DNA from: Amoebophrya sp. A120
Taxonomy: Eukaryota > Protista > Dinoflagellata
DNA: 49,209 nucleotides
Assembly (NCBI GenBank): GCA_905178155.1
Contig: CAJINV010000006.1
Span: 1 to 49,209, forward strand
Direction: 5' to 3'
Shown: positions 1 to 49,209 of the stretch, one piece after another
How positions within the stretch are numbered: the stretch's first letter is position 1
Layout of the letters: every line of letters starts with the position of its first letter
Translations under genes and position numbers: made by a program
The notes under the pieces: generated by a model
What the model was told of the DNA's origin: nothing
What the model saw: only the letters and a program-made list of their open reading frames with translations
Database searches by the model: none

Positions 1-378
1 ACATCCGAGCAGTGCAAACAAAAATGCACGGCGAATGAATGTGATACGATACCACATCACGCGCGTGGGAGCAAGAGTCAGCGGAACGAAAAAACATGCT
101 TGCAATATTTTTTGCGGTAGGAGATATTTGAGAAAAAAAAATCGCCGAACCGAAAAAGGCATCCACAAGAAAAATAACCCAACGGCATATCTTCTCGATT
201 TTGCATCGAAAAAGTCTAGGCAAGCTTCTAACGGTATATTAAAGTGCGCAAATGCAACATTTGCAAATGTTTTATGCATTTTAATCATTGCGCGCATAGT
301 TAATCTGGCATTATGATGCATGTAGAAAAAAAACGGGTGTGCGTTTTGTCGCTTTCTTTCATCGTTGTCGTTTGCCCG

Positions 379-475
379 CGACAAGCGCGGGCCGTTTGGT
401 TGTTGTGCGCAAATCGGCGCGGCCGGTTTTGCGGCTCCACAAGTACATAGACCCCTCACCCGAAAAAGCACGAAC
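379..475 (+). repeat. Partial copy of the 190-bp satellite unit
   Basis: cgacaagcgc..gccgtttggtt..gtgcgcaaatcggcg..acccctcacccgaaaaagcacg matches the unit of the 22560-24045 array. Confidence 0.85.
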
Positions 476-481
476 ACGCGG

Positions 482-748
482 CGCCCTGGCGTGGTCGACT
501 GCTTGGGCGGTTTTGGGCTCCTTCAAGGGAAACGGCGCGGACCGCGCCGTTTCCCTTGAAAGCATCCGGCCGGCGCCCGTCTCCGCGCCCTGGCGTGGTC
601 GGGTGCTTGGTCGGTTTTCGGCTCCTCCAAGGGAAACGGCGCGGTCCGCGCCGTTTCCCTTTAAAGGATCCGGCCAGCGCCCGTTTCCGCGCCCTGGCGT
701 GGTCGACTGCTTGGGCGGTTTTGGGCTCCTTCAAGGGAAACGGCGCGG
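482..748 (+). repeat. 104-bp GC-rich tandem repeat (~2.6 copies) containing a 33-bp palindrome
   Basis: cgccctggcgtggtcg recurs at 482, 586 and 690. Palindrome aagggaaacggcgcgg-W-ccgcgccgtttccctt at 525-557 and 629-661; the third copy stops at the axis. Confidence 0.9.
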
Positions 749-1302
749 CTTTGCGCCATTTCTTTCCACTCGTTGAGCTTGGTGCGGCACTCCGTCAGAG
801 TATCGCTATCTGCGTTGCGGACAGGTTGTTTCTTCAGGAGTTGATTGGATTTCCGTTCCTCGGTGGAAGTGGAATTTGGGCTGCTGTTTTGCTGAAATGT
901 GGGACCCATGGTGGTCATGAGCTGCGTCATCTGCTCGAAGCTGAGTGTTGCGCCGGGTTGATTGTTAGGCAGGTCCGGGTTGGGGCTTGTAGGCGCGGTC
1001 GGGTCGGGACTGCGCGATTGCTCGGCGTAGTGCTCATCGTTGCCGCAAAACTGGTCCAGAAGCTGGCCAAAATTTTCGTCGTTCAGAACCGGATGCAAAT
1101 CCCGCTGGAACTTGCTGACCAGTTTGATGATGTAGGGCTTGTCGTTCAGCACCAGGTCGCCCTGTGAAAGCTCGTCCAGCGGCAGCATCTCCGTGACGAA
1201 AGCCCGGCTGTCTTCGTGAAGACAAAGGAAGACGAGCTGCCGATCGTCGACGACGACGCCCCGGTTGGGCAAGAACTTGAGGCATCCGGCGGCTGGCGGC
1301 AT
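661..1302 (-). CDS. Intronless ORF of unknown function, truncated by the 104-bp repeat (possibly retroelement gag-like)
   Basis: ATG at 1302 (MPPAAGCLKFLP...). Protein-like to TECRTKLNEWKEMAQ, then runs into repeat DNA at ~748. The gag-like call is only an impression. Confidence 0.5.
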   Translation of the reverse strand: MPPAAGCLKFLPNRGVVVDDRQLVFLCLHEDSRAFVTEMLPLDELSQGDLVLNDKPYIIKLVSKFQRDLHPVLNDENFGQLLDQFCGNDEHYAEQSRSPDPTAPTSPNPDLPNNQPGATLSFEQMTQLMTTMGPTFQQNSSPNSTSTEERKSNQLLKKQPVRNADSDTLTECRTKLNEWKEMAQSRAVSLEGAQNRPSSRPRQGAETGAGRIL

Positions 1303-2180
1303 TTTTGCGTTTCTGTAGCGCGAAATGCGAGAAAATTTTTTGTCGTTGTTGCTGTGTTTCGAAAAAATTTGTTCTCTAATGAGCAAGAGGGTTGATGTAA
1401 GTAGGAAGCGAGTTACTTGATCGCTACAGAGAAGCTTTTGAGTTAGGCACTACAATAGCCATACTTTTTAGTTTTTAAGTGCGACCGCACCTTGGCAATT
1501 ATATAGATTTTCAAAAAATGGCGATAGTTCCGTTCTCTTTTCGAACAAAAAATTGACGGAAAAGTACCAACGTGCCTCTGAAAAAACACAGCGACAAGAA
1601 AACTGAAGCAAAGAAATAGTGGTGGAACGACTTGTAAGATTACGATTGATTTATGACGAACGATTTGGCTGAAGCATTTTGGAAGTCAAAAAAGAAACAA
1701 ACGTGCTCACGACTGTGCACATAATTTTCGCACTTCCCTGTGAAAATACGAAGACGCTGCGTCTGCACCTACGATAGAAGACTGAAACGACCTGTAAGCG
1801 CGATAAAAACTGACGAAGAGTTACTTGGTACTTACTTATGAGGTTGGGTACAGACGAAGGGAAGGGAAACGCGACGAAAAAAAGTTTCACGTTCTCCACC
1901 AATGTTGGAGCAACTAATTTCCACAATGGCAGCAAATTTTTTCGCGTGTTGATGTTTCCCGAAATGCTGTTGACATTTGTGTTGAAAATTCAAATTGTTT
2001 CTGAATTCCGCACGAGAGATTTCCTTTCTCTCTTTCGCACGAAATAGCAATATTTTTGTTCTTCTTCACAAGACTCGAGGTGGCAACACAGTCCTCGTTC
2101 CTTTGCGTTTGATTCGCTTCTTTCTCTTACATCAGCCCGCGCGAGAGGTTTCGGATGTTGTCTCAGTATTTAGCCCGATC

Positions 2181-5100
2181 CTAGTTCGCAGACGTCTGCG
2201 ACAGAACGAGATACCCCTTCCGCTGGTACTGCTGCCTGCTTAGGTTGCCGCCCCTGTCGGGGGTCGCAGGGAGCTTCACCTTTCCGGTCCAGAAGTCGCG
2301 CAGCCGTTTTAACCGGTCCTCGCCGTTGTGCTGTGCAAAGGCCAGGATGATAACGAAGAGGAAGTACTCGACGTTTCCCACCTCGCGGTACAGGGTTTCC
2401 GACTTCCGGCTGGCCTTTATCAAAGTACAGAAAACTACTCCAGCCTCACACCCGCTTGGAGCATCGAGGCGGTGTTCATGCGCATGCAGATGAAGCTTCT
2501 ATCGCGGTTCACACTCGCCAAAGAGAGCCTAGCATGCACATAGACTGCTTTGTTGAGATAGTTTCGCACCCTCGTGCCACATCTATCGCAATAAAGGCCG
2601 TGCTTCGTTCCTTGCTCCATAACAAAGGGTTTGGGAGTATGAGGCGGCACAGTTTTCCACTTTGATAAAAGGTTTGTCACGCTGAAGAACGCCGGTGTCG
2701 CATATGACGTCGAATGGGCGGGTGTCCTGTGCAAAAGCGTACCCATCGCTGCAAATCTGCAAACCGAGATTGTCTCCCATGTACCTTCACACGTCAGCCA
2801 TTTTCCACTCGTGTTTGGAATTTCGTCATTCTGCATGCATAGTTGCGCAGCTAATTAGGGACGCGACTGCGCGTTCTCGGCACGGGTGTGCTGCATATCC
2901 AAACTTGTCATGCGTGAGTCCTCTCAAAACTTGTTCTGTGAGTACATACCCAAACTTGTCATGCGGGTTTGTCCACCCGAAACAGATTTTCTACTTTGAC
3001 CATCGTGCAGGTACGTTTTTGCTCAGGATACACGGCCTTCTCGATGCTGCGATTTGTGCTGGACTGGAACTTCTTGACCGAGTTGACCTTTTTCAGGACC
3101 CTGTACACTTCGAGCATGTCATTTGCACGTTCTGGCGAGCCGAGGATGGTCGCTTTGGGAACACCGCACACGATCCGCACGGCGTCGACGAGCAGCTGTT
3201 CGAGACTTTTCCATCCGATTGGAATTTGTTCACCGGTCATGAGCATGAGCTTCGCGTCGCATCCGGTCAGGTGCGTTCCTGTTCGCACCGCGTAGACCTC
3301 GGCGTCGTCCGTCCTCGGCAGCCCGATGTTGTACTTCGTCGACCGCACCTGCCGGAGCTGTTTCAGGAGCATGTTGTGCAGCCTCTCCTTCTCGTCGATC
3401 GGCACGTCGATGACGACTGTAGTGACGGACTCATGCAGGGACGTCTGGGCTGTCAAGAGGAAAAGCGTCCCTACAATGCACACCCGAGTGAAGAAAAGCT
3501 GTACTCAGCATGCTATTGCAGTATCTTTGCGTAGTTGTAGTTCGAGAGCAAAATGCTGTTATTTCTAGTCGGTCTTCATCGCACACCGAATCTTCTGCAT
3601 GACAATCTACTGTCGCAGGACTTTTCGGACACATGTGGTCGCAGGATGCACACTGATTTCTTCTGTGTCGATTGTAGGGCATCTCGTTATTCATACTATT
3701 CTTGGTTTGTGCGCCAACATCCTGATTTTTTGCACGGAGGGGGGTTGAATAGTAAACGAAGCATGATCATGTTAAAAATGGCATTGAATTATTCGTCGCT
3801 GTAAATGAAGATTATAATTGCAAACACGACCCTACTTATACCAGATCCGCATTCGAATCTGGCGATGACCCAGGCACTATGGAAAGCAAAAAAGTACTTA
3901 CAGGTCAGGTGAATTGTGTCCAAAAGCTGTTTTCCTCTTCTTGCCACTTGCGCGGCTCATGCAAAGAGTCATGCAAGACATGCGCGGCTCATAGCAAGAG
4001 CCAAATTCAAGATCTGACACTGTACGCCTGCGTTTTGCTTATTGAGGAGCCCTTCAGTTGTACTTGCCGGCGGACGGAAAGAAGATGCTCCAACCTGTTA
4101 TACGATGCGTGGGAGGAGAAAATTATACGTTGTTTTGACCGTGGTTGGAGAAAAATGAGAACATCTGCGTCACGAAACCAATCACTCCATAACATCACAG
4201 AATTTCATTCTCCACAACATCGACAATATACCTGGTCCTCTTCGAGTTCAGCATCGGGGGAAAGCTGTGCTTTCGACTTGGTAGGGAAAATTTTTCTCCA
4301 ACCACGGATGCTGACATTTACTATTCTTTTCCCGGGAGCAGAATAAACTCTGTGCACACTACTATTTAACAAGTATGAATGGTCATGCAGCCTGACAAAA
4401 ATCGCGTCGTGCGTGGTCCGGTGTTTACTTAAACATGAGGCTGTGGTTGGATGCTTGATTTTCACTCTGATATCCGGTGGGGAGTCAGCGTCCAATCCGG
4501 TGCCGCTATGGAGTTAGCAGTGGTCAACAGCGTTTGATCTGACGCAAAGAAGTAGTGTACAGTTCCAGTGATGACCTCGAGGGAGGCACAAGACAGAAAT
4601 CAGAAAAAAAATAAGAGGTGGCTCGGGTGCTCTCTTTAGCGCGCTTTTGCGGTGGGAATCGCACGGGGGGGCGACAGAGGGTACTGCCATGTCAGGGACT
4701 ATGGGCAACTCACAACCAGCACCTCGCAGTCCCGACGTCACGCCGATCCCGTGGTGTGTCAAGAATGTCCACGATGCCAGTGGTGGTGTAGTTGTTTTTC
4801 CGTTTTGATGTACAGCATGTTCATCGCCTTTTCGAAATTGGCCGTGCGTCGGAGGAAGGCGTGTTCACCGGGTCGGAACATGGACGGCAGAAGCCCGCCT
4901 GCCACGCGGCTCCGAAGGCCAAGAACGACACAGGAATTATCGGATGCACATCTTGGTTTCGTCAATAAGTGCAGGAGCTCTCAGTTCGCTCAAGTAGATT
5001 TTCGAAATAAATTTAGTCTACGGCCGGGGGTGCAGCCCGGCACGCAGTACGGGCAACACGCCAAATTCTTGAGCCAATGTTGCTTGAGCCACGAAACGCC

Positions 5101-5293
5101 TGCAGCGGGGGTCTGACAAATTCTGGTAGGAACATGCAGGAGCTTTGTCATGCGGAGCAATGTGCGGTCTGTACGGCGCATCAACATGCAAGCTTCTTTG
5201 CATCAGAGTCGCAGCTGTTGCCTGCTGGGCAGCCGATTTTGTGTAGTATGGGACGCGGTTCTCGAGGTCAGTCTTCAGTTGCTTCAGCTGCAT
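2181..5293 (-). CDS. Probable multi-exon gene(s), not reconstructed
   Basis: Protein-like minus-strand fragments (2181-2423, 2959-3483, 4759-4965, 5018-5293) are separated by stretches rich in ttgtcatgc/gcatgaca (likely decayed elements). Confidence 0.35.
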
Positions 5294-5582
5294 GTTGGAC
5301 TTGGTACTCTCTGCTAGTTATCAGAGCAAAGCAGGAAGCCCGTCCTCGGGAAGATTTGACTCTGTGTTCCTAGTGCTACTCACAAATCACTTGCGCTGCA
5401 TGGAGTAGAAAAAGTTTATTAAAAGCTGGTCTTAGCAACTGTAGGCAGATAAGCCCTATGTTTTCAATAACTTTTTCGTTTCGCAATTAAGTCTTGCAGA
5501 ACAGAGACCCAGAGCATCGCATGACAAGTTCAAGTAAACGAAAAATGCTACGACCCTGACACGAGTGGAATTCGGGCGAAAT

Positions 5583-8500
5583 CTACTTCCTGCTCTTCCA
5601 TATGGGGCGCTTGAACGACGCCGGTCCAGTGGTCAGCCTCGGGGTCTGGTCTCCGCCCGTCACCTCGGCGGGGTCGTCTGCCGGCTTCTCCAGCGGTGGA
5701 AGTGTGAGGCCCGCGCTGTCGTCTTCCATTTTTGCGAGCTCCGCGGCGTTGAAGTAGGACACTTGGAGGCCGTTGCCCAGGGTGATGGTTTCCGCGTCGC
5801 ATCCTTCTGCGTCCAGGAGCCGCAGGATTTCCCTCCTCACCTTCAACGTGCAAACCGCGAGCAAGTCCGGGGGCATCGCTTGGAGCGATTCCACAGCGCA
5901 TCCTCAGCAAAAATGCCCCCACCCCAAAGCTGTCATGCAAATGCGCATTGACGCGAGCATTTGTAATGCGCATCTACATCTTCTACTCCTGTTTGCAGCA
6001 TTACAAATGCCAAAACACGATTAGAAATGCCTCCTATGGAGTCCATAAGGGGCATTTGCAATCGTGTTTTGGCATTTGTAATGCTGCAAAAAGGAGTGGA
6101 AGATGGCTTTCTCATGCGGTTACCCTTGCTAACCAGCACTACCCTGCAGGTGGAAACCTGTCATGCGCAACTGCCAAAACTTGGAGATTTGCTTTGCAGA
6201 TTCACCAACTTGGCTATAGGGTGGGGCCGTTTTTGCTCAAGATACTGTTGCACGCAGTGCCCCCCCGGACAATTCCACTGTCTCCGACGGAACCAGCACG
6301 GTGCTGTAAAATTGCCGGCTCTCGTAGAGATGACCCAGTGGCAGGACGTGACGGACGCGTTGCGCGTCTTGGACCGAAGCGGCCCCATCCATTCGGACCC
6401 CGAACGGGTTGGCCACTTTCTGCCCAATTGACTGGTAGTGGTCGTATTCTGAGAGCAGCTTTGTTACCCGGGCGTGTATGCATTGCAAATATCAATCTTG
6501 GTCTGGAACACTCTAATTTGTAATGCTAAGCGTGGATCCGATGCAAACAAATCTGTGTTGCATGATCACCAAAAGTTGTGAACTTTTAACCAAGTTGAGA
6601 GCAGACACTTTCTCATGCAGAACAGGCATGATACGGATCTCACAGCATCTGTCATGCTAGGTTCTGCATTCCAGAAGTCATGCGTCATGGAGAATCTGCA
6701 TGACAAGTCTTGCACTCTTCCAGACAAAGACATTTTTGCACTGGATATTGTGAAACGACGGGAGTTCGATTATCCAGGACTTCAGGGACTGCTGGATGGT
6801 ATATGGAATAATATTATCGAATGCAAATATGTCTGGGTCTGCAAGAATGCAACTTGTTTTGCTGCATTTGGATGGCAAAAAAATCTACATTGCATGAGCA
6901 GCAAAAGGAATCTTTTTGTTGCTACGCGGAAGGTGCATTTGTCATGCGGAATAGGCTTCAAGAAGCCCTCAAAAAATCTGTGGTGCTATCGCATGCATCA
7001 CACACATCATGCCTCGTGCAAAGCGTGCATGACAAGTCTTCCAATTTTCCAGACCCAGACATAATTGCATTTGATAAATACCAGGCACCGGCTGCGTCGT
7101 CGACTGGGGTGCTGTTTCGCTGACCGGCTTTGGAGAAGGGCTAGGGATTGTGTTGGTGACAAGTGGTGGTGGTCCCTTCGCTTCCATCTCGACGTAGTGG
7201 GACAACAGCTCGAGTTCGCTCTGGGCCCGCGTGGCGATGTCGATCAGTTTATCCTGAGTAGAAACGTCCCCACCCCATAGTCAAGTTCGTAAATCTGCAA
7301 CACAAATCTCGAAGTTTTGGGAGTTATGCATGACAAGGCTCCATCTGTAGTACTTTGTAGCAAGGGCAGCAGCATCACAAAGACGCCTGCTTATTCTGTT
7401 TACAGCATTACAAATCCGCCCAGAACACGACTACAACTTCCTCTCTCGCGGATGCGTATTACAGATTTTTGTGTAGATGCAAATCTGCATGACAACAACT
7501 ATGGGGTGGAGACTTTTTTACACAGGATACATTTTGTTGTGGAAGCGCGAACCGTAGTTGAAGTACTCCGTCGTGACTATCAAAAGGAAAAATCCCCCCA
7601 CCCCATACTCAAAGGGAGATTTGTATAGTATGATTTGTGATCACAAATCGCGTTGTCATGCTACAAGGTAAGAGATGCAGATTTCAGTGCTGGCTGGCAT
7701 GGGAAAGCTTTGCGTCTTCAGCATGACAGGAAGCAACTGGAAACAGGAAACAGCATGACAAATTTCCTGCAAACGAAGGAACAGCTGCGTCTTTTGGCCT
7801 TCTAGCAATACAAGTCGATTTGTGGTCACAAATCAGCATCACAAATTTCCTTTTTGATATGGGGAGGGGGGATTTTTCCTTTTGATAGTGACCTGGTTCG
7901 TGCTGAACATCGCGCTATCCAAAATGGTGTTCAACAGGTCGGTATGGATTGCAAAAGTGTCTGGTTCTGGAAGAATGCAACGTGTGATGCTATTTTTGGA
8001 ACCTAAAAAAATCTGTATTGCATGACCAGCAAGTACAGGCGTCCAGTTTTTGCGCTGCGGAGAGGGCATTTGTCATGCGGGATAGGCGTCATGATACCCG
8101 CAAAAAATCTGTGATGCTGGGGCATAGTACATCGCAGACATCACGGGCCGTGCAAAATGTGCATGACGAGCCTTGCAATCTTCCAGACCCAGACATATTT
8201 GCATTTGATAGGCGGTGAGTTCAATGTTCGGGTTATCGTGAGACAAGACGTCCCCGCGCCCCATAGATAAGATGGGAAATCTGCTAGAGAAATCGACAGG
8301 CTGTGGCTGTTGCGAATACAAATTTCAGGGTCGGAGTGTAGTTGTATTTCGCAAGTAGTATTCTAGCAGCATCACAGAGCGCAAATACCATGCTGATTCG
8401 AGCAACACAAATTATCTCAAAACACCACCAGAAAATGCTTCTCATGGGAACGAAAGATTTTACGCATGCAGAATTGCATTACAACTCTGGGTTGGGGACG

Positions 8501-10135
8501 TTTTGACACGGGATACGGGTTGCCGCAGTTGATCAAGCAGTCCCGGATGTAGTGTGTCGTGTTCTTATGAAAGTGCGCAACCCCTCCTCCCCCTCCTTTG
8601 TCATGCAAAGTACCAACTCCACGCCTTCCCTCTTGGCACTGTTTGCATGACAAATTTTGGCCGCCAAACTAGCACTAAAACCCTGCGCAAATTTGTCATG
8701 CAAAACTTGCACCCCAGCTGACGCTTGTGTTGCTTCTATTCATGCCCTATAAATGAGGGCGAGGGGGGGTTGTGCACTCTGATAGTTGTTCTCCACGGGT
8801 TCCATCTCTCGGACTATGCATTGCAAATATCGCTCGACGTCTGGAGAAGTGCAAGATTTGTCATGCTTCTATAACTGCAGAGTTTGTCGTGATGCGAGTC
8901 CCCGAGAAAGCTCTTGTCCTGACCATACAGAAAAACACATCGTCATGCAGAATGCGCAGCAGGTGCACTGGCCGTGCAAATTTTTCTCATGCTTGGCTGG
9001 TGATTATTACTGTCATTCTTTACAAGATAGCATTACAAAGTTCGTGGTCGAGAACAATATTTGCATTGCATACCCACCGGGACGCCTTCGGGTGCGAGGA
9101 TGGCTGCGACTTCCGCTAGATTTTCCAGTATCCCGTATCCTGAGTAAAAACGAGCCCACCACCCGATAATCAAGATGGGGATATATTTTTGGCAACACAA
9201 AAAATCCTGAAGTTCCGAGAGTCACGCATCACAAGTTCCACCTCTCTGTGCTGTAGTGCAGGATATCGACAACTACAGCCGCATCACAAAAACACCAGCT
9301 CATCCTGTTTACAGCATTACAAATGTCAAAACTCGGTTTGAAAAAATGCCTCGACTGGGATTTCGCATTACAAATGTTCCGTGTTAATTTTCAAATCCGC
9401 ATGATGAGAACGCTGGAGTGGGGACGTTTTGAGTCAGCATAGCCCGACCGAGACGTTGTACCCTTCTTCCCCACCGAGGAGTTGCGCCATGGTTGCCGGC
9501 GCCGCACTCCGGATCTCCTGCGACGGTTGGAGGGGCGCCCACAGATGCTGCAGCTTCTGCCCGGATTGCACGCATTCTGTTTCCAGCACCGCCAGTGACA
9601 CTTGGCCGCCCGCCGAAAAAAACATGTTGAGAGCGCCGCGGACTTGCACGTCGTATACGACGGCGTTGACTTTGACTCCCTCGGTTCTCGCGGGCTGTTC
9701 TGCACTATTGGGGGAGTGGTGTCTTCTCGCAGCGGCTTCTGCTTGTTTTTGGCGCAGAAGTTTCATCTTGTGCTCACTGTCATCTCTGTTGCCGTCGTAC
9801 GTGAGGTGGACGGGTTTCACTATCGTGTAGAAAAAAGTGTTTCACTGTATGCGATTCATTGTTGAAGTTTTGCATCAAGAGTTCGCTACGCATGACATGC
9901 AGTCCTCCTGAGGGAAAAGATCTTTCAAAACCTGATTTCCTCTTGCATGTGTTGTACAACTAGCAAGACAAATCCGTCTGTGTTGCATTCTTTGCGTCAC
10001 AAGCTCAATACAGGGAAACACTTTTTTCTTCCGATATTCAACGCAGGCGAAGGCGCCACGTTGGACTGGTTGTCAAACACGGTAACTTCACTTCTGCCGT
10101 CATCCGTGAGTGGGGACCTATGGACGCGGAGTGAG
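5583..10135 (-). CDS. Gene G1, unknown protein, at least 12 exons separated by 11 introners; 5' end unresolved
   Basis: Manual splice is open throughout: SLRVHRSPLTDDG..KPVHLTYDG..NVSVG|ILENLAEVAAILAPEGVPV|EMEPVE|NTTHYIRDCLINCGNP|NIELT|LLNTILDSAMFSTNQV|TTEYFNYGSRFHNK|IDIATRAQSELELL..|IPYTIQQSLKSWIIELPSF|HARVTKLLSEY..|VESLQAMPP..WKSRK*. Confidence 0.85.
5899..6244. mobile_element. Introner, B-like family
   Basis: catcctcagcaaaaatgcccccacccc ... ggggtggggccgtttttgctcaagata; degenerate TSD cagcg/ctgtt; removal keeps frame. Confidence 0.75.
6477..6747. mobile_element. Introner, family A
   Basis: tatgcattgcaaatat ... atttttgcactggata; TSD gcgtg/ttgtg. Confidence 0.85.
6815..7076. mobile_element. 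Introner, family A
   Basis: tatcgaatgcaaatatgtctgggtctg ... cagacccagacataattgcatttgata; TSD aatat/aatac. Confidence 0.9.
7250..7529. mobile_element. Introner, family B
   Basis: tatcctgagtagaaacgtccccacccc ... ggggtggagacttttttacacaggata; TSD cagtt/cattt. Confidence 0.9.
7578..7887. mobile_element. Introner, family C
   Basis: tatcaaaaggaaaaatcccc ... ggggatttttccttttgata; perfect TSD gtgac. Confidence 0.92.
7943..8210. mobile_element. Introner, family A
   Basis: Family A TIRs; TSD gtcgg/ggcgg. Confidence 0.9.
8234..8515. mobile_element. Introner, family B
   Basis: Family B TIRs; perfect TSD cgggt. Confidence 0.9.
8566..8784. mobile_element. Introner, family D
   Basis: tatgaaagtgcgcaacccc ... 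ggggttgtgcactctgata; TSD gttct/gttgt. Confidence 0.85.
8815..9072. mobile_element. Introner, diverged family A
   Basis: tatgcattgcaaatat ... atatttgcattgcata; TSD cggac/cccac. Confidence 0.8.
9136..9441. mobile_element. Introner, family B
   Basis: tatcctgagtaaaaacg ... ggggacgttttgagtcagcata; TSD tcccg/gcccg. Confidence 0.85.
9821..10036. mobile_element. Introner, family E
   Basis: tatcgtgtagaaaaaagtgtttcactg ... cagggaaacacttttttcttccgata; TSD ttcac/ttcaa. Confidence 0.88.
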
Positions 10136-11329
10136 TACCATGCAAGAGGACAAAAGAGCTGCAATTTTAGTGCGATTCTGGACCACGATGGAGACGATGC
10201 AAGACACAGAAGCCTGCCATGCGAAACTTTTGTCACACGCAGCATATTTATTTTACCTCATATTTTGATGTACTAAGCTGCGCACAACAAGTTTTTGTGA
10301 TGCAACTTCCTTTGGATGAAAAGAGCCTGCCTGGCTAGTGAGTCGCACCATTGCAGTTTTTTTGTCGGATAAATACACTGGCCGGTTTGTGGTGGGTGAG
10401 ATGCCCGTCTGCAGGAAGAACGCATCGCACAGAAAACCGCTAGCAAAGGGTGTTTGCAGATGTGCAGACAAATTTCGCTCTGGGCATGACAGGTTTGTTC
10501 TTGTGCTGGTTGTAGTATGCACGGCTGCTCTGGGGCGATGGCGATTACTATTTTCATGACAGAAGAACTTTCACAACACGTCCACCGCTGCGCTAGCATT
10601 TTTCTGTTCCATATTGCTTTTGGTGCTGGCCGGGCGCGTGCACCTGGAAAAAAGACATTATTTCACAGGTCTAAAAGAACGTCAAGCGATTTATTGGTGA
10701 TTTGAGGTTATTTACTCGTCCTGCAAGTGAGCTGTTGAAAACACGCGCAGTTGTGCTACAGAAAATTATCACAGAACAACAGGACTATGGCGAATAAATC
10801 CAGCACAATTATGGAAAGTCCTCATGATGCAATCGTGCAAGAATGAATCAAAACTGACAATAAGACGGTCCTGAGAGAAGATTTTGGACGAAAAAAAAAG
10901 TTCAAGGAGACGCAACAAAACCGAAGATGGAAGGTCTGGAGAGCAGCTGCAGCTGTCTCATGAAAAAAATGTTCACAGCAGACTTCTTTGAATATTGTCA
11001 CGGGTGTCTCAACGGATAGTGTCAACATCGGCAATGGATCAATGTCTTTTTTGGGCGTCTCGAGAACAGCAACATCACAATCAAGAACAGCCTCCTGCTT
11101 TTCAACGCAGACTACTGAAGAGTGTTCGCACGAACATACGAACAGGGAATAGTTTCTTTAGCGCACACAATTGTGAAACAAGTAGGTTCTTTCTCGCGTA
11201 CGAGGGTTTGCTTCGTCGGGTCTTTTTGCAAGACAGCTCTGAATATCTGAAGTTTCTTGGTTTTGTCTACCTCAGCAATTTTCAATTAGCCCCTGCAGCG
11301 AAGTCATCGGAACTACATCACGTCGCTGG

Positions 11330-11419
11330 TAAAAGTTCAGCATTTCATCTGTTAAAACAGTTCAGCAACTCTGTTAAAAGTTCAGCAGCTTTCTTAAAAG
11401 TTCAGCAACCCTGTTAAAA
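11330..11419 (+). repeat. Degenerate ~21-bp minisatellite
   Basis: (g)ttaaaagttcagca recurs about 4 times. Confidence 0.7.
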
Positions 11420-11649
11420 TTTTTTCACCACGTTTCAACCGATTAATTCGAAGTAAGAGCAGTGTTCTTTGAAACAACAAAAAGTAAAGAGTTTTATGTT
11501 CAGTGTAATAACGGGAAACAGCACGACACAGTGGACTCAAAGGAAGCTCTTGTTCTCACGTGCTTCGAGTTTAGTTAGGACTAAAGGTCATATACTTCAT
11601 CGGGTCGTAGTTTTCATAGAATCCCGCGGGCGTGTCTGGAATTTGGTAC

Positions 11650-13745
11650 TTAACGCACAGGTTTTATCAAATGCAAAAATGTCTGGGTCTGGAACATTCT
11701 AAACTTGTGACACTGTCTCTGGATTCCGAAAAAATTTGTATTGCATGACCAGCAAGAGGACTCCAGTTTGTGCCATGCGGAGAGGGTTCCCATGCTGTAG
11801 AGGTATTGCAAAGCGCTGTAAAAATCTGTGATGCTACGGCACGCATCACAGACATCATGGGTCATGGAAAATATGCATGACAAATCTAGAAATCTTACAG
11901 ACCCAGACATTTTTGCAATTGATAGGTTTGAATCTCGCACCCGCGTTCGGTCCATTCATGGTCCTTATCCACCGCAAATCTGTCTGGGCTTGGAACCAAA
12001 ATGCAAGCTTGCAATGCGAACGCTGGGTCACATGAAAATTTGTGTTGCAGCGTGAGTGTGCCGCCTACGAATTGCCCACTTACTGCTGCACAAAAAGCGA
12101 ACCCTCCCCCGTATTGAAGATGCATGATGGGGTAGGAGAAAAACACGGATAACCGGCTTTGCATCATCCAAATAAAGAGGCATGACAAATACGCAAGATC
12201 TACTTCCCGACCCAGACATTTTTGCGTTGGTTATTCTTCTTGGCGTCCTGCAGAGCCTTGCAGCCGACCTCCAGCCTATGCATTGCAAATATGTCTGGGT
12301 CTGGAGAAATGCCAGGTTTGTCATGCATAGTTTCCATGACCGATGACTTTCATGATGCAAGCCCTAGCATCACAGACTCTGCGAAGGCTTTCTGATGCTT
12401 TTACCGCATGAGAAATGCCCTCTCCGGGTAGCAAATACGGATTTTATCGCACATGATCTAAAGGCACCATGACAAGTCGCATCCTTCCAGACGCAGACAT
12501 ATTTGTAGTGGATATAACCATCGCGCGAACAATACCTGCTCTCTATCCTTTGCAAAAACCCCTCCCCCCCCCAACTTTATCATCCAAAGATGCGGGCCCA
12601 AGACGTTTCGCATGCGTAACCCCATGAGGGAATTTGTATATGGTAATTTGAAATTTGTCATGCTACCAGCAGGATAAATTGATCGATCTGTGATACGGCC
12701 GCACCAGCTGACTTTAGGTACTTGCAGCACTGCGATGGCCCGATTGTGCTATGCTAACATCTCCTGTTCCTGTAGTACACAGATAGTGGGGCGGAGGCGT
12801 TCTTCCTCAAGATACTCTTTCTCAGTGTAGTGCTGGTTCGGAGTAGTGTGGCGGTCGCGAAAGGCGGCGTCGCCTGTATGGAAAAATAAAAATGTATACG
12901 GAAAGAAAGTGATAAGCGAGAAAATAAATGATTGCATTTGTCATTCATCAACAGCTCGCCGCTGAGCATAGGTTTATCATGCCTACCGGCTCTATGAGAA
13001 GAACGTCATCTTTGGTGGAACTCATCAACGGAATAATCAAAACTTACAACCCAAGTGCGTTTTCGCCTCCGGCACCGCTGAATCCATCGTTTTGACCACG
13101 TCTTCCAGGAGGCGACAGGACTTCTTGTCTTTTTTTCCCACGTATTCGAACAGATCCCGAATGTACTGTGTTGTTTGGGTGCAAGAGAGGTCTCTTGTTT
13201 CAGAAAAAAATCATACGAAGTAGTAAGCAGAGCTGGAGACGGGGCGAAGCCCTGGTGAAGAAACAAAATAAAGTCCGAACTGGTCGTCGCACCAGGGGCC
13301 CGAAATGTTTTCTTTACCTTCTCCCAGAGCCCGTGCGCACTCACCGGCTCTTCGTGCATCGGAAACATTGTCAACAGCCCTTTGACCATGTACTTGTCGT
13401 CTCCCGACATGCCTGTTTTTTTGGTTTTATCTGATAATAACCAAGTACACCTGCGTTCTCGGGCTCTGTGACAAAGTGACACTATCTTTCAGTTTCGACG
13501 AATTGTACTTATACAATGAGGAAAGGAAATCAGATTACGCATATTATACCGACTTTGATATAACGCTCTGCTGGCCCAGCGCGGGGGCACATGCCGACTC
13601 GGTTCTGCGTATGGTGGTGGGTGTAGCAGAAGTAGGTCAGGATTTCAAGCATCAACTCAGGTCCTCTGTTCTCCGGGATTGTTTGCGTGTAAAGCAAGTC
13701 GGGGTCCAACCCACAGCAGACAGCGAACAAAAGATCGCAAAGCAT
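11650..13745 (-). CDS. Gene P1, unknown protein, paralog of P2; 3' end uncertain
   Basis: Starts MLCDLLFAVCC..PELM..MCPRAG..IKVGI. Later exons splice to GDAAFRDRHTTPNQHYTEKE|QVLFARWL|EVGCKALQDAK. Confidence 0.65.
11665..11924. mobile_element. Introner, family A
   Basis: Family A TIRs; perfect TSD ggttt. Confidence 0.92.
11966..12233. mobile_element. Introner, family A
   Basis: tatccaccgcaaa ... tttgcgttggtta; degenerate TSD gtcct/ttctt. Confidence 0.8.
12277..12514. mobile_element. Introner, family A (opposite orientation to 11665)
   Basis: Family A TIRs; TSD cagcc/taacc. Confidence 0.85.
12544..12814. mobile_element. Introner, diverged family B
   Basis: tatcctttgcaaaaaccc ... ggcgttcttcctcaagata; TSD ctctc/ctctt; removal keeps frame. 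Confidence 0.75.
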
Positions 13746-14011
13746 TTTTCACGTAATATGGGTAGTACGAGAGAAAAAAAAGCTCCAAGATAACGGCGGG
13801 TTTATCCAGCACCGAATTTTATTATACAAAAGAGCTGGCGTCCCCTGCTGTAGCAGGTAAGGACAGGAAGGTTCACGACAAAAAAAGAGCTAGAAAGAGA
13901 CGGCGGAAGACAAGAGCACCGCAATTTTATCATTATGAGTGGCGCTTTATTGTGTCGAATCACTCAAGCTAACGTCGGCTGGGGCCACAGATGCAGGTCG
14001 AAGTCTTTTGA

Positions 14012-14134
14012 TCTCTCTCTCATCCGACGACCCAAAAACCCTTAATCCTGTCTAATGCTCCGTCTCTCTCTCATCCGACGACCCCAAAACCCTTAATCCT
14101 GTCTAATGCTTCGTCTCTCTCTCATCCGACGACC
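14012..14134 (+). repeat. 51-bp tandem repeat (~2.4 copies)
   Basis: tctctctctcatccgacgaccc..aaacccttaatcctgtctaatgct is repeated. Confidence 0.85.
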
Positions 14135-14362
14135 ACACGAGCGACATGCCGACGACTCAAAAACCCGTAGTCCTCTCTTATGCTTCTCGACCCTCTCTGA
14201 TGCTCTTGCAAACGACCAGCAGAACAACGTGCCTTGGAGCTAGACAACTGTTGTGCTCTGCCAGCTGATTTCGCAGAATTTCAAGTAAGGCCTAAAGCTT
14301 CTTTCAAATAAATCAACATTAGTGCCGTTTGAAGCGGTCGGAGAAGTAAGCGAGTTCTTCTA

Positions 14363-14623
14363 TTATTGCTTGTCCATCTCAGCCCGCCGCGCAGCCTCCA
14401 TTTCTTGCCACTGCATCTCCCGTTCTTCATCCCAGGATTGGCCTTGGTCCACCGAAGGGGAACCCACTTCCACGGACGGCGACCTGGCTACGACAGGAGG
14501 AAAGCGCCGTCGGGGCTGTAGGTTCCAGCGCCGTGCCAGGTACTCGTCCTCCGACGGCAAGCCACGCAGTTTGTCCAGCAGGTCGTCCAACCTGTCCCGC
14601 AAACACTGGAACAGCAGGTACAT
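14363..14623 (-). CDS. 86-aa small ORF, copy 1
   Basis: MYLLFQCLRDRLDDLLDKLRG..AEMDKQ*; conserved from start to stop with 19711-19971. Confidence 0.6.
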   Translation of the reverse strand: MYLLFQCLRDRLDDLLDKLRGLPSEDEYLARRWNLQPRRRFPPVVARSPSVEVGSPSVDQGQSWDEEREMQWQEMEAARRAEMDKQ

Positions 14624-15151
14624 GGGCGTGGTGCTATAGACTGGCAGTTGCTTGTTGGTTGTTGTACTTCGATAGATAGAAACAAAAATATCTGTGTGTC
14701 GGCCCCGACGGCACACTCCGTTTAGCTAGAACAATACACTGTGGAAGGACAAGCGAAAATGTTCATTCAGTGGCACACGAAGATCGCTCATTCACTCGGC
14801 TCCAGTGCGACAGTCATGCCGACATCAGAAATTCAGCGTACAAGGAACAACGAAGCCTACCACTGGCGATGCGACCTGATCTTTGGTTCATTCCCTGTAC
14901 ACGTCGAGCCCTCAAACGAATTTCTCTCCTGCTGTCCTCTCTCACAGTACGAAATCAAAATGCAGACGTTGCTTTTTGCGTCGAACACGCGCTGCGCTTT
15001 CACGCTCAACAACGAAGATTCATTTCCAATAAACGGCGCGACTTGGTTTTGTAGCCCACGACGCTTCCAGAGATACCGATCCGCAACTTTTTGGTCTAGT
15101 AGAGGTCTTTTTGCAAGACAAATATCACCCGAGAGGTCGAGGGGCTTGTTC

Positions 15152-15280
15152 TCAAGTTCAGCGATAGTTCAACGAAAGGATATTTTTTCCAGCTGCTAAT
15201 ACTAGGTATTGAGTGCTTTTCAAGTTCAGCGATAGCTCAACGAAAGGATATTTTTTCCAGCTGCTAATACTAGGTATTGA
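15152..15280 (+). repeat. 69-bp tandem duplication
   Basis: tcaagttcagcgatag..ctaatactaggtattga occurs twice. Confidence 0.85.
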
Positions 15281-15599
15281 CAAAAATAAAGGCCTGCTTT
15301 TCTTTATAAGTTCACCAGTATAATGGTGCCTTCACTTCCCCGCAGAAGACTATCAAAAGCGGTCCGCCACCAGAAGCGACTCGAGCAGGAAAGCGAGCCA
15401 CCGGGTGAAGTATTCTTCCACGCCCGTGAGCCCTACGAACCCCGTCGCGGCGTCCGACTGCAACCGGTCCGCAGTCACGATGGCCTGCTCGATAATTTTA
15501 CCTCGATTTGCGTCCTTCTTCGCGAGCTCGCGCAGAGCACGACGGGTCCACTGGGGTTGATGGGTTTTTTTTTCCGCCGAAAATCCTTAATTGATATTT

Positions 15600-16487
15600 C
15601 TAGTTCTGAAAGAAACTTCGAGGTTGTTGTTGGCGAAAAGGTGTAAGAAAGCAGGAGAAATTTACGAGCAAGGCTCGATAAGAAAAATTGTAGAAGCAAG
15701 ACAATACCTCTGCCCACGCCCCAAACGTACACTTTCCCGCGGGCGCCGGGTTGGTGCGCACCGGGCGCAGAAGGGGGTAGAAGAGTCCCATAGACTGTTC
15801 CTGGTCGAATTTAATGCTGTTCGAGATGTCCTCTAGCAGGGGCAACTGGTCTTTCAGAGAGTCTTGATGGAGCTGGATCACTATCAGGTGCAAAAGCGCA
15901 AAAGCGTATCCATCGTATTCAAAGACCTGCCTGTTTGGAACAACTTCATCACAAAAGACCTCCCTGCGATAGTACACAACCTTTGCCAAGAACGGGGTTC
16001 ATGATAGAACAAACTGCCGGCTTTTCTTTGATGCAGATCGCGAAGCAGTACAGACAAGCAAAGAGCTTATGCACTTTTCCTTTCTGATAGTTTCCACGTG
16101 CCGGACAATTCCGATCGCGTGCTTCACCAATGCACCCTATGCATCGCAAATCTGTCTGGGTCTGGAAGAGTGCAACTTGTAATGTCCTTTTTCATTTGTA
16201 ATACAAAAATCTGTCATGTGTGAGAAGCAAAAGCTTTCATTTTTGACCACCCTGAGAGAGGATTTCTATATGCTGAGCAAGCATTGCAATTCTCTCACAT
16301 AACCCGGGATGATGGACTCTGCATTTCAGACCTTCTGGGGCCTGCAAAACCTGCATGACAAACGCTGCGCTTTTCCAGATTCAGACATCTTTTCAAGTCA
16401 TACGCCCTTTGGTATAGCGATTCCGCGAATCGACTCCGGGTGGGCCGGAACACAGCAACTTTCCCAGAAGTTGGGAAGCCCGAACAT
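15600..16487 (-). CDS. Unknown protein, 3 exons
   Basis: Splices to MFGLPNFWESCCVPAHPESIRGIAIPKG|ALVKHAIGIVRHVET|PFLAKVVYYRREVF.. after removing 16138-16402 and the mini-element 16001-16089. Confidence 0.65.
16138..16402. mobile_element. Introner, family A
   Basis: Family A TIRs; TSD caccc/cgccc. Confidence 0.85.
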
Positions 16488-17413
16488 GGTTTTAGTTTTA
16501 GGAAATACTTAGTGCAGCTGCGGAAAAAAAAAAATGTTCGCTATTTTACAGCGACGACGTACTGAAATTTCGTCTAGAGTTCCTCTCACAATGATTTGCA
16601 TTTCATTCTGTCGACTTGGAACGACAGCGATAGATAAATGCAATTCACGCAACACGACACACGATGCGCTCGGTGGCAGCGATTGCGAGTCTCTCATCGA
16701 CACACGGCGAAAATTGCGAGTCTCTCCTCGAGCCTCTCACCGAGTCTCATCTCTAGGCGAAAATGTCATAATTGCAACTCCTCAGACAACCTGCGGGGCA
16801 ATCCGTCACAGCGGCGCGTCACCTGCCCACGATTTGTACGCGAGCATGCCAGAAAAATAAACCTGTAACCACGGGGGGCGACTTAGCTGGCGGGTCAGCA
16901 TGTTCCTTCACTTTCCAACATCAAAAAAAGTTCCAAGCTCAGCAGGTCTGCGAAGGTGGGAAGTGTCGAGTTGTGGACACTGTGAACAAATTCTGATCGA
17001 AAGTAAAGTATTTTCTGACAAAAGCGTGATGACTCGCATTAACGAAAAACCAGCGGTAGGTTGAAGCTATTGTAAAAACAGGGAAGTAAACAAGGGCTAT
17101 CAGGTAAAACAGGTTCGGTAGAAGCTCTGAAACGGAAGTTCTGGAGGTTTTGTAGAGTAACTTCTTGAGTCAATCTCTTTGTACCTAGGTCACCAGTGTA
17201 ACATCCCGCATCTCTTTGTAACTACCCTTTACTTTGGGTAATATCATCATCATCTTCAGATGTTCAGATAAAAAACTCTAGTTTGTAAGTAGGTAGCAAA
17301 GAACTGGAAAATAAGGACACGACGAACATATGGAAATTTTTGGAAGGGGAACCAACACTAAAAACTGTCATCTTTTTTTGTTTCATTTCCTTGCAAGTTC
17401 TACTTGTAAAAGC

Positions 17414-19062
17414 TCAGTCACGGAAAGTCCAGTTCATCCTTGCGTCGACAAACGCGTCGCGACCCGTCTGCAGCCACTGGTGGAAGAGCATCAATATTCA
17501 CTGCAAATATTATGTCTGGGCCTGGAAGATCGCGAGATTTGTCATGGTAGTCTGGCATGAGTCAGAGCTTTGTATGGCGTTCCCACGAAGAGGGTTTTGT
17601 CTCTGTGATGCAAGCACGCTGTTTGTCATGCGTAATATGCAAGAACACAGAGGAGCAGCCGCAAAGAAATCTGTCATGCTTGGTTCATCATTCATTGACA
17701 TGCGTCACAACTTTCCAGACACGTAGATATTCGCAGTGGGTAACGAGTTCCGCATTCCTCCAGTTCTTCTCGCCGTGCGCTAGACGGAATTCCTCCTGAC
17801 CTGTGCCAAAACGTGTGAGAGTGTGGCGGGGCCAGATACACATTAAAGCACGAAAAGTGGGAGAAGTAAAGAAATGGCATGCGAACACAGAGCGCAAGAC
17901 AAACAAATATGAACGCAAAAGTAGTACGGCCAAGGCCCTGGGCTGCTTGCGGCACTAGACGGTCCATGGTCTTCAGCACGGCCTCGGGCTTATCCCACAG
18001 AAAAAAGCAGGCAGGCCAGATTTGTAATGCAGAAACAAATACGCAGAAAAATCTGTCACGGGCGACCTCGTTTCTGCGTATTTATTTTTGCATTACAAAT
18101 CTGAGCTGCCTGCTTTGTTCTGGTCTGATACAGCAACCTTGCTCGGGCCGGGTCCTTCTTCATGAGCCAGCAAAACAATTCCCCGATGAACTGTGATATG
18201 GTTTGTCTTTCCGAGTATCATTTGACTTGCTTCTGTGAGGATAACATCAGTATAGCTTTTCCATATAGCTCGATTCAGAAATAAACCACACAGTGGCTAG
18301 TACGATTAGGGTGAAGATCATGTTAGAAACAAGAAAAAATATTCTACCTCGACCCAAACTGCACACGATTCCTGATACTTGTCCTCCGGAACGCGAGTCA
18401 TGACCTCCTGCACGAGCCAGAGCTGGTGGGAAAACACTGAGTTTTAGGTATAGTGGATACTGAAAAAATATTCTTCCACTGAAATAAAAAAGCTTGCAAA
18501 TAACTTAAGCTGAGTGGTTAGTTCTTACATGCGCCGAGAAGAAACAAGTAGCAAATTTTATCTTCTTATACCGACTTTGATCCGCGCCTGCGCGCGTCCG
18601 GGACGGGGGCACATCTGTACGGTCGTGCGTAGATGTTCGCAAAAAAATATCAGGATTGAGTGCATCAATATCCTGTGCAAAAAAGACGTCCCCGCCCGAT
18701 TGTCAAGATGAGGCCTACGGGGTAAGAAAAACCCAGAAGTTGGGACTTAATCTTGACGAGTTTACTTCTTCTCGTTTAGTGCACGTTATAGCATCACAAA
18801 GCCATCAGCTGATCCTGTAAGCAACCTTCAGAAATGCCAAGGAACTTGGCCAGGAACAATGATGGCGCTCATGGGATCATGTTGGCTATGCGCATTACAC
18901 ATTGGCTCCTGCAGATGTAATGAATCCGCTTGACAACTCTGGGGTCGTGGCGACGTTCTTGCGGAGGATAATTAAATCCGGGGAGCTCAGTGGCGGAATA
19001 GGTTTGGTGCACAGGAGATCACTCTGCGTGGGACAGCACGGAACGAAGAGGAAGTCGAACAT
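17414..19062 (-). CDS. Gene P2, unknown protein, paralog of P1
   Basis: MFDFLFVPCC..PDL|MHSILIFFC..MCPRPG..IKVGI and last exons GQEEFRLAHGEKNWRNAELV|LFHQWLQTGRDAFVDARMNWTFRD*. Middle exons unresolved. Confidence 0.65.
17495..17742. mobile_element. Introner, diverged family A
   Basis: tattcactgcaaatat ... atattcgcagtgggta; TSD eroded, but removal with 5 nt keeps frame. Confidence 0.78.
17991..18130. mobile_element. 140-bp fold-back element with TATC...GATA ends
   Basis: aaagcaggcag..atttgtaatgca..aaatacgcagaaa pairs with tttctgcgtattt..tgcattacaaat..ctgcctgcttt; no clear TSD. Confidence 0.65.
18669..18970. mobile_element. Introner, family B
   Basis: Family B TIRs; TSD atcaa/attaa. Confidence 0.85.
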
Positions 19063-19710
19063 GATGTTTTTGATGCAATACAATTGTTTACAACGAGCTG
19101 TGCTTCACAGGATCACGGACAAAAATATAGTTCTCTTCAATAGATGTAGTTATTGAGCTCTTAGGAATAAAGTTCTGAACGCACGGGTGGAAAGAGGACG
19201 TCTCTAGTAACTGGTAATGGATTCTTGTTGAAAGCGCTTCTCTACTGGTAGTTGCGGATGGAAAAGTCTACTTACAACTGGATGGAAATGTAGAAGACGA
19301 AAAGCGCGATTTTGGTCGTCGCAGCGAGCGCTCACCGATATCACTCAAATTCCTAGCGAGTCGAGGAGGCACGATTTAGATTAAAGTTTGTCTTCCCGGT
19401 CGTATTTCTCTGAAGCGACTGAAGCCGAGACGAATTTGAAATTCCCGATTGTTATACAATTCTTGTAGAGATGACCCGAGCGAGGCCTTTTGCTGCTCCG
19501 GGCTGCAGCAAGGCAAGTGCGCAGAGCTGGCAGCTTCTTTGGCAGAATTTCAAAAGGCAAAAAATTTTCAAAGTGAGTCGCAGCGGCGTTTCCCGTACTC
19601 TGAAAGAAAACGAGGCGAAAAAATGGAGCTCTTGAAGATGTCTTGGGGGGTTTGTAGAAAATGAAAAAATTCATGCTGTTGCAAGCGATCCGAGAAAGCT
19701 TATCATCATC

Positions 19711-19971
19711 CTATTGCCTGTCCATCTCAGCTCGTCGCGCAGCCTCCATTTCTTGCCACTGCATCTCCCGTTCTTCATCCCAGGATTGACCTTGGTCCAC
19801 CGAAGGGGAATCTACTTCCACGGACGGCGACCTGGCTACGACACGAGGAAAGCGCCGTCGGGGCTGTAGGTTCCAGCGCCGTGCCAGGTACTCGTCCTCA
19901 GACGGCAAGCCACGTAGTTTGTCTAGCAGGTCGTCCAGCTTGTCCCGCAAACACTGGAACAGCAGGTACAT
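19711..19971 (-). CDS. 86-aa small ORF, copy 2
   Basis: Differs from 14363-14623 at 4 amino acids, plus several synonymous changes. Confidence 0.6.
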   Translation of the reverse strand: MYLLFQCLRDKLDDLLDKLRGLPSEDEYLARRWNLQPRRRFPRVVARSPSVEVDSPSVDQGQSWDEEREMQWQEMEAARRAEMDRQ

Positions 19972-20824
19972 CTTCGTGTTGTTAACTACCGGCACGCGGC
20001 CTTTGTGACGCGAACTGTTTGTCAGAGAAAAAAAAACGACTTTGAGTTTGTTTTTGGTCGTCCACGAACAGCGCTTGTTCTATGCGGATCTACACTACGT
20101 CAGCGATTTGCAACAGCGAATTATAGATGGGTCAACGACCCTTTCACTCCGAGCGGGGTTTCTGGCTTGTTTCACTCCAACGAAAAAGCGACTCTTTGAT
20201 GCGCAGAAAGCGATAGAACAGGAACTGTTTCAAAGAAGTGGCGCTGCCTGCTTTTCAACAAGCGGGAGGCGTTCACTTTCACGGAAAGGAAAAAATTTCA
20301 TCACAAGCCAAAAATACTGGGAAGAGAAACAACAATCCGCGACAAAGATGTTGTTGGAACAATGAAACGCGCCGTCTCTTCAGCAGAAGTCTCTAGACAG
20401 AGCAGGGGAAACAAACGCTGCAGTAGACCTCAAATTCCTCAAGCGTCGCCGCAGAGAAGTCCGCTGGACGCACCGGCTTGTTGCAATAGCCACTGTAGCT
20501 GGACGGATGCGCGCAGGAGCCATCCCGACGAGATTCCCAACCTTGGGGGCACGCGCTGAAGTTGGGTTGGCAGGGTTGTATGGAGTGGAGAAATGTATTG
20601 CGTCTTTTTCTAGGACAATTTTGATTGTGTTTTTCTTCTGCCGGATCTGCTAGGTTTTACACGTTATCTCTTTACACACCTTCACATCACAGCTGCAAGA
20701 AGCGCATGACAGATTGCGTTCCGCGGAGATGCAATATTTTCTCTTTGCCTAGATTGGTCGCACTGCGCGTTGGCTCTTCCCGAGGCGACGTGTGCCTCTG
20801 CGGCTTTGGCAACGCTCGTCACGG

Positions 20825-21091
20825 TATGCAGTGCAAATACCTCTGGGTCCTCAGGGAAGAAGCTGGTGTCAGTCATGCAGCTTTTGCATAATTACCATCA
20901 CAGCCTGGTGTTCTTGGTACTTACCATGTACGCTGAAGCAGGACAAGTTTCGCAAGGCCTCTCACCAGTGCCCATCCTTTATGAAAAACCCCGTGGACGA
21001 AAGAAGACCACACGACTTTTGAAGCACACTGACGAGCTAGCATCACAAACATGCATCTTTCCAGGCCCAGACATATCATTTAGAATGGATA
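20825..21091. mobile_element. Introner, degenerate family A
   Basis: tatgcagtgcaaatacctctgggtcc ... ccaggcccagacatatc..ggata; TSD not recognisable. Confidence 0.65.
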
Positions 21092-21851
21092 TGCGATGCT
21101 TGCCATCTTGGTGAGGGAAAGTTTCCCGGAGACTGCACGGAGGAAGGAAGCTGCGCCCGCACTCGCACCTGCGACCGGGTAGGCTCCAAGCTTGGTCGGC
21201 GAGCTCACCAGGGCCGCTTTCACCGCGTTGTGCAACTCCCGTTGCTCCGGTGTCTCTCCCACGCTTGCCGATTTGTCAAAGGCCTGGAATATCAGAAGGA
21301 AAAACTCAAGCACTTGCCTGCAATTTGTGATGCTGATGATCCAGTGCCAGCACATTGAAGCACTGGCAGATGCCGCCTCTGGAGCTGAGGCTTTGTTTGT
21401 ATCAAGGTTCATTCTGCTGATTCTTAAAAAAGCATGACGACATCAAGTAGCTGCGCAACTTTGCATTTTTCTCTCTCATATCCGCGCCGGCAATCAGGTC
21501 CCGCTCAATGTCCTTGATGCGGTCGTCGCTCGCAGCGTCACCGGCCGATCCCGGGAGAGAAGCCTCCTGCGGGGGAGCCCCGGCTGGCCCCGCGCCGCCC
21601 ATCAGCGAGCTGATCATGCCTGCCGCGCGATCTGCGGAGGTGGTAGCGACGGATCCGGTTTCCGAGTAGGCACCGGCGCCGGCTTGACCCATGGAGGGAT
21701 CGGAGGCCGCATCCGGCACCCCAGCCGACGTGCCGCTACCGCCCGGCCGGTGCGCGCCTCCGCCTCCGATCACACTGCCTGGCGCGTCCTTGCGGAGTTT
21801 CAACGACAGCGTGGTGGCCACCAGGCAGAAGTGGAAAATGCGCGAAGACAT
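21092..21851 (-). CDS. Putative secreted Gly/Ala-rich protein (multi-exon, 3' end unresolved)
   Basis: Signal-peptide-like N-terminus MSSRIFHFCLVATTLSLKLRK, then a low-complexity region, DDRIKDIERDL.., and a second exon AFDKSASVGETPEQRELHNAVKAAL.. Confidence 0.6.
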
Positions 21852-22169
21852 AGTTTTGGTTGAGAAGATTTTGTTGCTTGAGGAAAAAACAAGAATTGCA
21901 CTGTCCTAGGTCGTATTGAAAGCAAGCACTTTGTTGATACGGTCGCCGGGCCTGCACGTGAAGATGCACTCAACGATAACTCTCTATTGACGAGAAAAAA
22001 AGGGTGACGAGACAGCCATACGACGCTCAAACACTCTCAGATCAAAGGACACGCTTGAACAACTTTGCGCTCTGGGTTGTAGCGTGGCAGCTCTGGCGTG
22101 TCGAGACGCTCAAACTGGCTATCAACGGACAAAATGGTCGACAAAAGTGGCACTCGCATAGCAAATGAC

Positions 22170-22455
22170 GCTCGGCCGCTCTCAAATGCAGGGCGATGGG
22201 GGTAGGATTGTTCTCTCTGGGCGCCAGCCTTTGAAGGGGCTTTAGCCTCATGAGGCTCAGGCGTTTTGGCAGTAGCTGGAACGAAAAAGGTATTGTCTGC
22301 GTCAGATCGCGTGCTCGGCCGCTCTCAAATGCAGGGCGATGGGGGTAGGATTGTTGTCTCTGGGCGCCAGCCTTTGAAGGGGCTTTAGCCTCATGAGGCT
22401 CAGGCGTTTTGGCAGTAGGTGGAACGAAAAAGGGATTGTCTAGGTCAGATCGCGT
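22170..22455 (+). repeat. 143-bp tandem duplication adjacent to the 190-bp array
   Basis: gctcggccgctctcaaatgcaggg..gtcagatcgcgt occurs twice. Confidence 0.9.
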
Positions 22456-22559
22456 GTCACATGGACGCTACGAGGTTTGCATGACATGCAGGGCGGACGC
22501 TAGCAACTTCCTGCCATTGTTGACGACGCGACAAAAAAAAGCAAAAAGACGGAACCGCG

Positions 22560-24045
22560 CAAACCGGCGCGGCCGGTTTTGCGGCTCCGCAAGTACATAG
22601 ACCCCTCACTGGAACAGGCACGGACATCCGGAGCCCCGAAAGATTCAACGCGCGCCGGGACTGACGAAGGCAGGCGCTGCCATCATTGACCACGCGGGCC
22701 AAAACAGAAAGCAGACGGCGACAAGCGCCGGCCGTTTGGTTCTTGTGCGCAAATCGGCGTGGCCGGTTTTGCGGCTCCACAAATACATACACCCCTCACC
22801 CGAAAAAGCATGGACATCCGGCGCCCCGAAAGATTCAACGCGCGCCGGGACTGACGAAGGCAGGCGCTGCCATCATTGACCACGCGGGCCAAAACAGAAA
22901 ACAGACGGCGACAAGCGCCGGCCGTTTGGTTCTTGTGCGCAAATCGGCGTGGCCGGTTTTGCGGCTCCACAAATACATACACCCCTCACCCGAAAAAGCA
23001 TGGACATCCGGCGCCCCGAAAGATTCAACGCGCGCCGGGACTGACGAAGGCAGGCGCTGCCATCATTGACCACGCGGGCCAAAACAGAAAACAGACGGCG
23101 ACAAGCGCCGGCCGTTTGGTTCTTGTGCGCAAATCGGCGTGGCCGGTTTTGCGGCTCCACAAATACATACACCCCTCACCCGAAAAAGCATGGACATCCG
23201 GCGCCCCGAAAGATTCAACGCGCGCCGGGACTGACGAAGGCAGGCGCTGCCATCATTGACCACGCGGGCCAAAACAGAAAACAGACGGCGACAAGCGCCG
23301 GCCGTTTGGTTCTTGTGCGCAAATCGGCGTGGCCGGTTTTGCGGCTCCACAAATACATACACCCCTCACCCGAAAAAGCATGGACATCCGGCGCCCCGAA
23401 AGATTCAACGCGCGCCGGGACTGACGAAGGCAGGCGCTGCCATCATTGACCACGCGGGCCAAAACAGAAAACAGACGGCGACAAGCGCCGGCCGTTTGGT
23501 TCTTGTGCGCAAATCGGCGTGGCCGGTTTTGCGGCTCCACAAATACATACACCCCTCACCCGAAAAAGCATGGACATCCGGCGCCCCGAAAGATTCAACG
23601 CGCGCCGGGACTGACGAAGGCAGGCGCTGCCATCATTGACCACGCGGGCCAAAACAGAAAACAGACGGCGACAAGCGCCGGCCGTTTGGTTCTTGTGCGC
23701 AAATCGGCGTGGCCGGTTTTGCGGCTCCACAAATACATACACCCCTCACCCGAAAAAGCATGGACATCCGGCGCCCCGAAAGATTCAACGCGCGCCGGGA
23801 CTGACGAAGGCAGGCGCTGCCATCATTGACCACACGGGCCAAAACAGAAAGCAGATGGCGACAAGCGCCGGCCGTTTGGTTCTTGTGCGCAAATCGGCGC
23901 GGCCGGGTTTGCGGCTCCGCAAGTACATAGACCCCTCACCCGAAAAAGCACGGACATCCGGCGCCCCGGAAGATTGAACGCGCGCAGGGACTGACGAAGG
24001 CAGGCGCTGCCATCATTGACCACGCGGGCCAAAAAAGAAAAGATA
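22560..24045 (+). repeat. 190-bp GC-rich satellite, ~7.8 copies
   Basis: cattgaccac recurs every 190 bp (22684-24014). Central copies are identical and edge copies diverged. Confidence 0.97.
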
Positions 24046-25206
24046 CGGAGACGGGGCGCCATCCTTCATCCAGGTCGCTAACCTAGTTCCATCTAGGTGC
24101 CGGGCGGGTGGGGTTTCCGTCCTTCATCTAGGTCGGTGACCTAGTTCCAACGAGGTCCCCGGGCCTCGTTCCAACTAGGCCCCAGGCAAATGGCATTTCC
24201 ATCCCCCACCCAGGTCCCGGACCCCTTTCCAGCTACTTAAGTCCCAGGCCTTCCCAAAAAATCCAGGCAACCACCTCCACCCCTGTAGGCGCCACCCCCC
24301 AGGAGCACGGAAACACATGGGGCGGGGCTGCTCCTGGTAGGAAAATCTAGGCCCCTCCCGGATCTCGTCCGGGAGGCCGTGAACCGGCCCGGGGGCAAAG
24401 CTTGTCGGATCGCAGGGCGACCGCGCTTCGACTTGGTCCGTGGGGGGCTGGGTTGACGATCCCGGGAATTTGTCTTGATGCGGTGACCGCGGACGACCAC
24501 GCTTCGACCAAAAGCTTCATCGGGAAACACAAGTGGCTTTGGGGCAGATTCTATAGAATTATGTCGCAACAAGTAGGAACATATACGTGAAACGATAAAT
24601 TTGTCACGAGCAGAAAACTATACATGTTCATCGCCGTCGTGTGCAGAGGATCTTCGTAAATAAATAAAACAGGTGTTGTGCGTTGTGATCAGGAAAAGAT
24701 AGGATCTTTGTCGTGGAAAAGAAGATCTTCGTCGCGCTTCCTGAACACGCAATACGGAGTGCATACTTTTACTGTGCTATAGTCCTTGCACCAGAACGGG
24801 CCAGCACTTCAACCTTTGCTGGGGCCTGTTTACTACTACGCTTTCCTGGTAATTCTTGTCCTTGCATCCAGCGGCGCAGCCTGCTGCGCCAGTTTTTCAA
24901 AAATTTCAATCTCATACCAGCACTTCCAGTTTCACTTCCGCGCAGCGTGGCAAATGGCTATTAGTGTCCCGGATCGAAAGGAAAGCATGCGTGTTCGTAC
25001 GATATACAAGACAAAAAAATTCATAGGGTGAACTGCTTTTCGGCTTCAAAATTTCATGTGAGACGCAGAGACGTGCAAGAGCTTTTTTTTGTCAGTACGA
25101 CCGTGTTTCTCGTCGTTTTGTCAATCTCGTTTTTTGCATTCTGCAAAATTGTTCGTCCTGTTCTATTGCGGAGCGGTAGCGTCGTCGTCGTGCTGAGCCT
25201 ACGTAT

Positions 25207-28200
25207 TCACGTGACGCTCTGGTCCCCCGGGAAGCAGCAGGGACAGCAGGTTTCGATACAGCCGGAGACGCACGCGACTATCAGATGCAAATATGTCTGG
25301 GTCTGGAAGGATGCGGGGTTTGTCACGCTTGTCTGGCATGATTGAAGAGTTTGTGATGTGTCTCCAAGAAGAGAGCCTTTTGCCTGTCATGCAAAAACGC
25401 AGTTTGTCATGTGGAGAGCGCAATACTAAGCAGCGCAGAGATAATTTCTCATGCTTGGTTGTGCATTACAGAGCATTCACTTTTCCCAACCGAGCATTAA
25501 AAAGTTTGCAGACCCAGACATTTTTCCATTTGATAGCGACCACGGCGCTCTTATTGTCCGTCGTCGCCGACGCGGCTTCCCACTGCTGCGCCGAGGCGGG
25601 TACCAAATGCAAATATGTCTGGGTCTGGAAAGGTGCATAACGTATGTGATGGTCCTTTTCAGGAGTCACGCAAGAATCCGTCATGGCATGAGCAGCAAAA
25701 GCCTCCGTTTATATTGGCCACATGGCAACATAGCCCTCGTCGAACCTGTGAAGCTAAGCTCTGCATTTCAAACCTTCTGGGCCATGCGAAGCTTGCATGA
25801 CAAACTGTGCACTCTGCCAGAGCCAAACATATTTGCAAAACGCATAGCGGGTCCCTTCTGCAAATAATTCGTGCCGAGTTTAATGACTTTCGGGTCGTCC
25901 GATTGGAACAGTATCCTGTGTCAGCACGTCCCCACCCCAGACTTTCTCATCGAGAGCTTGCATCTAGAAAAACATTATTTGTCATGCGTATCCCCATGAG
26001 CGGCATTTGTGTCGGATTTGAAACTGGTAGTGCTGTATAACAAGATAATCAAATGGCTTTGTGGTGCGTCTGTCCTTTCTAACCTGTACTTCAAAGACAC
26101 TGGTCATGCGTGACTCCCGCAACTTCTGTGGGGACCTTTTTCCACGGGATAACCATGTGCCGTCGGGTGCTTGTACTTTTTGACCACGTATCAAAGGCAA
26201 ATGCGTCTGGGTCTGGAAAGATATAAAAAATTTTCACTGCTGATTCCTACATGACAGAGTGATGCTTTGCACGTTATGAAAGCATCACAGGTTTTTCGAT
26301 TCCTACTATTGCGACTTCTAGCGGATTTCGCATGACAAACTAGCCTTCAGCTGAACAACAAAATAAGTGCTTGCTTGTATTCATGCATTACAGATCTCGC
26401 TTTTTTTCGCATTTTGCATCACAAAGCCTGACCGTCCAGACGCATTCGCATTGCATACCACGGACGATGATGTTCTTGTTTGTCCAACATCGGTATCCAT
26501 CAGAAAAGTACACGCCGCAGAGAATACAAAATTTGTTTTGCTGAGATGGCATCACTATAAAAATCTGCAATGCGGAGACCACAAGAAAGGCAATTTAGAG
26601 CCTTTACTCGAGTGGAACATCATCATCGTCATCTGTCAGGCGCAATGTAATCTGTCATGCGGTTTAGCGGTTAGAGACGTATTAGCTGAGAGAAAGTCTT
26701 TATCATGCGGAGCATTTCTGGGAAACAAAAAACAGCATGGCAACCTTTTATTTCCTGGTCTGAGCAGTGTACTTTTTTGTGGGATACCCACCCCGCCGGT
26801 CCCACAGTCGAGCACCGCGCTGTCCTCGAGAAAAACCTTCGTGGAGGAGATTCCAAAGCGTTTACTTACTGGTAGTTCATCTGCTTCTTGTTGCACGACG
26901 AGACGGTTCTTCGCGCCGCCGCTGCAGTTCCTTTTGCCGCCGCAAATGACGTATCAACTGCAAATATCTCTGGGTCTGGAAGGTTGCAACCTGCCATGCA
27001 GATTTTACAAGACACGTGACGTCTGTGATGTCTTTTCTAGCATCACAGGTTTTCTGAGTGCTTCTTGATGCCCGTTCGGAATGACAAATTTCCCCCCCCG
27101 CGTAGCACAAACTGGCCTCCTCTTTGTCGCCATGCAATGCAGAATTTTTCAAAATCCAAAGTTAGCATCACAAGCTCCAACTTTCCAGACCCAGAGATTT
27201 TTGCAGTTGATATGACGATGCCGCGCCCGCTAGTTTCCTCGATCGTCACGCGCCGGAGCAGGGTATCGGAAGAGAAAATCCCCTCTCCTCATACTGAAAA
27301 GGTATATTTTTTGAAATTTATTGTGATGCTTATTTGTGGTCACAAATCGTGTCTGTCTTGCAAGAAGGCAAACCCAGAAGAGTTCCCGCATTATGCTGGC
27401 GGTTTGTGATGCTGTTTGGCCTACAGCATAGACTTTTGTCATGCTGAGCGCCTAGGCCAAAACCGTTCCACTCAGGCTTGCTAGGGGCCGGCAGTCCTTT
27501 ACTGCAAGACAAGGCTGATTTGTGTACGCAGATCCAGCATCAGAAATGTCGCTTTGATATGGGGAGGGGGGATTTTTCCTCGCAATACAGGGTTGTGCTG
27601 CTGGTCGCGAGATGCATTGCAAATATCCCTGGATGTCGCCGGGAACAGATTTGCAACTGGTGATGCTAAACTGCATTGCATGACCAGCAAGGGCACGAGT
27701 CCATTTTTCGCAGTACGCGAAGAGGTGAATATTGCTCCTGCGGGAGATTATAGGCATCAAGAAACCGTCTAAAAATTTGTGATGCTAGGTATACATTTGC
27801 GAGAACATGATTGGTAATAAGCAAAATGTGCATGACAAACGTGTGGCACTTATATTCCAGCCTCAAACACATGAAATATTTGCAGTGGATACGCGAGAAG
27901 TAGGCCGTCCGTTCCGCCTTTCACGTAGCAATCCTCGAAGAGAATCTCGGACTGCCGTTCGAGCTCCATATCGTCCATACCTTCCTTCTTGTCATCCGCT
28001 GCAGCCGCGCTGTTGTTCCCCGGCAGGAGCCGCGTCGTTTGCGACCTAGTTGTGGGCAACACCACTTCATCCGTGGCTCGCTTCGGGCAGCACTGTCGTG
28101 GGATTTGGAGCAGCCGCTGGAGGAGGGCTCTCAGGGGGGAGCACGCCGCGGACGATGGCAACCTCCTCCAGCACGACGAGAAAGTATTTATTCCGGGGCT

Positions 28201-31200
28201 GGGAGTTCTTTCAGTGGGAGTTGTGCCATTGGTCGTCGTATGTTCGTCGCGGTCAGAGGATGTTGGTGTCCTCGCGCAGTGGTCATCGTCAAACCTAGTC
28301 GTGCTTGCGAGAGAAGAACGGGTGCTGTTTGCGCTGAAAAAATCGTCATGGGCAACATCGTGTTGATCTCTGTCGGTTGTGTATGCAAGAAAAAAACTGT
28401 GTAAGTGTAAGTCTGTCATGCAGAACATGCCACAGAGTTACACCTGTCATGCCAGACAACCATGAAGTCCGCTATTCGTGTGTGTTTTCCCTTACAAGCC
28501 ACGCATGATAGGTTTTCTCTGTCATCTAGAGCAAATTTGTGATGCTGTCAGCCAAAGAAAGTTACACTAACACAGGTTTTTTCTTGGATATGCTGCTGGG
28601 GTCTTTTACTATCATGCCGGACGGTGCAATCCTCGTGGTCCGGCTGTGCAGGAAGAGAAAAAAGCTCTGCGTAATCATCCCTAGAAGTACGCATATGACA
28701 TTCGTCCGATGGCGAATCGGATTCAAAAAACCGCAACAGCATAACAAATCGCTATAGGATGCTTGTTCGCAGCAGAACAGTTTTGCGCGATGCGATGCCT
28801 TCGTAGCAAGAAAATTATGCGCTGAATCGCTTGCCGTTGCAACGTAGAACTAAGACGTGCGAATAAAGTTTATTTTGCTGTGTAGTAGCAGGGATCGATT
28901 TGCATTGTTTTTCTTTTCCATATGATTGCGAGCAGGTATTCAGCAGCTGCAGCGACGCCGGTGCTCGCGTTTCTCCCTGTAGTACTTGCGGGTTTTGTGC
29001 AAATCCCTGGTCGGGCGTCACGAAGAAGTTCTTGAAGTAGCACTTTTGCAGCCGCGTGCCGCGGATGGTCACCGGCGCTTGCACTCGCAGGTTCCGGATT
29101 TCCAGCAGTCGGGCGACCCCTGGGACGCTGGTGACGGTGGACTGTTTGATCTTGACACAGACAGGAAAGTGCAAAACTGTCCCGCTCTCGGGCATAGGCG
29201 ATCTCCCGACCAGGACGACGGGCTTGGAAACGTACAGGACATCATTGCTCCGCTGCTCCGGCTTCTCGGAGGCGGAATTTTTCCCATTGCTATTCTTCAT
29301 CTGTCGACTGGCCGTTTTCGCCTTAGCTGTGGCGGTTACAGTTGCCGTTGTTCCATATACAAACTCCTGGCGATTTGTCGCTTCTGTTGGAGCTCCTGGT
29401 TTTCCTCTCCTCTGGTCAACATCTTCCTCGTTCTTGGCTAGCAGGGGTTGCTGCAAATCTTTGTCCTGATCTCGGTCTTCCTCCGGGATGGAGGATGCGT
29501 CGGATATCCTATGTAAAAACGTCCCCGCACCATAGTCAAAATGGAAAATCTGTTAGACAAATCAACCAGCTTTGGTTGCTGCGCATGACAAGTTTGGCCT
29601 CGTGGTGCGATCCTGTTCAGCTAGATCCAACAGCATCACAGATCTAGCCTATCATGCTGATTCGAGCATCACAAATTCCCAAACCTGAATAGAAAATGCT
29701 TCTCATGGGGCTTCGCAAGAGAAACATTTTGAGCATGCAGGTTTGCATGACAACCCTGCGGTGGGGACGTTTTTCCATGGGATATCGGACCCCTCCGTCG
29801 ATTTGGACCACCCGTCATTCCGGTCGCGAAATTCTTGTTCCAGAAACAGCAGGGAGGTCGTATCAAAAGGAAAAACCCCTCCTCCACATATCGAAAGCGT
29901 CGAAAGTTGTGATGCTGTATTCGAGTACAAAAACCGATTTGTCTTGCTAGAAGGCCAAGGGCCTCAGTTGTGGCCTCGCTTGCAGGCAATTTTTGATGCT
30001 GTTTGCCACTTCCAGCTGCCTCCTGTCATGCTGAAGATGCAAGGCTTCATTCCCTCGCCAGCCAGCACCAAAGTCCGCATCTTTTCTCTTCTAGCATGAC
30101 AAGATGATTTGTGTACACAAATACCGCATGACAGACTTCTATTTTGATATGGGGAAGGGGGATTTTTCATTTTGATAGTTCGCGGTGGCGCAGAGGTCGG
30201 AGGAACTGACATCGCTGCTCGACGAATTCTATAGATTGCAAAAATGTCTGGGTCTGGAAGAGGACAAGTTTGTCATGCACATTTTCTACGATCCATGATG
30301 TCTGTGATGTATGCCATAGCATCACAGATTTTGTGAGCGCTTATCGATGCGCATCCTGCATGACAAATGCCCTCCCCGCGTAGCCAAATTTGACTTCTCT
30401 TGCTGCTCATGAAATACAGATTTTTTTAGCAGCCACATGCAGCATCACAAGTTTGGCTCTTCCAGACCCAGACATTTTTGCATTTGATAAATTCGGCGCT
30501 TGCGTGCTGAACGGGGAGGAGGATAAAATTAATGTGGATGTAGTTATCCTGAGTAAAAGCGTTCCCACCCCAGAGTTGTCATGCAGATTTGCAATGGTAG
30601 GAAGATTTGTGATGCGTATGCCCATGATAGGCATTTCTGATTGTGTTTTGGAATTTGTAATGCGGTAAACAGGACAAGCAAATAAATTTTTAATGCGGCT
30701 ATCCTCGCCAACCTGCACTACACTACGGGCTGCAGCTTGTCATGCGGGACGCCCAAAACTTCTTGCGTTGTGTTGCGAAATCCCCCTTGACTCTCGGGGG
30801 GGGGACGTTTTTAGTCAGGATAGATGTAGTAGCCGGCTGCTGGGTCATTTTTTGGTATCGCGTCGCTTTTTCTCCCCTTGGCTCTGTAGTCGTCGTACTC
30901 GCGGTCAATAGGAACGAAGAATCCTGATCCGACCAGGTGTCTTGTTCATCCTCGGACGGCTGATCCGACTCCGAGTCAGTTTCATCACTTGCAGTTTGGT
31001 CGTAGGCCTTCGAGGTAGCTGCCGCATCTCGTTCCTCGCTGTTATCTCCTGCTAGAAGAACCACCGGTTGGCCAAGGAGAGAAATATTCCCGTCTAGCTG
31101 TGCTCCCCGACTTCCCGTAGACAGTCCGTCAGCTTCGGAATTGTTGCTGTTGCCGTTACGTTCGCGGCCACCTGACGCGAGTCCGACGCCCGGGCCGGAG

Positions 31201-31703
31201 TGTTCTTGCGCATGTTCTTCCAGGCCTGCCGAGGACGCCGCGATGGCCGTTTGCACGTCATGTTCAGCTGGAGCTACGCCACCGGTTTGCACGTAGTAGT
31301 CGCCGCGCGGAATGTATCACGAGAAAAATTATAAAGTATTACAGTTTCCCACATCGTCTATGCAGGCCCAGTATGACAGACAACCGTTGTCATGCCAGAA
31401 ATGCTTTTGAGCCTCGTTTCATCAAGTTTTCCCTTTGTAATCTTTGCATTGTAAGTTTTCTCTTTCATCATGCGGAGAAAATTTGTGTTGCTTTTTTGAC
31501 AGCAAATGTGCTGCAACTGTAACACTTTCTTCGTGGGATAGAATGGAAACGCGGTCGCCGGGTGCGGCGCGGTCCAGCAGGGTCTGGATTTCCTCGAGCG
31601 TGTAGCGCAGAGGACGGACGTATTTCAGATTCTGTTCGCGGACTTTTAGCAGCGGGTTGCAGTTTTCCTGCTTCCGTAGCACGCACTGCTGCATGTGGTG
31701 CAT
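25207..31703 (-). CDS. Parallel beta-helix (pectin lyase-like fold) protein with low-complexity insertions and Cys-rich tail; at least 15 exons, 5' end unresolved
   Basis: Spliced LEEIQTLLDRAAPGDRVSI|PRGDY is the typical beta-helix N-cap. Then KPVVLVG..LEIRNLRV..VTIRG, ILFEDCYVKGGTDGLLLA|TSSTTL|LRRVTIEETSGRGIV|ICGG..VFLEDSAVLDCGTGGV, ending CVSGCIETCCPCCFPGDQSVT*. Junctions near 26.2-26.8 kb and 28.6-28.9 kb are uncertain. Confidence 0.75.
25279..25535. mobile_element. Introner, family A
   Basis: Family A TIRs; perfect TSD gcgac. Confidence 0.92.
25601..25846. mobile_element. Introner, family A
   Basis: Family A TIRs; perfect TSD gcggg. Confidence 0.9.
25912..26151. mobile_element. Introner, family B
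   Basis: Family B TIRs; TSD aacag/accat. Confidence 0.82.
26189..26457. mobile_element. Introner, family A variant
   Basis: tatcaaaggcaaatgcgtctgg ... ccagacgcattcgcattgcata; perfect TSD ccacg. Confidence 0.88.
26494..26786. mobile_element. Introner, family F
   Basis: tatccatcagaaaagtacac ... gtgtacttttttgtgggata; no recognisable TSD. Confidence 0.72.
26952..27212. mobile_element. Introner, family A
   Basis: Near-perfect ~30-bp TIR; perfect TSD tgacg. Confidence 0.93.
27264..27587. mobile_element. Introner, family C
   Basis: Family C TIRs; perfect TSD caggg. Confidence 0.9.
27611..27891. mobile_element. Introner, family A
   Basis: gatgcattgcaaatat ... atatttgcagtggata; perfect TSD cgcga. 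Confidence 0.88.
28382..28590. mobile_element. Introner, E-like family
   Basis: tatgcaagaaaaaaactgtgt ... acacaggttttttcttggata; TSD ttgtg/tgctg. Confidence 0.78.
29505..29784. mobile_element. Introner, family B
   Basis: Family B TIRs; perfect TSD tcgga. Confidence 0.92.
29861..30177. mobile_element. Introner, family C
   Basis: Family C TIRs; TSD ggtcg/gttcg. Confidence 0.9.
30230..30489. mobile_element. Introner, family A
   Basis: Family A TIRs; perfect TSD aattc. Confidence 0.93.
30545..30822. mobile_element. Introner, family B (opposite orientation to 7250)
   Basis: Family B TIRs; TSD gtagt/gatgt. Confidence 0.88.
31315..31540. mobile_element. Introner, E-like family
   Basis: tatcacgagaaa ... 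tttcttcgtgggata; perfect TSD gaatg. Confidence 0.88.
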
Positions 31704-32330
31704 CCGCTGCTTGTCTGCTCGGGAGGGCGTGATGGAACTTTAAGAAAATGTGGAATATTTTTGGTACCGCTATAATTTTCCTTTTCGACTGAATGCTGCT
31801 GAGTTCTTGTTATGGTAGTTGTGCAGAAGAAGAAATGTCGCACCGTAGCGAGTCATTCTACAAGCAAGAACATACTAAGCTGTAGTTGGTAGGGCGTAGC
31901 GATAAAGCAATTCGGTCTACTGGAGATGATGTAAATGGAGCGTAGTAGTTCCTCTTTATTTTCCTCTGTTTCATAAAACGCGCTGTTGTGCCACCACCAG
32001 CACTGGCAACGTTTTTCCGGTCGCAGGAGCAATGGTCGGCCAGTTTGTCCGGGGCGAGGGTTCTGTTGGGGAAACTTTTCGTTCATCAGTCTGGACGATA
32101 GGTCTTGCTTTTTCATGCGTTTGCCCGTGCTGTTTCAGAACTGAATAGCAGTACTGCTGGGCCGTTCTACTTTTTCTTTCGGCCGCGCGGGTTCGAGAAG
32201 GTTCTCTAGCAAGACAACGGTAATGCATTTGAACACGCGGTCTTGATGAGGACGAGTCTTGTTTCCTTTGCATGTCCGAAAGAGCCCTCTAATATTGACT
32301 GTTGAGTCGCTTAATATTTTTTCCATTATG

Positions 32331-32603
32331 TATCCAGTGAAAATATGTCAACGACTGGGTCTGGAAGATTGCGGCTGTTTTTTATGCCTCTTTTGGATGA
32401 TGCAGCTGTGCTGGAACGCACGCAGAAACATTACAAGTTTTACTGAGACCTCTTGATCATGCTTGTCTCGCATGGGATAGTCCGCTGCTTGTGTAGCACG
32501 AAATGGAGCTACGTTGGCGCTTTTGGAAAACAAAGTTTTATGTGATCCTGAAATTGCATTATAAGTTCCATTCTTGCAGACCCAGACAGACTTGCACTGG
32601 ATA
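32331..32603. mobile_element. Introner, degenerate family A
   Basis: tatccagtg..ctgggtctgga ... cagacccagacagacttgcactggata; TSD eroded. Confidence 0.72.
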
Positions 32604-33039
32604 ACATAAACACCTCCATCCGTGGTATGATTCGTTGTTCGCAGATGTACCGTTGCCGCTCGAAGTCAAACTGTCGGCATGCAAGAAAAAGGATGTCAAA
32701 GTGTACTACTTTGTTGCGCAGACACTGCAATACAGTTCTTACATTTGTCATGCTCAACTTGGCAGTCATAGCGCAGTTTCATATATCATCGGCGCATGAC
32801 AAGGTTTTGCTGCCATGCCCCACGCATTTGTGCTGCTGTTTTCCCAAAAGTGTCACACCAAAACATTTTTCTCTTGGATAATCGGATCACAACCTGCAAT
32901 GTGTGTCATGTATCTATCTCATCTCATGGCAAACTACATCGGATTGCGTAAAGAGATTCACGTGGGAGAGCTCCGAAACCGCCCCCCCCATCCCCCGCGC
33001 CGGGGTATTGCGTGGTACTCCCACGCCAGGGGATTTCTC

Positions 33040-33170
33040 GGCCGCGCCAGGGTGCGGAAACGGGCGTTGGCCGGACCCTTTTAAGGGAAACGGCGCGGAC
33101 CGCGCCGTTTCCCTTGAAGGATCCCAAAACCGACCAAGCAGCCGACCACGCCAGGGTGCGGAAACGTGCG
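33040..33170 (-). repeat. Inverted copy of the 104-bp palindrome-bearing repeat
   Basis: Reverse complement of the 482-748 unit; palindrome at 33083-33115. Confidence 0.9.
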
Positions 33171-33180
33171 GAGACGGGGG

Positions 33181-34090
33181 GGCGCCGCACCGGACCGGTG
33201 CGGCGCTAATGAAGAAGCACTGCTGCAGGCCAATTTTCAATCGGGAGAAGGCAGCAATGCTTCCCTCAAGGGCGCCGCACCGGACCGGTGCGGCGCTAAT
33301 GAAGAAGCACTGCTGCAGGCCAATTTTCAACCGGGAGAAGGCTTGCAGCAATGCTTCCCTCAAGGGCGCCGCACCGGACCGGTGCGGCGCTAATGAAGAA
33401 GCACTGCTGCAGGCCAATTTTCAATCGGGAGAAGGCAGCAATGCTTCCCTCAAGGGCGCCGCACCGGACCGGTGCGGCGCTAATGAAGAAGCACTGCTGC
33501 AGGCCAATTTTCAACCGGGAGAAGGCTTGCAGCAATGCTTCCCTCAAGGGCGCCGCACCGGACCGGTGCGGCGCTAATGAAGAAGCACTGCTGCAAGCCA
33601 ATTTCCAATCGGGAGAAGGCTTGCAGCAATGCTTCCCTCAAGGGCGCCGCACCGGACCGGTGCGGCGCTAATGAAGAGGCACTGCTGCAGGCCAATTTCC
33701 AATCGGGAGAAGGCTTGCAGCAATGCTTCCCTCAAGGGCGCCGCACCGGACCGGTGCGGCGCTAATGAAGAAGCACTGCTGCAGGCCAATTTCCAATCGG
33801 GAGAAGGCTTGCAGCAATGCTTCCCTCAAGGGCGCCGCACCGGACCGGTGCGGCGCTAATGAAGAAGCACTGCTGCAGGCCGATTTCCAATCGGGAGAAG
33901 GCTTGCAGCAATGCTTTCCTCAAGGGCGCCGCACCGGACCGGTGCGGCGCTAATGAAGAAGCACTGCTGCAGGCCAATTTCCAAGCGGGAGAAGGCTTGC
34001 AGCAATGCTTCCCTCAAGGGCGCCGCACCGGCTGCAAGCCAATTTTCAAGCGGGGGAAGGCTTGCAACAATGCTTCCCTCAAGCGGGAAA
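33181..34090 (+). repeat. 90/94-bp satellite (~9.5 copies), each with the 25-bp palindrome gcgccgcaccgg-a-ccggtgcggcgc
   Basis: Periods run 90, 94, 90, 94, 94...; the last unit is deleted from the palindrome axis. Confidence 0.97.
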
Positions 34091-34109
34091 ATTCTACAGT
34101 GCTTGTTTC

Positions 34110-34330
34110 AAGTGCGCGCGGTTTCGCACCTGATTCTTTGAGCCCGGCCAGAACAAAAGTTGCCACTTTTGCCTTTCAAAAAGTGGCCACCTTTCTCTCC
34201 CAAAAAGTGCGCGTGGTTTCGCACCTGATTCCTGAAGCCCGGCCAGAACAAAAGTTGCCACTTTTGCCTTTCAAAACGTGGCCACCTTTCTCTCCCAAAA
34301 AGTGCGCGCGTTTCGCACCTGGTTCTTTGG
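34110..34330 (+). repeat. 95-bp tandem repeat (~2.3 copies)
   Basis: aagtgcgcg..tttcgcacctg..aaaagttgccacttttgcc..ctcccaaa is repeated. Confidence 0.9.
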
Positions 34331-35186
34331 GTTCCTGCAGTCTACGCTTTAGCGCTTTTTGGTCTTTAAGAGCCATTTGGCCAAGAGTACCGCTCTCCGC
34401 TATTGCACAAAGCTCTTACCGAATCTAAGTAAAAGGGTACCTCTCGACCATTGAATTTCGTGTCTTCAGTATCCCTTCGAAGCGCGCGCCTAAGCTACTA
34501 TTGCCGTGCTTTTCGGGCGAAGTTTACCTAAAAGCAGAACCTTTCGAGCCCGGGGGTGTATATGTATGCAAAAAGTCGGAGTTTATTATTTCTGCAGCGC
34601 AAAACAATCCTTGTATAGTGCAAAATATGTTGCTTTCATCAGTCCCTTTCGCTGCCACATCCTTGCCATGACAATACAGAAATTAATTCCGTAGTGATGC
34701 TCGAGGCGCACGACAATTGTAGCTGTGGTACCAAGGATTTTCATCTGCATAATCGGAGACCCCGATCGAGCTGGAAAAAACCCCACCTTCCTACACCGAA
34801 GTGAGAAACTTGCTGATGCTGAGTTGAGTACCGAAACGCATGACAGACTGCGTGCACAGTGCTCCTTGCAGCTGGTCCTGGTTCCTCTTCTCGCAAGACA
34901 AATCTGATTTGTGGTTACAAAGCAGCATCCATCATGACAAATCCCCGCTTTGAGTACTCTTATTGGGAGGCTGTAGGAGTTTTCCTCGCGATAAGCCCGT
35001 GCACTGTGCAGACCGTGTTCGGCTTGGTATGGAAAGGAAAAACGAGAATAGGACCAGGAGGAGAGGTTGCTGAGTCTTGATATCATGCAGAAACGTTGCT
35101 CTCTAATTGATGGGCAGAAGCATCACAATCAGGGCTGAGCTAGCTGGTGTCAACATACAGAAAAAGAAAGCTTGGCGACGCCTGTA

Positions 35187-37287
35187 CTATTGTGTTGGGA
35201 ACCGACGGTGAGAACGGACTCTCCTCGCGAATTCCGACGAGTTTTTCACTTCGTACTGCAGTTGCGGATACCGGATGTCCCAGGTTTTCCTCGTGGCCGC
35301 CTGCTGCAGTGACGGTTGCTCTGCTGGTGCCGCACTTTTTGCCGGCACGCTCGCGGCCGGCTCAACACTTGGGCCAGCGGGTTCCTCAGCGACGGTGTGC
35401 GGGTCTGCTTCCTGCTTTCCCGAGGACGCGCTGCTCCGGCCGCTGGTATTTATTTCCGCGCACACGACTTGCGCCGTTGGGTCGGAGGTGTCGTTATGCA
35501 CTGCAAAAATGTCTGGGTCTGGAAGCAGGATGGAACTTGTAATGCTAATTCTGGATCGTGCAAAAATCTGTGTTGCATGAATGCCAAAAGTTGTCCACTT
35601 TTGACCAAGTTGAGAGGAAGTTTCTCATGCAGGATAGGAATGATACGGATCTCACAGAATGATCTGTCATGCTAGGTCCTGCATTCCAGACGCTATAGTT
35701 CATGGAAAATCTGCATGACAAGGCGCACAACCTTCCAGACCCAGACATTTTTGCATTTGATAGTCGTCTCCAGTCGGACCACCGCCTTTTGTCGTGGTAG
35801 GGTCGGTGGTGGCGGGAGGATTCTCGTTATGCGTGGTGGTTGGGCCGCTGCCTGTAGTTCCACACAGAGGGAGCACGGGGACGTCGACCAGTTGTGGCAC
35901 CACCATGTGTGTACTGACAGCCCTTATCAAAATGAAAAATCCCCCTTCCCCAGGTCGAAACGGCACGCCTCAGAAAATTTGTAATGCTGATTTGTGACCA
36001 CAAATCGCGCCTGTCTTGTAAGAAAGCAACGCCACAGACAACCGCCCCATTATGCAGGCAGTTTGTAGTAATGCTGGTGGGCCTACAGCATAGACGCTCC
36101 TCATGCTACAGTGCCTAGGCCAAAACCTCTGTACCCTGGCATGATATGGCCATGCAATCCTCCACTGCAAGACAAAGGCGATTTGTGGCCACAAATCAGC
36201 ATTACAAATTTCCGTTTCGATATGGGGAGGGGGGATTTTTGCTCGCGATAGCCCTGCAGCAAGGGCACTTGAGCGGATTTTTCACGTGCTGGACGCGCGG
36301 GAGGATTTGCCCAGGAGAACGGAATATGCACTGCAAAAATGTCTGGGTCTGGAAACGTGTGATGCAAGAAGTCCGTCAATGACAAATGCACTGTAATGCG
36401 CGGCCAAGTATGACAAGTTTGTTTGAGCTTCTGTTCTGCGTACTTACTCCGCATCAGAAACTGCGTTTTTGTATGACAGGTGAGAGAGGCAGAGGCTGTT
36501 TTCTGGCCACGCAATACAGATTTGAGGGCCATGCCAGACCAGCATGGCAAGTCTCGCGAGCTCTCAGACCCAGACATATTTGCATTCGATACGGATCCGC
36601 ACTTCCCGCGTTGTGACCACGGTGGATTCATAGTCCTTTATGCAGGCCGTGTGGAAGACGTGGCCGCAGGTATCCTATGCAAAAACGTCCCCAGCACCCC
36701 AGAGTTGTCATGCAAATCTGCATGCTGAAAATGTTTCCCATGCGGAGCCCCATGAGAAGCATTTTTCGCTAGTCGAGTTTTTAGAATTTGTGATGCTCAA
36801 ACCAGCATAAGGCGCTAGATTTGTAACGCTGTTGCACTAGCTAAACACGACTACACTTCTGCCAGCCCAAACTTGTCATGCGTAACAGCCAAAGCTTGTC
36901 GATTTGTCTTGCAGATTTCCCAACTTGACTATGCCTATGGGATGGGGACGTTTTTACATATGATAGCAGGGGATCAGCTGGGACACCTGGTCGTCCGGAT
37001 CCATGATGTCCAAACAGATTTTATGGCGTTCTCAACTGTTACATCCTCAACTGTTACACGAATTTGTTATGCAAGAATGGCAAACAAAGTGAAAGGACGG
37101 AGCTTGCGCGTCTTGCATGACAGATTTGGTACAGATTTAGACGCTGTTATTACAGCCATTCGAGAACTTGTCATGCGAAGCAGCTGGATCGTCTGGTGGC
37201 TCATGGTCATTTTGCATGACAAGTCAGGTAGCAGTTGAGAATGTAACGTTTGAGAACGCCATAGATTTGGCATTCTGGCTGCAGCAT
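35187..37287 (-). CDS. RING-H2 (C3H2C3) finger protein, putative E3 ubiquitin ligase; 6 exons
   Basis: Spliced MLQPECQI|CLDIMDPDDQVSQLIPC|GHVFHTACIKDY..RIR|SPGQ..NPLKCPCCRA|VSTHMVVPQ..GDD|TSDPTAQ..FPTQ*. All eight zinc ligands are recovered. Confidence 0.85.
35495..35762. mobile_element. Introner, family A
   Basis: Family A TIRs; perfect TSD gtcgt. Confidence 0.93.
35925..36250. mobile_element. Introner, family C
   Basis: Family C TIRs; perfect TSD gccct. Confidence 0.92.
36325..36591. mobile_element. Introner, family A
   Basis: Family A TIRs; TSD cggaa/cggat. Confidence 0.9.
36671..36965. mobile_element. Introner, family B
   Basis: Family B TIRs; perfect TSD gcagg. Confidence 0.92.
37022..37263. 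mobile_element. Introner, family G
   Basis: tatggcgttctcaactgttacatcctcaactg ... cagttgagaatgtaacgtttgagaacgccata; perfect TSD gattt. Confidence 0.92.
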
Positions 37288-38303
37288 CTTGTTGTTCGCG
37301 CGTAGTTGATGTACTAGTAGAAGCTTGTAAATAAAAAACTGGATGAAGCTGTAGTACTGCTGCTGCTGCTGCTGCTTAGCAGCAGCTGTTCGCCACGTCT
37401 GCTTTCCTAAATGCACCACTCTGCTGCAGCTCCGCCTGGCACTGTGAGCTCTTCGACTTCTAGGAGCATTGAAACAACGTAAATGACGACCACGAGAAGT
37501 CGGTGGTGTGATTCATTTCACTGCAAGCAGAAGTTTAGAAGTATTGTAAAGCTAAACTTCTCGTCGTTGTCGTCGTCGTCCTGGAACTTTTGCAGCTAGA
37601 GAAGTCGTGTTTCGCCTCCCCTCCACACTCCGGCTCCTTCGCTCTCTCTCTCTCTCTCTTTGTCTTCTGATGTTCTTCCGTAAATCGGTCTGTCTCATTT
37701 CACTTTCTCGTACTGATTTTGATCATGTAGCCGTCTGCAATTTTCTACAGAAAATCTCCTTGGTGACAAACAGCAGAGGGAGTTCTTGCACAGGAAAGCA
37801 GTTCTTGCACCGCTAGAGACGGGTTTCTTCTTCAAAGCATCCAGTTTCTAGCCTGATATTTCTGTAGTTTCTGTCTGGTGGTTCTCGTCCTGGGAAATTG
37901 GAAGGATAGGACAACGACATCAAGAACCTTACCCTGCGAATTAGATTTTACCGACGGTTTCTCGTAAAGTAAACCGTTGTTGATAAAAGAGCATCTTATT
38001 CATTATTTCAGCCACCTCTACGACTGACGTCACAGCGAATAGTTCGTTTATGATTTAGTGTAGTAGTGCCCTATTCTTCTAAGAACTGTGGTATGGAAAT
38101 GGAAAAGAAATGCACGGCGATCGCGAGTGCAGTTCGATGCTTGTGCTGCTTTCACATCGATGAAAACTGCAGTTCAATGCAAGAATGGCAATATGACAAT
38201 AAGCAAATCTTCATCCTTATCCGCATCTTCATACCAAAGTAAATAATCTTCAACATCCTTATCCGCATTTACCTCGCGGCCACTCTCATGCATAATTCGC
38301 AAA

Positions 38304-39447
38304 CTACGCTCTTCTCGTTAATAAAATACGTTTTTGCCGGGCACCTTGCGATCGTGGCGCTATTTCTCTTTCCATACTCCTCACATGCTATCATACGAAA
38401 AAAGTGTTTCCCTGTAAGGATTTTGCAAGTTGTGCATCACATGAAACAGAAAATCTGCCATGCGCGCTTCCCAATTTAAACCGCTCCTAAAAGTCCAATG
38501 TCTTGCGGGTGTAGCAAGACAGATACTTCTGTGTTCCATTCTATGCATCACAAGTTCACAGTGAAACAGTTTTTTCTTGTGATACATGCGACTCAATCTC
38601 CGTCCACTCTGGAGCCCGGTAGCGGTGCCCCGTGCCTTGCAGCAACACAGACGTGCAGCGGCCGGAAGACAGGAAGCCCGAGGCCGCCAGGTCACTTGCG
38701 TATCAAATGTAAAAGTGTCTGGGTCTGGAAGAATGCGAAATTTGTTATGCTGTTTTTGCATGACACAGAATGTCTGTCATGGAAGCCCTAGCATCACAGA
38801 TCTTTAGAGGCCTTCCTGATACCTGTGCTGCATGACAAATGCCCTCCACGCGTAGCACAAACCGGACTCCTTTTGCTGGTCATGCAATACAGAATTTTTT
38901 AGAGTCCAAAGTTAGCATCACAAGTTCCAACCTTCCACACCCAGACATTTTTGGAATCCATATTGCGGCCTGGCAGTCGATGATTTTGTCCTCGTCGCCG
39001 TGGAGAATCAGCACTTTTGGTCGACTATCAAGTGCAGAAATGTCTGGGTCTGGAAGGATGTAGCTTGTGATGCGCATTTCAGAACACACAAAAATCTCTG
39101 ATGCATAGGCAGCAAAAGCTGCTCACTTTCTCTCACCAAAATGGGTGACTTGTCATGCGGATTCGGCATTGCGGAAGCTTCTCGAAACCTGTGATGCTAG
39201 AGCTTCCATGCCAGACCTTCTGTGTCATGCAGAAACAGCATCACTATTCCAGACCCAGACATTTTTACATTTGATATCGACGCGGTGAAAAAACAGACGA
39301 ATTATCGGTGCTGGCAACACGACCCGGAAAAGATCCCGCTCGTTTCTCCTTGCCACCAGTTCTTTCTGCAATCTCGACTTTCACACTGCTTGTTGCAACA
39401 TCCGTGCTACAGTTTTTATCTGCGGCGGATGAAGCCGGCGCGTCGAG
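38304..39447 (-). CDS. C-terminal part of an alpha/beta-hydrolase; 5' part rearranged or lost in the gap (possible pseudogene)
   Basis: Spliced SPRR|PKVLILHGDEDKIIDCQAA|SDLAASGFLSSGRCTSVLLQGTGHRYRAPEWTEIESH|VRSMERE..RRA*. HGDED (catalytic Asp) and GTGH (catalytic His) motifs are present; no GxSxG was found. Confidence 0.72.
38389..38584. mobile_element. Introner, family E (opposite orientation to 9821)
   Basis: Family E TIRs; perfect TSD catgc. Confidence 0.92.
38701..38962. mobile_element. Introner, family A
   Basis: Family A TIRs; perfect TSD ttgcg. Confidence 0.92.
39026..39276. mobile_element. Introner, family A (duplicated at 41396-41646 and 43638-43888)
   Basis: Family A TIRs; perfect TSD tcgac. 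Confidence 0.92.
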
Positions 39448-39523
39448 TATCCTGTGTAAAAACGTGTCCATACCAGAGTCGAGATGGGAAATCTGCTAGA
39501 CAAATCAACCAGCTGTGGTTGCT

Positions 39524-40165
39524 NNNNNNNNNNNNNNNNNNNNNNNNNNNNNNNNNNNNNNNNNNNNNNNNNNNNNNNNNNNNNNNNNNNNNNNNNNNNN
39601 NNNNNNNNNNNNNNNNNNNNNNNNNNNNNNNNNNNNNNNNNNNNNNNNNNNNNNNNNNNNNNNNNNNNNNNNNNNNNNNNNNNNNNNNNNNNNNNNNNNN
39701 NNNNNNNNNNNNNNNNNNNNNNNNNNNNNNNNNNNNNNNNNNNNNNNNNNNNNNNNNNNNNNNNNNNNNNNNNNNNNNNNNNNNNNNNNNNNNNNNNNNN
39801 NNNNNNNNNNNNNNNNNNNNNNNNNNNNNNNNNNNNNNNNNNNNNNNNNNNNNNNNNNNNNNNNNNNNNNNNNNNNNNNNNNNNNNNNNNNNNNNNNNNN
39901 NNNNNNNNNNNNNNNNNNNNNNNNNNNNNNNNNNNNNNNNNNNNNNNNNNNNNNNNNNNNNNNNNNNNNNNNNNNNNNNNNNNNNNNNNNNNNNNNNNNN
40001 NNNNNNNNNNNNNNNNNNNNNNNNNNNNNNNNNNNNNNNNNNNNNNNNNNNNNNNNNNNNNNNNNNNNNNNNNNNNNNNNNNNNNNNNNNNNNNNNNNNN
40101 NNNNNNNNNNNNNNNNNNNNNNNNNNNNNNNNNNNNNNNNNNNNNNNNNNNNNNNNNNNNNNNNN
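39524..40165. other. Assembly gap
   Basis: Run of N. Confidence 1.
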
Positions 40166-43100
40166 NGCGGGCGCCGTCAACGCGCAGCAGCCCGGGCCCA
40201 GCGTCCCGATTTAATCGGCGAAACAGGTTGGGCCAAGGCGCTCTCCCGGCCGATTCTATCGTCGAAACAGGTCGCGCGGAGGTGTTTCGACGTCGAAACA
40301 CCTTCGCCCGAGCTGTTTCGCCGCTAGAATCGGGAAACACAGCCTGGTTGGCTCTCGTCTGCGCAGCCTTTTCTTTCTTGGCCGGCCCCCGTTCCAGAGG
40401 TTTTTCCCAGGCGGGCGATACCTCTGCGTTGGAGGTGGGGCCGCACCTTTCTTGGCCTTGCGAGCGGGACACGCACTGCCGCTGTGCGACAACGTGTGTG
40501 CCTGCCCAATTCATATACGTGTTATTTTTGAGTCATGGTTGGCGCAGAGCCCGTGGGGCTCACGGCCACCGAGACCACCACGCGTTTCTTGGAAGGCAGG
40601 AGTGAATGGAAGGCCAGCAACCTCGGGCGCTCGGCGAGTCGGTATTGGCAAGGCGCCCGGCCGCGCTATGGAGCGCGGCTGCATGCTCTGTATCTGTTTG
40701 CGTTTGGTATGCGGACATAGATATGCGTGCGCTTGTCTTGCTATGTGAATTGCTCACTGGTGGCCGTGCTCTATATGTTCTCTTCCGCCCTCGTCCTTCC
40801 CGGGGGCGTAGAGCCTTATTTCCAAATGGGACGCCACAGTGAAAATCCCACCTGGTAAGAGCGGTAGGAAAGTAGTGAGGCCGACGAGATCGGGCGTGAA
40901 TCGCGCCGGCGCCTGCACGTGCACAGAGCCCTTTTTGCGGCGTTTGAGGTGCCCCGCCGGGCTCTGCAGCGCACTCGTTTCCGCTGGCTATCGTGAATAT
41001 TTTCCGATAGCTATCGTAGTCGCGATGGTACCGGAATAAATGAGTGTGCGTCCATAGCTGTTATGCAACACAGATTTTTACTTGCTTCAGAATCTGCATC
41101 ACAGGTCTGCATCCTTCCAGTCGGAGTCCAGGGGGGGGTATTTGCAATGCATAGAATTCCGATTCGTCAAACGGGTACTTGGGTCCTGATACCTGTGCTG
41201 CATGACAAATGCCCTCCACGCGTAGCACAAACCGGACTCCTTTTGCTGGTCATGCAATACAGAATTTTTTAGAGTCCAAAGTTAGCATCACAAGTTCCAA
41301 CCTTCCACACCCAGACATTTTTGGAATCCATATTGCGGCCTGGCAGTCGATGATTTTGTCCTCGTCGCCGTGGAGAATCAGCACTTTTGGTCGACTATCA
41401 AGTGCAGAAATGTCTGGGTCTGGAAGGATGTAGCTTGTGATGCGCATTTCAGAACACACAAAAATCTCTGATGCATAGGCAGCAAAAGCTGCTCACTTTC
41501 TCTCACCAAAATGGGTGACTTGTCATGCGGATTCGGCATTGCGGAAGCTTCTCGAAACCTGTGATGCTAGAACTTCCATGCCAGACCTTCTGTGTCATGC
41601 AGAAACAGCATCACTATTCCAGACCCAGACATTTTTACATTTGATATCGACGCGGTGAAAAAACAGACGAATTATCGGTGCTGGCAACACGACCCGGAAA
41701 AGATCCCGCTCGTTTCTCCTTGCCACCAGTTCTTTCTGCAATCTCGACTTTCACACTGCTTGTTGCAACATCCGTGCTACAGTTTTTATCTGCGGCGGAT
41801 GAAGCCGGCGCGTCGAGTATCCTGTGTAAAAACGTGTCCATACCAGAGTCGAGATGGGAAATCTGCTAGACAAATCAACCAGCTGTGGTTGCTTCACATG
41901 ACAAATTTGTCCTTGTAGTGCAATCCTGTTTCAGTAGTTGAGCAGCATATACAGATCTAGCATATAATCAGGGTGAGACTAGAAAATGCTTCTCCTGGGG
42001 CTCCGCATGAGAAACTTTTTTGGCATGCAGATTTGCATGAGAACTCTGGCGTGGGGACATTTTTAATCAGGATCATATCGAGGAACGCTTCCAGGTGTCG
42101 GCACTTCAGATTGATGCCGCCGCGTTTGATGGCGTTGTTCAGTCGCTGCTTGAATTCCGCTTCGTCAAACGGGTACTTGGATCCGTGGTAGAGCGGCAGC
42201 ATCTGGTTTTGCAGGGTTTGGAGTTGTTGGATTCTGCTTTTCGGCAGGCGCCCGGCTCCTTTGTTTCGCCTCTTTCTTCGACGCTTGCCACTGCCAGCAC
42301 GCGCTGGCCGGGCGGCTTTTCTCGTCAAGTTCCGCCGGCAATAGGTTATGGACAGCTGTGGCCCTGTGCCGCGGAGTTTTCCCCCATTTCCTGTTCTGTT
42401 TCTGTCCCGCGGGCGCCGTCAACGCGCAGCAGCCCGGGCCCAGCGTCCCGATTTAATCGGCGAAACAGGTTGGGCCAAGGCGCTCTCCCGGCCGATTCTA
42501 TCGTCGAAACAGGTCGCGCGGAGGTGTTTCGACGTCGAAACACCTTCGCCCGAGCTGTTTCGCCGCTAGAATCGGGAACCACAGCCTGGTTGGCTCTCGT
42601 CTGCGCAGCCTTTTCTTTCTTGGCCGGCCCCCGTTCCAGAGGTTTTTCCCAGGCGGGCGATACCTCTGCGTTGGAGGTGGGGCCGCACCTTTCTTGGCCT
42701 TGCGAGCGGGACACGCACTGCCGCTGTGCGACAACGTGTGTGCCTGCCCAATTCATATACGTGTTATTTTTGAGTCATGGTTGGCGCAGAGCCCGTGGGG
42801 CTCACGGCCACCGAGACCACCACGCGTTTCTTGGAAGGCAGGAGTGAATGGAAGGCCAGCAACCTCGGGCGCTCGGCGAGTCGGTATTGGCAAGGCGCCC
42901 GGCCGCGCTATGGAGCGCGGCTGCATGCTCTGTATCTGTTTGCGTTTGGTATGCGGACATAGATATGCGTGCGCTTGTCTTGCTATGTGAATTGCTCACT
43001 GGTGGCCGTGCTCTATATGTTCTCTTCCGCCCTCGTCCTTCCCGGGGGCGTAGAGCCTTATTTCCAAATGGGACGCCACAGTGAAAATCCCACCTGGTAA

Positions 43101-44059
43101 GAGCGGTAGGAAAGTAGTGAGGCCGACGAGATCGGGCGTGAATCGCGCCGGCGCCTGCACGTGCACAGAGCCCTTTTTGCGGCGTTTGAGGTGCCCCGCC
43201 GGGCTCTGCAGCGCACTCGTTTCCGCTGGCTATCGTGAATATTTTCCGATAGCTATCGTAGTCGCGATGGTACCGGAATAAATGAGTGTGCGTCCATAGC
43301 TGTTATGCAACACAGATTTTTACTTGCTTCAGAATCTGCATCACAGGTCTGCATCCTTCCAGTCGGAGTCCAGGGGGGGGTATTTGCAATGCATAGAATT
43401 CCGATTCGTCAAACGGGTACTTGGGTCCTGATACCTGTGCTGCATGACAAATGCCCTCCACGCGTAGCACAAACCGGACTCCTTTTGCTGGTCATGCAAT
43501 ACAGAATTTTTTAGAGTCCAAAGTTAGCATCACAAGTTCCAACCTTCCACACCCAGACATTTTTGGAATCCATATTGCGGCCTGGCAGTCGATGATTTTG
43601 TCCTCGTCGCCGTGGAGAATCAGCACTTTTGGTCGACTATCAAGTGCAGAAATGTCTGGGTCTGGAAGGATGTAGCTTGTGATGCGCATTTCAGAACACA
43701 CAAAAATCTCTGATGCATAGGCAGCAAAAGCTGCTCACTTTCTCTCACCAAAATGGGTGACTTGTCATGCGGATTCGGCATTGCGGAAGCTTCTCGAAAC
43801 CTGTGATGCTAGAGCTTCCATGCCAGACCTTCTGTGTCATGCAGAAACAGCATCACTATTCCAGACCCAGACATTTTTACATTTGATATCGACGCGGTGA
43901 AAAAACAGACGAATTATCGGTGCTGGCAACACGACCCGGAAAAGATCCCGCTCGTTTCTCCTTGCCACCAGTTCTTTCTGCAATCTCGACTTTCACACTG
44001 CTTGTTGCAACATCCGTGCTACAGTTTTTATCTGCGGCGGATGAAGCCGGCGCGTCGAG

Positions 44060-44316
44060 TATCCTGTGTAAAAACGTGTCCATACCAGAGTCGAGATGGG
44101 AAATCTGCTAGACAAATCAACCAGCTGTGGTTGCTTCACATGACAAATTTGTCCTTGTAGTGCAATCCTGTTTCAGTAGTTGAGCAGCATATACAGATCT
44201 AGCATATAATCAGGGTGAGACTAGAAAATGCTTCTCCTGGGGCTCCGCATGAGAAACTTTTTTGGCATGCAGATTTGCATGAGAACTCTGGCGTGGGGAC
44301 ATTTTTAATCAGGATA
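44060..44316. mobile_element. Introner, family B (duplicated at 41818-42077 and 39448-gap)
   Basis: Family B TIRs; perfect TSD tcgag. Confidence 0.9.
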
Positions 44317-44800
44317 TCGAGGAACGCTTCCAGGTGTCGGCACTTCAGATTGATGCCGCCGCGTTTGATGGCGTTGTTCAGTCGCTGCTTGAATTCCGCT
44401 TCGTCAAACGGGTACTTGGATCCGTGGTAGAGCGGCAACATCTGGTTTTGCAGGGTTTGGAGTTGTTGGAGCTTTTTTCTTCTTGCAGGTCATGCATACG
44501 CTGCAGACATCTCTGCATCATCTGGAAAGATGCAGCCTGTAGCCCGTATTTTGCACTCCTGCAAAACCTGCGCTGCACAACCTGGAGAACGCAGCTCGTA
44601 GTGCGTGCCGTGTTCGAGAAAGCGCCATAAACAAAAAATGCCGCGCCTGCCTGTGCTCAGAAGCTGTGGAAGCACACGTACTTCGATCAGCGTTCCAAGC
44701 TTCGCCCAGACCCACTCAAGTTCTCCGATGATATTTTCTAACCCTATATCCTTACATGTGCTAGCGAGATCCACGAGGCGCAGGCACCAGCTCGGGAAGA

Positions 44801-45047
44801 TATCAACTGCAAACATAACTGGCTCTGGTTCTGGAGGTGGTCACGCAGGTTCATTGGTTCATCCTATTTGTTTGCCTCTGCATCACAAATTTTTAGCGCT
44901 TGGCTTATCCTTGGTTATCCGTGCATCACAAGTTTTTGGCTATCCTTGCTCGCAGGTGGTTATTGCTATTGGTTTATCCTTGCATCACAAATTTTTAGCG
45001 AGTTTGCAGCTCTCCAGACCCAGAGACATATATATTTGCAGTGGATA
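44801..45047. mobile_element. Introner, degenerate family A with internal tgcatcacaa repeats
   Basis: tatcaactgcaaacata ... tatttgcagtggata; no TSD. Confidence 0.7.
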
Positions 45048-45979
45048 TGGCTTGCGGGAGTATGTTTTTATAGATGAGGTCCTTTTCCCGAAATCGGTTG
45101 CGTCACGCCGCTCCTTCGCCACCGCCCAACTTCAACAGATTTTGGAGATCCACGCCGCAGCCCTGGGCGAGAGCAGGTCGGAGCACCTTTTTGTGTCAGT
45201 TTTTCTTGATGGATACCGGAGGAGAACGAGAAGCTTTGCACAGCTCTAATCAATGTATTAGTTTAACAATGTTGACAGAGCAACAACATCCATTTTCCAA
45301 AACAAAAACACGAACTCATGACCGTTTCGTTCTCCGGGTCCGTGGCGTAGAAGTTGCTGGCGCTTCAAAGGTGGATTCTCAACAGCGGCCGCACTCGAAC
45401 CAACTGCGCGCTCCCAGAATTCCGCAGCGCTAGTACTCTTCTCCGAACGTCACAGCTATCTCCTCGGCCCCTAACGAACCTTCTCTCAACTTTTACTTTA
45501 TTCGAAGGTCGTTTGCAAAAATTACAAATGTCCGTTCTTGTGAGACCCTTACCAGCGTAGCCGCTAATAACGGTTTTGCGAGTAGAGCGGCAGCATCTGG
45601 TTTTGCAGGGTTTGGAGTTGTTGGAACGCGTCCCGCAGCCAGATCCGCAGCCTAGGGAGGGACATTTGGGTCTAGCTGCTTAGCATTACAAACGGCTGTC
45701 CTCTAAGCCCAACAGCATGCCAAAGCGCTTCCATAATGGCGCGGAAGCCTCTGCATTTGTCTTCTTGCAAGACAGACGTGATTTGTGGTCTCAAATCAGC
45801 AAGACAAATATTCGGAAGCACGCCTTTTCGATATGGGGAGGGGGGATTTTTCCTCTCAATACTTACCCTAGCCTACTAACTAGCGTTCTCGGACGCTGCG
45901 TCTGCTATATCAAATGTTTTGTGCAATCTGCCATCGGTGTAAACAACAAATATACAAGTACGTTATCTCGTCGCTTTCC

Positions 45980-46294
45980 TATTACAATGAAAAATGCCCC
46001 CACCCCCGAACTTGAAAGCATTTGTATTGCAAATCTTTCCAAATGAATATGAAACATTCGCCCTCTTGCGTGTATCAGCATCACAGATTTCCGATCGTGA
46101 ATAGCAAAAATTTGTATTGCAAAAGATCCCAGCAAGAGCGGTGCTTGTCATGCAAGCGATGCGAAACACGACTAGAATTATCTGCATCAGAAAGATTCTT
46201 ACTCCTTTCATGCATGACAAAAAGCTTTCATTTGGAAACTTCGCATCACAAATTGTTGCAATTTCAGGGGTGGGGGGCATTTTTCCCTTTGATA
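45980..46294. mobile_element. Introner, B-like family
   Basis: tattacaatgaaaaatgcccc ... ggggcatttttccctttgata; perfect TSD tttcc. Confidence 0.9.
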
Positions 46295-46751
46295 TTTCCT
46301 CGCGCTGGTTTTCGTCCTCGTTTCTCCCGCGCTGCTCCGGAGGCGAGCAAGTGGAGCGCCATGCTTATCATCTGCAAAAATGTCTGGGTCTGGAAACTTG
46401 TGTTGCTGATACTTGCATTGCAAACTTGCTGCTTGTACGGCGTAACAGCATGAGAAATTTCCCTCAGCTCCTTGCCGATTCATTCGTCTTTAGCATTACA
46501 AACTGTTAGGAACAACAGCTGCGCGGTGGATCCGGCTGGACCACGAGGACCTTATCAAATGCAAAAATGTCTGGGTCTGGAAACTTGTGATGCTGTGTGG
46601 CGTATCATGAGGAGGCGACAATTGCTGGCTCAGCATGGCAAGTTTCTGAGCTTCTAGGTGTTGCCTATTCTGCATGGTAGAGCGGCAGCATCTGGTTTTG
46701 CAGGGTTTGGAGTTGTTGGAACGCGTCCCGCCCTGTTTTGCTCCACACACC

Positions 46752-47024
46752 TATTGGAAGGAAATATTCCCCCTCCCCATATCGAAAAGAAAATTTGTGC
46801 TGCTGATTCTTGACTTTGTCTTGCGCACAAGGCAGTCTGTCATGCAGTTTCGCCTATGTCGGACTTGTTTCTCATGCTCAGCTGCTAGCCGGATGCGGAT
46901 CCAAAAGGGCTTAGAATATGCCGACAAGCTGCTCTCGCTGCAATACAAAGCTCATTTGTATACACAAATCCAGCAACACAAATTGTCTTTTGAATACGGG
47001 GTGGGGTCTTTTTTCTCTTTGATA
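46752..47024. mobile_element. Introner, family C
   Basis: TSD acacc/acgcc; empty site at 48299-48303. Confidence 0.9.
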
Positions 47025-47094
47025 ACGCCATAGCGGCTCAGCGTGCCACTGGCCTGAAGGGCGGTCAGCTTGCCCCGCAACTCGATGACCTGGG

Positions 47095-47311
47095 TATCGT
47101 GAGAAAAAAGTGCTTCCCTGTAAGGATTTTGGCAGGTTTGCATCACAAATTGGTAATACACATGACAAAGAAAACTTGCCATGCGAGGTTCCTAGGCGAA
47201 AACAGAGCTAAAAACTCAATGTCTTGCATGTGTAGCAAGACAAACGCGTCTTTGTTCCATTCTATGCATCACATATTTATTACAGTGAAACAGTTTTTAT
47301 TTCTCGCGATA
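47095..47311. mobile_element. Introner, family E
   Basis: Perfect TSD ctggg; empty site at ~48364-48368. Confidence 0.92.
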
Positions 47312-47883
47312 CTGGGGGTCGGTCGTGTACTTGGACAACCGGTCCTCGGGCAGCACTGCAGATGAACCGTCTGGGCTGGTTGCGGCGGAGGTTTTCTTCA
47401 CTGGGTTCTCCGCCTCGTTCTGCTCTTCGCTGCTGCGCGCGCCAGCATAAGGGGCAGTTGACCAGACGGCACACATGTCGCAGCACAATTCTCTTCCACA
47501 AACCGCTTCCGCGGGAGCACGCAGCGTCTGGCTGCTTTCACGAGTTGCACGGCTTTCGGTAGCGCTTGTTTCTCAGTCCTAATCCTGCCTCCCGCCCGCG
47601 GCTCTTGCGCCTCGACCAGCGCGCGGCCCAAGCTGTCCCACAGAGCTGGGTAGCTGACCACCGGCTCTCCTGTTTTGCTGCTCACCCCCACTGCGGCACG
47701 CATGGCTTGCGAGACTGCGCCTGGCTGCTGCAGTACTTCTTCCGCCCGTTGCACTTCCCTCATTGCTGGCGGCGCGTCCGCACCGCCCGGACCCGCAACA
47801 GGAGCCCCTGCTCCAGCGCCGGCCTGCTGCTCTTGCTCGTTGACCTCACCGATTCGCAGGACTAGTTCCACCGCGGCACGGAT

Positions 47884-48150
47884 TATCAAATGCAAATATG
47901 TCTGGGTCTGGAAAAGTGCAACGTTTGTCATGCACGTTTTGCATGACGCGTGAGGTCTGTGATGCATGCCATAGCATCACAGATTCTGTGAGATCTTTTC
48001 CATGCCTTTTCCGCATAAGAAACCGTCTCTCGGCTTTCTCAAAAGTGAACAGCTTTTGTTGGTAATCATGCAACACAGATTTTTGTATGATTCAGAACTA
48101 GCATGACAAGTCGCACTCTTCCAGACATCCAGGGATATTTGCAACGCATA
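47884..48150. mobile_element. Introner, family A
   Basis: Family A TIRs; perfect TSD cggat. Confidence 0.92.
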
Positions 48151-49209
48151 CGGATTTCGTGTACTTTCAAGTCCACGGATGCATTTCGCTCACTTTCGCT
48201 TACTTTCGCGTGGACTAGCTTGTCAAAGGATCCGTGGTAGCATCTGGTTTTGCAGGGTTTGGAGTTGTTGGAACGCGTCCCGCCCTGTTTTGCTCCACAC
48301 GCCATAGCGGCTCAGCGCGCCACTGGCCTGAAGGGCGGTCAGCTTGCTCCGCAACTCGATCACCTCAGGGTCGGTTGTGTACTTGGACAACCGGTCAGCT
48401 GCGGCGGTCACTGGGCTGGTTGCGGCGGAGGTCTTCACTGGGCTCTTGTCCTGGTGGTTAATGATCTCCCCTGCGCTGCTGCGCGCGGTGCCATAGGGGG
48501 CAGTTGACAGGAGGACTACATGCGACACTTGGATTTTGTGCTTCAGCTGCAGCATATCGTCGGAAGAAGCCCCCCCCTGCTCCCGATACTGAAAGGTCTG
48601 CGATGCTGATTTGTGGCCACGAATAAGCTCTGTCTTTTGCAAGCAGGCAAATCCGGAGGCTCCGCCACATTATAGTACAGGCGTTTTGTAATAAAACGCT
48701 GCAAGGCCTACGCCGAAGACGTCTGCCATGCTAGGCGCCTACAGGAAAAAGTTCTACTTAGGCTTATAGTATCTGTGCCTGCAGTGGTCCCCTACTGCAA
48801 GTGACAAGGCTGATTTGATGTGTACAAAAATCCCGCGTTCCCAGGTTTCGGTTTGAATATGGGGACGAGCATAGCCCCCTCGAAGAAGCTATTGCACGAG
48901 ATCCAGGTCTATCAAATGTAAAAATGTCTGGGTCTGGAAAAGTGGAGCTTGTAATGCGTGTCATGCATTCCTGGAAAATTTTATTTCACGTTGATAACAG
49001 ATATGTTGGAAAAAAAAAAATCTCAAGGAAATTCTACCGACGGCCTAAGGAGATTCTCCCTCAAGGAGATTCTCTCCCTGCCGTACGAAGGAAAAGAGTA
49101 CTGCGTGTAGTATGACCTAGGTTCCAGCAATTATTAGGCGAGGACTCTTCATGACGACACGAAACGCAAAAGCTCAGACTCGGCCACCTCAGTTCTGTGG
49201 CTCGCACAG

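Follow-up and report, generated by a model that had tools for sequence, protein, structure and literature searches.

Introners of Amoebophrya sp. A120 were described by Farhat et al. 2021 (PMC7789003), and are given there as repeated families of ~240 nt with terminal inverted repeats (TIRs) of 8–20 nt, a motif of TAT, 7 nt and at least three A residues, direct repeats of 3–5 nt (5 bp in Fig. S19) and non-GT-AG junctions. The text of that paper reports no clear dinucleotide signature and treats the placement of the splice sites with respect to the hairpin as varying or not known; the repeat layout also occurs in 15 % of canonical A120 introns; U2, U4, U5, U6 and 83 of 89 spliceosomal proteins are kept, and U1 was not found. 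Table S4 of that paper, whose junctions may contain aligner bias, places T at +2 in nine of nine predominant non-canonical classes of A120 and in nine of nine of A25.

The non-canonical introns of Fritillaria borealis (PMC11282704; bioRxiv 10.1101/2025.08.15.670264) are likewise of MITE-like origin, with TIRs and target-site duplications (TSDs), and are removed without GT-AG by an adapted spliceosome; they thus provide a precedent for a spliceosome that accepts MITE-derived non-GT-AG introns. Fritillaria, however, retains U1 and its introns mostly have defined ends (AG-AC, AG-AT), whereas in A120 the first intron base and the last four are free and U1 was not found. Introners of Micromonas and Aureococcus (PMC11282704) are also short transposons with TIRs, and part of the intron comes from their duplication, with the exon restored; they depend on canonical sites, however, of which one is brought by the element and the other co-opted from the TSD, whereas the A120 elements need neither G nor AG. 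The nonconventional introns of Euglena (PMC12501133) resemble those of A120 in terminal pairing at fixed, uneven distances, in a likely MITE origin and in being the majority class of the genome. Their code, N3CDG…CH'GN5-6|R, calls for a purine at exon +1 and is not that of the A120 elements: +4 is T in 63 of the 69 introns considered below, no more than 26 of 54 have a purine at exon +1, and GT-AG introns lie in the same register. Finally, in Yarrowia, Trichomonas and Giardia (PMC2483917) the 3' end is a set distance from an adenosine, with branch A residues at −6 and −8 (counted from the distances stated there) that bracket the −7 position of A120; those introns have a strong ACTAAC consensus and AG, whereas A120 has neither and its branch role is a predicted one.

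The window analysed here is a stretch of 49,209 nt from A120. Two of its exons match proteins named Amoebophrya sp. A120 with 100 % identity, and a third is 99 % identical over its matched stretch. Between positions 5899 and 48150 the curated set holds 64 TAT…ATA inverted-repeat elements, three duplicated copies included, where a first-pass annotation made from the letters had put the number of MITE-like elements at about 50. Its description of them is confirmed: 60 of the 64 fall within the 196–346 nt that it gave (range 140–547, median 262), TAT-N7-AAA occurs at 86 of 128 element ends, and 26 elements have a perfect 5-nt flank. Both TAT and ATA are exact in 51 elements. A strict scan for TAT…ATA pairs 150–450 nt long with identical 5-nt flanks also returned 26 matches, compared with 3.6 ± 1.9 (maximum 9) in 100 local shuffles. 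Two of these matches, 35694–36092 and 44732–45072, were rejected as chance pairings, and two real elements with perfect flanks, 25601–25846 and 27611–27891, begin TAC or GAT; the total of perfect flanks is therefore still 26. After seven catalogue rows (three duplicated copies, four doubtful) had been dropped, flanks matched at a length of 5 nt in 23 of 54 elements, and at 3, 4, 6, 7 or 8 nt in at most one.

Among 69 introns, BLAST of the interiors gave five multi-copy clusters (13, 10, 4, 3 and 2 members; ~70–82 % identity) and 35 singletons, with one further pair that has only a nested element in common. The first-pass figure of at least seven families is thus plausible, and five multi-copy clusters are what the comparison bears out. 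Related DNA contigs have very high summed depth over the elements, in line with repeated families. The elements sit in exons in both orientations and have the TIRs, fixed-length TSDs and short size of MITEs; no transposase domain was found in the 18 window frames scanned, and none was found in A120 by Farhat et al. 2021 (PMC7789003). With TAT-N7-AAA repeats, 5-nt direct repeats, families and absence from a likely transcript contig, they share the features of the A120 introners given above and show no difference from them. They are already described introners, as the first-pass annotation had indicated, and since they are published for A120 their discovery is not news. What is new is the cut position, left variable or unknown in Farhat et al. 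2021: the window introns are cut at −1/+4 relative to the element, with invariant U and A at intron positions 2 and 3 and a nearly invariant A at −7.

The cut was placed with one assembled contig (X3 record 9), taken to be RNA by guess only and covering one gene, and with two annotated proteins, P0001 and P0002, whose models are probably transcript-based and possibly not independent of that contig. Features and coordinates are collected in Table 1. On the transcript, the removed piece is N+TAT…ATA+NNNN, one base before TAT and four after ATA, and because these 1 + 4 flank bases leave with the element the exon is restored. This register matches 12 of 12 coordinates of the contig, whose positions 467/468, for instance, join 31541 to 31309 (231 = 226 + 5 nt removed), and 45 of 46 junctions in the two proteins, all of the genes tested being on the minus strand.

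Table 1. Genes, introns and elements of the window (positions in the whole stretch)
Feature	Location	Strand	Basis or remark
P0002-matching gene	2181..10670	-	Matches aa 65–686 exactly
Element introns 2414–2668, 2719–3031	2414..5603	-	In register; P0002; before the 5899–48150 range
Decayed introns 3447–3696, 3874–4042, 4273–4473, 4503–5249, 5315–5603	2414..5603	-	In register; P0002
GT-AG introns 3722–3841, 4095–4231	2414..5603	-	In register; P0002
Introns of elements 5899–6244, 6477–6747, 6815–7076, 7250–7529	5895..8785 (part)	-	At 6477–6747 the fixed register alone fits
Introns of elements 7578–7887, 7943–8210, 8234–8515, 8566–8784	5895..8785 (part)	-	P0002
Elements 8815–9072, 9136–9441, 9821–10036, 10139–10371, 10423–10613	8811..10614	-	P0002, frames
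Elements 11665–11924, 11966–12233, 12277–12514, 12544–12814, 15882–16089, 16138–16402	11665..21480	-	Other frames; predicted junctions
Elements 17495–17742, 17991–18130, 18669–18970, 20825–21091, 21290–21480	11665..21480	-	Other frames; predicted junctions
P0001 gene	25207..37287	-	1083 aa, N-terminal RING finger; 28 exons, 27 introns
Introns of elements 25279–25535, 25601–25846, 25912–26151, 26189–26457	25275..26458	-	Missing from X3 record 9 by length sum
Intron of element 26494–26786 + 5 nt	26490..26787	-	Flank copies differ; protein permits fixed register only; X3 piece begins 26788
Introns of elements 26952–27212, 27264–27587, 27611–27891, 28382–28590	26948..28591	-	X3 record 9, protein, length sum
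Intron of element 28645–28922 + 5 nt	28641..28923	-	Flanks differ 5/5; 3' triplet ACA; X3 piece begins 28924; length sum
Introns of elements 29505–29784, 29861–30177, 30230–30489, 30545–30822, 31315–31540	29501..31541	-	X3, protein, length sum
Decayed element intron	31727..31976	-	From protein only; one possible cut, in register; X3 piece ends 31726
Outer intron with element 32331–32603 inside its 5' inverted repeat	32058..32609	-	Protein model
Element intron after 12-nt micro-exon	32674..32881	-	TAT-edge cut would create stop codon
GT-AG intron	32894..34440	-	Shares the register, beginning G-T-A and with A at −7; terminal stem absent
Decayed element introns 34466–34752, 34760–34994, 35024–35256	34466..35256	-	First two around 7-nt micro-exon
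RING-region introns of elements 35495–35762, 35925–36250, 36325–36591, 36671–36965, 37022–37263	35491..37264	-	Protein model
Elements 38092–38376 (doubtful), 38389–38584, 38701–38962, 39026–39276	38092..48150	-	Predicted junctions
Copies of 39026–39276: 41396–41646, 43638–43888	38092..48150	-	Predicted junctions
Elements 41818–42077, 44060–44316, 44801–45047 (doubtful), 45980–46294	38092..48150	-	Predicted junctions
Elements 46752–47024, 47095–47311, 47884–48150	38092..48150	-	Predicted junctions

In the P0001 gene, every one of the 27 introns follows the pattern N+TA(T)…A(TA)+NNNN, and the model translates exactly to P0001, exon 28926–29498 being 100 % identical to it. At the nested site, removal of the inner element restores the outer TAT-N7-AAA motif. 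The GT-AG intron 32894–34440 contains a 94-nt tandem array, and the region 38092..48150 lies partly in a triplicated, rearranged part of the window. For the P0002 gene, removal of every element at +5 leaves 833 codons of open frame; junctions in 2050–13900, outside the stretches with read evidence, are placed from P0002. The sole misfit among the protein junctions, where P0002 corresponds to the element plus 6 nt at 8815–9072, is likely a gene-model error. The first-pass annotation had stated that deletion of an element plus one TSD restores open frames and recognizable domains. Long frames are indeed opened (526, 812, 296 and 249 aa); for the domains, the RING finger of P0001 scores above Pfam cut-offs, whilst its beta-helix match is weak and P0002 has no Pfam domain. 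Searches of 19 single exons against Pfam yielded nothing beyond RING hints below the cut-off and one weak, unrelated match, and a protein search with exon 9443–9814 gave no match among longer proteins. Frames by themselves do not separate +5 from +2 or +8, as they fix the offset only modulo 3; it is the contig and the annotated proteins that fix it at +5.

For scoring, 8815–9072 (annotated +6) and 9136–9441 (compatible) were left out of the protein junctions. The fixed register fits 44 of the remaining 44 and five other positions fit 35, 27, 23, 20 and 17; in 14 protein-derived introns among those analysed the N-T-A start was chosen among allowed cuts, four of them being built by hand around micro-exons. 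Thirty junctions had been catalogued before the protein sequences were consulted, and for these the fixed register is favoured over a free position by a likelihood ratio of ~10^6.5. Six protein junctions permit no other position. The register is unchanged at 28645–28922 and 2418–2667, where the flank copies mismatch at five of five bases and free choice by an aligner is impossible, and it is also unchanged where the stem is slight or missing (3722–3841, 32894–34440, 3447–3696). Family members in opposite orientation (7246–7530 reversed; 25908–26152 and 30541–30823 forward) keep the transcript-relative position, and it is shared by three GT-AG introns, in two of which just 5 and 6 of 16 stem pairs are formed. 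A possible GT-AG intron at 12874–13047, without transcript support, has A at −6 rather than −7. We regard a fixed register for the element introns as very probable.

GT is present at 14 of the 44 protein junctions, AG at three and both at three, which agrees with the earlier remark that no consistent GT/AG is offered; T at +2 is nevertheless found in 44 of 44. A GT-AG pair of the same length within 12 nt exists at six junctions, three of which are the GT-AG introns themselves, and use of cryptic GT-AG sites was rejected, as any cut position on either strand yields at most two GT-AG of 54. Over the 69 introns, U+2 and A+3 are invariant and A−7 is found in 68, the exception being a G in 25597–25847 with a U•G pair retained. 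The first base and the last four are free. The bases before A−7 lack the U2-pairing consensus of U2-type introns, −9 being G in 30, T in 20, C in 16 and A in three. Among the 19 introns whose flanks have decayed furthest, U+2, A+3 and A−7 are each retained in all 19, compared with T at +4 in 15, T at −6 in 15 and A at −5 in 16. This conservation is one-sided, as scored on the 44 protein-defined junctions (+2 versus −5, p = 0.012; +3 versus −6, p = 0.026). The intron copy was also examined for a gain of C at −3, which was not supported (7 versus 4, p = 0.55).

Evidence on the level of removal comes from both kinds of contig. Sixteen elements are absent from the likely RNA contig; DNA contigs (X1) run through whole elements with no mismatch (15 of 668 joints listed), at depths of 32 and 40 over the least repeated element bins versus 29–34 over exon. 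The element-free contig ends 317 nt beyond the stop codon, with zero depth after. A raw RNA dataset with the same species label (X9) gave 94 partial reads, all at one ~30-nt repeat end, and a further run (X4) was shallow; neither was informative at the locus. As the RNA contig lacks elements that DNA contigs carry at full depth, we conclude that these are introns and not excised DNA, with removal at the RNA level being highly probable. The first-pass view of the elements as non-GT-AG introns thus holds, for introns of the Amoebophrya type from which the element and 5 nt are removed, and its alternative of DNA excision does not fit the one DNA sample.

With moderate confidence, we propose that these transposon-derived introns leave with five flank bases at a fixed position, with removal probably taking place on RNA and probably through a spliceosome that recognizes U-A at positions 2–3 and, at −7, a predicted branch A in place of GT/AG. 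Spliceosomal chemistry for the element introns, taken by itself, we consider somewhat more probable than not. The elements would have originated as non-autonomous DNA transposons making a 5-bp duplication, and each inverted repeat would hold both signals, read forwards as the donor N-U-A-U and backwards as a U-rich tract at −19 to −15 with an A at −7; insertion would therefore work in either orientation and in any target sequence. The 3' cut may be set by distance from the predicted branch A, with the stem helping but not being required. Against this reading, the bases before A−7 form no U2-pairing consensus, the G−7 intron with its U•G pair suits a stem model, and the predicted stem would hide both signals. 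In the spliceosomes that have been studied, the first and last G are important for exon joining.

A non-spliceosomal cut-and-join enzyme that measures from the stem, so that 1 nt overhangs on the 5' side and 4 nt on the 3' side, and that would release a circle as proposed for Euglena, is unlikely but has several observations in its favour. The predicted terminal stem is strong (median 13 of 16 pairs; median pairing probability 0.72, above 0.5 in 49 of 55), six of 16 changes in the terminal three pairs are U•G wobbles, G at −7 among them, the first and last intron bases are free, and the Euglena code likewise has a stem at fixed, uneven distances from both cuts. The register, however, persists at near-zero pairing (3447–3696, 3722–3841, 34466–34752), it is shared by GT-AG introns, whereas hybrids are rare in Euglena, and the conservation is one-sided rather than pairwise. 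Doubtful, too, is the first-pass idea that removal reads stem plus TSD: the cut does not move when flank copies differ at five of five bases or when there is little or no stem, and U+2, A+3 and A−7 are kept while their pairing partners change.

Rather less probable still is spliceosomal chemistry in which the stem places the 3' cut, with the branch elsewhere and A−7 kept for pairing or protein contact. This would suit both the G−7 exception and the poor resemblance of the bases around −7 to a U2-type branch context, and it is near the hairpin picture described in the legend to Fig. 4 of Farhat et al. (PMC7789003); A−7, however, stays in six of six introns whose +4 partner became C or A, and stemless introns retain the register. 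That the cut varies within the 5-nt duplication, the fixed register being an effect of small sample or annotation, appears very improbable. The Fig. 3 legend of the same paper calls sites variable, the family rows of Gozashti 2025 (22 of 58 A120 rows listed) mix co-opt and carry, and one annotated junction is +6, but mismatched flanks exclude a cut at the TAT edge at nine junctions, the next position out at 17 and the fixed register at none. DNA excision, in the manner of ciliate internal eliminated sequences or by a transposase in an expressed nucleus, would account for inverted repeats and a direct repeat of which one copy's length remains, the type of X3 being guessed, yet it is the least probable of these readings in view of the DNA contigs (one sample, 15 of 668 joints listed), the end of the element-free contig and a register that follows the transcript and not element orientation.

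These findings bear on the manner in which most A120 introns are removed with no GT-AG and, it seems, no U1. As the end bases vary only with the target sequence that was duplicated, the 'highly variable splice sites' reduce to one rule, and the fixed register singles out three bases, predicts the position of the lariat branch and offers a means of correcting gene models. If a spliceosome performs the removal, it would tolerate any base at +1 and any 3' dinucleotide, beyond the relaxed cases in the papers cited here. We further suggest, tentatively and as a proposition falling a little short of probable, that all A120 introns, GT-AG included, are on one code, with donor N-U-A and a branch A always at −7, and with neither a first G nor AG. 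If true, wherever and in whichever orientation it inserted, a TAT…ATA transposon with a 5-bp duplication would form a perfect intron, which would explain the genome-wide invasion and imply exon joining without contact between the G residues at the two intron ends.

The elements are MITE-like inverted repeats running from TAT to ATA between copies of a 5 nt flank duplication. A strict scan of the window for TAT…ATA with identical 5 nt flanks returned 26 matches, compared with 3.6 ± 1.9 in 100 local shuffles. Curation by end profile and by hand gave 64 elements within 5899–48150, 26 of them with a perfect flank, bearing out the series that the first-pass annotation had described there. Sixty of the 64 measure 196–346 nt, and TAT-N7-AAA is found at 86 of the 128 element ends. 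Five multi-copy families are shown (∼70–82 % identity), four with members in both orientations; all gene models in the window lie on the minus strand. Inverted-repeat pairs with neither a flank match nor a clear gene model occur at 38092–38376 and 44801–45047, a short 140 nt element with long inverted ends at 17991–18130, and similar copies of a ∼300 nt coding segment, spotted by eye, at 14341–14640 and about 19700–19980. Within 38814–48300, three copies of a ∼2.3 kb unit surround an N gap; the region also holds one short coding fragment five times (42199, 44438, 45593, 46688 and 48240), and unpaired element ends lie at 46366, 46553 and 48910; the triplicated stretch is either rearranged gene debris or misassembly.

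Exons 28926–29498 and 6246–6470 are 100 % identical to P0001 and P0002, respectively, the proteins of genes 25207..37287 (−) and 2181..10670 (−), both assigned by their source to Amoebophrya sp. A120; exon 3034–3498 also matches P0002. Passages of Farhat et al. (2021; PMC7789003) describe >60 % of A120 introns as non-canonical, with inverted repeats consisting of a TAT start, seven looser bases and at least three A, direct repeats of 3–5 nt, and (Fig. S23 legend) repeats 1–5 nt away from splice sites; U1 is reported missing and the removal mechanism is left open. As such introns had already been reported in A120, the elements are a known class in a known host, to which a sharper cut rule is added here. 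No statement of the fixed register or three-base code set out below was found in the portions covered of PMC7789003, PMC12130899 (passages and, from the supplement, 22 of the 58 rows on A120), PMC12005148, PMC11282704, PMC11453091 and bioRxiv 2025.08.15.670264; Farhat Figs 3 and S19–S25 and Roy et al. (2023), outside this scope, may show part. Raw RNA reads carrying the same species label (X9) match the repeat end 30458–30489, then run into other sequence, and cover nothing else here. Judging from this match, another strain likely carries the same family of repeats, although passages of Farhat et al. (2021; PMC7789003) call the families strain-specific.

Sequencing runs were compared over 24300–33000. 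Contigs of X1, a DNA run that may be the window's own source, span whole elements with 0 mismatches (25606–26980, 28562–29594 and 31393–33000) at a depth similar to that of exons, which speaks against the IES-like DNA excision raised earlier as an alternative. X3, a run guessed to be RNA, gave one minus-strand contig of 3024 nt with six listed pieces in this region, the gaps lacking 231, 1155, 497, 881 and 1330 nt, or 1, 4, 2, 3 and 5 elements; at every gap the length step equals element plus 5 nt. A 16th junction ends at 31726, and all 12 coordinates checked agree with the model. This contig stops 317 nt beyond the stop codon, with zero depth past that point, as expected of a transcript. The joints covered were 15 of 668, which leaves room for rare element-free DNA; even so, removal of the elements from DNA is hardly credible. 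Shallow X3 contigs crossing exon–intron borders at 25937–26175 (depth 2.5) and 31771–31993 (depth 4.3), versus 14.6, represent unspliced precursor, retention or DNA carry-over.

A perfect 5 nt duplication hides the cut, which decayed flank copies make visible. In X3, the exon starts at 26788 and at 28924 each lie a single base beyond the element, and larger shifts are ruled out by two further X3 junctions; written in transcript sense, the introns have the form N+TAT…ATA+NNNN. When 27 introns are removed in this fixed register, the translation is identical to P0001, and removal of 17 gives aa 65–686 of P0002 exactly. Sliding the junctions one by one, the register fitted 44/44, compared with 35, 27, 23, 20 and 17 of 44 at other positions, and six of the 44 permit it alone. 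Among the 30 junctions whose cataloguing preceded the protein comparison, it fitted 30/30 versus 27, 20, 19, 17 and 15 elsewhere (likelihood ratio ∼10^6.5). Two of 46 junctions were omitted from the count of 44, namely 9136–9441 (compatible) and 8815–9072 (annotated at +6). The latter would suit a variable cut position, which we regard as highly improbable; since +5 keeps the P0002-gene frame open for 833 codons, +6 is read as a likely annotation error. Within 8815–10670, P0002 begins in another frame via the +6 junction, the frame under the +5 rule being ∼150 codons longer, so the N-terminus of the public P0002 model is probably incorrect. Because the annotated proteins are probably transcript-derived, they offer a second view, not independent proof.

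Across 69 introns, T at +2 and A at +3 (counted from the 5′ end) each occur in 69 and A at −7 (from the 3′ end) in 68, whilst any base is found at +1 and −4 to −1. Their stem partners are changed at −5 in nine, −6 in six and +4 in six introns. Where flanks carry 3–5 mismatches (19 introns), the three key bases are retained in 19/19 and the partners in 15–16. Conservation is one-sided at the 44 protein-defined junctions (P=0.012 for +2 versus −5; P=0.026 for +3 versus −6). Fourteen introns were found from proteins alone, four of them hand-built around micro-exons, an N-T-A start being picked among allowed cuts; the chance of such a start being on offer in all ten single-gap cases is ∼10^-9, and A−7, which played no part in choosing the cuts, is present in 14/14. 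Three of the 14 are GT-AG introns, and in some terminal pairing is almost absent. As the register is kept in mismatched-flank and near-stemless introns, flank match and stem are both dispensable for it. Thus, the earlier reading of the elements as non-GT-AG introns is upheld by the known class and the element-free X3 contig, a likely transcript, whilst its proposal that stem plus duplication is recognized is doubtful, as the register holds without either. Farhat Table S4 (PMC7789003) has T at +2 in 18/18 predominant non-canonical classes, aligner bias being possible, and is consistent with the three-base code. A possible GT-AG intron at 12874–13047 has its nearest A at −6 and may be an exception to the −7 rule.

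Element 32331–32603 is nested in the 5′ inverted repeat of intron 32058–32609, and taking it out rebuilds the outer TAT-N7-AAA motif. This arrangement suggests ordered two-step splicing, resembling that of fungal stwintrons. A 94 nt tandem array (33157–34186) lies inside a 1547 nt GT-AG intron, a 190 nt array (22557–24186) has a unit in common with 378–489, and 481–706, in the same 378–706 region, matches 33038–33170 in inverted form.

Micro-exons located between neighbouring introns and required by the annotated proteins
Feature	Position	Length (nt)
Micro-exon	34753–34759	7
Micro-exon	32882–32893	12
Micro-exon	8212–8229	18
Micro-exon	27589–27606	18

On balance, we lean towards removal by a re-specified spliceosome. 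The T of TAT would occupy the place of the T in GT, and insertion into a target AG then G would yield an ordinary GT-AG intron in the fixed register (e.g. 4095–4231). A−7 is the predicted branch point at a fixed distance from the intron end, and the A-run of the 3′ repeat would be read as a stretch of U (−19 to −15), in the manner of a polypyrimidine tract. Such a spliceosome would join exons without the G–G end contact. Orientation would be irrelevant because both element ends are the same repeat, and the exon would be restored exactly because 1+4 gives the 5 nt duplication; such restoration would give an advantage to transposons whose ends are TAT and whose duplications are 5 bp long. Branch distances of Yarrowia and Trichomonas, in passages of PMC2483917, bracket −7. 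Counting against a spliceosome, no U2-type consensus was found around −7 in the introns, the one intron with G−7 keeps a wobble pair, and both signals are predicted to lie within a strong stem. The pairing would suit the main rival, a stem-measuring enzyme of the kind suspected for Euglena (passages of PMC12501133), which is possible but unlikely given the near-stemless introns; a stem-guided spliceosome, facing the same introns, is less probable still. With the sharper rule, the question of splicing in A120 becomes testable.

Follow-up and report, generated by a model that had tools for sequence, protein, structure and literature searches.

Non-canonical introns derived from introner elements have been described in Amoebophrya sp. 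A120, a marine parasite of algae, by Farhat et al. 2021 (PMC7789003). In the passages of that paper used here, the introner inverted repeat measures 8-20 nt and starts with TAT, followed by about 7 bases and then at least three A, and the A120 splice sites are called variable. These passages state that no transposase was found in A120; those of Gozashti et al. 2025 (PMC12130899) present transposase candidates and describe tens of introner introns within single A120 genes, as we found here. The window, meaning the whole 49,209-nt stretch of DNA that was analyzed, codes for proteins of Amoebophrya sp. A120 (three exons match at 100%), and these exact protein matches identify the organism as the same. 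Its insertions share with the A120 introners a TAT-start inverted repeat with seven looser bases and then an A run, direct repeats of 3-5 nt, a length of about 250 nt, the absence of GT-AG and a grouping into families. They are the published non-canonical introns, a real but known class, and since class, organism and intron-crowded genes were already in print, the finding of a preliminary description of this DNA is not new.

What we add is a fixed cut register, termed 1+4, with T+2 and A+3 invariant and A-7 nearly so. The S23 legend of PMC7789003 gives a range of 1-5 nt, as against the single 1+4 offset with unchanged T+2 and A+3 seen here, and the passages of PMC12130899 do not treat the cut register. 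The rule was not found in the literature searched, which took in PMC7789003 without Figs 3, S19 and S23; it may be partly known already, as Table S4 of that paper hints at T+2 (nine of the nine commonest A120 patterns have T second and a free 3' end).

Other systems resemble this locus in part, as far as the passages used describe them. Euglenid nonconventional introns (PMC11282704) likewise have end-joining inverted repeats, junction repeats and no GT-AG, and the offsets at which they pair (+4 to +6 with -8 to -6) are fixed, as is the case here; however, the stem here starts at +2 and -5, and the CAG/CTG pairing and pyrimidine/purine junctions are absent. Introns of Giardia, Trichomonas and Spironucleus (PMC6679479) share a relaxed first donor base and internal pairing, the Giardia donor being VTATGTT and its branch-to-3'-site distance being fixed, but they keep a 3' AG, absent here, and a CTRAC-type branch motif, and unlike the present introns they are few and not transposon-like. 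The introner-like elements of Polarella and Symbiodinium (bioRxiv 10.1101/2020.10.14.339549) are small inverted-repeat transposons, as here, whose target duplication makes removal seamless; they require G-H and AG, supplied by the element or the target site, whereas the A120 elements take nothing from the target site.

Extent of the gene and evidence for its splicing

The preliminary description had given the gene the limits 5583-10135, with a stop at 5583. Neither is right, as the RNA-run contigs also splice out 5319-5602, 10139-10371 and 10423-10613 and continue to 1969, which makes the TAG at 5583 intronic. The gene has 20 element-derived and two GT-AG introns, 22 in all; below, the eleven elements within 5583-10135 are numbered 1 to 11 by rising coordinate.

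1969..10774 (-): whole transcribed gene; 23 exons, 22 introns, 2,818-nt spliced RNA, the length of the X2 contig
10656..10658 (-): ATG, inferred start, first codon of an 829-codon ORF
10419..10614 (-): element intron (10423-10613), outside 5583-10135; unique register; X2 piece ends at 10615
10135..10372 (-): element intron (10139-10371), its element outside 5583-10135; record spacing 160 to 208
9817..10037 (-): element intron (11, 9821-10036); pieces 10037 and 9815 adjoin at record 304/305
9132..9442 (-): element intron (10, 9136-9441); X1 and X2 pieces end at 9443, and length accounting
8811..9073 (-): element intron, 263 nt (9, 8815-9072); X2/X3 length accounting, joint not displayed
8562..8785 (-): element intron (8, 8566-8784); length accounting and P0001, joint not displayed
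8230..8516 (-): element intron (7, 8234-8515); joint 7943>8516 with 12 letters between
8212..8229 (-): micro-exon, 18 nt; in X2 and X3 bases 8217-8228 stand between the two sides of the joint, residues in P0001
7939..8211 (-): element intron (6, 7943-8210); RNA-run joint, register via P0001
7574..7888 (-): element intron (5, 7578-7887); joint 7572>7888, slide 5 possible
7246..7530 (-): element intron (4, 7250-7529); joint 7244>7530, slide 2 possible
6811..7077 (-): element intron (3, 6815-7076); joint 6809>7077, slide 4 possible
6473..6748 (-): element intron (2, 6477-6747); unique register; joint 6472>6749, no slide, and X1 ends at 6472
5895..6245 (-): element intron (1, 5899-6244); joint 5892>6244, slide 2 possible
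5583..5585 (-): TAG formerly named as the stop, within intron 5315-5603; joint 5314>5604 in X2 and X3
5315..5603 (-): element intron (5319-5602); unique register; joint 5314>5604
4503..5249 (-): non-canonical intron, 747 nt, ends pair poorly; unique register; joint 4502>5250
4273..4473 (-): element intron with decayed 3' arm; joint 4271>4473, slide 1 possible
4095..4231 (-): GT-AG intron, likewise matching the pattern (GTATAT...TATAACAG); RNA-run joint
3874..4042 (-): element intron with shortened 5' arm; unique register; joint 3873>4043
3722..3841 (-): GT-AG intron, begins GTATAA; RNA-run joint
3447..3696 (-): element intron (3451-3695); unique register; joint 3446>3697
2719..3031 (-): element intron (2723-3030); unique register; joint 2718>3032
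2414..2668 (-): element intron (2418-2667), flanking repeat 0/5; unique register; joint 2413>2669
2181..2183 (-): TAG, true stop; C-terminus the same as in P0001

None of the runs matching the gene is on record as RNA; the RNA status of X1-X4 was guessed by a tool, and we treated them as RNA on the grounds that the two GT-AG introns are missing from X2 and X3. X2 and X3 come from one sample, spliced contigs of the gene occur in two samples, and contigs drop rare variants. As seen in X2, the contig is exactly as long as the mRNA built by removing each element plus 5 nt, and all its listed pieces agree with that mRNA, micro-exon included, when 1-nt slides are allowed, so that the junctions first proposed at element + 5 nt are upheld. 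Fifteen joints are shown in X2 and X3, two of them being GT-AG introns. A gene running from 5604 directly to 3873 was ruled out by the RNA-run joints. Unspliced pieces of the 747-nt intron were also present in the RNA runs, and a search of this intron for nested elements gave no good internal partner arm. Run X7 resembled noisy unspliced DNA.

The public protein P0001 is identical to the gene product over the last 623 of its 686 residues and contains the junction peptide MFSTNQVTTEYF, which was predicted earlier and is also present in the rule-built ORF. Public proteins are the organism's own RNA-based annotation and are not independent of such data. At junction 8811-9073 the P0001 model differs by 1 nt, needing an intron of 264 nt instead of 263 nt, and the first 206 residues of the public model appear to have been lost through a 1-nt slip. 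No Pfam family was matched by six exons or by P0001, and the gene protein found only itself among 1.84 billion representatives. Its atlas hits (0.76-0.78, TM at most 0.25) were under the lead level, and its single-sequence fold (pLDDT 36.5) was too poor for a fold search.

Transposon traits of the elements and the reading frame

All 11 elements within 5583-10135 have TAT...ATA inverted ends, and they make up 66% of that span, in keeping with the two-thirds estimated before. Across a set of 43 elements, TAT is found at the 5' arm in 40, and arm positions 11-15 carry A in 33-37. The five families named earlier are obtained at a 30-bit blastn cut-off, at which families reach 13 members among the 43 elements; the count rises to 7 at 40-60 bits and 9 at 100, and nine of the gene's 20 elements are singletons within the set. 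Related elements occur in both orientations, their copies being 66-77% alike, and DNA depth over the elements is very high. The 5-nt flanking repeats, described as TSDs, are present but imperfect, just 2 of these 11 elements matching at 5/5; among the 43, 15 match at 5/5 and 24 in all at 4-5/5, the rest being decayed, down to 0/5 in four. An element-free paralogous segment is shorter by exactly 278 (273+5) and 222 (217+5) nt. The elements show the MITE-type traits of terminal inverted repeats, fixed-length target duplication and no coding capacity.

As first reported, removal of element + 5 nt leaves a stop-free minus-strand frame down to the TAG at 5583-5585, and such a frame is indeed unlikely by chance, as shuffling the exonic bases 20,000 times never left any of the 6 frames open, and only 1,152 out of 177,147 combinations of phases (0.65%) contain no stop. 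The 23-nt interval 8211-8233, with 18 nt net, was also confirmed as a micro-exon, and the similar one at 27588-27610 was found in public protein P0002; the 7 nt at 34753-34759 are a further candidate exon. Nevertheless, the frame argument is insufficient, because an open frame limits the removed length only modulo 3. All 6 registers of element + 5 nt give an open frame, removal of element + 2, + 8 or + 11 nt leaves 511-544 codons open in nearly all registers, and a 503-codon frame stays open after a 1-nt shift at element 9821; as proof of single-base precision the open frame was therefore rejected. Nucleotide-precise removal is supported instead by the RNA-run contigs, P0001 and the element-free paralogue. 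The preliminary description missed the 22 introns, the intronic stop, the single fixed cut register and the published class.

The 1+4 cut register

Eight RNA junctions can be read in one register only, and in all eight the first intron base lies 1 nt ahead of the inverted repeat and the last one 4 nt beyond it; of their elements, only 2418, 6477 and 10423 had been placed before the RNA was seen. These eight belong to 13 RNA-read element junctions, the other five of which include 1+4 among their registers. The chance of such agreement is 1.7e-7, or 1.8e-5 on the 10 junctions with clear arms. In a later test on public proteins, 1+4 was allowed at every one of the 23 P0002 junctions that could be solved (1.6e-5), two of its 25 junctions being left out for want of a single-intron solution, and at 3 of 3 in P0004. 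The three genes examined all lie on the minus strand.

Across 46 introns, +2 is T and +3 is A in all 46, and -7 is A in 45. None ends in AG and 12 begin with GT, so the GT(GC)-AG ends of U2-type introns are lacking; no allowed register gives GT-AG at any of the 23 P0002 junctions. The 5' consensus is N-T-A-T, and the 3' end consists of A-7 within ATA, followed by four free bases (ATA-NNNN); the junction bases are free as well. Positions -5 and -6 vary more than A-7 (40 and 41 versus 45 of 46), -8 and -9 vary as well, in contrast to a U2-binding motif, and the mirror of A-7, T at +4, is kept in 42 of 46. The mirror TA of the 3' arm was lost in 10 introns and the 5' TA in none (sign test p=0.002; 8 versus 0, p=0.008, without four doubtful introns); for gene 2 by itself this asymmetry does not reach significance (p=0.125). 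Same-base tests were weak (A+3 versus A-5, p=0.026; T+2 versus T-6, p=0.056). In ordinary spliceosomes +1 and -1 touch one another; here no covariation was found between +1 and -1 (p=0.23) or between +1 and -1 to -4. Many elements have very stable predicted end-to-end stems (z down to -17), and in well-paired elements A-7 falls within the predicted stem, whereas the RNA-fixed introns 3451, 3878, 4507 and 5319 have nearly zero predicted end pairing in the exact register. Both GT-AG introns of the gene likewise begin with GTAT.

Proposed splicing mechanism and its alternatives

Overall, we favor, with a probability of about 0.58, the reading that the insertions are A120 introner elements removed as non-canonical introns, at 1+4 wherever the cut is readable, likely by an altered major spliceosome. 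Removal takes place from RNA, in the length of element + 5 nt and in the 1+4 register; the cut position is likely fixed because the altered spliceosome reads a short hidden signal. The elements would have inserted as small DNA transposons duplicating 5 nt. The TAT(G/C) of the 5' arm may be the remnant of a GUAUG-like donor in which G+1 alone is relaxed, and the 3' site would be placed at a fixed distance from A-7, a putative branch point, so that AG would not be needed. The hairpin may aid end joining in young elements, base-for-base pairing being presumably unnecessary. A symmetric element could supply both signals either way round with no contribution from the target site, which would explain how dozens could gather in a single gene harmlessly. 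According to passages of PMC7789003, A120 has retained U2, U4, U5 and U6 and almost the full set of spliceosome proteins, with no U1 found. The adenosine at -7 (45 of 46) is a candidate branch point only, and its conservation, close to that of the mirror T at +4, could also reflect pairing or ancestry.

An unlikely alternative is a spliceosome-independent nuclease and ligase, of the kind proposed for euglenid nonconventional introns, that would cut at fixed distances of 1 nt (5' side) and 4 nt (3' side) from the terminal hairpin. The absence of GT-AG at the 23 P0002 junctions, the four free last bases and the stability of the stems all fit such a system, as do the lack of a detected U1 in A120 in the passages of PMC7789003 and the release of euglenid introns as full-length circles with no lariats described in those of PMC11282704. 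However, the cuts are exact even at introns without predicted terminal pairing, the 5' TA is invariant though its pairing partner varies, and the donor-like N-T-A-T is common to the gene's GT-AG introns.

Somewhat more doubtful is that the spliceosome reads N-U-A at the 5' side while the hairpin foot sets the 3' site, with the branch elsewhere and A-7 only a part of the inverted repeat. In favor of this, predicted folds show A-7 paired, its context is not U2-like and its +4 mirror is almost equally conserved; yet A-7 is kept above -5 and -6, unpaired ends included.

Ciliate-type excision of the elements from DNA in some nuclei or stages, with RNA copying the edited template, is very improbable. 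The TA-ended inverted repeats and short direct repeats do resemble ciliate elements, but at depth 43-50 the listed DNA contigs of X5 run through the elements without splicing (for example, 8185-9328 and 9303-11688), though contigs would not show rare joined forms, no element + 5 junction was seen among the best 15 of 361 joints, the flanking repeats are often unequal (0/5 in 4 of 43), and the 1+4 offset tracks the transcript, not element orientation. That the gene is dead, its old frame restored by hand removal of recent insertions, might be suggested by its lack of outside relatives and Pfam matches, but two samples contain spliced contigs, which refute it. The elements are moreover old while the exons carry 833 stop-free codons, and for 21 of the 22 introns retention makes the ORF shorter.

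The splicing mode of A120 introners is called an open question in the passages of PMC7789003. A fixed 1+4 register with T+2, A+3 and A-7 makes it directly testable through the branch point, the lariat and the three bases, and the 1+4 rule offers a simple means to correct A120 gene models. A further proposal, tentative and somewhat short of even odds, is that an A120 spliceosome without need of G+1 or a 3' AG uses one code, N/UA at the donor plus a branch A lying exactly 7 nt from the acceptor, with the symmetric transposon end supplying both signals whichever way round it lies. If true, any exon insertion would be a clean intron at once, the tens of thousands of diverse-looking A120 splice sites would follow one rule, and the A25 motif TTA+RR would be the same N-T-A code reached via another element.

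Removal of the elements from gene 1 RNA

The preliminary description had placed 11 elements in 5583-10135, and scans for inverted ends recovered all of them. They carry 5' TAT (one CAT) and 3' ATA, are 216-346 nt long, and are flanked by 5-nt direct repeats with 2 to 5 of 5 bases identical. The proposed share of about two-thirds was measured at 66%, and the division into five families was reproduced at 30 bits but not at stricter cut-offs (7 to 9). As had been reported, removal of each element plus 5 nt left a minus-strand frame without a stop until TAG at 5583. Such openness is unlikely by chance, since none of 20,000 exon base shuffles was open in any frame; 0.65% of 177,147 phase combinations across the junctions were open. 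The frame nevertheless does not demonstrate single-base precision, because removal of +2, +8 or +11 also gave long open frames. With +5 it was open in all six registers, and a 1-nt offset still left a 503-codon open frame.

Ten sequencing runs matched the window, none recorded as RNA, and six were aligned. Runs X2 and X3 represent one sample and X1 another; X2 and X3 are taken as RNA runs, because two of the listed joints are GT-AG introns. One 2,818-nt contig of X2 covers 10774 down to 1969, and 15 of 22 joints were listed, each common to X2 and X3. X1 pieces end at 9443, 6472 and 7077-7244. An mRNA built from 14 single listed joints, with the element + 5 rule for the other 8 introns, measures exactly 2,818 nt, and, with 1-nt slides allowed for, its record positions coincide with those of the pieces listed. 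The elements are removed at the RNA level, each with 5 nt. Gene 1 has 23 exons and 22 introns (71% intron), with an ORF of 829 codons from ATG 10658 to TAG 2183 (-). The TAG at 5583, formerly read as the end of the gene, lies inside intron 5315-5603. The suggested 18-nt micro-exon (within the 23 nt of 8211-8233) is real, its core bases 8217-8228 being 12 letters within RNA joint 7943 -> 8516; a second one proposed at 27588-27610 belongs to another public A120 protein, P0002.

Among the pieces listed, the 747-nt intron 4503-5249, whose ends are poorly paired, was the single intron with unspliced pieces in X1, X2 and X3 (depth 2.5-4.2), a weak hint of slower splicing or DNA carry-over. Within intron 5315-5603, the high-copy segment 5416-5498 reached a depth of ~700-770 in X2 and in the DNA-like run X5. 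Two C>T differences occur there, and other copies of that element family are the probable source.

The public protein of gene 1 (P0001, 686 aa) is identical to the ORF over its last 623 residues, and therefore the register at 7939 and 6473 is fixed the same way. Its first 63 residues follow another frame, which requires a 264-nt intron at 8811 instead of 263 nt. We favour 263 nt from length and depth accounting, the joint lying outside those listed: in X2, 240 nt separate 9443 and 7244, and the X3 bin depth of 1.67 is consistent with 70 nt. The longer form may be a real minor 1-nt splice variant. Family, sequence and structure searches returned no family, relative or usable fold. Its gene is expressed and the product is an orphan, which agrees with the remark in PMC7789003 that non-canonical introns favour poorly conserved genes.

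Register and sequence of the intron ends

Among 13 RNA-read element junctions, eight permit a single register, and in all eight the intron begins one base ahead of the inverted repeat and runs four bases past it in transcript sense (1+4); the registers allowed at the other five include 1+4. Only elements 2418, 6477 and 10423 of the eight had been placed before RNA was examined, and the rule was therefore tested on two other genes, listed here with further features.

25210-37287 (-): second intron-crowded gene, P0002 (1,083 aa), with a RING finger at the N terminus; its element introns number at least 23, and the 27588-27610 micro-exon belongs to it
34753-34759 and 32882-32893 (-): likely P0002 micro-exons of 7 nt and 12 nt, chosen from 290 and 33 two-intron solutions
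20396-21851 (-): gene of public protein P0004, precomputed PF09717, three element introns
22557-24186, 33157-34186 and 378-489: tandem arrays, units of 190 nt and ~94-98 nt

A single intron solves 23 of 25 P0002 junctions; 1+4 is allowed at all 23 and forced at two (chance 1.6e-5), and GT-AG is not on offer at any of them. All three P0004 junctions permit 1+4 and exclude offsets 2-5. These tests are independent of the rule but not of RNA mapping, because the proteins come from the strain's RNA-based annotation. Element 2418 is cut exactly with a direct repeat matching at 0/5 bases, so the repeat is unnecessary for the cut. An exonic duplicate with two elements (46690-47343) and without them (48242-48395) represents a natural empty site; the length differences, 273+5 and 217+5 nt, are those a 5-nt target duplication would predict.

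The evidence for the register and for an asymmetry of the arms comes from 46 introns in three genes, all on the minus strand, and from contigs rather than reads. T stands at +2 in 46/46, A at +3 in 46/46 and A at -7 in 45/46; 12 begin with GT and none ends in AG. Position +1 takes any base (C 13, G 12, A 11, T 7; n=43), and the last four positions are equally unconstrained (n=43), giving an N-T-A consensus. Related elements occur in both orientations, and at insertion neither arm differs from the other. Even so, decay of the terminal TA affects ten 3' arms and no 5' arm (p=0.002), or 8 versus 0 without four doubtful introns; gene by gene the asymmetry gives p=0.03 (gene 1) and p=0.125 (gene 2), and comparing the same base between arms gives weaker results (p=0.026 and 0.056). 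Table S4 of Farhat et al. (PMC7789003), as far as its commonest patterns go, has T second with mixed 3' ends in 9/9 for A120, which fits a +2 T with a free 3' end, and TT starts in 9/9 for A25. The text of that paper describes no clear signature and variable sites, in contrast to the fixed register found here.

Other observations in the window

The P0002 micro-exons were chosen by requiring TA at +2/+3; the 7-nt candidate is also compatible with the 3' pattern. The 552-nt intron 32058-32609 of the P0002 model comprises a complete element (32327-32608) and 265 nt more, and may be two introns flanking a skipped or missed exon. Array 33157-34186 lies inside a probable 1,547-nt GT-AG intron of P0002, and array 22557-24186 shares 112 nt with 378-489. 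An in-frame ATG at 21851 lies 53 codons upstream of the Met with which the public P0004 model begins; the longer start is covered by the paralogue P0003. A near-identical 2.2-2.4-kb tandem duplication at 38814-44316, around an N gap (39524-40166), may be an assembly artefact; one element copy in it has 3 extra end bases, with TAT retained in transcript sense. Element-free paralogous segments 14306-14636 and 19659-19984 (295/323 bases alike) lie over a small minus-strand ORF. A GT-AG intron at 12874-13047 (-) has a loose end in X1, and its 3' end, CCATACAG, resembles an element end with three trailing bases, not four.

Candidate mechanisms and relation to known introners

With a probability of about 0.58, we infer an altered major spliceosome that would read N-U-A-U as a GUAU-like donor and set the acceptor by distance from A-7. 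Both GT-AG introns of gene 1 begin GTAT, U1 is reported as lacking in the A120 spliceosome (PMC7789003), and Giardia (PMC6679479) sets a precedent, combining a relaxed first donor base with a constant spacing between branch and acceptor. Against this reading stand the missing terminal AG in all 46 introns, the failure to find +1/-1 covariation, and the pairing of A-7 in a predicted stem, without U2-like context. A spliceosome-independent hairpin ruler, as summarized for euglenids in a review (PMC11282704), is a doubtful alternative; at four introns with exact cuts in RNA, the predicted pairing of the ends in register is close to zero. Less probable still is a spliceosome with its branch point elsewhere. 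Excision at the DNA level is very improbable, contigs listed for X5 crossing the elements unspliced, and a dead gene even more so.

Three exons are identical (100%) to proteins named Amoebophrya sp. A120, and the insertions are of a class known for that genome. Element class and intron crowding are already published: Farhat et al. 2021 (PMC7789003) describe A120 introner elements whose inverted repeat opens with TAT, followed by seven looser positions and a stretch of A, with 3-5-nt direct repeats, and put non-canonical introns at >60% of the total; Gozashti et al. 2025 (PMC12130899) describe single A120 genes with tens of introner introns. For the fixed register and arm asymmetry we found no prior account in the open-access literature searched, which included the text of Farhat et al. 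Together, these two features make the mechanism of A120 splicing testable.

Follow-up and report, generated by a model that had tools for sequence, protein, structure and literature searches.

How can the same inserted element be removed from a transcript in either orientation, when canonical splice signals are specific to one strand? This question is raised by the window, the whole 49,209-nt stretch of DNA that was analyzed from Amoebophrya sp. A120 (contig CAJINV010000006.1, assembly GCA_905178155.1), in which copies of several element families lie both ways round within genes.

Identity and orientation of the elements

The inserts in the window are the published introner elements of Amoebophrya sp. 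A120 and so belong to an already known kind; two window exons match proteins labeled Amoebophrya sp. A120 at 100%. The elements are 190-350 nt long, with inverted ends TAT...ATA and a target duplication of 5 nt, and they are non-coding, so that they carry the features of miniature inverted-repeat transposable elements (MITEs): short length, inverted ends, a fixed-length target duplication, and no coding sequence. The window contains 114 copies of the end motif TAT-N7-AAA, compared with 26 ± 5 in 200 shuffles, and among 43 supported introns the direct-repeat match is 0.71 at a length of 5 nt and 0.22-0.30 at other lengths. The accessible parts of PMC7789003 (Farhat et al. 2021) describe the same elements, about 240 nt long, with inverted repeats of 8-20 nt that start TAT + 7 nt + AAA, direct repeats of 3-5 nt, non-GT-AG boundaries, and co-oriented genes.

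Two host genes, both on the minus strand like all features listed below, have contig and protein support. Host gene 1 (2184-10774) corresponds to P0002, a public protein of 686 aa without a Pfam family, and contains 14 elements in its contig-covered part. Host gene 2 (24900-37287) corresponds to P0001, a public protein of 1083 aa with a RING finger at its N terminus, and is interrupted by one GT-AG intron and 26 introns of the element type. The original prediction placed all host genes on the minus strand; this holds for these two, and the strand of the others comes from open frames only. No Pfam match was found for 18 window ORFs, and a homologue search with the exon at 9443-9814 found none. 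Matches in the loci fetched from a relative were element copies, with no orthologous locus among them; the 20 long ORFs from these loci included no transposase that could mark an autonomous partner, and viral contigs searched for element matches gave 0.

To assign orientation, element interiors were aligned after trimming 35 nt from each end, using a score threshold of 60 (shuffled null maximum, 35.5). This alignment yielded five families that together hold 45 copies; the elements at 8566, 26494, and 37022 are assigned to none of them. Family A has 12 copies one way and 7 the other, linked by 106 pairwise edges of which 0 are inconsistent. The forward copies lie at 6477-6747, 6815-7076, 7943-8210, 11665-11924 (perfect duplication), 11966-12233 (presumed 5' end TAA), 16138-16402, 25601-25846 (3' end GTA), 27611-27891 (3' end ATC), 35495-35762, and 39026-39276, the last repeated at 41396 and 43638 as part of a duplicated block. 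The reverse copies lie at 12277-12514, 26189-26457, 26952-27212, 30230-30489, 38701-38962, 47884-48150, and 32331-32603, this one nested in the 5' inverted repeat of an outer element (32062-32608). The predicted opposition of 6815, 7943, 11665, and 35495 to 12277, 26952, 30230, 38701, and 47884 was therefore borne out by the interior alignment, as was that of 7250 to 30545 in family B. The latter family has 7 copies oriented like 7250-7529 (8234-8515, 9136-9441, 18669-18970, 29505-29784, and 44060-44316, with a copy at 41818) and 5 in the opposite orientation (5899-6244, 3' end ATG; 12544-12814; 25912-26151; 30545-30822, which has an 8-nt flanking repeat; and 36671-36965). No orientation bias was seen (family A, 12 versus 7, p = 0.36; family B, 7 versus 5, p = 0.77).

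Families C and D also occur both ways: C at 7578-7887 (perfect duplication) versus 27264-27587, 29861-30177, 35925-36250, and 46752-47024, and D at 8815-9072, 17495-17742, and 25279-25535 versus 36325-36591. For family E, two orientations do exist, but the copies named as opposed, 9821-10036 versus 38389-38584 and 47095-47311, all point the same way (9821 versus 47095, score 75.5 in the same orientation and 22 in the opposite; 9821 versus 38389, weaker, 52 and 40), and the flipped members are 28382-28590 and 31315-31540. Four elements lie within the RING finger, those at 35925, 36325, and 36671 and one at 37022-37263. Near them, the elements at 34470-34751 and 34764-34993 (3' end ATC) lie 3' and 5', respectively, of a 7-nt exon, and the canonical GT-AG intron (32894-34440) has a 94-nt tandem array inside.

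Removal of elements and the position of the cuts

Thirty elements are absent from probable-RNA contigs, and the element-bearing form is kept in the DNA-like run X1; the RNA status of the runs with joined contigs is a guess, and X3, X4, and X6 are one sample. A single 3024-nt contig lacks 15 of 15 elements, including family A and B copies of both orientations, so the predicted removal in either orientation is seen even inside one contig. Among the 14 copies named in the original prediction, joined contigs lack 8 (6815, 7943, 11665, 26952, 30230, 7250, 30545, and 9821), 35495 is supported by public protein P0001 alone, and 5 (12277, 38701, 47884, 38389, and 47095) are only bridged by open frames of 83-213 aa, with 83 aa at 12277. 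Also absent from contigs are the copies at 8234, 25279, 25601, 26189, 27264, 27611, 29505, and 31315; for 11966, 12277, and 12544 there is no joint among those listed. Raw RNA runs X9 and X10 gave 94 and 2 reads, all partly on one element end, leaving the genes uncovered, and X5 held unspliced pieces and element noise only.

Each removal takes out the element plus 5 nt. Reading frame cannot separate this from element plus 2 nt; the lengths of the joined contigs did. With the elements taken out, reading frames of 558 and 807 aa are regained; among 1000 random-offset controls, 0 and 1, respectively, attained these lengths.

When the joints were resolved, an intron that starts 1 nt before TAT and ends 4 nt after ATA (the 1/4 register) fitted 13 of 13, compared with 9 of 13 for the next-best register and 5 of 13 for the mirror register; in 3 of the 13 it was the unique fit, with zero ambiguity. 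A unique 1/4 cut is found at contig joints for 6477 and for a worn element with a 1/5 duplication and 3' end ATG (10423-10613), and at a contig loose end for 5319-5602 (duplication 1/5). Other contig joints give cut 1-5 (6815 and 9821), 2-5 (8566-8784), 4-5 (8815 and a worn element with 3' end ATG, 10139-10371), and 0-4 (9136), and joints were also obtained for 7578 and 11665; cut 4-5 applies as well to 28382 and to a worn element with no duplication and 3' end ACA (28645-28922). In family B the cut is 3-5 for 7250 and 4-6 for 5899 (both contig joints), 25912 (by protein), and 30545, so that the mirror register fits neither orientation; the polarity of the cut therefore comes from the transcript.

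Public proteins place cut 4-6 for 7943 (P0002) and 29861 and a unique 1/4 cut for 2418-2667 (target duplication lost; P0002), 26494-26786 (duplication 1/5), and 31731-31975 (worn, no duplication, 3' end ATC; P0001). The register also fits 2723-3030 (3' end ACA; P0002), and P0001 supports the element at 32678-32880 (3' end ATG). Under the 1/4 rule there are 0 mismatches over 807 aa of P0001 and 0 over 330 aa of P0002, although these proteins were possibly built on the same kind of data as the contigs and are not independent support. The GT-AG intron at 4095-4231 fits the 1/4 register too, and one public gene model is off by 1 nt under the rule. In the accessible text of PMC7789003, splice sites are described as variable relative to the hairpin, with no clear signature; here, in contrast, a single register fits every resolved joint in both orientations, the informative junctions including none from reverse family A copies. 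No description of a 1/4 cut rule was found in the accessible literature on these elements, and no statement on element orientation was found in the accessible text of PMC7789003.

In principle, the direct repeats on the two sides of an element could determine the joins, whether in the cell or through template switching of reverse transcriptase across the hairpin. A perfect 5-nt repeat is present in 16 of 43 introns, and the hairpin is strong in most. However, the register holds where the target duplication is absent and fits the 10 of 43 introns with at most 2 of 5 repeat matches left, three contig junctions have zero ambiguity, and 30545 is flanked by an 8-nt repeat and yet its sum fits element plus 5. 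Together with the restored frames, these results make repeat-directed joining improbable.

Excision of the elements from DNA was also considered. Ciliate internal eliminated sequences have TA-bounded ends, as do the A120 elements, and the RNA nature of the joined runs is only guessed. Against this, run X1 keeps the elements at exon depth (20-31 across elements and 28-34 in exon-only bins), with contigs that enter and cross elements; the cut is polarized along the transcript regardless of element orientation; and by arithmetic the lengths of the joined contigs imply that GT-AG introns are missing there as well. DNA excision is thus very improbable. The table of joints from X1 is swamped by other copies and could hide rare joined DNA.

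Signals at the cuts and the candidate mechanism

Across the 43 supported introns, the conserved positions are +2T (43), +3A (43), +4T (42), -7A (42), -6T (40), and -5A (36), whereas the +1 base and the last four bases are free. The sole exception at the 5' end is TAC, in the element at 35028-35255. The GT/GC donor and AG acceptor of U2-type introns do not describe these elements, as 11 of 43 begin with GT and 0 of 43 end in AG.

These counts bear on the idea that each orientation carries its own canonical signals. There is precedent in the introners of Polarella glacialis (classes 1, 2, 3, 6, 7, 8, and 10) and Aureococcus anophagefferens, which the accessible text of 10.1101/2020.10.14.339549 likewise describes as inverted-repeat non-autonomous transposons that form introns either way and lose one duplication length. 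In those introners either the element or the duplication supplies G[TCA]-AG sites, and orientation is biased; the A120 elements differ in having no AG, no constraint on the +1 base, and no observed bias. Despite the 11 GT starts, 0 of 30 contig-supported introns could equally be cut at GT/GC/GA-AG on the sense strand (AT-AC, 1 of 30). As predicted, canonical signals fail to explain removal, and this alternative is highly improbable.

The prediction that recognition must rest on symmetric features held in part. The signal does lie in the terminal inverted repeats common to both orientations, but the cut is polarized by the transcript, and the best-kept bases, +2, +3, and -7, are not mirror partners. 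Of the changes in the outer two end pairs, 13 of 15 affect the 3' side, and of those in the third pair, 6 of 7 affect the 5' side (pooled p = 0.002; p = 0.17 in each set alone, not significant). Altered ends in the window number 1 of 43 at the 5' side and 11 of 43 at the 3' side (p = 0.003). The relative did not reproduce this better keeping of the 5' end (7 versus 3 of 140), and two of its presumed 5' ends lack +2T. In the relative, AG at first seemed over-represented at the 3' cut (16 versus 4 for the mirror), but the difference was gone when flanking positions served as the comparison (p = 0.06), and the pooled data contain no AG preference at this cut (16 of 183, p = 0.21).

A dedicated non-spliceosomal pathway would recognize the paired inverted ends and use a short motif in them to place its cuts at set distances of 1 and 4 nt. 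This is the logic of the nonconventional introns of Euglena, which, in the accessible text of PMC12501133, have the signature N3-CDG...CH'G-N5-6, its short complementary motifs each standing at a set distance from the cut, different at the two ends; these introns have no GT-AG, a suspected MITE origin, and canonical introns alongside. The Euglena motif CDG/CH'G lies at 3 and 5-6 nt and the A120 motif TAT/ATA at 1 and 4 nt; the former introns need a purine after the 3' cut (PMC12501133) and are excised as circles (review PMC11282704). The lack of constraint on the +1 base and on the last four bases in A120 agrees with such a pathway. Two points also speak against a spliceosomal reading: PMC7789003, which gives a tally of 83 of 89 spliceosomal proteins, detected every major snRNA in A120 except U1, and the predicted fold closes at least 8 of the first 16 end pairs in 21 of 30 removed elements, as a hairpin model expects.

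However, the predicted fold closes none of these pairs in 6 of the 30, and the sequences give no sign of selection for RNA pairing of the ends: G-U pairs do not outnumber A-C pairs on the sense strand in the window (19 versus 24) or in the relative (55 versus 88), and the end-to-end pairing energy has no sense-strand advantage (13 versus 16 of 30). The conserved bases are not mirror partners, and the invariant +2U occupies the donor position of spliceosomal introns. We therefore regard a Euglena-like pathway as a minority possibility, although a serious one.

Instead, we favor, at a probability of roughly 0.55, removal of the TAT...ATA elements either way at 1/4 cuts by a U2-type spliceosome, with N|UA resembling a donor and the A at -7 as candidate branch base. 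Insertion would be by a cut-and-paste transposase; N|UA(U) would serve as donor, the A at -7 as branch point, and the 3' cut would be measured from that A with no scanning for AG. The hairpin may bring both ends together but would not be the main signal. Because the ends are mirror images, a flipped element presents the same sense-strand sequence at its ends, so orientation would not matter and a strand-specific spliceosome is compatible with removal in either orientation. Since the 1 and 4 nt add up to the 5-nt duplication, the message is restored. GT-AG introns are present in the same genes as element introns. In the accessible text of PMC7789003, the nine commonest non-canonical motifs of A120 (Table S4) all begin N-T.

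The MITE-derived introns of Fritillaria borealis are alike in using transposon ends in splicing and are reportedly removed by the U2 spliceosome (PMC11282704; 10.1101/2025.08.15.670264, accessible parts). There the ends are the splice sites (AG-AC, AG-AT), whereas in A120 the cuts lie outside the ends, in duplicated host bases. A stronger form of the spliceosomal reading, which we hold more tentatively, is a second spliceosomal code, N|UA(U)...(G/C)AUA-N4|, that works without U1 RNA, a fixed +1 base, or AG, and in which one end sequence acts as donor when first and as branch site when last.

Significance of a fixed register

The removal of about 65% of A120 introns was left as an open question in PMC7789003, as far as its accessible text goes. 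A fixed register predicts the donor (+2U, +3A), the branch base (-7A), and the 3' cut, explains the spread of the elements regardless of orientation or target sequence, and is usable for correcting gene models. If the spliceosome does the removal, a natural system can do without both the AG acceptor and +1G; otherwise, A120 is a second case of Euglena-like splicing. Should the second code be real, the elements would make perfect introns wherever and whichever way round they insert, and a single rule would account for the tens of thousands of splice sites described as "variable".

Introner families and their two orientations

The window holds about 60 introner elements of 190–350 nt (named here by start coordinate), which start with TAT, end with ATA and carry inverted repeats of 15–30 nt. 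TAT-N7-AAA, the motif stated for A120 elements in the accessible part of the published description (PMC7789003), occurs 114 times, compared with 26 ± 5 in 200 shuffles, and the match between the flanks of 43 introns peaks at 5 nt (0.71, versus 0.22–0.30 at other lengths from 2 to 9 nt). When orientation was set by both-way alignment of element interiors with the ends removed, 45 of the 60 compared elements fell in five families and 15 outside. Both orientations were present in every family (12 and 7 copies in family A, 7 and 5 in B, 1 and 4 in C, 3 and 1 in D, and 3 and 2 in E), with no contradictory pair among 153 edges and no orientation bias at the window's sample size. The original prediction had listed the orientations of family A and B copies correctly by this alignment; it had set 9821 against 38389 and 47095 in family E, but these three share one direction, and 28382 and 31315 are the flipped copies.

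At 32062–32608, an older element contains a family A copy (32331–32603) within its 5' inverted repeat. Removal of this nested copy by the cut rule described below restores a TAT-N7-AAA end, a rebuilding that suggests two-step, intron-within-intron removal. Family A left ends at 46366, 46553, and 48910 have no assigned right end and are possibly truncated copies.

By a scan of metagenome contigs, we identified at least 133 loci in one other assembly, with element copies at most 95% identical to those of the window, both among the matches listed. With six overlapping loci dropped, the 127 listed loci of this relative contain 286 elements, again with 5-nt repeats (0.91). A codon model assigned the strand in 46 of these loci (140 of the 286 elements) and matched the Pfam-defined strand in 5 of 5 calls. 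Judged from sequence, family A lies both ways in the relative as well (22 versus 14 and 8 versus 9). The relative's families also adjoin conserved genes, among them those for a chaperonin (L051), an SNF2 protein (L007), and an ABC transporter (L052).

Removal of the elements and the cut register

In the region 24900–32950, X3, a run presumed to be RNA, yielded a single 3024-nt contig, which skips 15 elements between its six listed pieces. The skipped length equals the element plus 5 nt directly in four of the five gaps, and in the fifth after a 1-base correction of one element start. In both family A (25601 and 27611 versus 26189, 26952, and 30230) and family B (29505 versus 25912 and 30545), copies lying either way round are absent from this contig, which bears out the earlier claim that one family is removed in both orientations. 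Between 5550 and 13300, X3, X4, and X6 (presumed RNA, one sample) gave at least 12 single-element joints (from 15 of 17 rows, 2 of the 15 being links between element copies); a loose end resolves a thirteenth, and at least one further joint spans two elements. Contigs from the DNA-like run X1 extend into and over elements at a depth of 20–31, similar to that of exon-only bins (28–34); the X1 joint table was swamped, and rare joined DNA may exist.

All 13 resolved joints among those listed remove the element plus 5 nt. Each is compatible with a 1/4 register on the sense strand, in which the intron runs from 1 nt before TAT to 4 nt after ATA; the next register fits 9 and the mirror register 5, and at 5319, 6477, and 10423 the 1/4 register is the sole one permitted. 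Two public proteins labelled Amoebophrya sp. A120, P0001 (1083 aa, RING finger) and P0002 (686 aa, without a Pfam family), each show 100% identity to a different window exon, and both host genes (24900–37287 and 2184–10774, respectively) are on the minus strand. The 1/4 rule reproduces P0001 across 15 junctions with no mismatch in 807 aa, and residues 66–395 of P0002 with none in 330. A 948-nt gap and two others in P0002 aside, 13 further introns placed by these proteins also fit, 26494, 31731, and 2418 uniquely at the protein level. Because the public models could derive from RNA data of a similar kind, they sharpen the register rather than replicate it. Rule-based removal leaves open frames of 558 and 807 aa; in 1000 trials, random offsets reached the first in none and the second in one.

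The original prediction had proposed comparing junction position by orientation. In family B, 7250 permits cuts 3–5 and 5899, 25912, and 30545 permit cuts 4–6; neither orientation therefore uses the mirror cut, and polarity is thus set by the transcript, not the element. Family A reverse copies all have perfect duplications and are hence uninformative on polarity; the 7943 junction is ambiguous in contigs and 4–6 by protein. Since 10 of the 43 introns keep at most 2 of 5 duplication matches, the duplication is not the signal.

At 8810–9073, the intron is 264 nt in the P0002 model, whereas 263 nt are missing from each of three contigs. With the shorter cut, the frame stays open for 212 extra codons upstream, so the first 65 residues of the model are probably in the wrong frame. 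A homologue search with a third window exon gave no match because the public model is shifted. A 7-nt exon at 34753–34759 is flanked by two elements, and the 1/4 rule on both sides gives the P0001 sequence. Elsewhere in the window, a 2242-nt block at 40167–44650 is repeated head to tail (99.9% over the first 1900 nt) beside an N gap, either a recent duplication or an assembly artefact; one 32-nt exon-like stretch occurs five times (42200, 44439, 45594, 46689, and 48241) amid rearranged gene pieces; and two short coding stretches on the minus strand (~14320–14640 and 19715–19970) look similar by eye.

Signals at the cuts

Among the 43 introns with support, the base at +1 varies freely (C14, G11, T10, A8), +2T and +3A are invariant, and +4T occurs in 42. 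On the 3' side, −7A (42), −6T (40), and −5A (36) precede four free bases; none of the 43 ends in AG, and a preference for AG at the 3' cut was tested and rejected. An equivalent GT/GC/GA-AG cut on the sense strand was found in 0 of 30 tested introns, and AT-AC in one. G-U was not favoured over A-C on that strand (19 versus 24 in the window, 55 versus 88 in the relative, counts that are not independent, as copies are related). Predicted folds closed the ends of 21 of 30 elements and none of the first 16 pairs in 6. Pooled over window and relative, changes in the outer two pairs fall on the 3' side in 13 of 15 cases and third-pair changes on the 5' side in 6 of 7 (p = 0.002 pooled; p = 0.17 in each set alone); overall 5'-over-3' conservation was not repeated in the relative (changes 7 versus 3, n = 140), but this positional pattern was.

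Some protists and yeasts have branch sites that keep a constant, short spacing to the 3' cut. We consider it somewhat probable (roughly 0.55) that the spliceosome removes these elements, with N|UA(U) serving as the donor and −7A as a candidate branch point, from which the 3' cut would be located by measurement. Counted for this are the GT-AG introns in the same genes, one of which fits the 1/4 register, and the N-T start of 9/9 of the commonest A120 non-canonical motifs (Table S4 of PMC7789003, a source available in part). The same source reports most spliceosomal proteins for A120, together with U2, U4, U5, and U6, but did not detect U1 RNA. Dedicated, non-spliceosomal, hairpin-guided cutting as in Euglena, where the available text reports a proven spacer rule (PMC12501133), is a less probable but plausible alternative. 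Removal in either orientation is expected because the element ends are mirror images. The proposal that recognition rests on symmetric features holds only in part: the ends that carry the signal are shared by both orientations, but their reading is polar. The 5-nt duplication would be the work of a transposase; none was found among 20 long ORFs of the relative's loci, and viral contigs gave 0 matches.

A 137-nt GT-AG intron at 4095–4231 also reads G|TAT...ATA-ACAG and is possibly an old element turned canonical. Tandem arrays lie at 33157–34186 (~94 nt), inside a GT-AG intron, and at 22557–24186 (~190 nt), the latter resembling 378–489.

Relation to known introners

The feature is real and belongs to a known system, the elements being published (PMC7789003); observed here are the anatomy of the elements, their two orientations, the loss of each element together with 5 nt, and a single polar register. 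The accessible text of that paper describes A120 splice sites as varying with respect to the hairpin, and its Figs. 3 and S19–S25 may bear on the register. Strain A25 has TTA ends, and its motifs invariably start with TT. Introners of Polarella and Aureococcus lie in either orientation, as here, but, as far as the available text goes, have canonical sites (10.1101/2020.10.14.339549), unlike the 30 introns tested here. Later reviews and papers, in their accessible parts, repeat Farhat and give no rule (PMC11282704, PMC12130899, PMC9860276, PMC12787238, PMC12005148, PMC11453091, and 10.1101/2025.08.15.670264). In the literature searched, with subscription papers mostly outside it, neither orientation independence nor the 1/4 register was found for Amoebophrya; within that scope, the novelty is an unreported property of already known elements. 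The relative's loci beside conserved genes are suited to checking the rule against conserved proteins, and a fixed cut rule with predicted donor and branch bases makes a question stated as open testable.

Follow-up and report, generated by a model that had tools for sequence, protein, structure and literature searches.

The tens of thousands of non-canonical introns of Amoebophrya pose the question of how they move and how they are spliced; the genome paper describes neither a transposase in A120 nor a splice signature (PMC7789003). The window analysed here, the whole of a 49,209-nt stretch of DNA, raises it in a specific form, since a short motif, GCA(T/A)NACA or its reverse complement, recurs inside introns whose ends differ from one family to the next. 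The first-pass annotation took the spacings of the motif to be near multiples of 10.5 bp, proposed same-face binding of a protein such as a transposase, and added that the motif could be the signal for intron removal. We ask here which of these roles the motif may have.

The motif-bearing elements are MITE-like introns of 100–350 bp, with TAT-N7-A-rich inverted ends, bordered by a 5-bp direct repeat. They are short and non-coding, with inverted ends, a target duplication and a high copy number, the characteristics by which MITEs are recognized; the summed DNA depth reaches ~180,000 on elements against ~45 on unique DNA, a sum that is not a copy number. The TAT...ATA ends (18/18 consensus ends start with TAT), the 5-bp duplication and the motif are common to all families; the remaining inverted ends and the interiors differ, and across families the inverted ends are dissimilar past ~15 bp. 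In 54 curated window copies the duplication is perfect in 22 and retains four of five positions in 11, and all five positions agree in 303 of 474 profile-detected copies. Contigs from a DNA run retain the elements, whereas they are skipped in contigs of four presumed RNA runs made from one sample. A TA duplication of the mariner or ciliate-like kind was ruled out, as the duplication is 5 bp and lies outside TAT...ATA. Ciliate-type DNA elimination was likewise ruled out, as DNA contigs traverse the elements and the duplication consists of 5 bp of free sequence.

Judged by end signature and family lengths, the elements match the published introners of Amoebophrya sp. A120, which points to a parasitic marine alga as the likely organism whose genes they fill. 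As in the accessible text of PMC7789003, the ends consist of TAT, seven variable bases and a run of A (at least three in the window families), with short direct repeats at the borders and non-canonical splice sites; A120 introners are kept in DNA and removed from RNA, as are the elements here in the presumed RNA contigs. The published lengths of 106, 149, 209, 214–227, 252–260, 278, 305 and 319–322 bp fit the families found here, in a comparison covering 40 of the 58 A120 family rows of the PMC12130899 supplement. The accessible portions of both papers give hundreds to about 1,950 separate families, their superfamily unknown (PMC7789003; PMC12130899). The elements are already known; the motif pair and its distance from the end, described below, are apparently new. 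The shared internal motif, the pair spacing and the −1/+4 cut rule were not found in the available parts of the two introner papers, the available part of the review PMC11282704 adds nothing on element interiors, and no report of the motif or its spacing was found in openly readable literature text, figures and some supplements aside.

A scan of the collection with the family-A end gave a larger sample of at least 147 loci (544 kb), in which family A is over-sampled; among the matches listed, all loci (L001–L147) come from one other assembly, and the best matches of the listed loci to window elements are 67–95% identical. Window and listed loci together hold at least 424 unique elements. After a stricter filter 407 copies remain: eight families of 6–187 copies each, one pair, and 27 singletons. 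Nine alignments were made of the eight families, since family A was split into two groups. Two long copies in the loci, L024 632–1465 (834 bp) and L050 3862–4492 (631 bp), have family-A ends and a perfect duplication around unrelated cargo; none of their 12 ORFs has a Pfam match, and the longer of the two is of similar size to published families of 808–811 bp. Another family-A element (L070 6017–6988) is split by ~700 bp of sequence that has an A-rich tail, with a ~19-bp direct repeat containing the motif; this looks like a retroposon insertion. The window elements at 8566–8784 and 37022–37263 have similar interiors and different inverted ends, a combination that suggests end swapping.

The features in and near the studied region are listed in Table 1. 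The intron count of the host gene is made up of 14 introns from listed RNA joints, one (family B) from the end of a piece and a loose end, and two that share a joint with 12 intervening letters; 15 of the 22 RNA joints are listed. The one exon of this gene that was tested has no Pfam match. Also present in the window are a family-B copy that contains a long fold-back duplication (5899–6244; z −16.7, mononucleotide shuffle), near-identical repeats of ~2.24 kb around an N gap (39026–44316, one copy masked), which are possibly an assembly artefact, tandem arrays at 22500–24000 and 33180–34030 with units of ~190 bp and 61–66 bp, and a small minus-strand ORF of ~120 codons that has no introns and occurs twice (14363–14725 and 19711–20079).

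Table 1. Elements, motif copies and host gene in and near the studied region (window coordinates).
Feature	Position	Strand	Remarks
Part of host gene	2000..8784	-	17 introns in span; removal leaves one open frame of ~615 codons
Old intron	2414..2668	-	RNA-skipped; no strong motif; strong end-to-end hairpin, z −5.1
Old family-B intron	2719..3031 (relic 2725–3030)	-	RNA-skipped; motif at 2906 and 2957, 51 bp apart
Family-A element	6815..7076	.	TAT...ATA ends; duplication 4/5 intact; intron of minus-strand gene; RNA joint 6809>7077
Opposite-strand motif copies in family-A element 6815..7076	6855, 6940
Motif pair 6995/7027	6995..7034	+	32 bp apart, toward right end of family-A element
Family-B element	7250..7529	.	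Duplication 4/5; six motif copies on one strand, in three pairs; RNA evidence: piece stops at 7244, loose end at 7530 has that exon's letters
Family-B motif copies	7297, 7328, 7372, 7405, 7456 (one mismatch), 7487	+	Span 7297..7494
Family-C element	7578..7887	.	Perfect 5-bp duplication; RNA joint 7572>7888
Opposite-strand motif copy in family-C element 7578..7887	7654
Family-C motif copies	7721, 7753, 7805, 7836	+	Spacings 32, 52, 31; span 7721..7843
Decayed family-D relic	10165..10371	.	Motif copies at 10199 and 10296

The recurrence of the motif within elements is real: the window holds 223 matches to GCAWNACA, compared with 19.7 ± 4.1 expected from 100 dinucleotide shuffles. Eleven of the twelve starts given by the first-pass annotation are exact, the twelfth (7456) being a one-mismatch copy, and the spacings calculated from them are correct. 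The longer form of the motif approximates WGCATSACARRT, in which six positions are near-invariant (0.90–0.99) among 1,794 copies picked with the same matrix. With the window gap and a duplicate masked, 187 matches fall in 16.1 kb of element DNA and 25 in 30.2 kb of non-element DNA. Throughout the 407 copies from the window and the second assembly, WGCATSACARRT occupies fixed slots in 8/8 families with at least six copies. Known as these introners are, the motif is a real and apparently undescribed cis-feature of them.

A host DNA-binding or chromatin protein that occupies the motif pairs, bending, packaging or shielding the DNA, with the transposase reading the termini only, would leave the same DNA-level signs as a mobility site. 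One site across families with different inverted ends would be expected of such a protein too, and the A120 genome paper, in its accessible text, reports no transposase (PMC7789003). The motif density speaks against it, with 14.1 copies per kb in elements, 0.30 in long ORFs (chance level) and 1.27 elsewhere, undetected relics included; with the motif so scarce outside elements, native host sites are hardly in evidence. Together with the constrained distance from motif to cut end, discussed below, this makes a host protein unlikely as the main reader of the motif.

The motif core is better conserved than the element interior. Identity of the core to the consensus is 0.88–0.98, compared with 0.69–0.81 for the interior (seven alignments), a contrast that is somewhat inflated because the core was defined on the consensus, and core identity equals or exceeds that of the inverted ends in each of the seven. 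Across family history the core has diverged at ~0.3 times the interior rate. This rate is difficult to reconcile with the motif being a functionless relic, left by common ancestry or internal duplication, or marking the ends of nested TG...CA elements. Family B does resemble three modules of ~81 bp, and the reverse motif starts TGTNR-like, as do the Ginger and Gypsy ends described in the accessible part of PMC2836005. Against this, spacers inside pairs are dissimilar across families (identity 0.33, compared with 0.28 when shuffled) and mostly so within them (0.03–0.71), and the family-B copies all point in one direction, so that they cannot be paired ends. The relic explanation is largely refuted, and we give it very little weight.

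After insertion the motif erodes at about the background rate. With erosion of the duplication as age marker in the 474 profile-detected copies, older copies have lost 2.5% of core identity (CI 1.0–4.0) and 2.2% of interior identity (CI 0.1–4.3); the difference, core minus interior, has a CI of −2.4 to +2.0%, which with its weak power fits either background decay or partial protection. The comparison of the motif with its neighbours in old copies, suggested by the first-pass annotation, thus gave post-insertion decay close to background. On trees, which are partly circular as a test because interior columns define them, the core/interior ratio of changes is 0.28–0.52 on terminal and 0.04–0.44 on internal branches, and the core has 478 terminal and 128 internal changes, the interior 4126 and 2130. 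No copies sharing one insertion site were found in the window and the listed loci.

The spacing of the copies has one universal component. Adjacent same-strand copies have a modal spacing of 31–33 bp in 16 of 29 cases, with at least one such pair in each of the nine alignments; the other 13 family-modal spacings are 18, 20, 39, 39, 48, 49, 51, 54, 84, 93, 95, 97 and 131 bp. In the family-B element at 7250 the pairs are 31, 33 and 31 bp and the linkers 44 and 51 bp; these linkers are private to that copy, and the family-B modes of 49 and 48 bp correspond to 4.6–4.7 turns. The family-A spacing of 39 bp, 3.7 turns, was absent from the spacings on which the phasing claim was built.

General 10.5-bp phasing of all copies lacks significant support when pairs are kept rigid. 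A window-only periodogram (0.54 at 10.5 bp) overstated the phasing and was superseded by a block null that keeps pairs rigid; a slot-level null in which each slot was moved freely (p 0.0005 at 10.5 bp) overstated it as well. The autocorrelation check proposed with the original claim, carried out with the block null on the window and the 544 kb of the second assembly, gave p 0.25–0.38 at 10.5 bp, 0.05–0.25 at 10.2–10.35 bp and 0.016–0.045 at 16–16.25 bp for same-strand copies. For all orientations with a fitted offset the values are 0.0025 at 10.2–10.35 bp, 0.097 at 10.5 bp and ~0.01 at ~16 bp. A 16-bp grid fits as well as 10.5-bp phasing. In unclustered elements the pair is present, with no phasing beyond it (mean cos −0.14, n = 48), and among copies the pair spacing is barely more rigid than other spacings (0.47 vs 0.58 per 100 nt). 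What stands of the near-10.5-bp spacing is the universal 31–33 bp pair.

The distance from the element end is also constrained. The first outward site tends to lie 36.5–37.5, 44.5–48.5 or 59.5 bp (~37, 47 or 59) from the end. Over 13 ends R is 0.68 for a period of 10.5 bp and 0.15 for one of 16.1 bp, and at the family level R reaches 0.8–0.9 (p < 0.001); as there are two to three modes only, the period is not fixed, and 9.5–12 bp fit equally. Only two recurrent deletions exceed 4 bp, and both are of 11 bp and close to the element end. In a seven-copy family-C subfamily that includes the element at 7578, the deletion lies between the inverted end and the first motif and has moved the intact motif by one turn. 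In ten family-A copies it has clipped the first motif; that this subfamily has still spread counts against the motif as a mobility site. A family-E variant with different inverted ends has its site 10 bp farther in. The 31–33 bp direct pair stands firm, as does the distance from the end, and general phasing is unproven. Among insertions relative to the consensus, multiples of three are favoured (distinct events of 3, 6, 9 and 12 nt: 152, 51, 19 and 7; of 4, 5, 7 and 8 nt: 44, 30, 12 and 7; window and L001–L147). Element insertions outnumber deletions and few are exact tandem duplications, which is odd for intronic DNA.

Removal of the elements from RNA likely follows their ends. In 7/7 unambiguous joints (window 2414–8784) the cuts fall 1 nt ahead of TAT and 4 nt beyond the terminal ATA position; among these are two in which TAT has decayed (TAA, TAC) and two in which ATA is ACA. 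Seven ambiguous joints, judged by eye, agree by position. A fixed −1/+4 cut implies that intron position +2 is always T; it removes the element together with a stretch equal to one duplication, and restores the frame. Intron length modulo 3 is flat (133/113/125). Two GT...AG introns, 3721–3840 and 4093–4229, share the cut register and may have started as old introners that later became canonical. Strong hairpins are likewise no constant feature of old introns: z is strong in some (−5.1, −7.8) and weak in two others (−1.6, −0.4), and the GT-AG intron at 3721–3840 has no hairpin signal (z +1.1, mononucleotide shuffle).

The motif might still act in RNA, as a signal for splicing or an enhancer of it that a protein binds or that pairs within an intron hairpin. 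Strong copies number 39 in eight young introns and five in nine old ones; four of the nine retain near-perfect copies, and five copies are more than the 0.2–0.5 expected by chance. In addition, the core still changes more slowly than the interior on terminal branches, and U1 snRNA was not detected in Amoebophrya genomes (PMC7789003, accessible text), which calls for another recognition route. However, five of the nine old introns are skipped in RNA with no strong motif, post-insertion decay is near background, and the cut position tracks the ends in all seven unambiguous joints. Family B, whose one-directional copies make motif–motif pairing impossible, occurs 6 times sense and 7 times antisense and is skipped both ways round in one gene. 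Over all elements the motif is sense to the host strand 310 times and antisense 370 times. Orientation biases exist for families A2, C and D in the loci (18:6, 3:9 and 5:11); those of 18:6 and 3:9 would suit an RNA signal, but the biases differ in direction among families, and motif directions are inconsistent. Persistence in decayed introns, which had suggested the removal role, was confirmed at 2906, 2957 and 10296, while the copy at 10484 lies outside any recognised family. The proposal that the motif is the removal signal is disfavoured, given the old introns lacking it, the 6:7 orientation of family B and a core that decays at about background, and an RNA-level role is improbable. The occurrence in both orientations, the absence from five of nine old introns and the near-background decay point instead to a likely DNA-level mobility site.

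On balance, the motif is probably a repeated DNA binding site, sub-terminal and internal, of one transposition machinery that would serve all the intron-forming MITE families. This reading draws on the conserved core, the dissimilar spacers, the one-turn steps in end distance and the lack of a consistent transcript-strand preference; as expected of subterminal binding repeats, conserved short repeats sit at set distances from the ends. The earlier suggestion of a transposase-like protein remains the best reading on the strength of the conserved core, the three-turn pair and its presence in eight families, without support from 10.5-bp phasing of all copies. Protein subunits would bind each motif pair on one helix face, which would bring the catalytic part to the short TAT-N7-A-rich end. 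Families could then be free to diverge or swap their inverted ends while keeping motif and spacing. Selection for mobility would keep the motif in copies that give rise to others, and after insertion the motif would be largely free to decay. RNA removal would be a separate step, likely set by the ends, at −1 before TAT and +4 after the terminal ATA position.

Comparable arrangements are found in other transposons. In hAT and CACTA elements subterminal repeats are bound by transposase, and hAT5, with its 5-bp duplication, is a possible alternative superfamily. The Mu, Tn7 and IS21-type transposons have multi-site ends with uneven spacing and asymmetric transposase sites at each end, and Mu and Tn7 make 5-bp duplications; these are bacterial, with TG...CA ends, and serve as a mechanistic analogy only, with no homology claimed. 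Transposase binding to the subterminal repeats of MITEs, cooperative in the case of Emigrant, is described for Emigrant/Lemi1 in the openly available part of PMC1636448. As in that system, non-autonomous elements carry short repeated sites internal to their inverted ends; in contrast to it, one motif is shared here by families with dissimilar ends, it occurs throughout the element, and the elements are introns at the same time.

The leading guess for the mobiliser is an integrase-like DDE enzyme. Ginger elements, according to the accessible part of PMC2836005, have TGTNR termini and mostly 4-bp duplications, and TDD-4 and TDD-5 make 5-bp ones, as found here. Membership in Ginger was rejected on the termini, TAT here as opposed to TGTNR (same source). 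Integrase-side homology does occur in the published A120 family 38, listed in the consulted portion of PMC12130899 with '5-bp TSD, TA/TA Termini' and Copia/Gypsy homology, and this family is a lead toward the mobiliser. No transposase was found in 110 ORFs (105 from the loci and five from the window; 122 long ORF candidates) within ~0.6 Mb, nor in the 12 ORFs of the two long copies, and no integrase ORF was present among the long ORFs and these copies. PMC7789003, in its available text, reports no transposase for A120 and speaks against transposases as general mobilisers.

A broader and more tentative proposal, which we hold to be possible though less likely than the binding-site role itself, is that all A120 introners radiated within a single transposon system that has a two-layer code, combining a pair grammar read by one hitherto undescribed integrase-like mobiliser with end-only splicing. 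In the first layer, three-turn pairs and one-turn end steps would be read and most of the inverted-end sequence ignored. In the second, an N-TAT...ATA-NNNN end rule would allow seamless splicing in either orientation without GT-AG.

The occurrence of the motif in all tested families suggests that the apparent diversity of these introns is that of one system. The motif provides a DNA bait for the mobiliser and a filter for an autonomous parent, and its analysis separates a likely mobility signal, in the element interior, from a likely removal signal, in the ends with their −1/+4 cut.

What the first reader, a model, noticed from the sequence alone, without database searches (positions are those of the whole stretch)
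46690..48400. Empty and filled sites side by side show insertion with a 5-bp duplication
The module at 48241-48400 is uninterrupted (ctccac-acgcc-atag; gatcac-ctcag-ggtcgg). Its duplicate reads ctccac-acacc-[C element]-acgcc-atag and gatgac-ctggg-[E element]-ctggg-ggtcgg. The exon copies are still very similar, so two intron gains (or precise losses) are recent. A third case: X carries an A-type arm ending at 41153 beside gaattccg, where D (~42153) has none.
Basis: seen in the sequence. Interest (0 to 1): 0.72.

Follow-up and report, generated by a model that had tools for sequence, protein, structure and literature searches.

The report
Empty and filled introner insertion sites
Two copies of one gene fragment in a parasitic dinoflagellate differ by two small mobile elements, each flanked by a 5-base duplication of the empty site, which likely records two insertions of an already described intron-forming element family and is a clean example, not a new system.

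Summary
The first two cases are real. Removing C (46752-47024) or E (47095-47311) plus five bases restores a gap-free match to the empty copy. The 5-bp repeat is general: exact in 17 of 30 family elements, with no peak at other lengths. DNA contigs hold a third copy, empty at both sites, with inferred targets ACACC and CTGGG, matching the filled copy's repeats. RNA-like contigs skip a neighbouring element plus five bases. The elements fit the published Amoebophrya A120 introners (TAT ends, 3-5 nt repeats), and a neighbouring fragment hits A120 proteins.

Corrections: both copies are broken gene scraps fused to another gene. They are 96% alike over 158 nt but only 77% beyond it, so 'recent' is relative. 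The third case is a lone right arm and cannot be tested. Gain after the copies split is likely (about 0.7) but unrooted; the third copy could be a cDNA-derived loss. The scan had no note on this genome; one unchecked note describes a similar geometry in Euglena. Known system, with useful direct evidence.

The parts
46752..47024 (.). Element C, 273 nt, TAT...ATA inverted ends; one of 5 members of its family in the window
   Evidence: predicted fold z -6.1 against 100 shuffles
46747..46751 (.). Left 5-bp repeat of C (ACACC); equals the inferred target of the third, empty copy
47025..47029 (.). Right 5-bp repeat of C (ACGCC); equals the empty target at 48299-48303
47095..47311 (.). Element E, 217 nt, TAT...ATA inverted ends; one of 3 members of its family in the window
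   Evidence: predicted fold z -4.8
47090..47094 (.). Left 5-bp repeat of E (CTGGG)
47312..47316 (.). Right 5-bp repeat of E (CTGGG); equals the inferred target of the third copy
46675..47476 (-). Filled copy of the module: coding-like fragment, cut at both ends; about 100 open codons once C and E plus 5 nt each are removed
48239..48554 (-). Empty copy of the module (targets 48299-48303 and 48364-48368); an 8-nt deletion at its 3' end against the four other copies of that stretch leads to a stop
47477..48235 (-). Fragment of an unrelated gene between the two copies (residues 109-270 of a relative of the 1133-aa A120 protein P0003, 79-83% identity), holding the A-type element 47884-48150 with repeat CGGAT
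   Evidence: RNA-like contigs of a paralogue skip 272 = 267+5 nt
45980..46294 (.). Neighbouring element (315 nt, repeat TTTCC, ends like those of C); RNA-like contigs of X5 and X7 skip 320 = 315+5 nt, and DNA run X1 shows no such join
48555..48873 (.). C-like element upstream of the empty copy, right end broken; its first 154 nt lie on a contig shared by the empty and the third copy
41063..41153 (.). Third case: lone A-type right arm (twin 43305-43395) before a 33-nt scrap of the same gene; no left arm, no left flank
42075..42231 (-). D: downstream exon of the same gene, uninterrupted at 42152-42156 (twin 44314-44470)

Best explanation
C and E are short non-coding elements with TAT...ATA inverted ends, of the kind described as Amoebophrya A120 introners, each between two copies of a 5-bp sequence that stands once in the empty copies, and both likely inserted after the filled copy split from the window's empty copy. 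Shown: anatomy, 5-bp repeat, empty targets, multi-copy families, and removal of element plus one repeat in RNA-like contigs for one neighbouring element. Inferred: a transposase or integrase supplied in trans cuts the target with a 5-nt stagger and without sequence preference; repair makes the repeat; the paired ends mark the stretch to be cut from the RNA, so element plus one repeat is lost and the old coding sequence returns. The host copies here were broken and shuffled at some point, so C and E now sit in gene scraps.
For: Gap-free empty/filled alignment. Exact 5-bp repeat in 17 of 30 family members and at most one mismatch in 27 of 30; at most 2 exact at any other length from 2 to 9. The repeats are 28 different 5-mers plus one seen twice, with no clear base preference. 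Removing element+5 opens stop-free minus-strand frames over 9 elements (353 aa) and 4 elements (204 aa); other lengths give no frame over the whole cluster. RNA-like contigs skip 315+5 nt with exact or near-exact flanks. A third copy is empty at both sites; contig borders allow only ACACC and CTGGG as its targets. The filled copy differs from the third at 4-5 sites and from the window's empty copy at 6-7, while the two empty copies differ at 7. 57 of 60 arms fit TAT...AAA, the A120 rule in PMC7789003 section 11. The neighbouring fragment hits A120 proteins.
Against: No outgroup: with three copies the branch counts (filled 2, third 2-3, empty 4-5) do not exclude a root on the filled branch. The third copy is identical to the empty copy over 48398-48708 yet differs at 8 of 97 sites next to it, so the history is reticulate. 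The two repeats of C differ, and each variant matches a different empty copy. Both host copies are broken, so C and E need never have been spliced from a working gene. In the largest cluster (14 hand-picked elements) element+5 gave the longest frame (499 aa) but not one over the whole cluster. The RNA status of X5-X8 is the tool's guess, and the 272-nt skip comes from a paralogue whose DNA state is unknown. No transposase was identified.
Confidence: 0.72

Rival explanations
1. C and E are older than all three copies and were lost precisely from both empty copies, by recombination with spliced cDNA or between the repeats.
For: Two adjacent elements are missing together, as expected of cDNA-mediated loss (recalled). 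A root on the filled branch is not excluded (one search counts). PMC7789003 section 16 says gain and loss could not be told apart between orthologues.
Against: The two empty copies differ from each other at more sites than the filled and third copy do. They carry different variants of the C repeat, so one shared loss needs a further change. Both keep an element 190 nt upstream (48555), so neither is a whole retrocopy. E's repeats are identical to each other and differ from the window's empty target at 2 of 5 bases.
Confidence: 0.15
2. Gain, then loss: both elements inserted after the split from the window's empty copy, and the third copy is a later conversion by spliced cDNA of a filled-type gene.
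For: C has a GC-AG register on the coding strand; splicing there would leave ACACC, the third copy's allele, and would explain the C mismatch with one substitution instead of two. The third copy's filled-like tract is short and sits in DNA otherwise identical to the empty copy.
Against: The third copy differs from the filled copy at 4 further sites, so the donor would be another, unseen gene. Conversion from an empty sister gene, or repeated change at a CpG site, explains the same letters. The third copy is known only from contig borders.
Confidence: 0.2
3. C and E are plain MITE insertions into an already dead gene scrap and never acted as introns.
For: The filled copy is cut at both ends and out of frame with what lies upstream. 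Five copies of one 32-nt stretch with different breakpoints show a scrambled region.
Against: Elements of the same families restore frames elsewhere in the window, and an element with C-like ends is skipped in RNA-like contigs. The 52 codons compared between filled and empty copy hold no stop, with 3 silent and 3 replacement changes.
Confidence: 0.3
4. The pair is an assembly artefact.
For: It lies 6-8 kb from an N gap and near a 2,242-bp near-identical tandem repeat.
Against: X1 contigs carry both arrangements without differences and show the element ends as loose ends on the empty module.
Confidence: 0.02

Closest known systems
Amoebophrya sp. A120 introner elements (Farhat et al. 2021, PMC7789003; sections 11, 12, 16, passages and supplement legends read, figures not seen)
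   Same: Inverted ends starting TAT with an A run, short direct repeats at the borders (3-5 nt in the text; 5 bp in the legend of Fig. S19), length near 240 nt, mostly no GT-AG, many families, no transposase inside.
   Different: The paper did not separate gain from loss and gives the repeat as 3-5 nt. Here one length, 5 bp, holds for four families when counted from the TAT/ATA ends, and empty targets are seen directly.
A120 introner families in Gozashti et al. 2025 (PMC12130899; passages, and 13 of 58 A120 rows of supplement file 8 read)
   Same: Classed mostly as TIR DNA transposons of unknown superfamily.
   Different: Automated duplication lengths in the 13 rows seen are 2 (2 rows), 3 (2), 4 (4), 5 (1) and none (4). 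I could not match those families to the four here.
Introners of Micromonas, Aureococcus and Fritillaria (review PMC11282704 and PMC9860276, passages read)
   Same: MITE-like elements with terminal inverted repeats and a target duplication that become introns; an empty orthologue was used as a check in Aureococcus.
   Different: Those use fixed splice dinucleotides carried by the element or taken from the duplication. Here only 4 of 30 elements offer GT-AG on either strand in any register.
Ginger/Tdd transposons (PMC2836005, passages read)
   Same: Inverted ends; Tdd-4 and Tdd-5 make 5-bp duplications.
   Different: Ginger ends are TGTNR and most make 4-bp duplications; ends here are TAT.

Membership tests
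Amoebophrya A120 introner elements | Inverted ends starting TAT, then about seven free bases and at least three A | tested here: met
   57 of 60 arms of 30 elements; all four arms of C and E fit. Arms were picked with a looser form of this motif, so the count is not independent.
Amoebophrya A120 introner elements | Direct repeat of 3-5 nt at the borders | tested here: met
   5 bp: exact in 17 of 30, at most one mismatch in 27 of 30
Amoebophrya A120 introner elements | Repeated family in the genome | tested here: met
   C has 4 and E has 2 relatives in the window; many X1 contigs at 90% or more lie on both
Amoebophrya A120 introner elements | Hairpin joining the two ends | tested here: met
   Predicted only: z -6.1 (C) and -4.8 (E), 15 and 20 end-to-end pairs
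Amoebophrya A120 introner elements | Spliced out of RNA | tested here: inconclusive
   A join is seen for neighbour 45980-46294 and, from a paralogue, for 47884-48150; none is listed for C or E (15 of 404 joints shown)
Amoebophrya A120 introner elements | Host is Amoebophrya A120 or a close relative | tested here: met
   Both hits of the neighbouring fragment are named Amoebophrya sp. A120 (79% and 64%); these are paralogues, not the locus itself
Amoebophrya A120 introner elements | Match to a published family model | not testable with these tools
   Family sequences were not on hand
MITE (non-autonomous TIR DNA transposon) | Target-site duplication shown against an empty site | tested here: met
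MITE (non-autonomous TIR DNA transposon) | Autonomous partner with matching ends | not testable with these tools
   No whole genome held
Ginger/Tdd | TGTNR termini | tested here: not met
   Ends are TAT against TGTNR
Canonical U2 introns | GT-AG or GC-AG borders | tested here: not met
   E has no such register; C has one GC-AG register on the coding strand; GT-AG is possible in 4 of 30, only 1 on the minus strand

The most novel reading that the evidence does not exclude
One small gene family shows the whole life cycle of a non-canonical introner: an ancestral empty state, two gains with a fixed 5-bp duplication made by a single unknown integrase serving all TAT-ended families, exact removal of element plus one duplication without fixed splice dinucleotides, and a later coupled loss of both elements by cDNA conversion in the third copy.
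Probability: 0.15. Interest if true: 0.65.

Novelty: new member of a known kind. Interest (0 to 1): 0.33.

Why it matters
The A120 introners and their short repeats are published, and a review already calls the repeats target-site duplications. The pair adds direct empty-site evidence and points to a single duplication length of 5 bp, where published calls run from 2 to 5. That narrows the search for the missing mobiliser and gives a simple annotation rule: element plus five bases. A genome-wide screen of paralogue pairs would make gain versus loss testable in this lineage. A single pair in broken gene scraps does not settle it.

Tried and rejected
No whole genome is held, so no genome-wide family or transposase search was possible. 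No RNA holder was listed with certainty. RNA-like contigs gave no cover on the module exons (X5, X7 at 90%; X6, X8 at 80% on the empty copy only); contigs show presence only, so I do not count this as silence. Searches for relatives of the module found no outgroup: none (longer proteins only), none in metagenome contigs, and the two hits are long repeat proteins whose scores add up over 13 and 7 weak stretches, rejected. Pfam found nothing for the module; a 20-aa downstream exon gave alpha/beta-hydrolase families at E 0.09-0.16 only, so that label is a hint. No target-sequence preference in 30 sites. Ginger membership was rejected on the termini. The third case was rejected as a test. The first automatic element lists paired some inner repeats wrongly, C among them; C was put in by hand, two tandem twins were dropped, and 15 candidates without a relative were left out of the 30 (all 45: 19 exact, 30 with at most one mismatch). 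The contig model reproduces 6 observed borders but not that of record 1 (48243-48300) when the whole window is used, so the contigs are not pure unitigs everywhere. Literature searches listed no paper on Amoebophrya empty/filled pairs; I read only the papers named, and files 13-14 of the PMC12130899 supplement and all figures were unseen.

Full report
Setting. The window is eukaryotic DNA crowded with elements of about 190-330 nt that begin TAT and end ATA. By similarity 32 of 47 candidates fall into four families of 15, 9, 5 and 3. A fragment between the two modules hits two proteins named Amoebophrya sp. A120 (79% and 64%). The ends fit the rule published for A120 introners (PMC7789003 section 11): 57 of 60 arms, though the arms were chosen with a looser form of that motif.

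The observation. C is 46752-47024, between ACACC and ACGCC; E is 47095-47311, between two CTGGG. The empty copy reads ACGCC at 48299-48303 and CTCAG at 48364-48368. Taking out each element and one 5-mer gives a gap-free alignment over both junctions and one open minus-strand frame. Over 48239-48396 the copies differ at 6 of 158 sites (7 with the left repeat). Beyond that they match at 90 of 117 aligned columns, with 25 gap columns. Contigs of DNA run X1 carry both arrangements; X1 may be the source of the assembly.

The 5-bp repeat is the rule. Of 47 candidates 21 have an exact 5-bp flanking repeat; permuted flanks give 0.125 on average and 2 at most. After putting C in by hand, dropping two tandem twins and keeping members of multi-copy families, 17 of 30 are exact and 27 of 30 have at most one mismatch; no other length from 2 to 9 gives more than 2 exact. 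The repeats share no sequence, as expected of duplicated targets. Removing element+5 gives stop-free frames over 9 elements (353 aa) and 4 elements (204 aa), and other lengths do not span those clusters; in a 14-element cluster it gave the longest frame but not a complete one.

Splicing. Contigs of runs X5 and X7 (RNA by the tool's guess) skip 45975-46294, which is the 315-nt element plus 5 nt, with 0-1 differences in the flanks; X1 shows no such join. They also skip 272 nt at the 267-nt element 47884-48150, but those contigs come from a paralogue whose DNA state I could not see (15 of 404 joints shown). No join over C or E was listed. GT-AG is possible in only 4 of 30 elements on either strand; E has no canonical register, C has one GC-AG register on the coding strand. 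Both elements are predicted to fold end to end (z -6.1 and -4.8).

A third copy. Laying contigs on the empty module showed a further copy without either element: X3 record 14 runs 48271-48469, and X1 records 3, 6 and 7 carry other letters. Two of its letters were not listed. Modelling 31-letter words, only A at 48301 and G at 48366 reproduce the observed contig borders, so its targets are inferred to be ACACC and CTGGG. The model misses one border further left, so this is a strong inference, not a read sequence. The copy could be a paralogue or a variant haplotype.

Direction. Over 48301-48376 the filled copy differs from the third at 4-5 sites and from the window's empty copy at 6-7; the two empty copies differ at 7. 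The filled copy thus sits nearer the third, and two gains are simpler than two separate double losses. The counts are small and there is no root, so a single loss in an ancestor of both empty copies is not excluded. The third copy is identical to the window's empty copy from 48398 to 48708, including 154 nt of the next element, so one of them received a conversion tract; both keep that upstream element and are not whole retrocopies. C's two repeats each match a different empty copy. Splicing C at its GC-AG register would leave ACACC, so the third copy could be a cDNA-derived loss after the gain. I put gain after the split from the window's empty copy at about 0.7.

The host is not an intact gene. 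The filled copy ends in a stop two codons after it leaves the shared sequence and is out of frame with what precedes it; the empty copy has an 8-nt deletion and a stop. Between them lie residues 109-270 of a relative of a 1133-aa protein, and contigs of the intact relative leave the window at 48235 and near 47483. One 32-nt stretch of the module occurs five times with different breakpoints. Downstream exons at 38585-39025 and 43889-44470 suggest an alpha/beta-hydrolase-like protein (weak Pfam hint).

Third case. The arm at 41063-41153 is a lone right end; the left arm and D's left flank are absent, and the 33-nt scrap after it jumps into another element. It fits a further insertion but tests nothing.

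What is known. Farhat et al. describe the elements, give repeats of 3-5 nt, show 5-bp repeats in a supplementary example (legend only) and state that gain and loss could not be told apart. A review calls the repeats target-site duplications. Gozashti et al. 2025 class most of the A120 families I saw as TIR transposons of unknown superfamily, with automated duplication lengths of 2-5 or none in 13 of 58 rows. Ginger elements have TGTNR ends and are not a match. My searches listed no paper on empty/filled pairs in Amoebophrya, but the library is partial and some supplements were unseen.

Verdict. A real and clean instance of a known system. It adds direct empty-site evidence and a uniform 5-bp length, but leaves the direction unrooted and the mobiliser unknown. 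Interest 0.33.

Noticed in passing
window 40167-48560: Scrambled region: five copies of one 32-nt coding stretch (42200, 44439, 45594, 46689, 48241), each with different breakpoints, some with short shared sequence at the join; fragments of at least two genes are interleaved.
   Followed up: partly
window 40167-44470: 2,242-bp tandem repeat next to a 643-nt N gap; the two units differ at 6 alignment columns, and 38814-39523 is a third partial unit. Could be real or an assembly effect.
   Followed up: partly
window 35240-37030 (-): RING-finger gene split by four elements; element+5 restores 204 codons; one exon hits RING families (best E 0.00027, below curated cut-offs).
   Followed up: partly
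window 6240-9800 (-): Gene with nine elements in about 1,060 nt of exon; element+5 restores a 353-codon frame.
   Followed up: partly
window 45865-46532: RNA-like contigs splice one element here but run through an A-type left arm at 46366; no long frame on either strand. Possibly a UTR or non-coding transcript.
   Followed up: partly
window 30545-30822: One element has an exact 8-bp flanking repeat instead of 5.
   Followed up: no
window 41818-42077 vs 44060-44316: The twin copies of one element differ by 3 nt at the right end (GATCATA vs GATA), with the same 5-bp repeat.
   Followed up: no
window 22557-24052 and 33180-34083: Tandem arrays of about 190-nt and 90-94-nt units; related pieces at 378-762 and 33038-33170.
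   Followed up: no
window 14364-14636 and 19712-19984: Two copies of a 273-nt coding-like stretch, 94% identical.
   Followed up: no
window 1-49209: All gene models restored here read on the minus strand, in line with the co-oriented gene clusters reported for Amoebophrya (abstract).
   Followed up: partly
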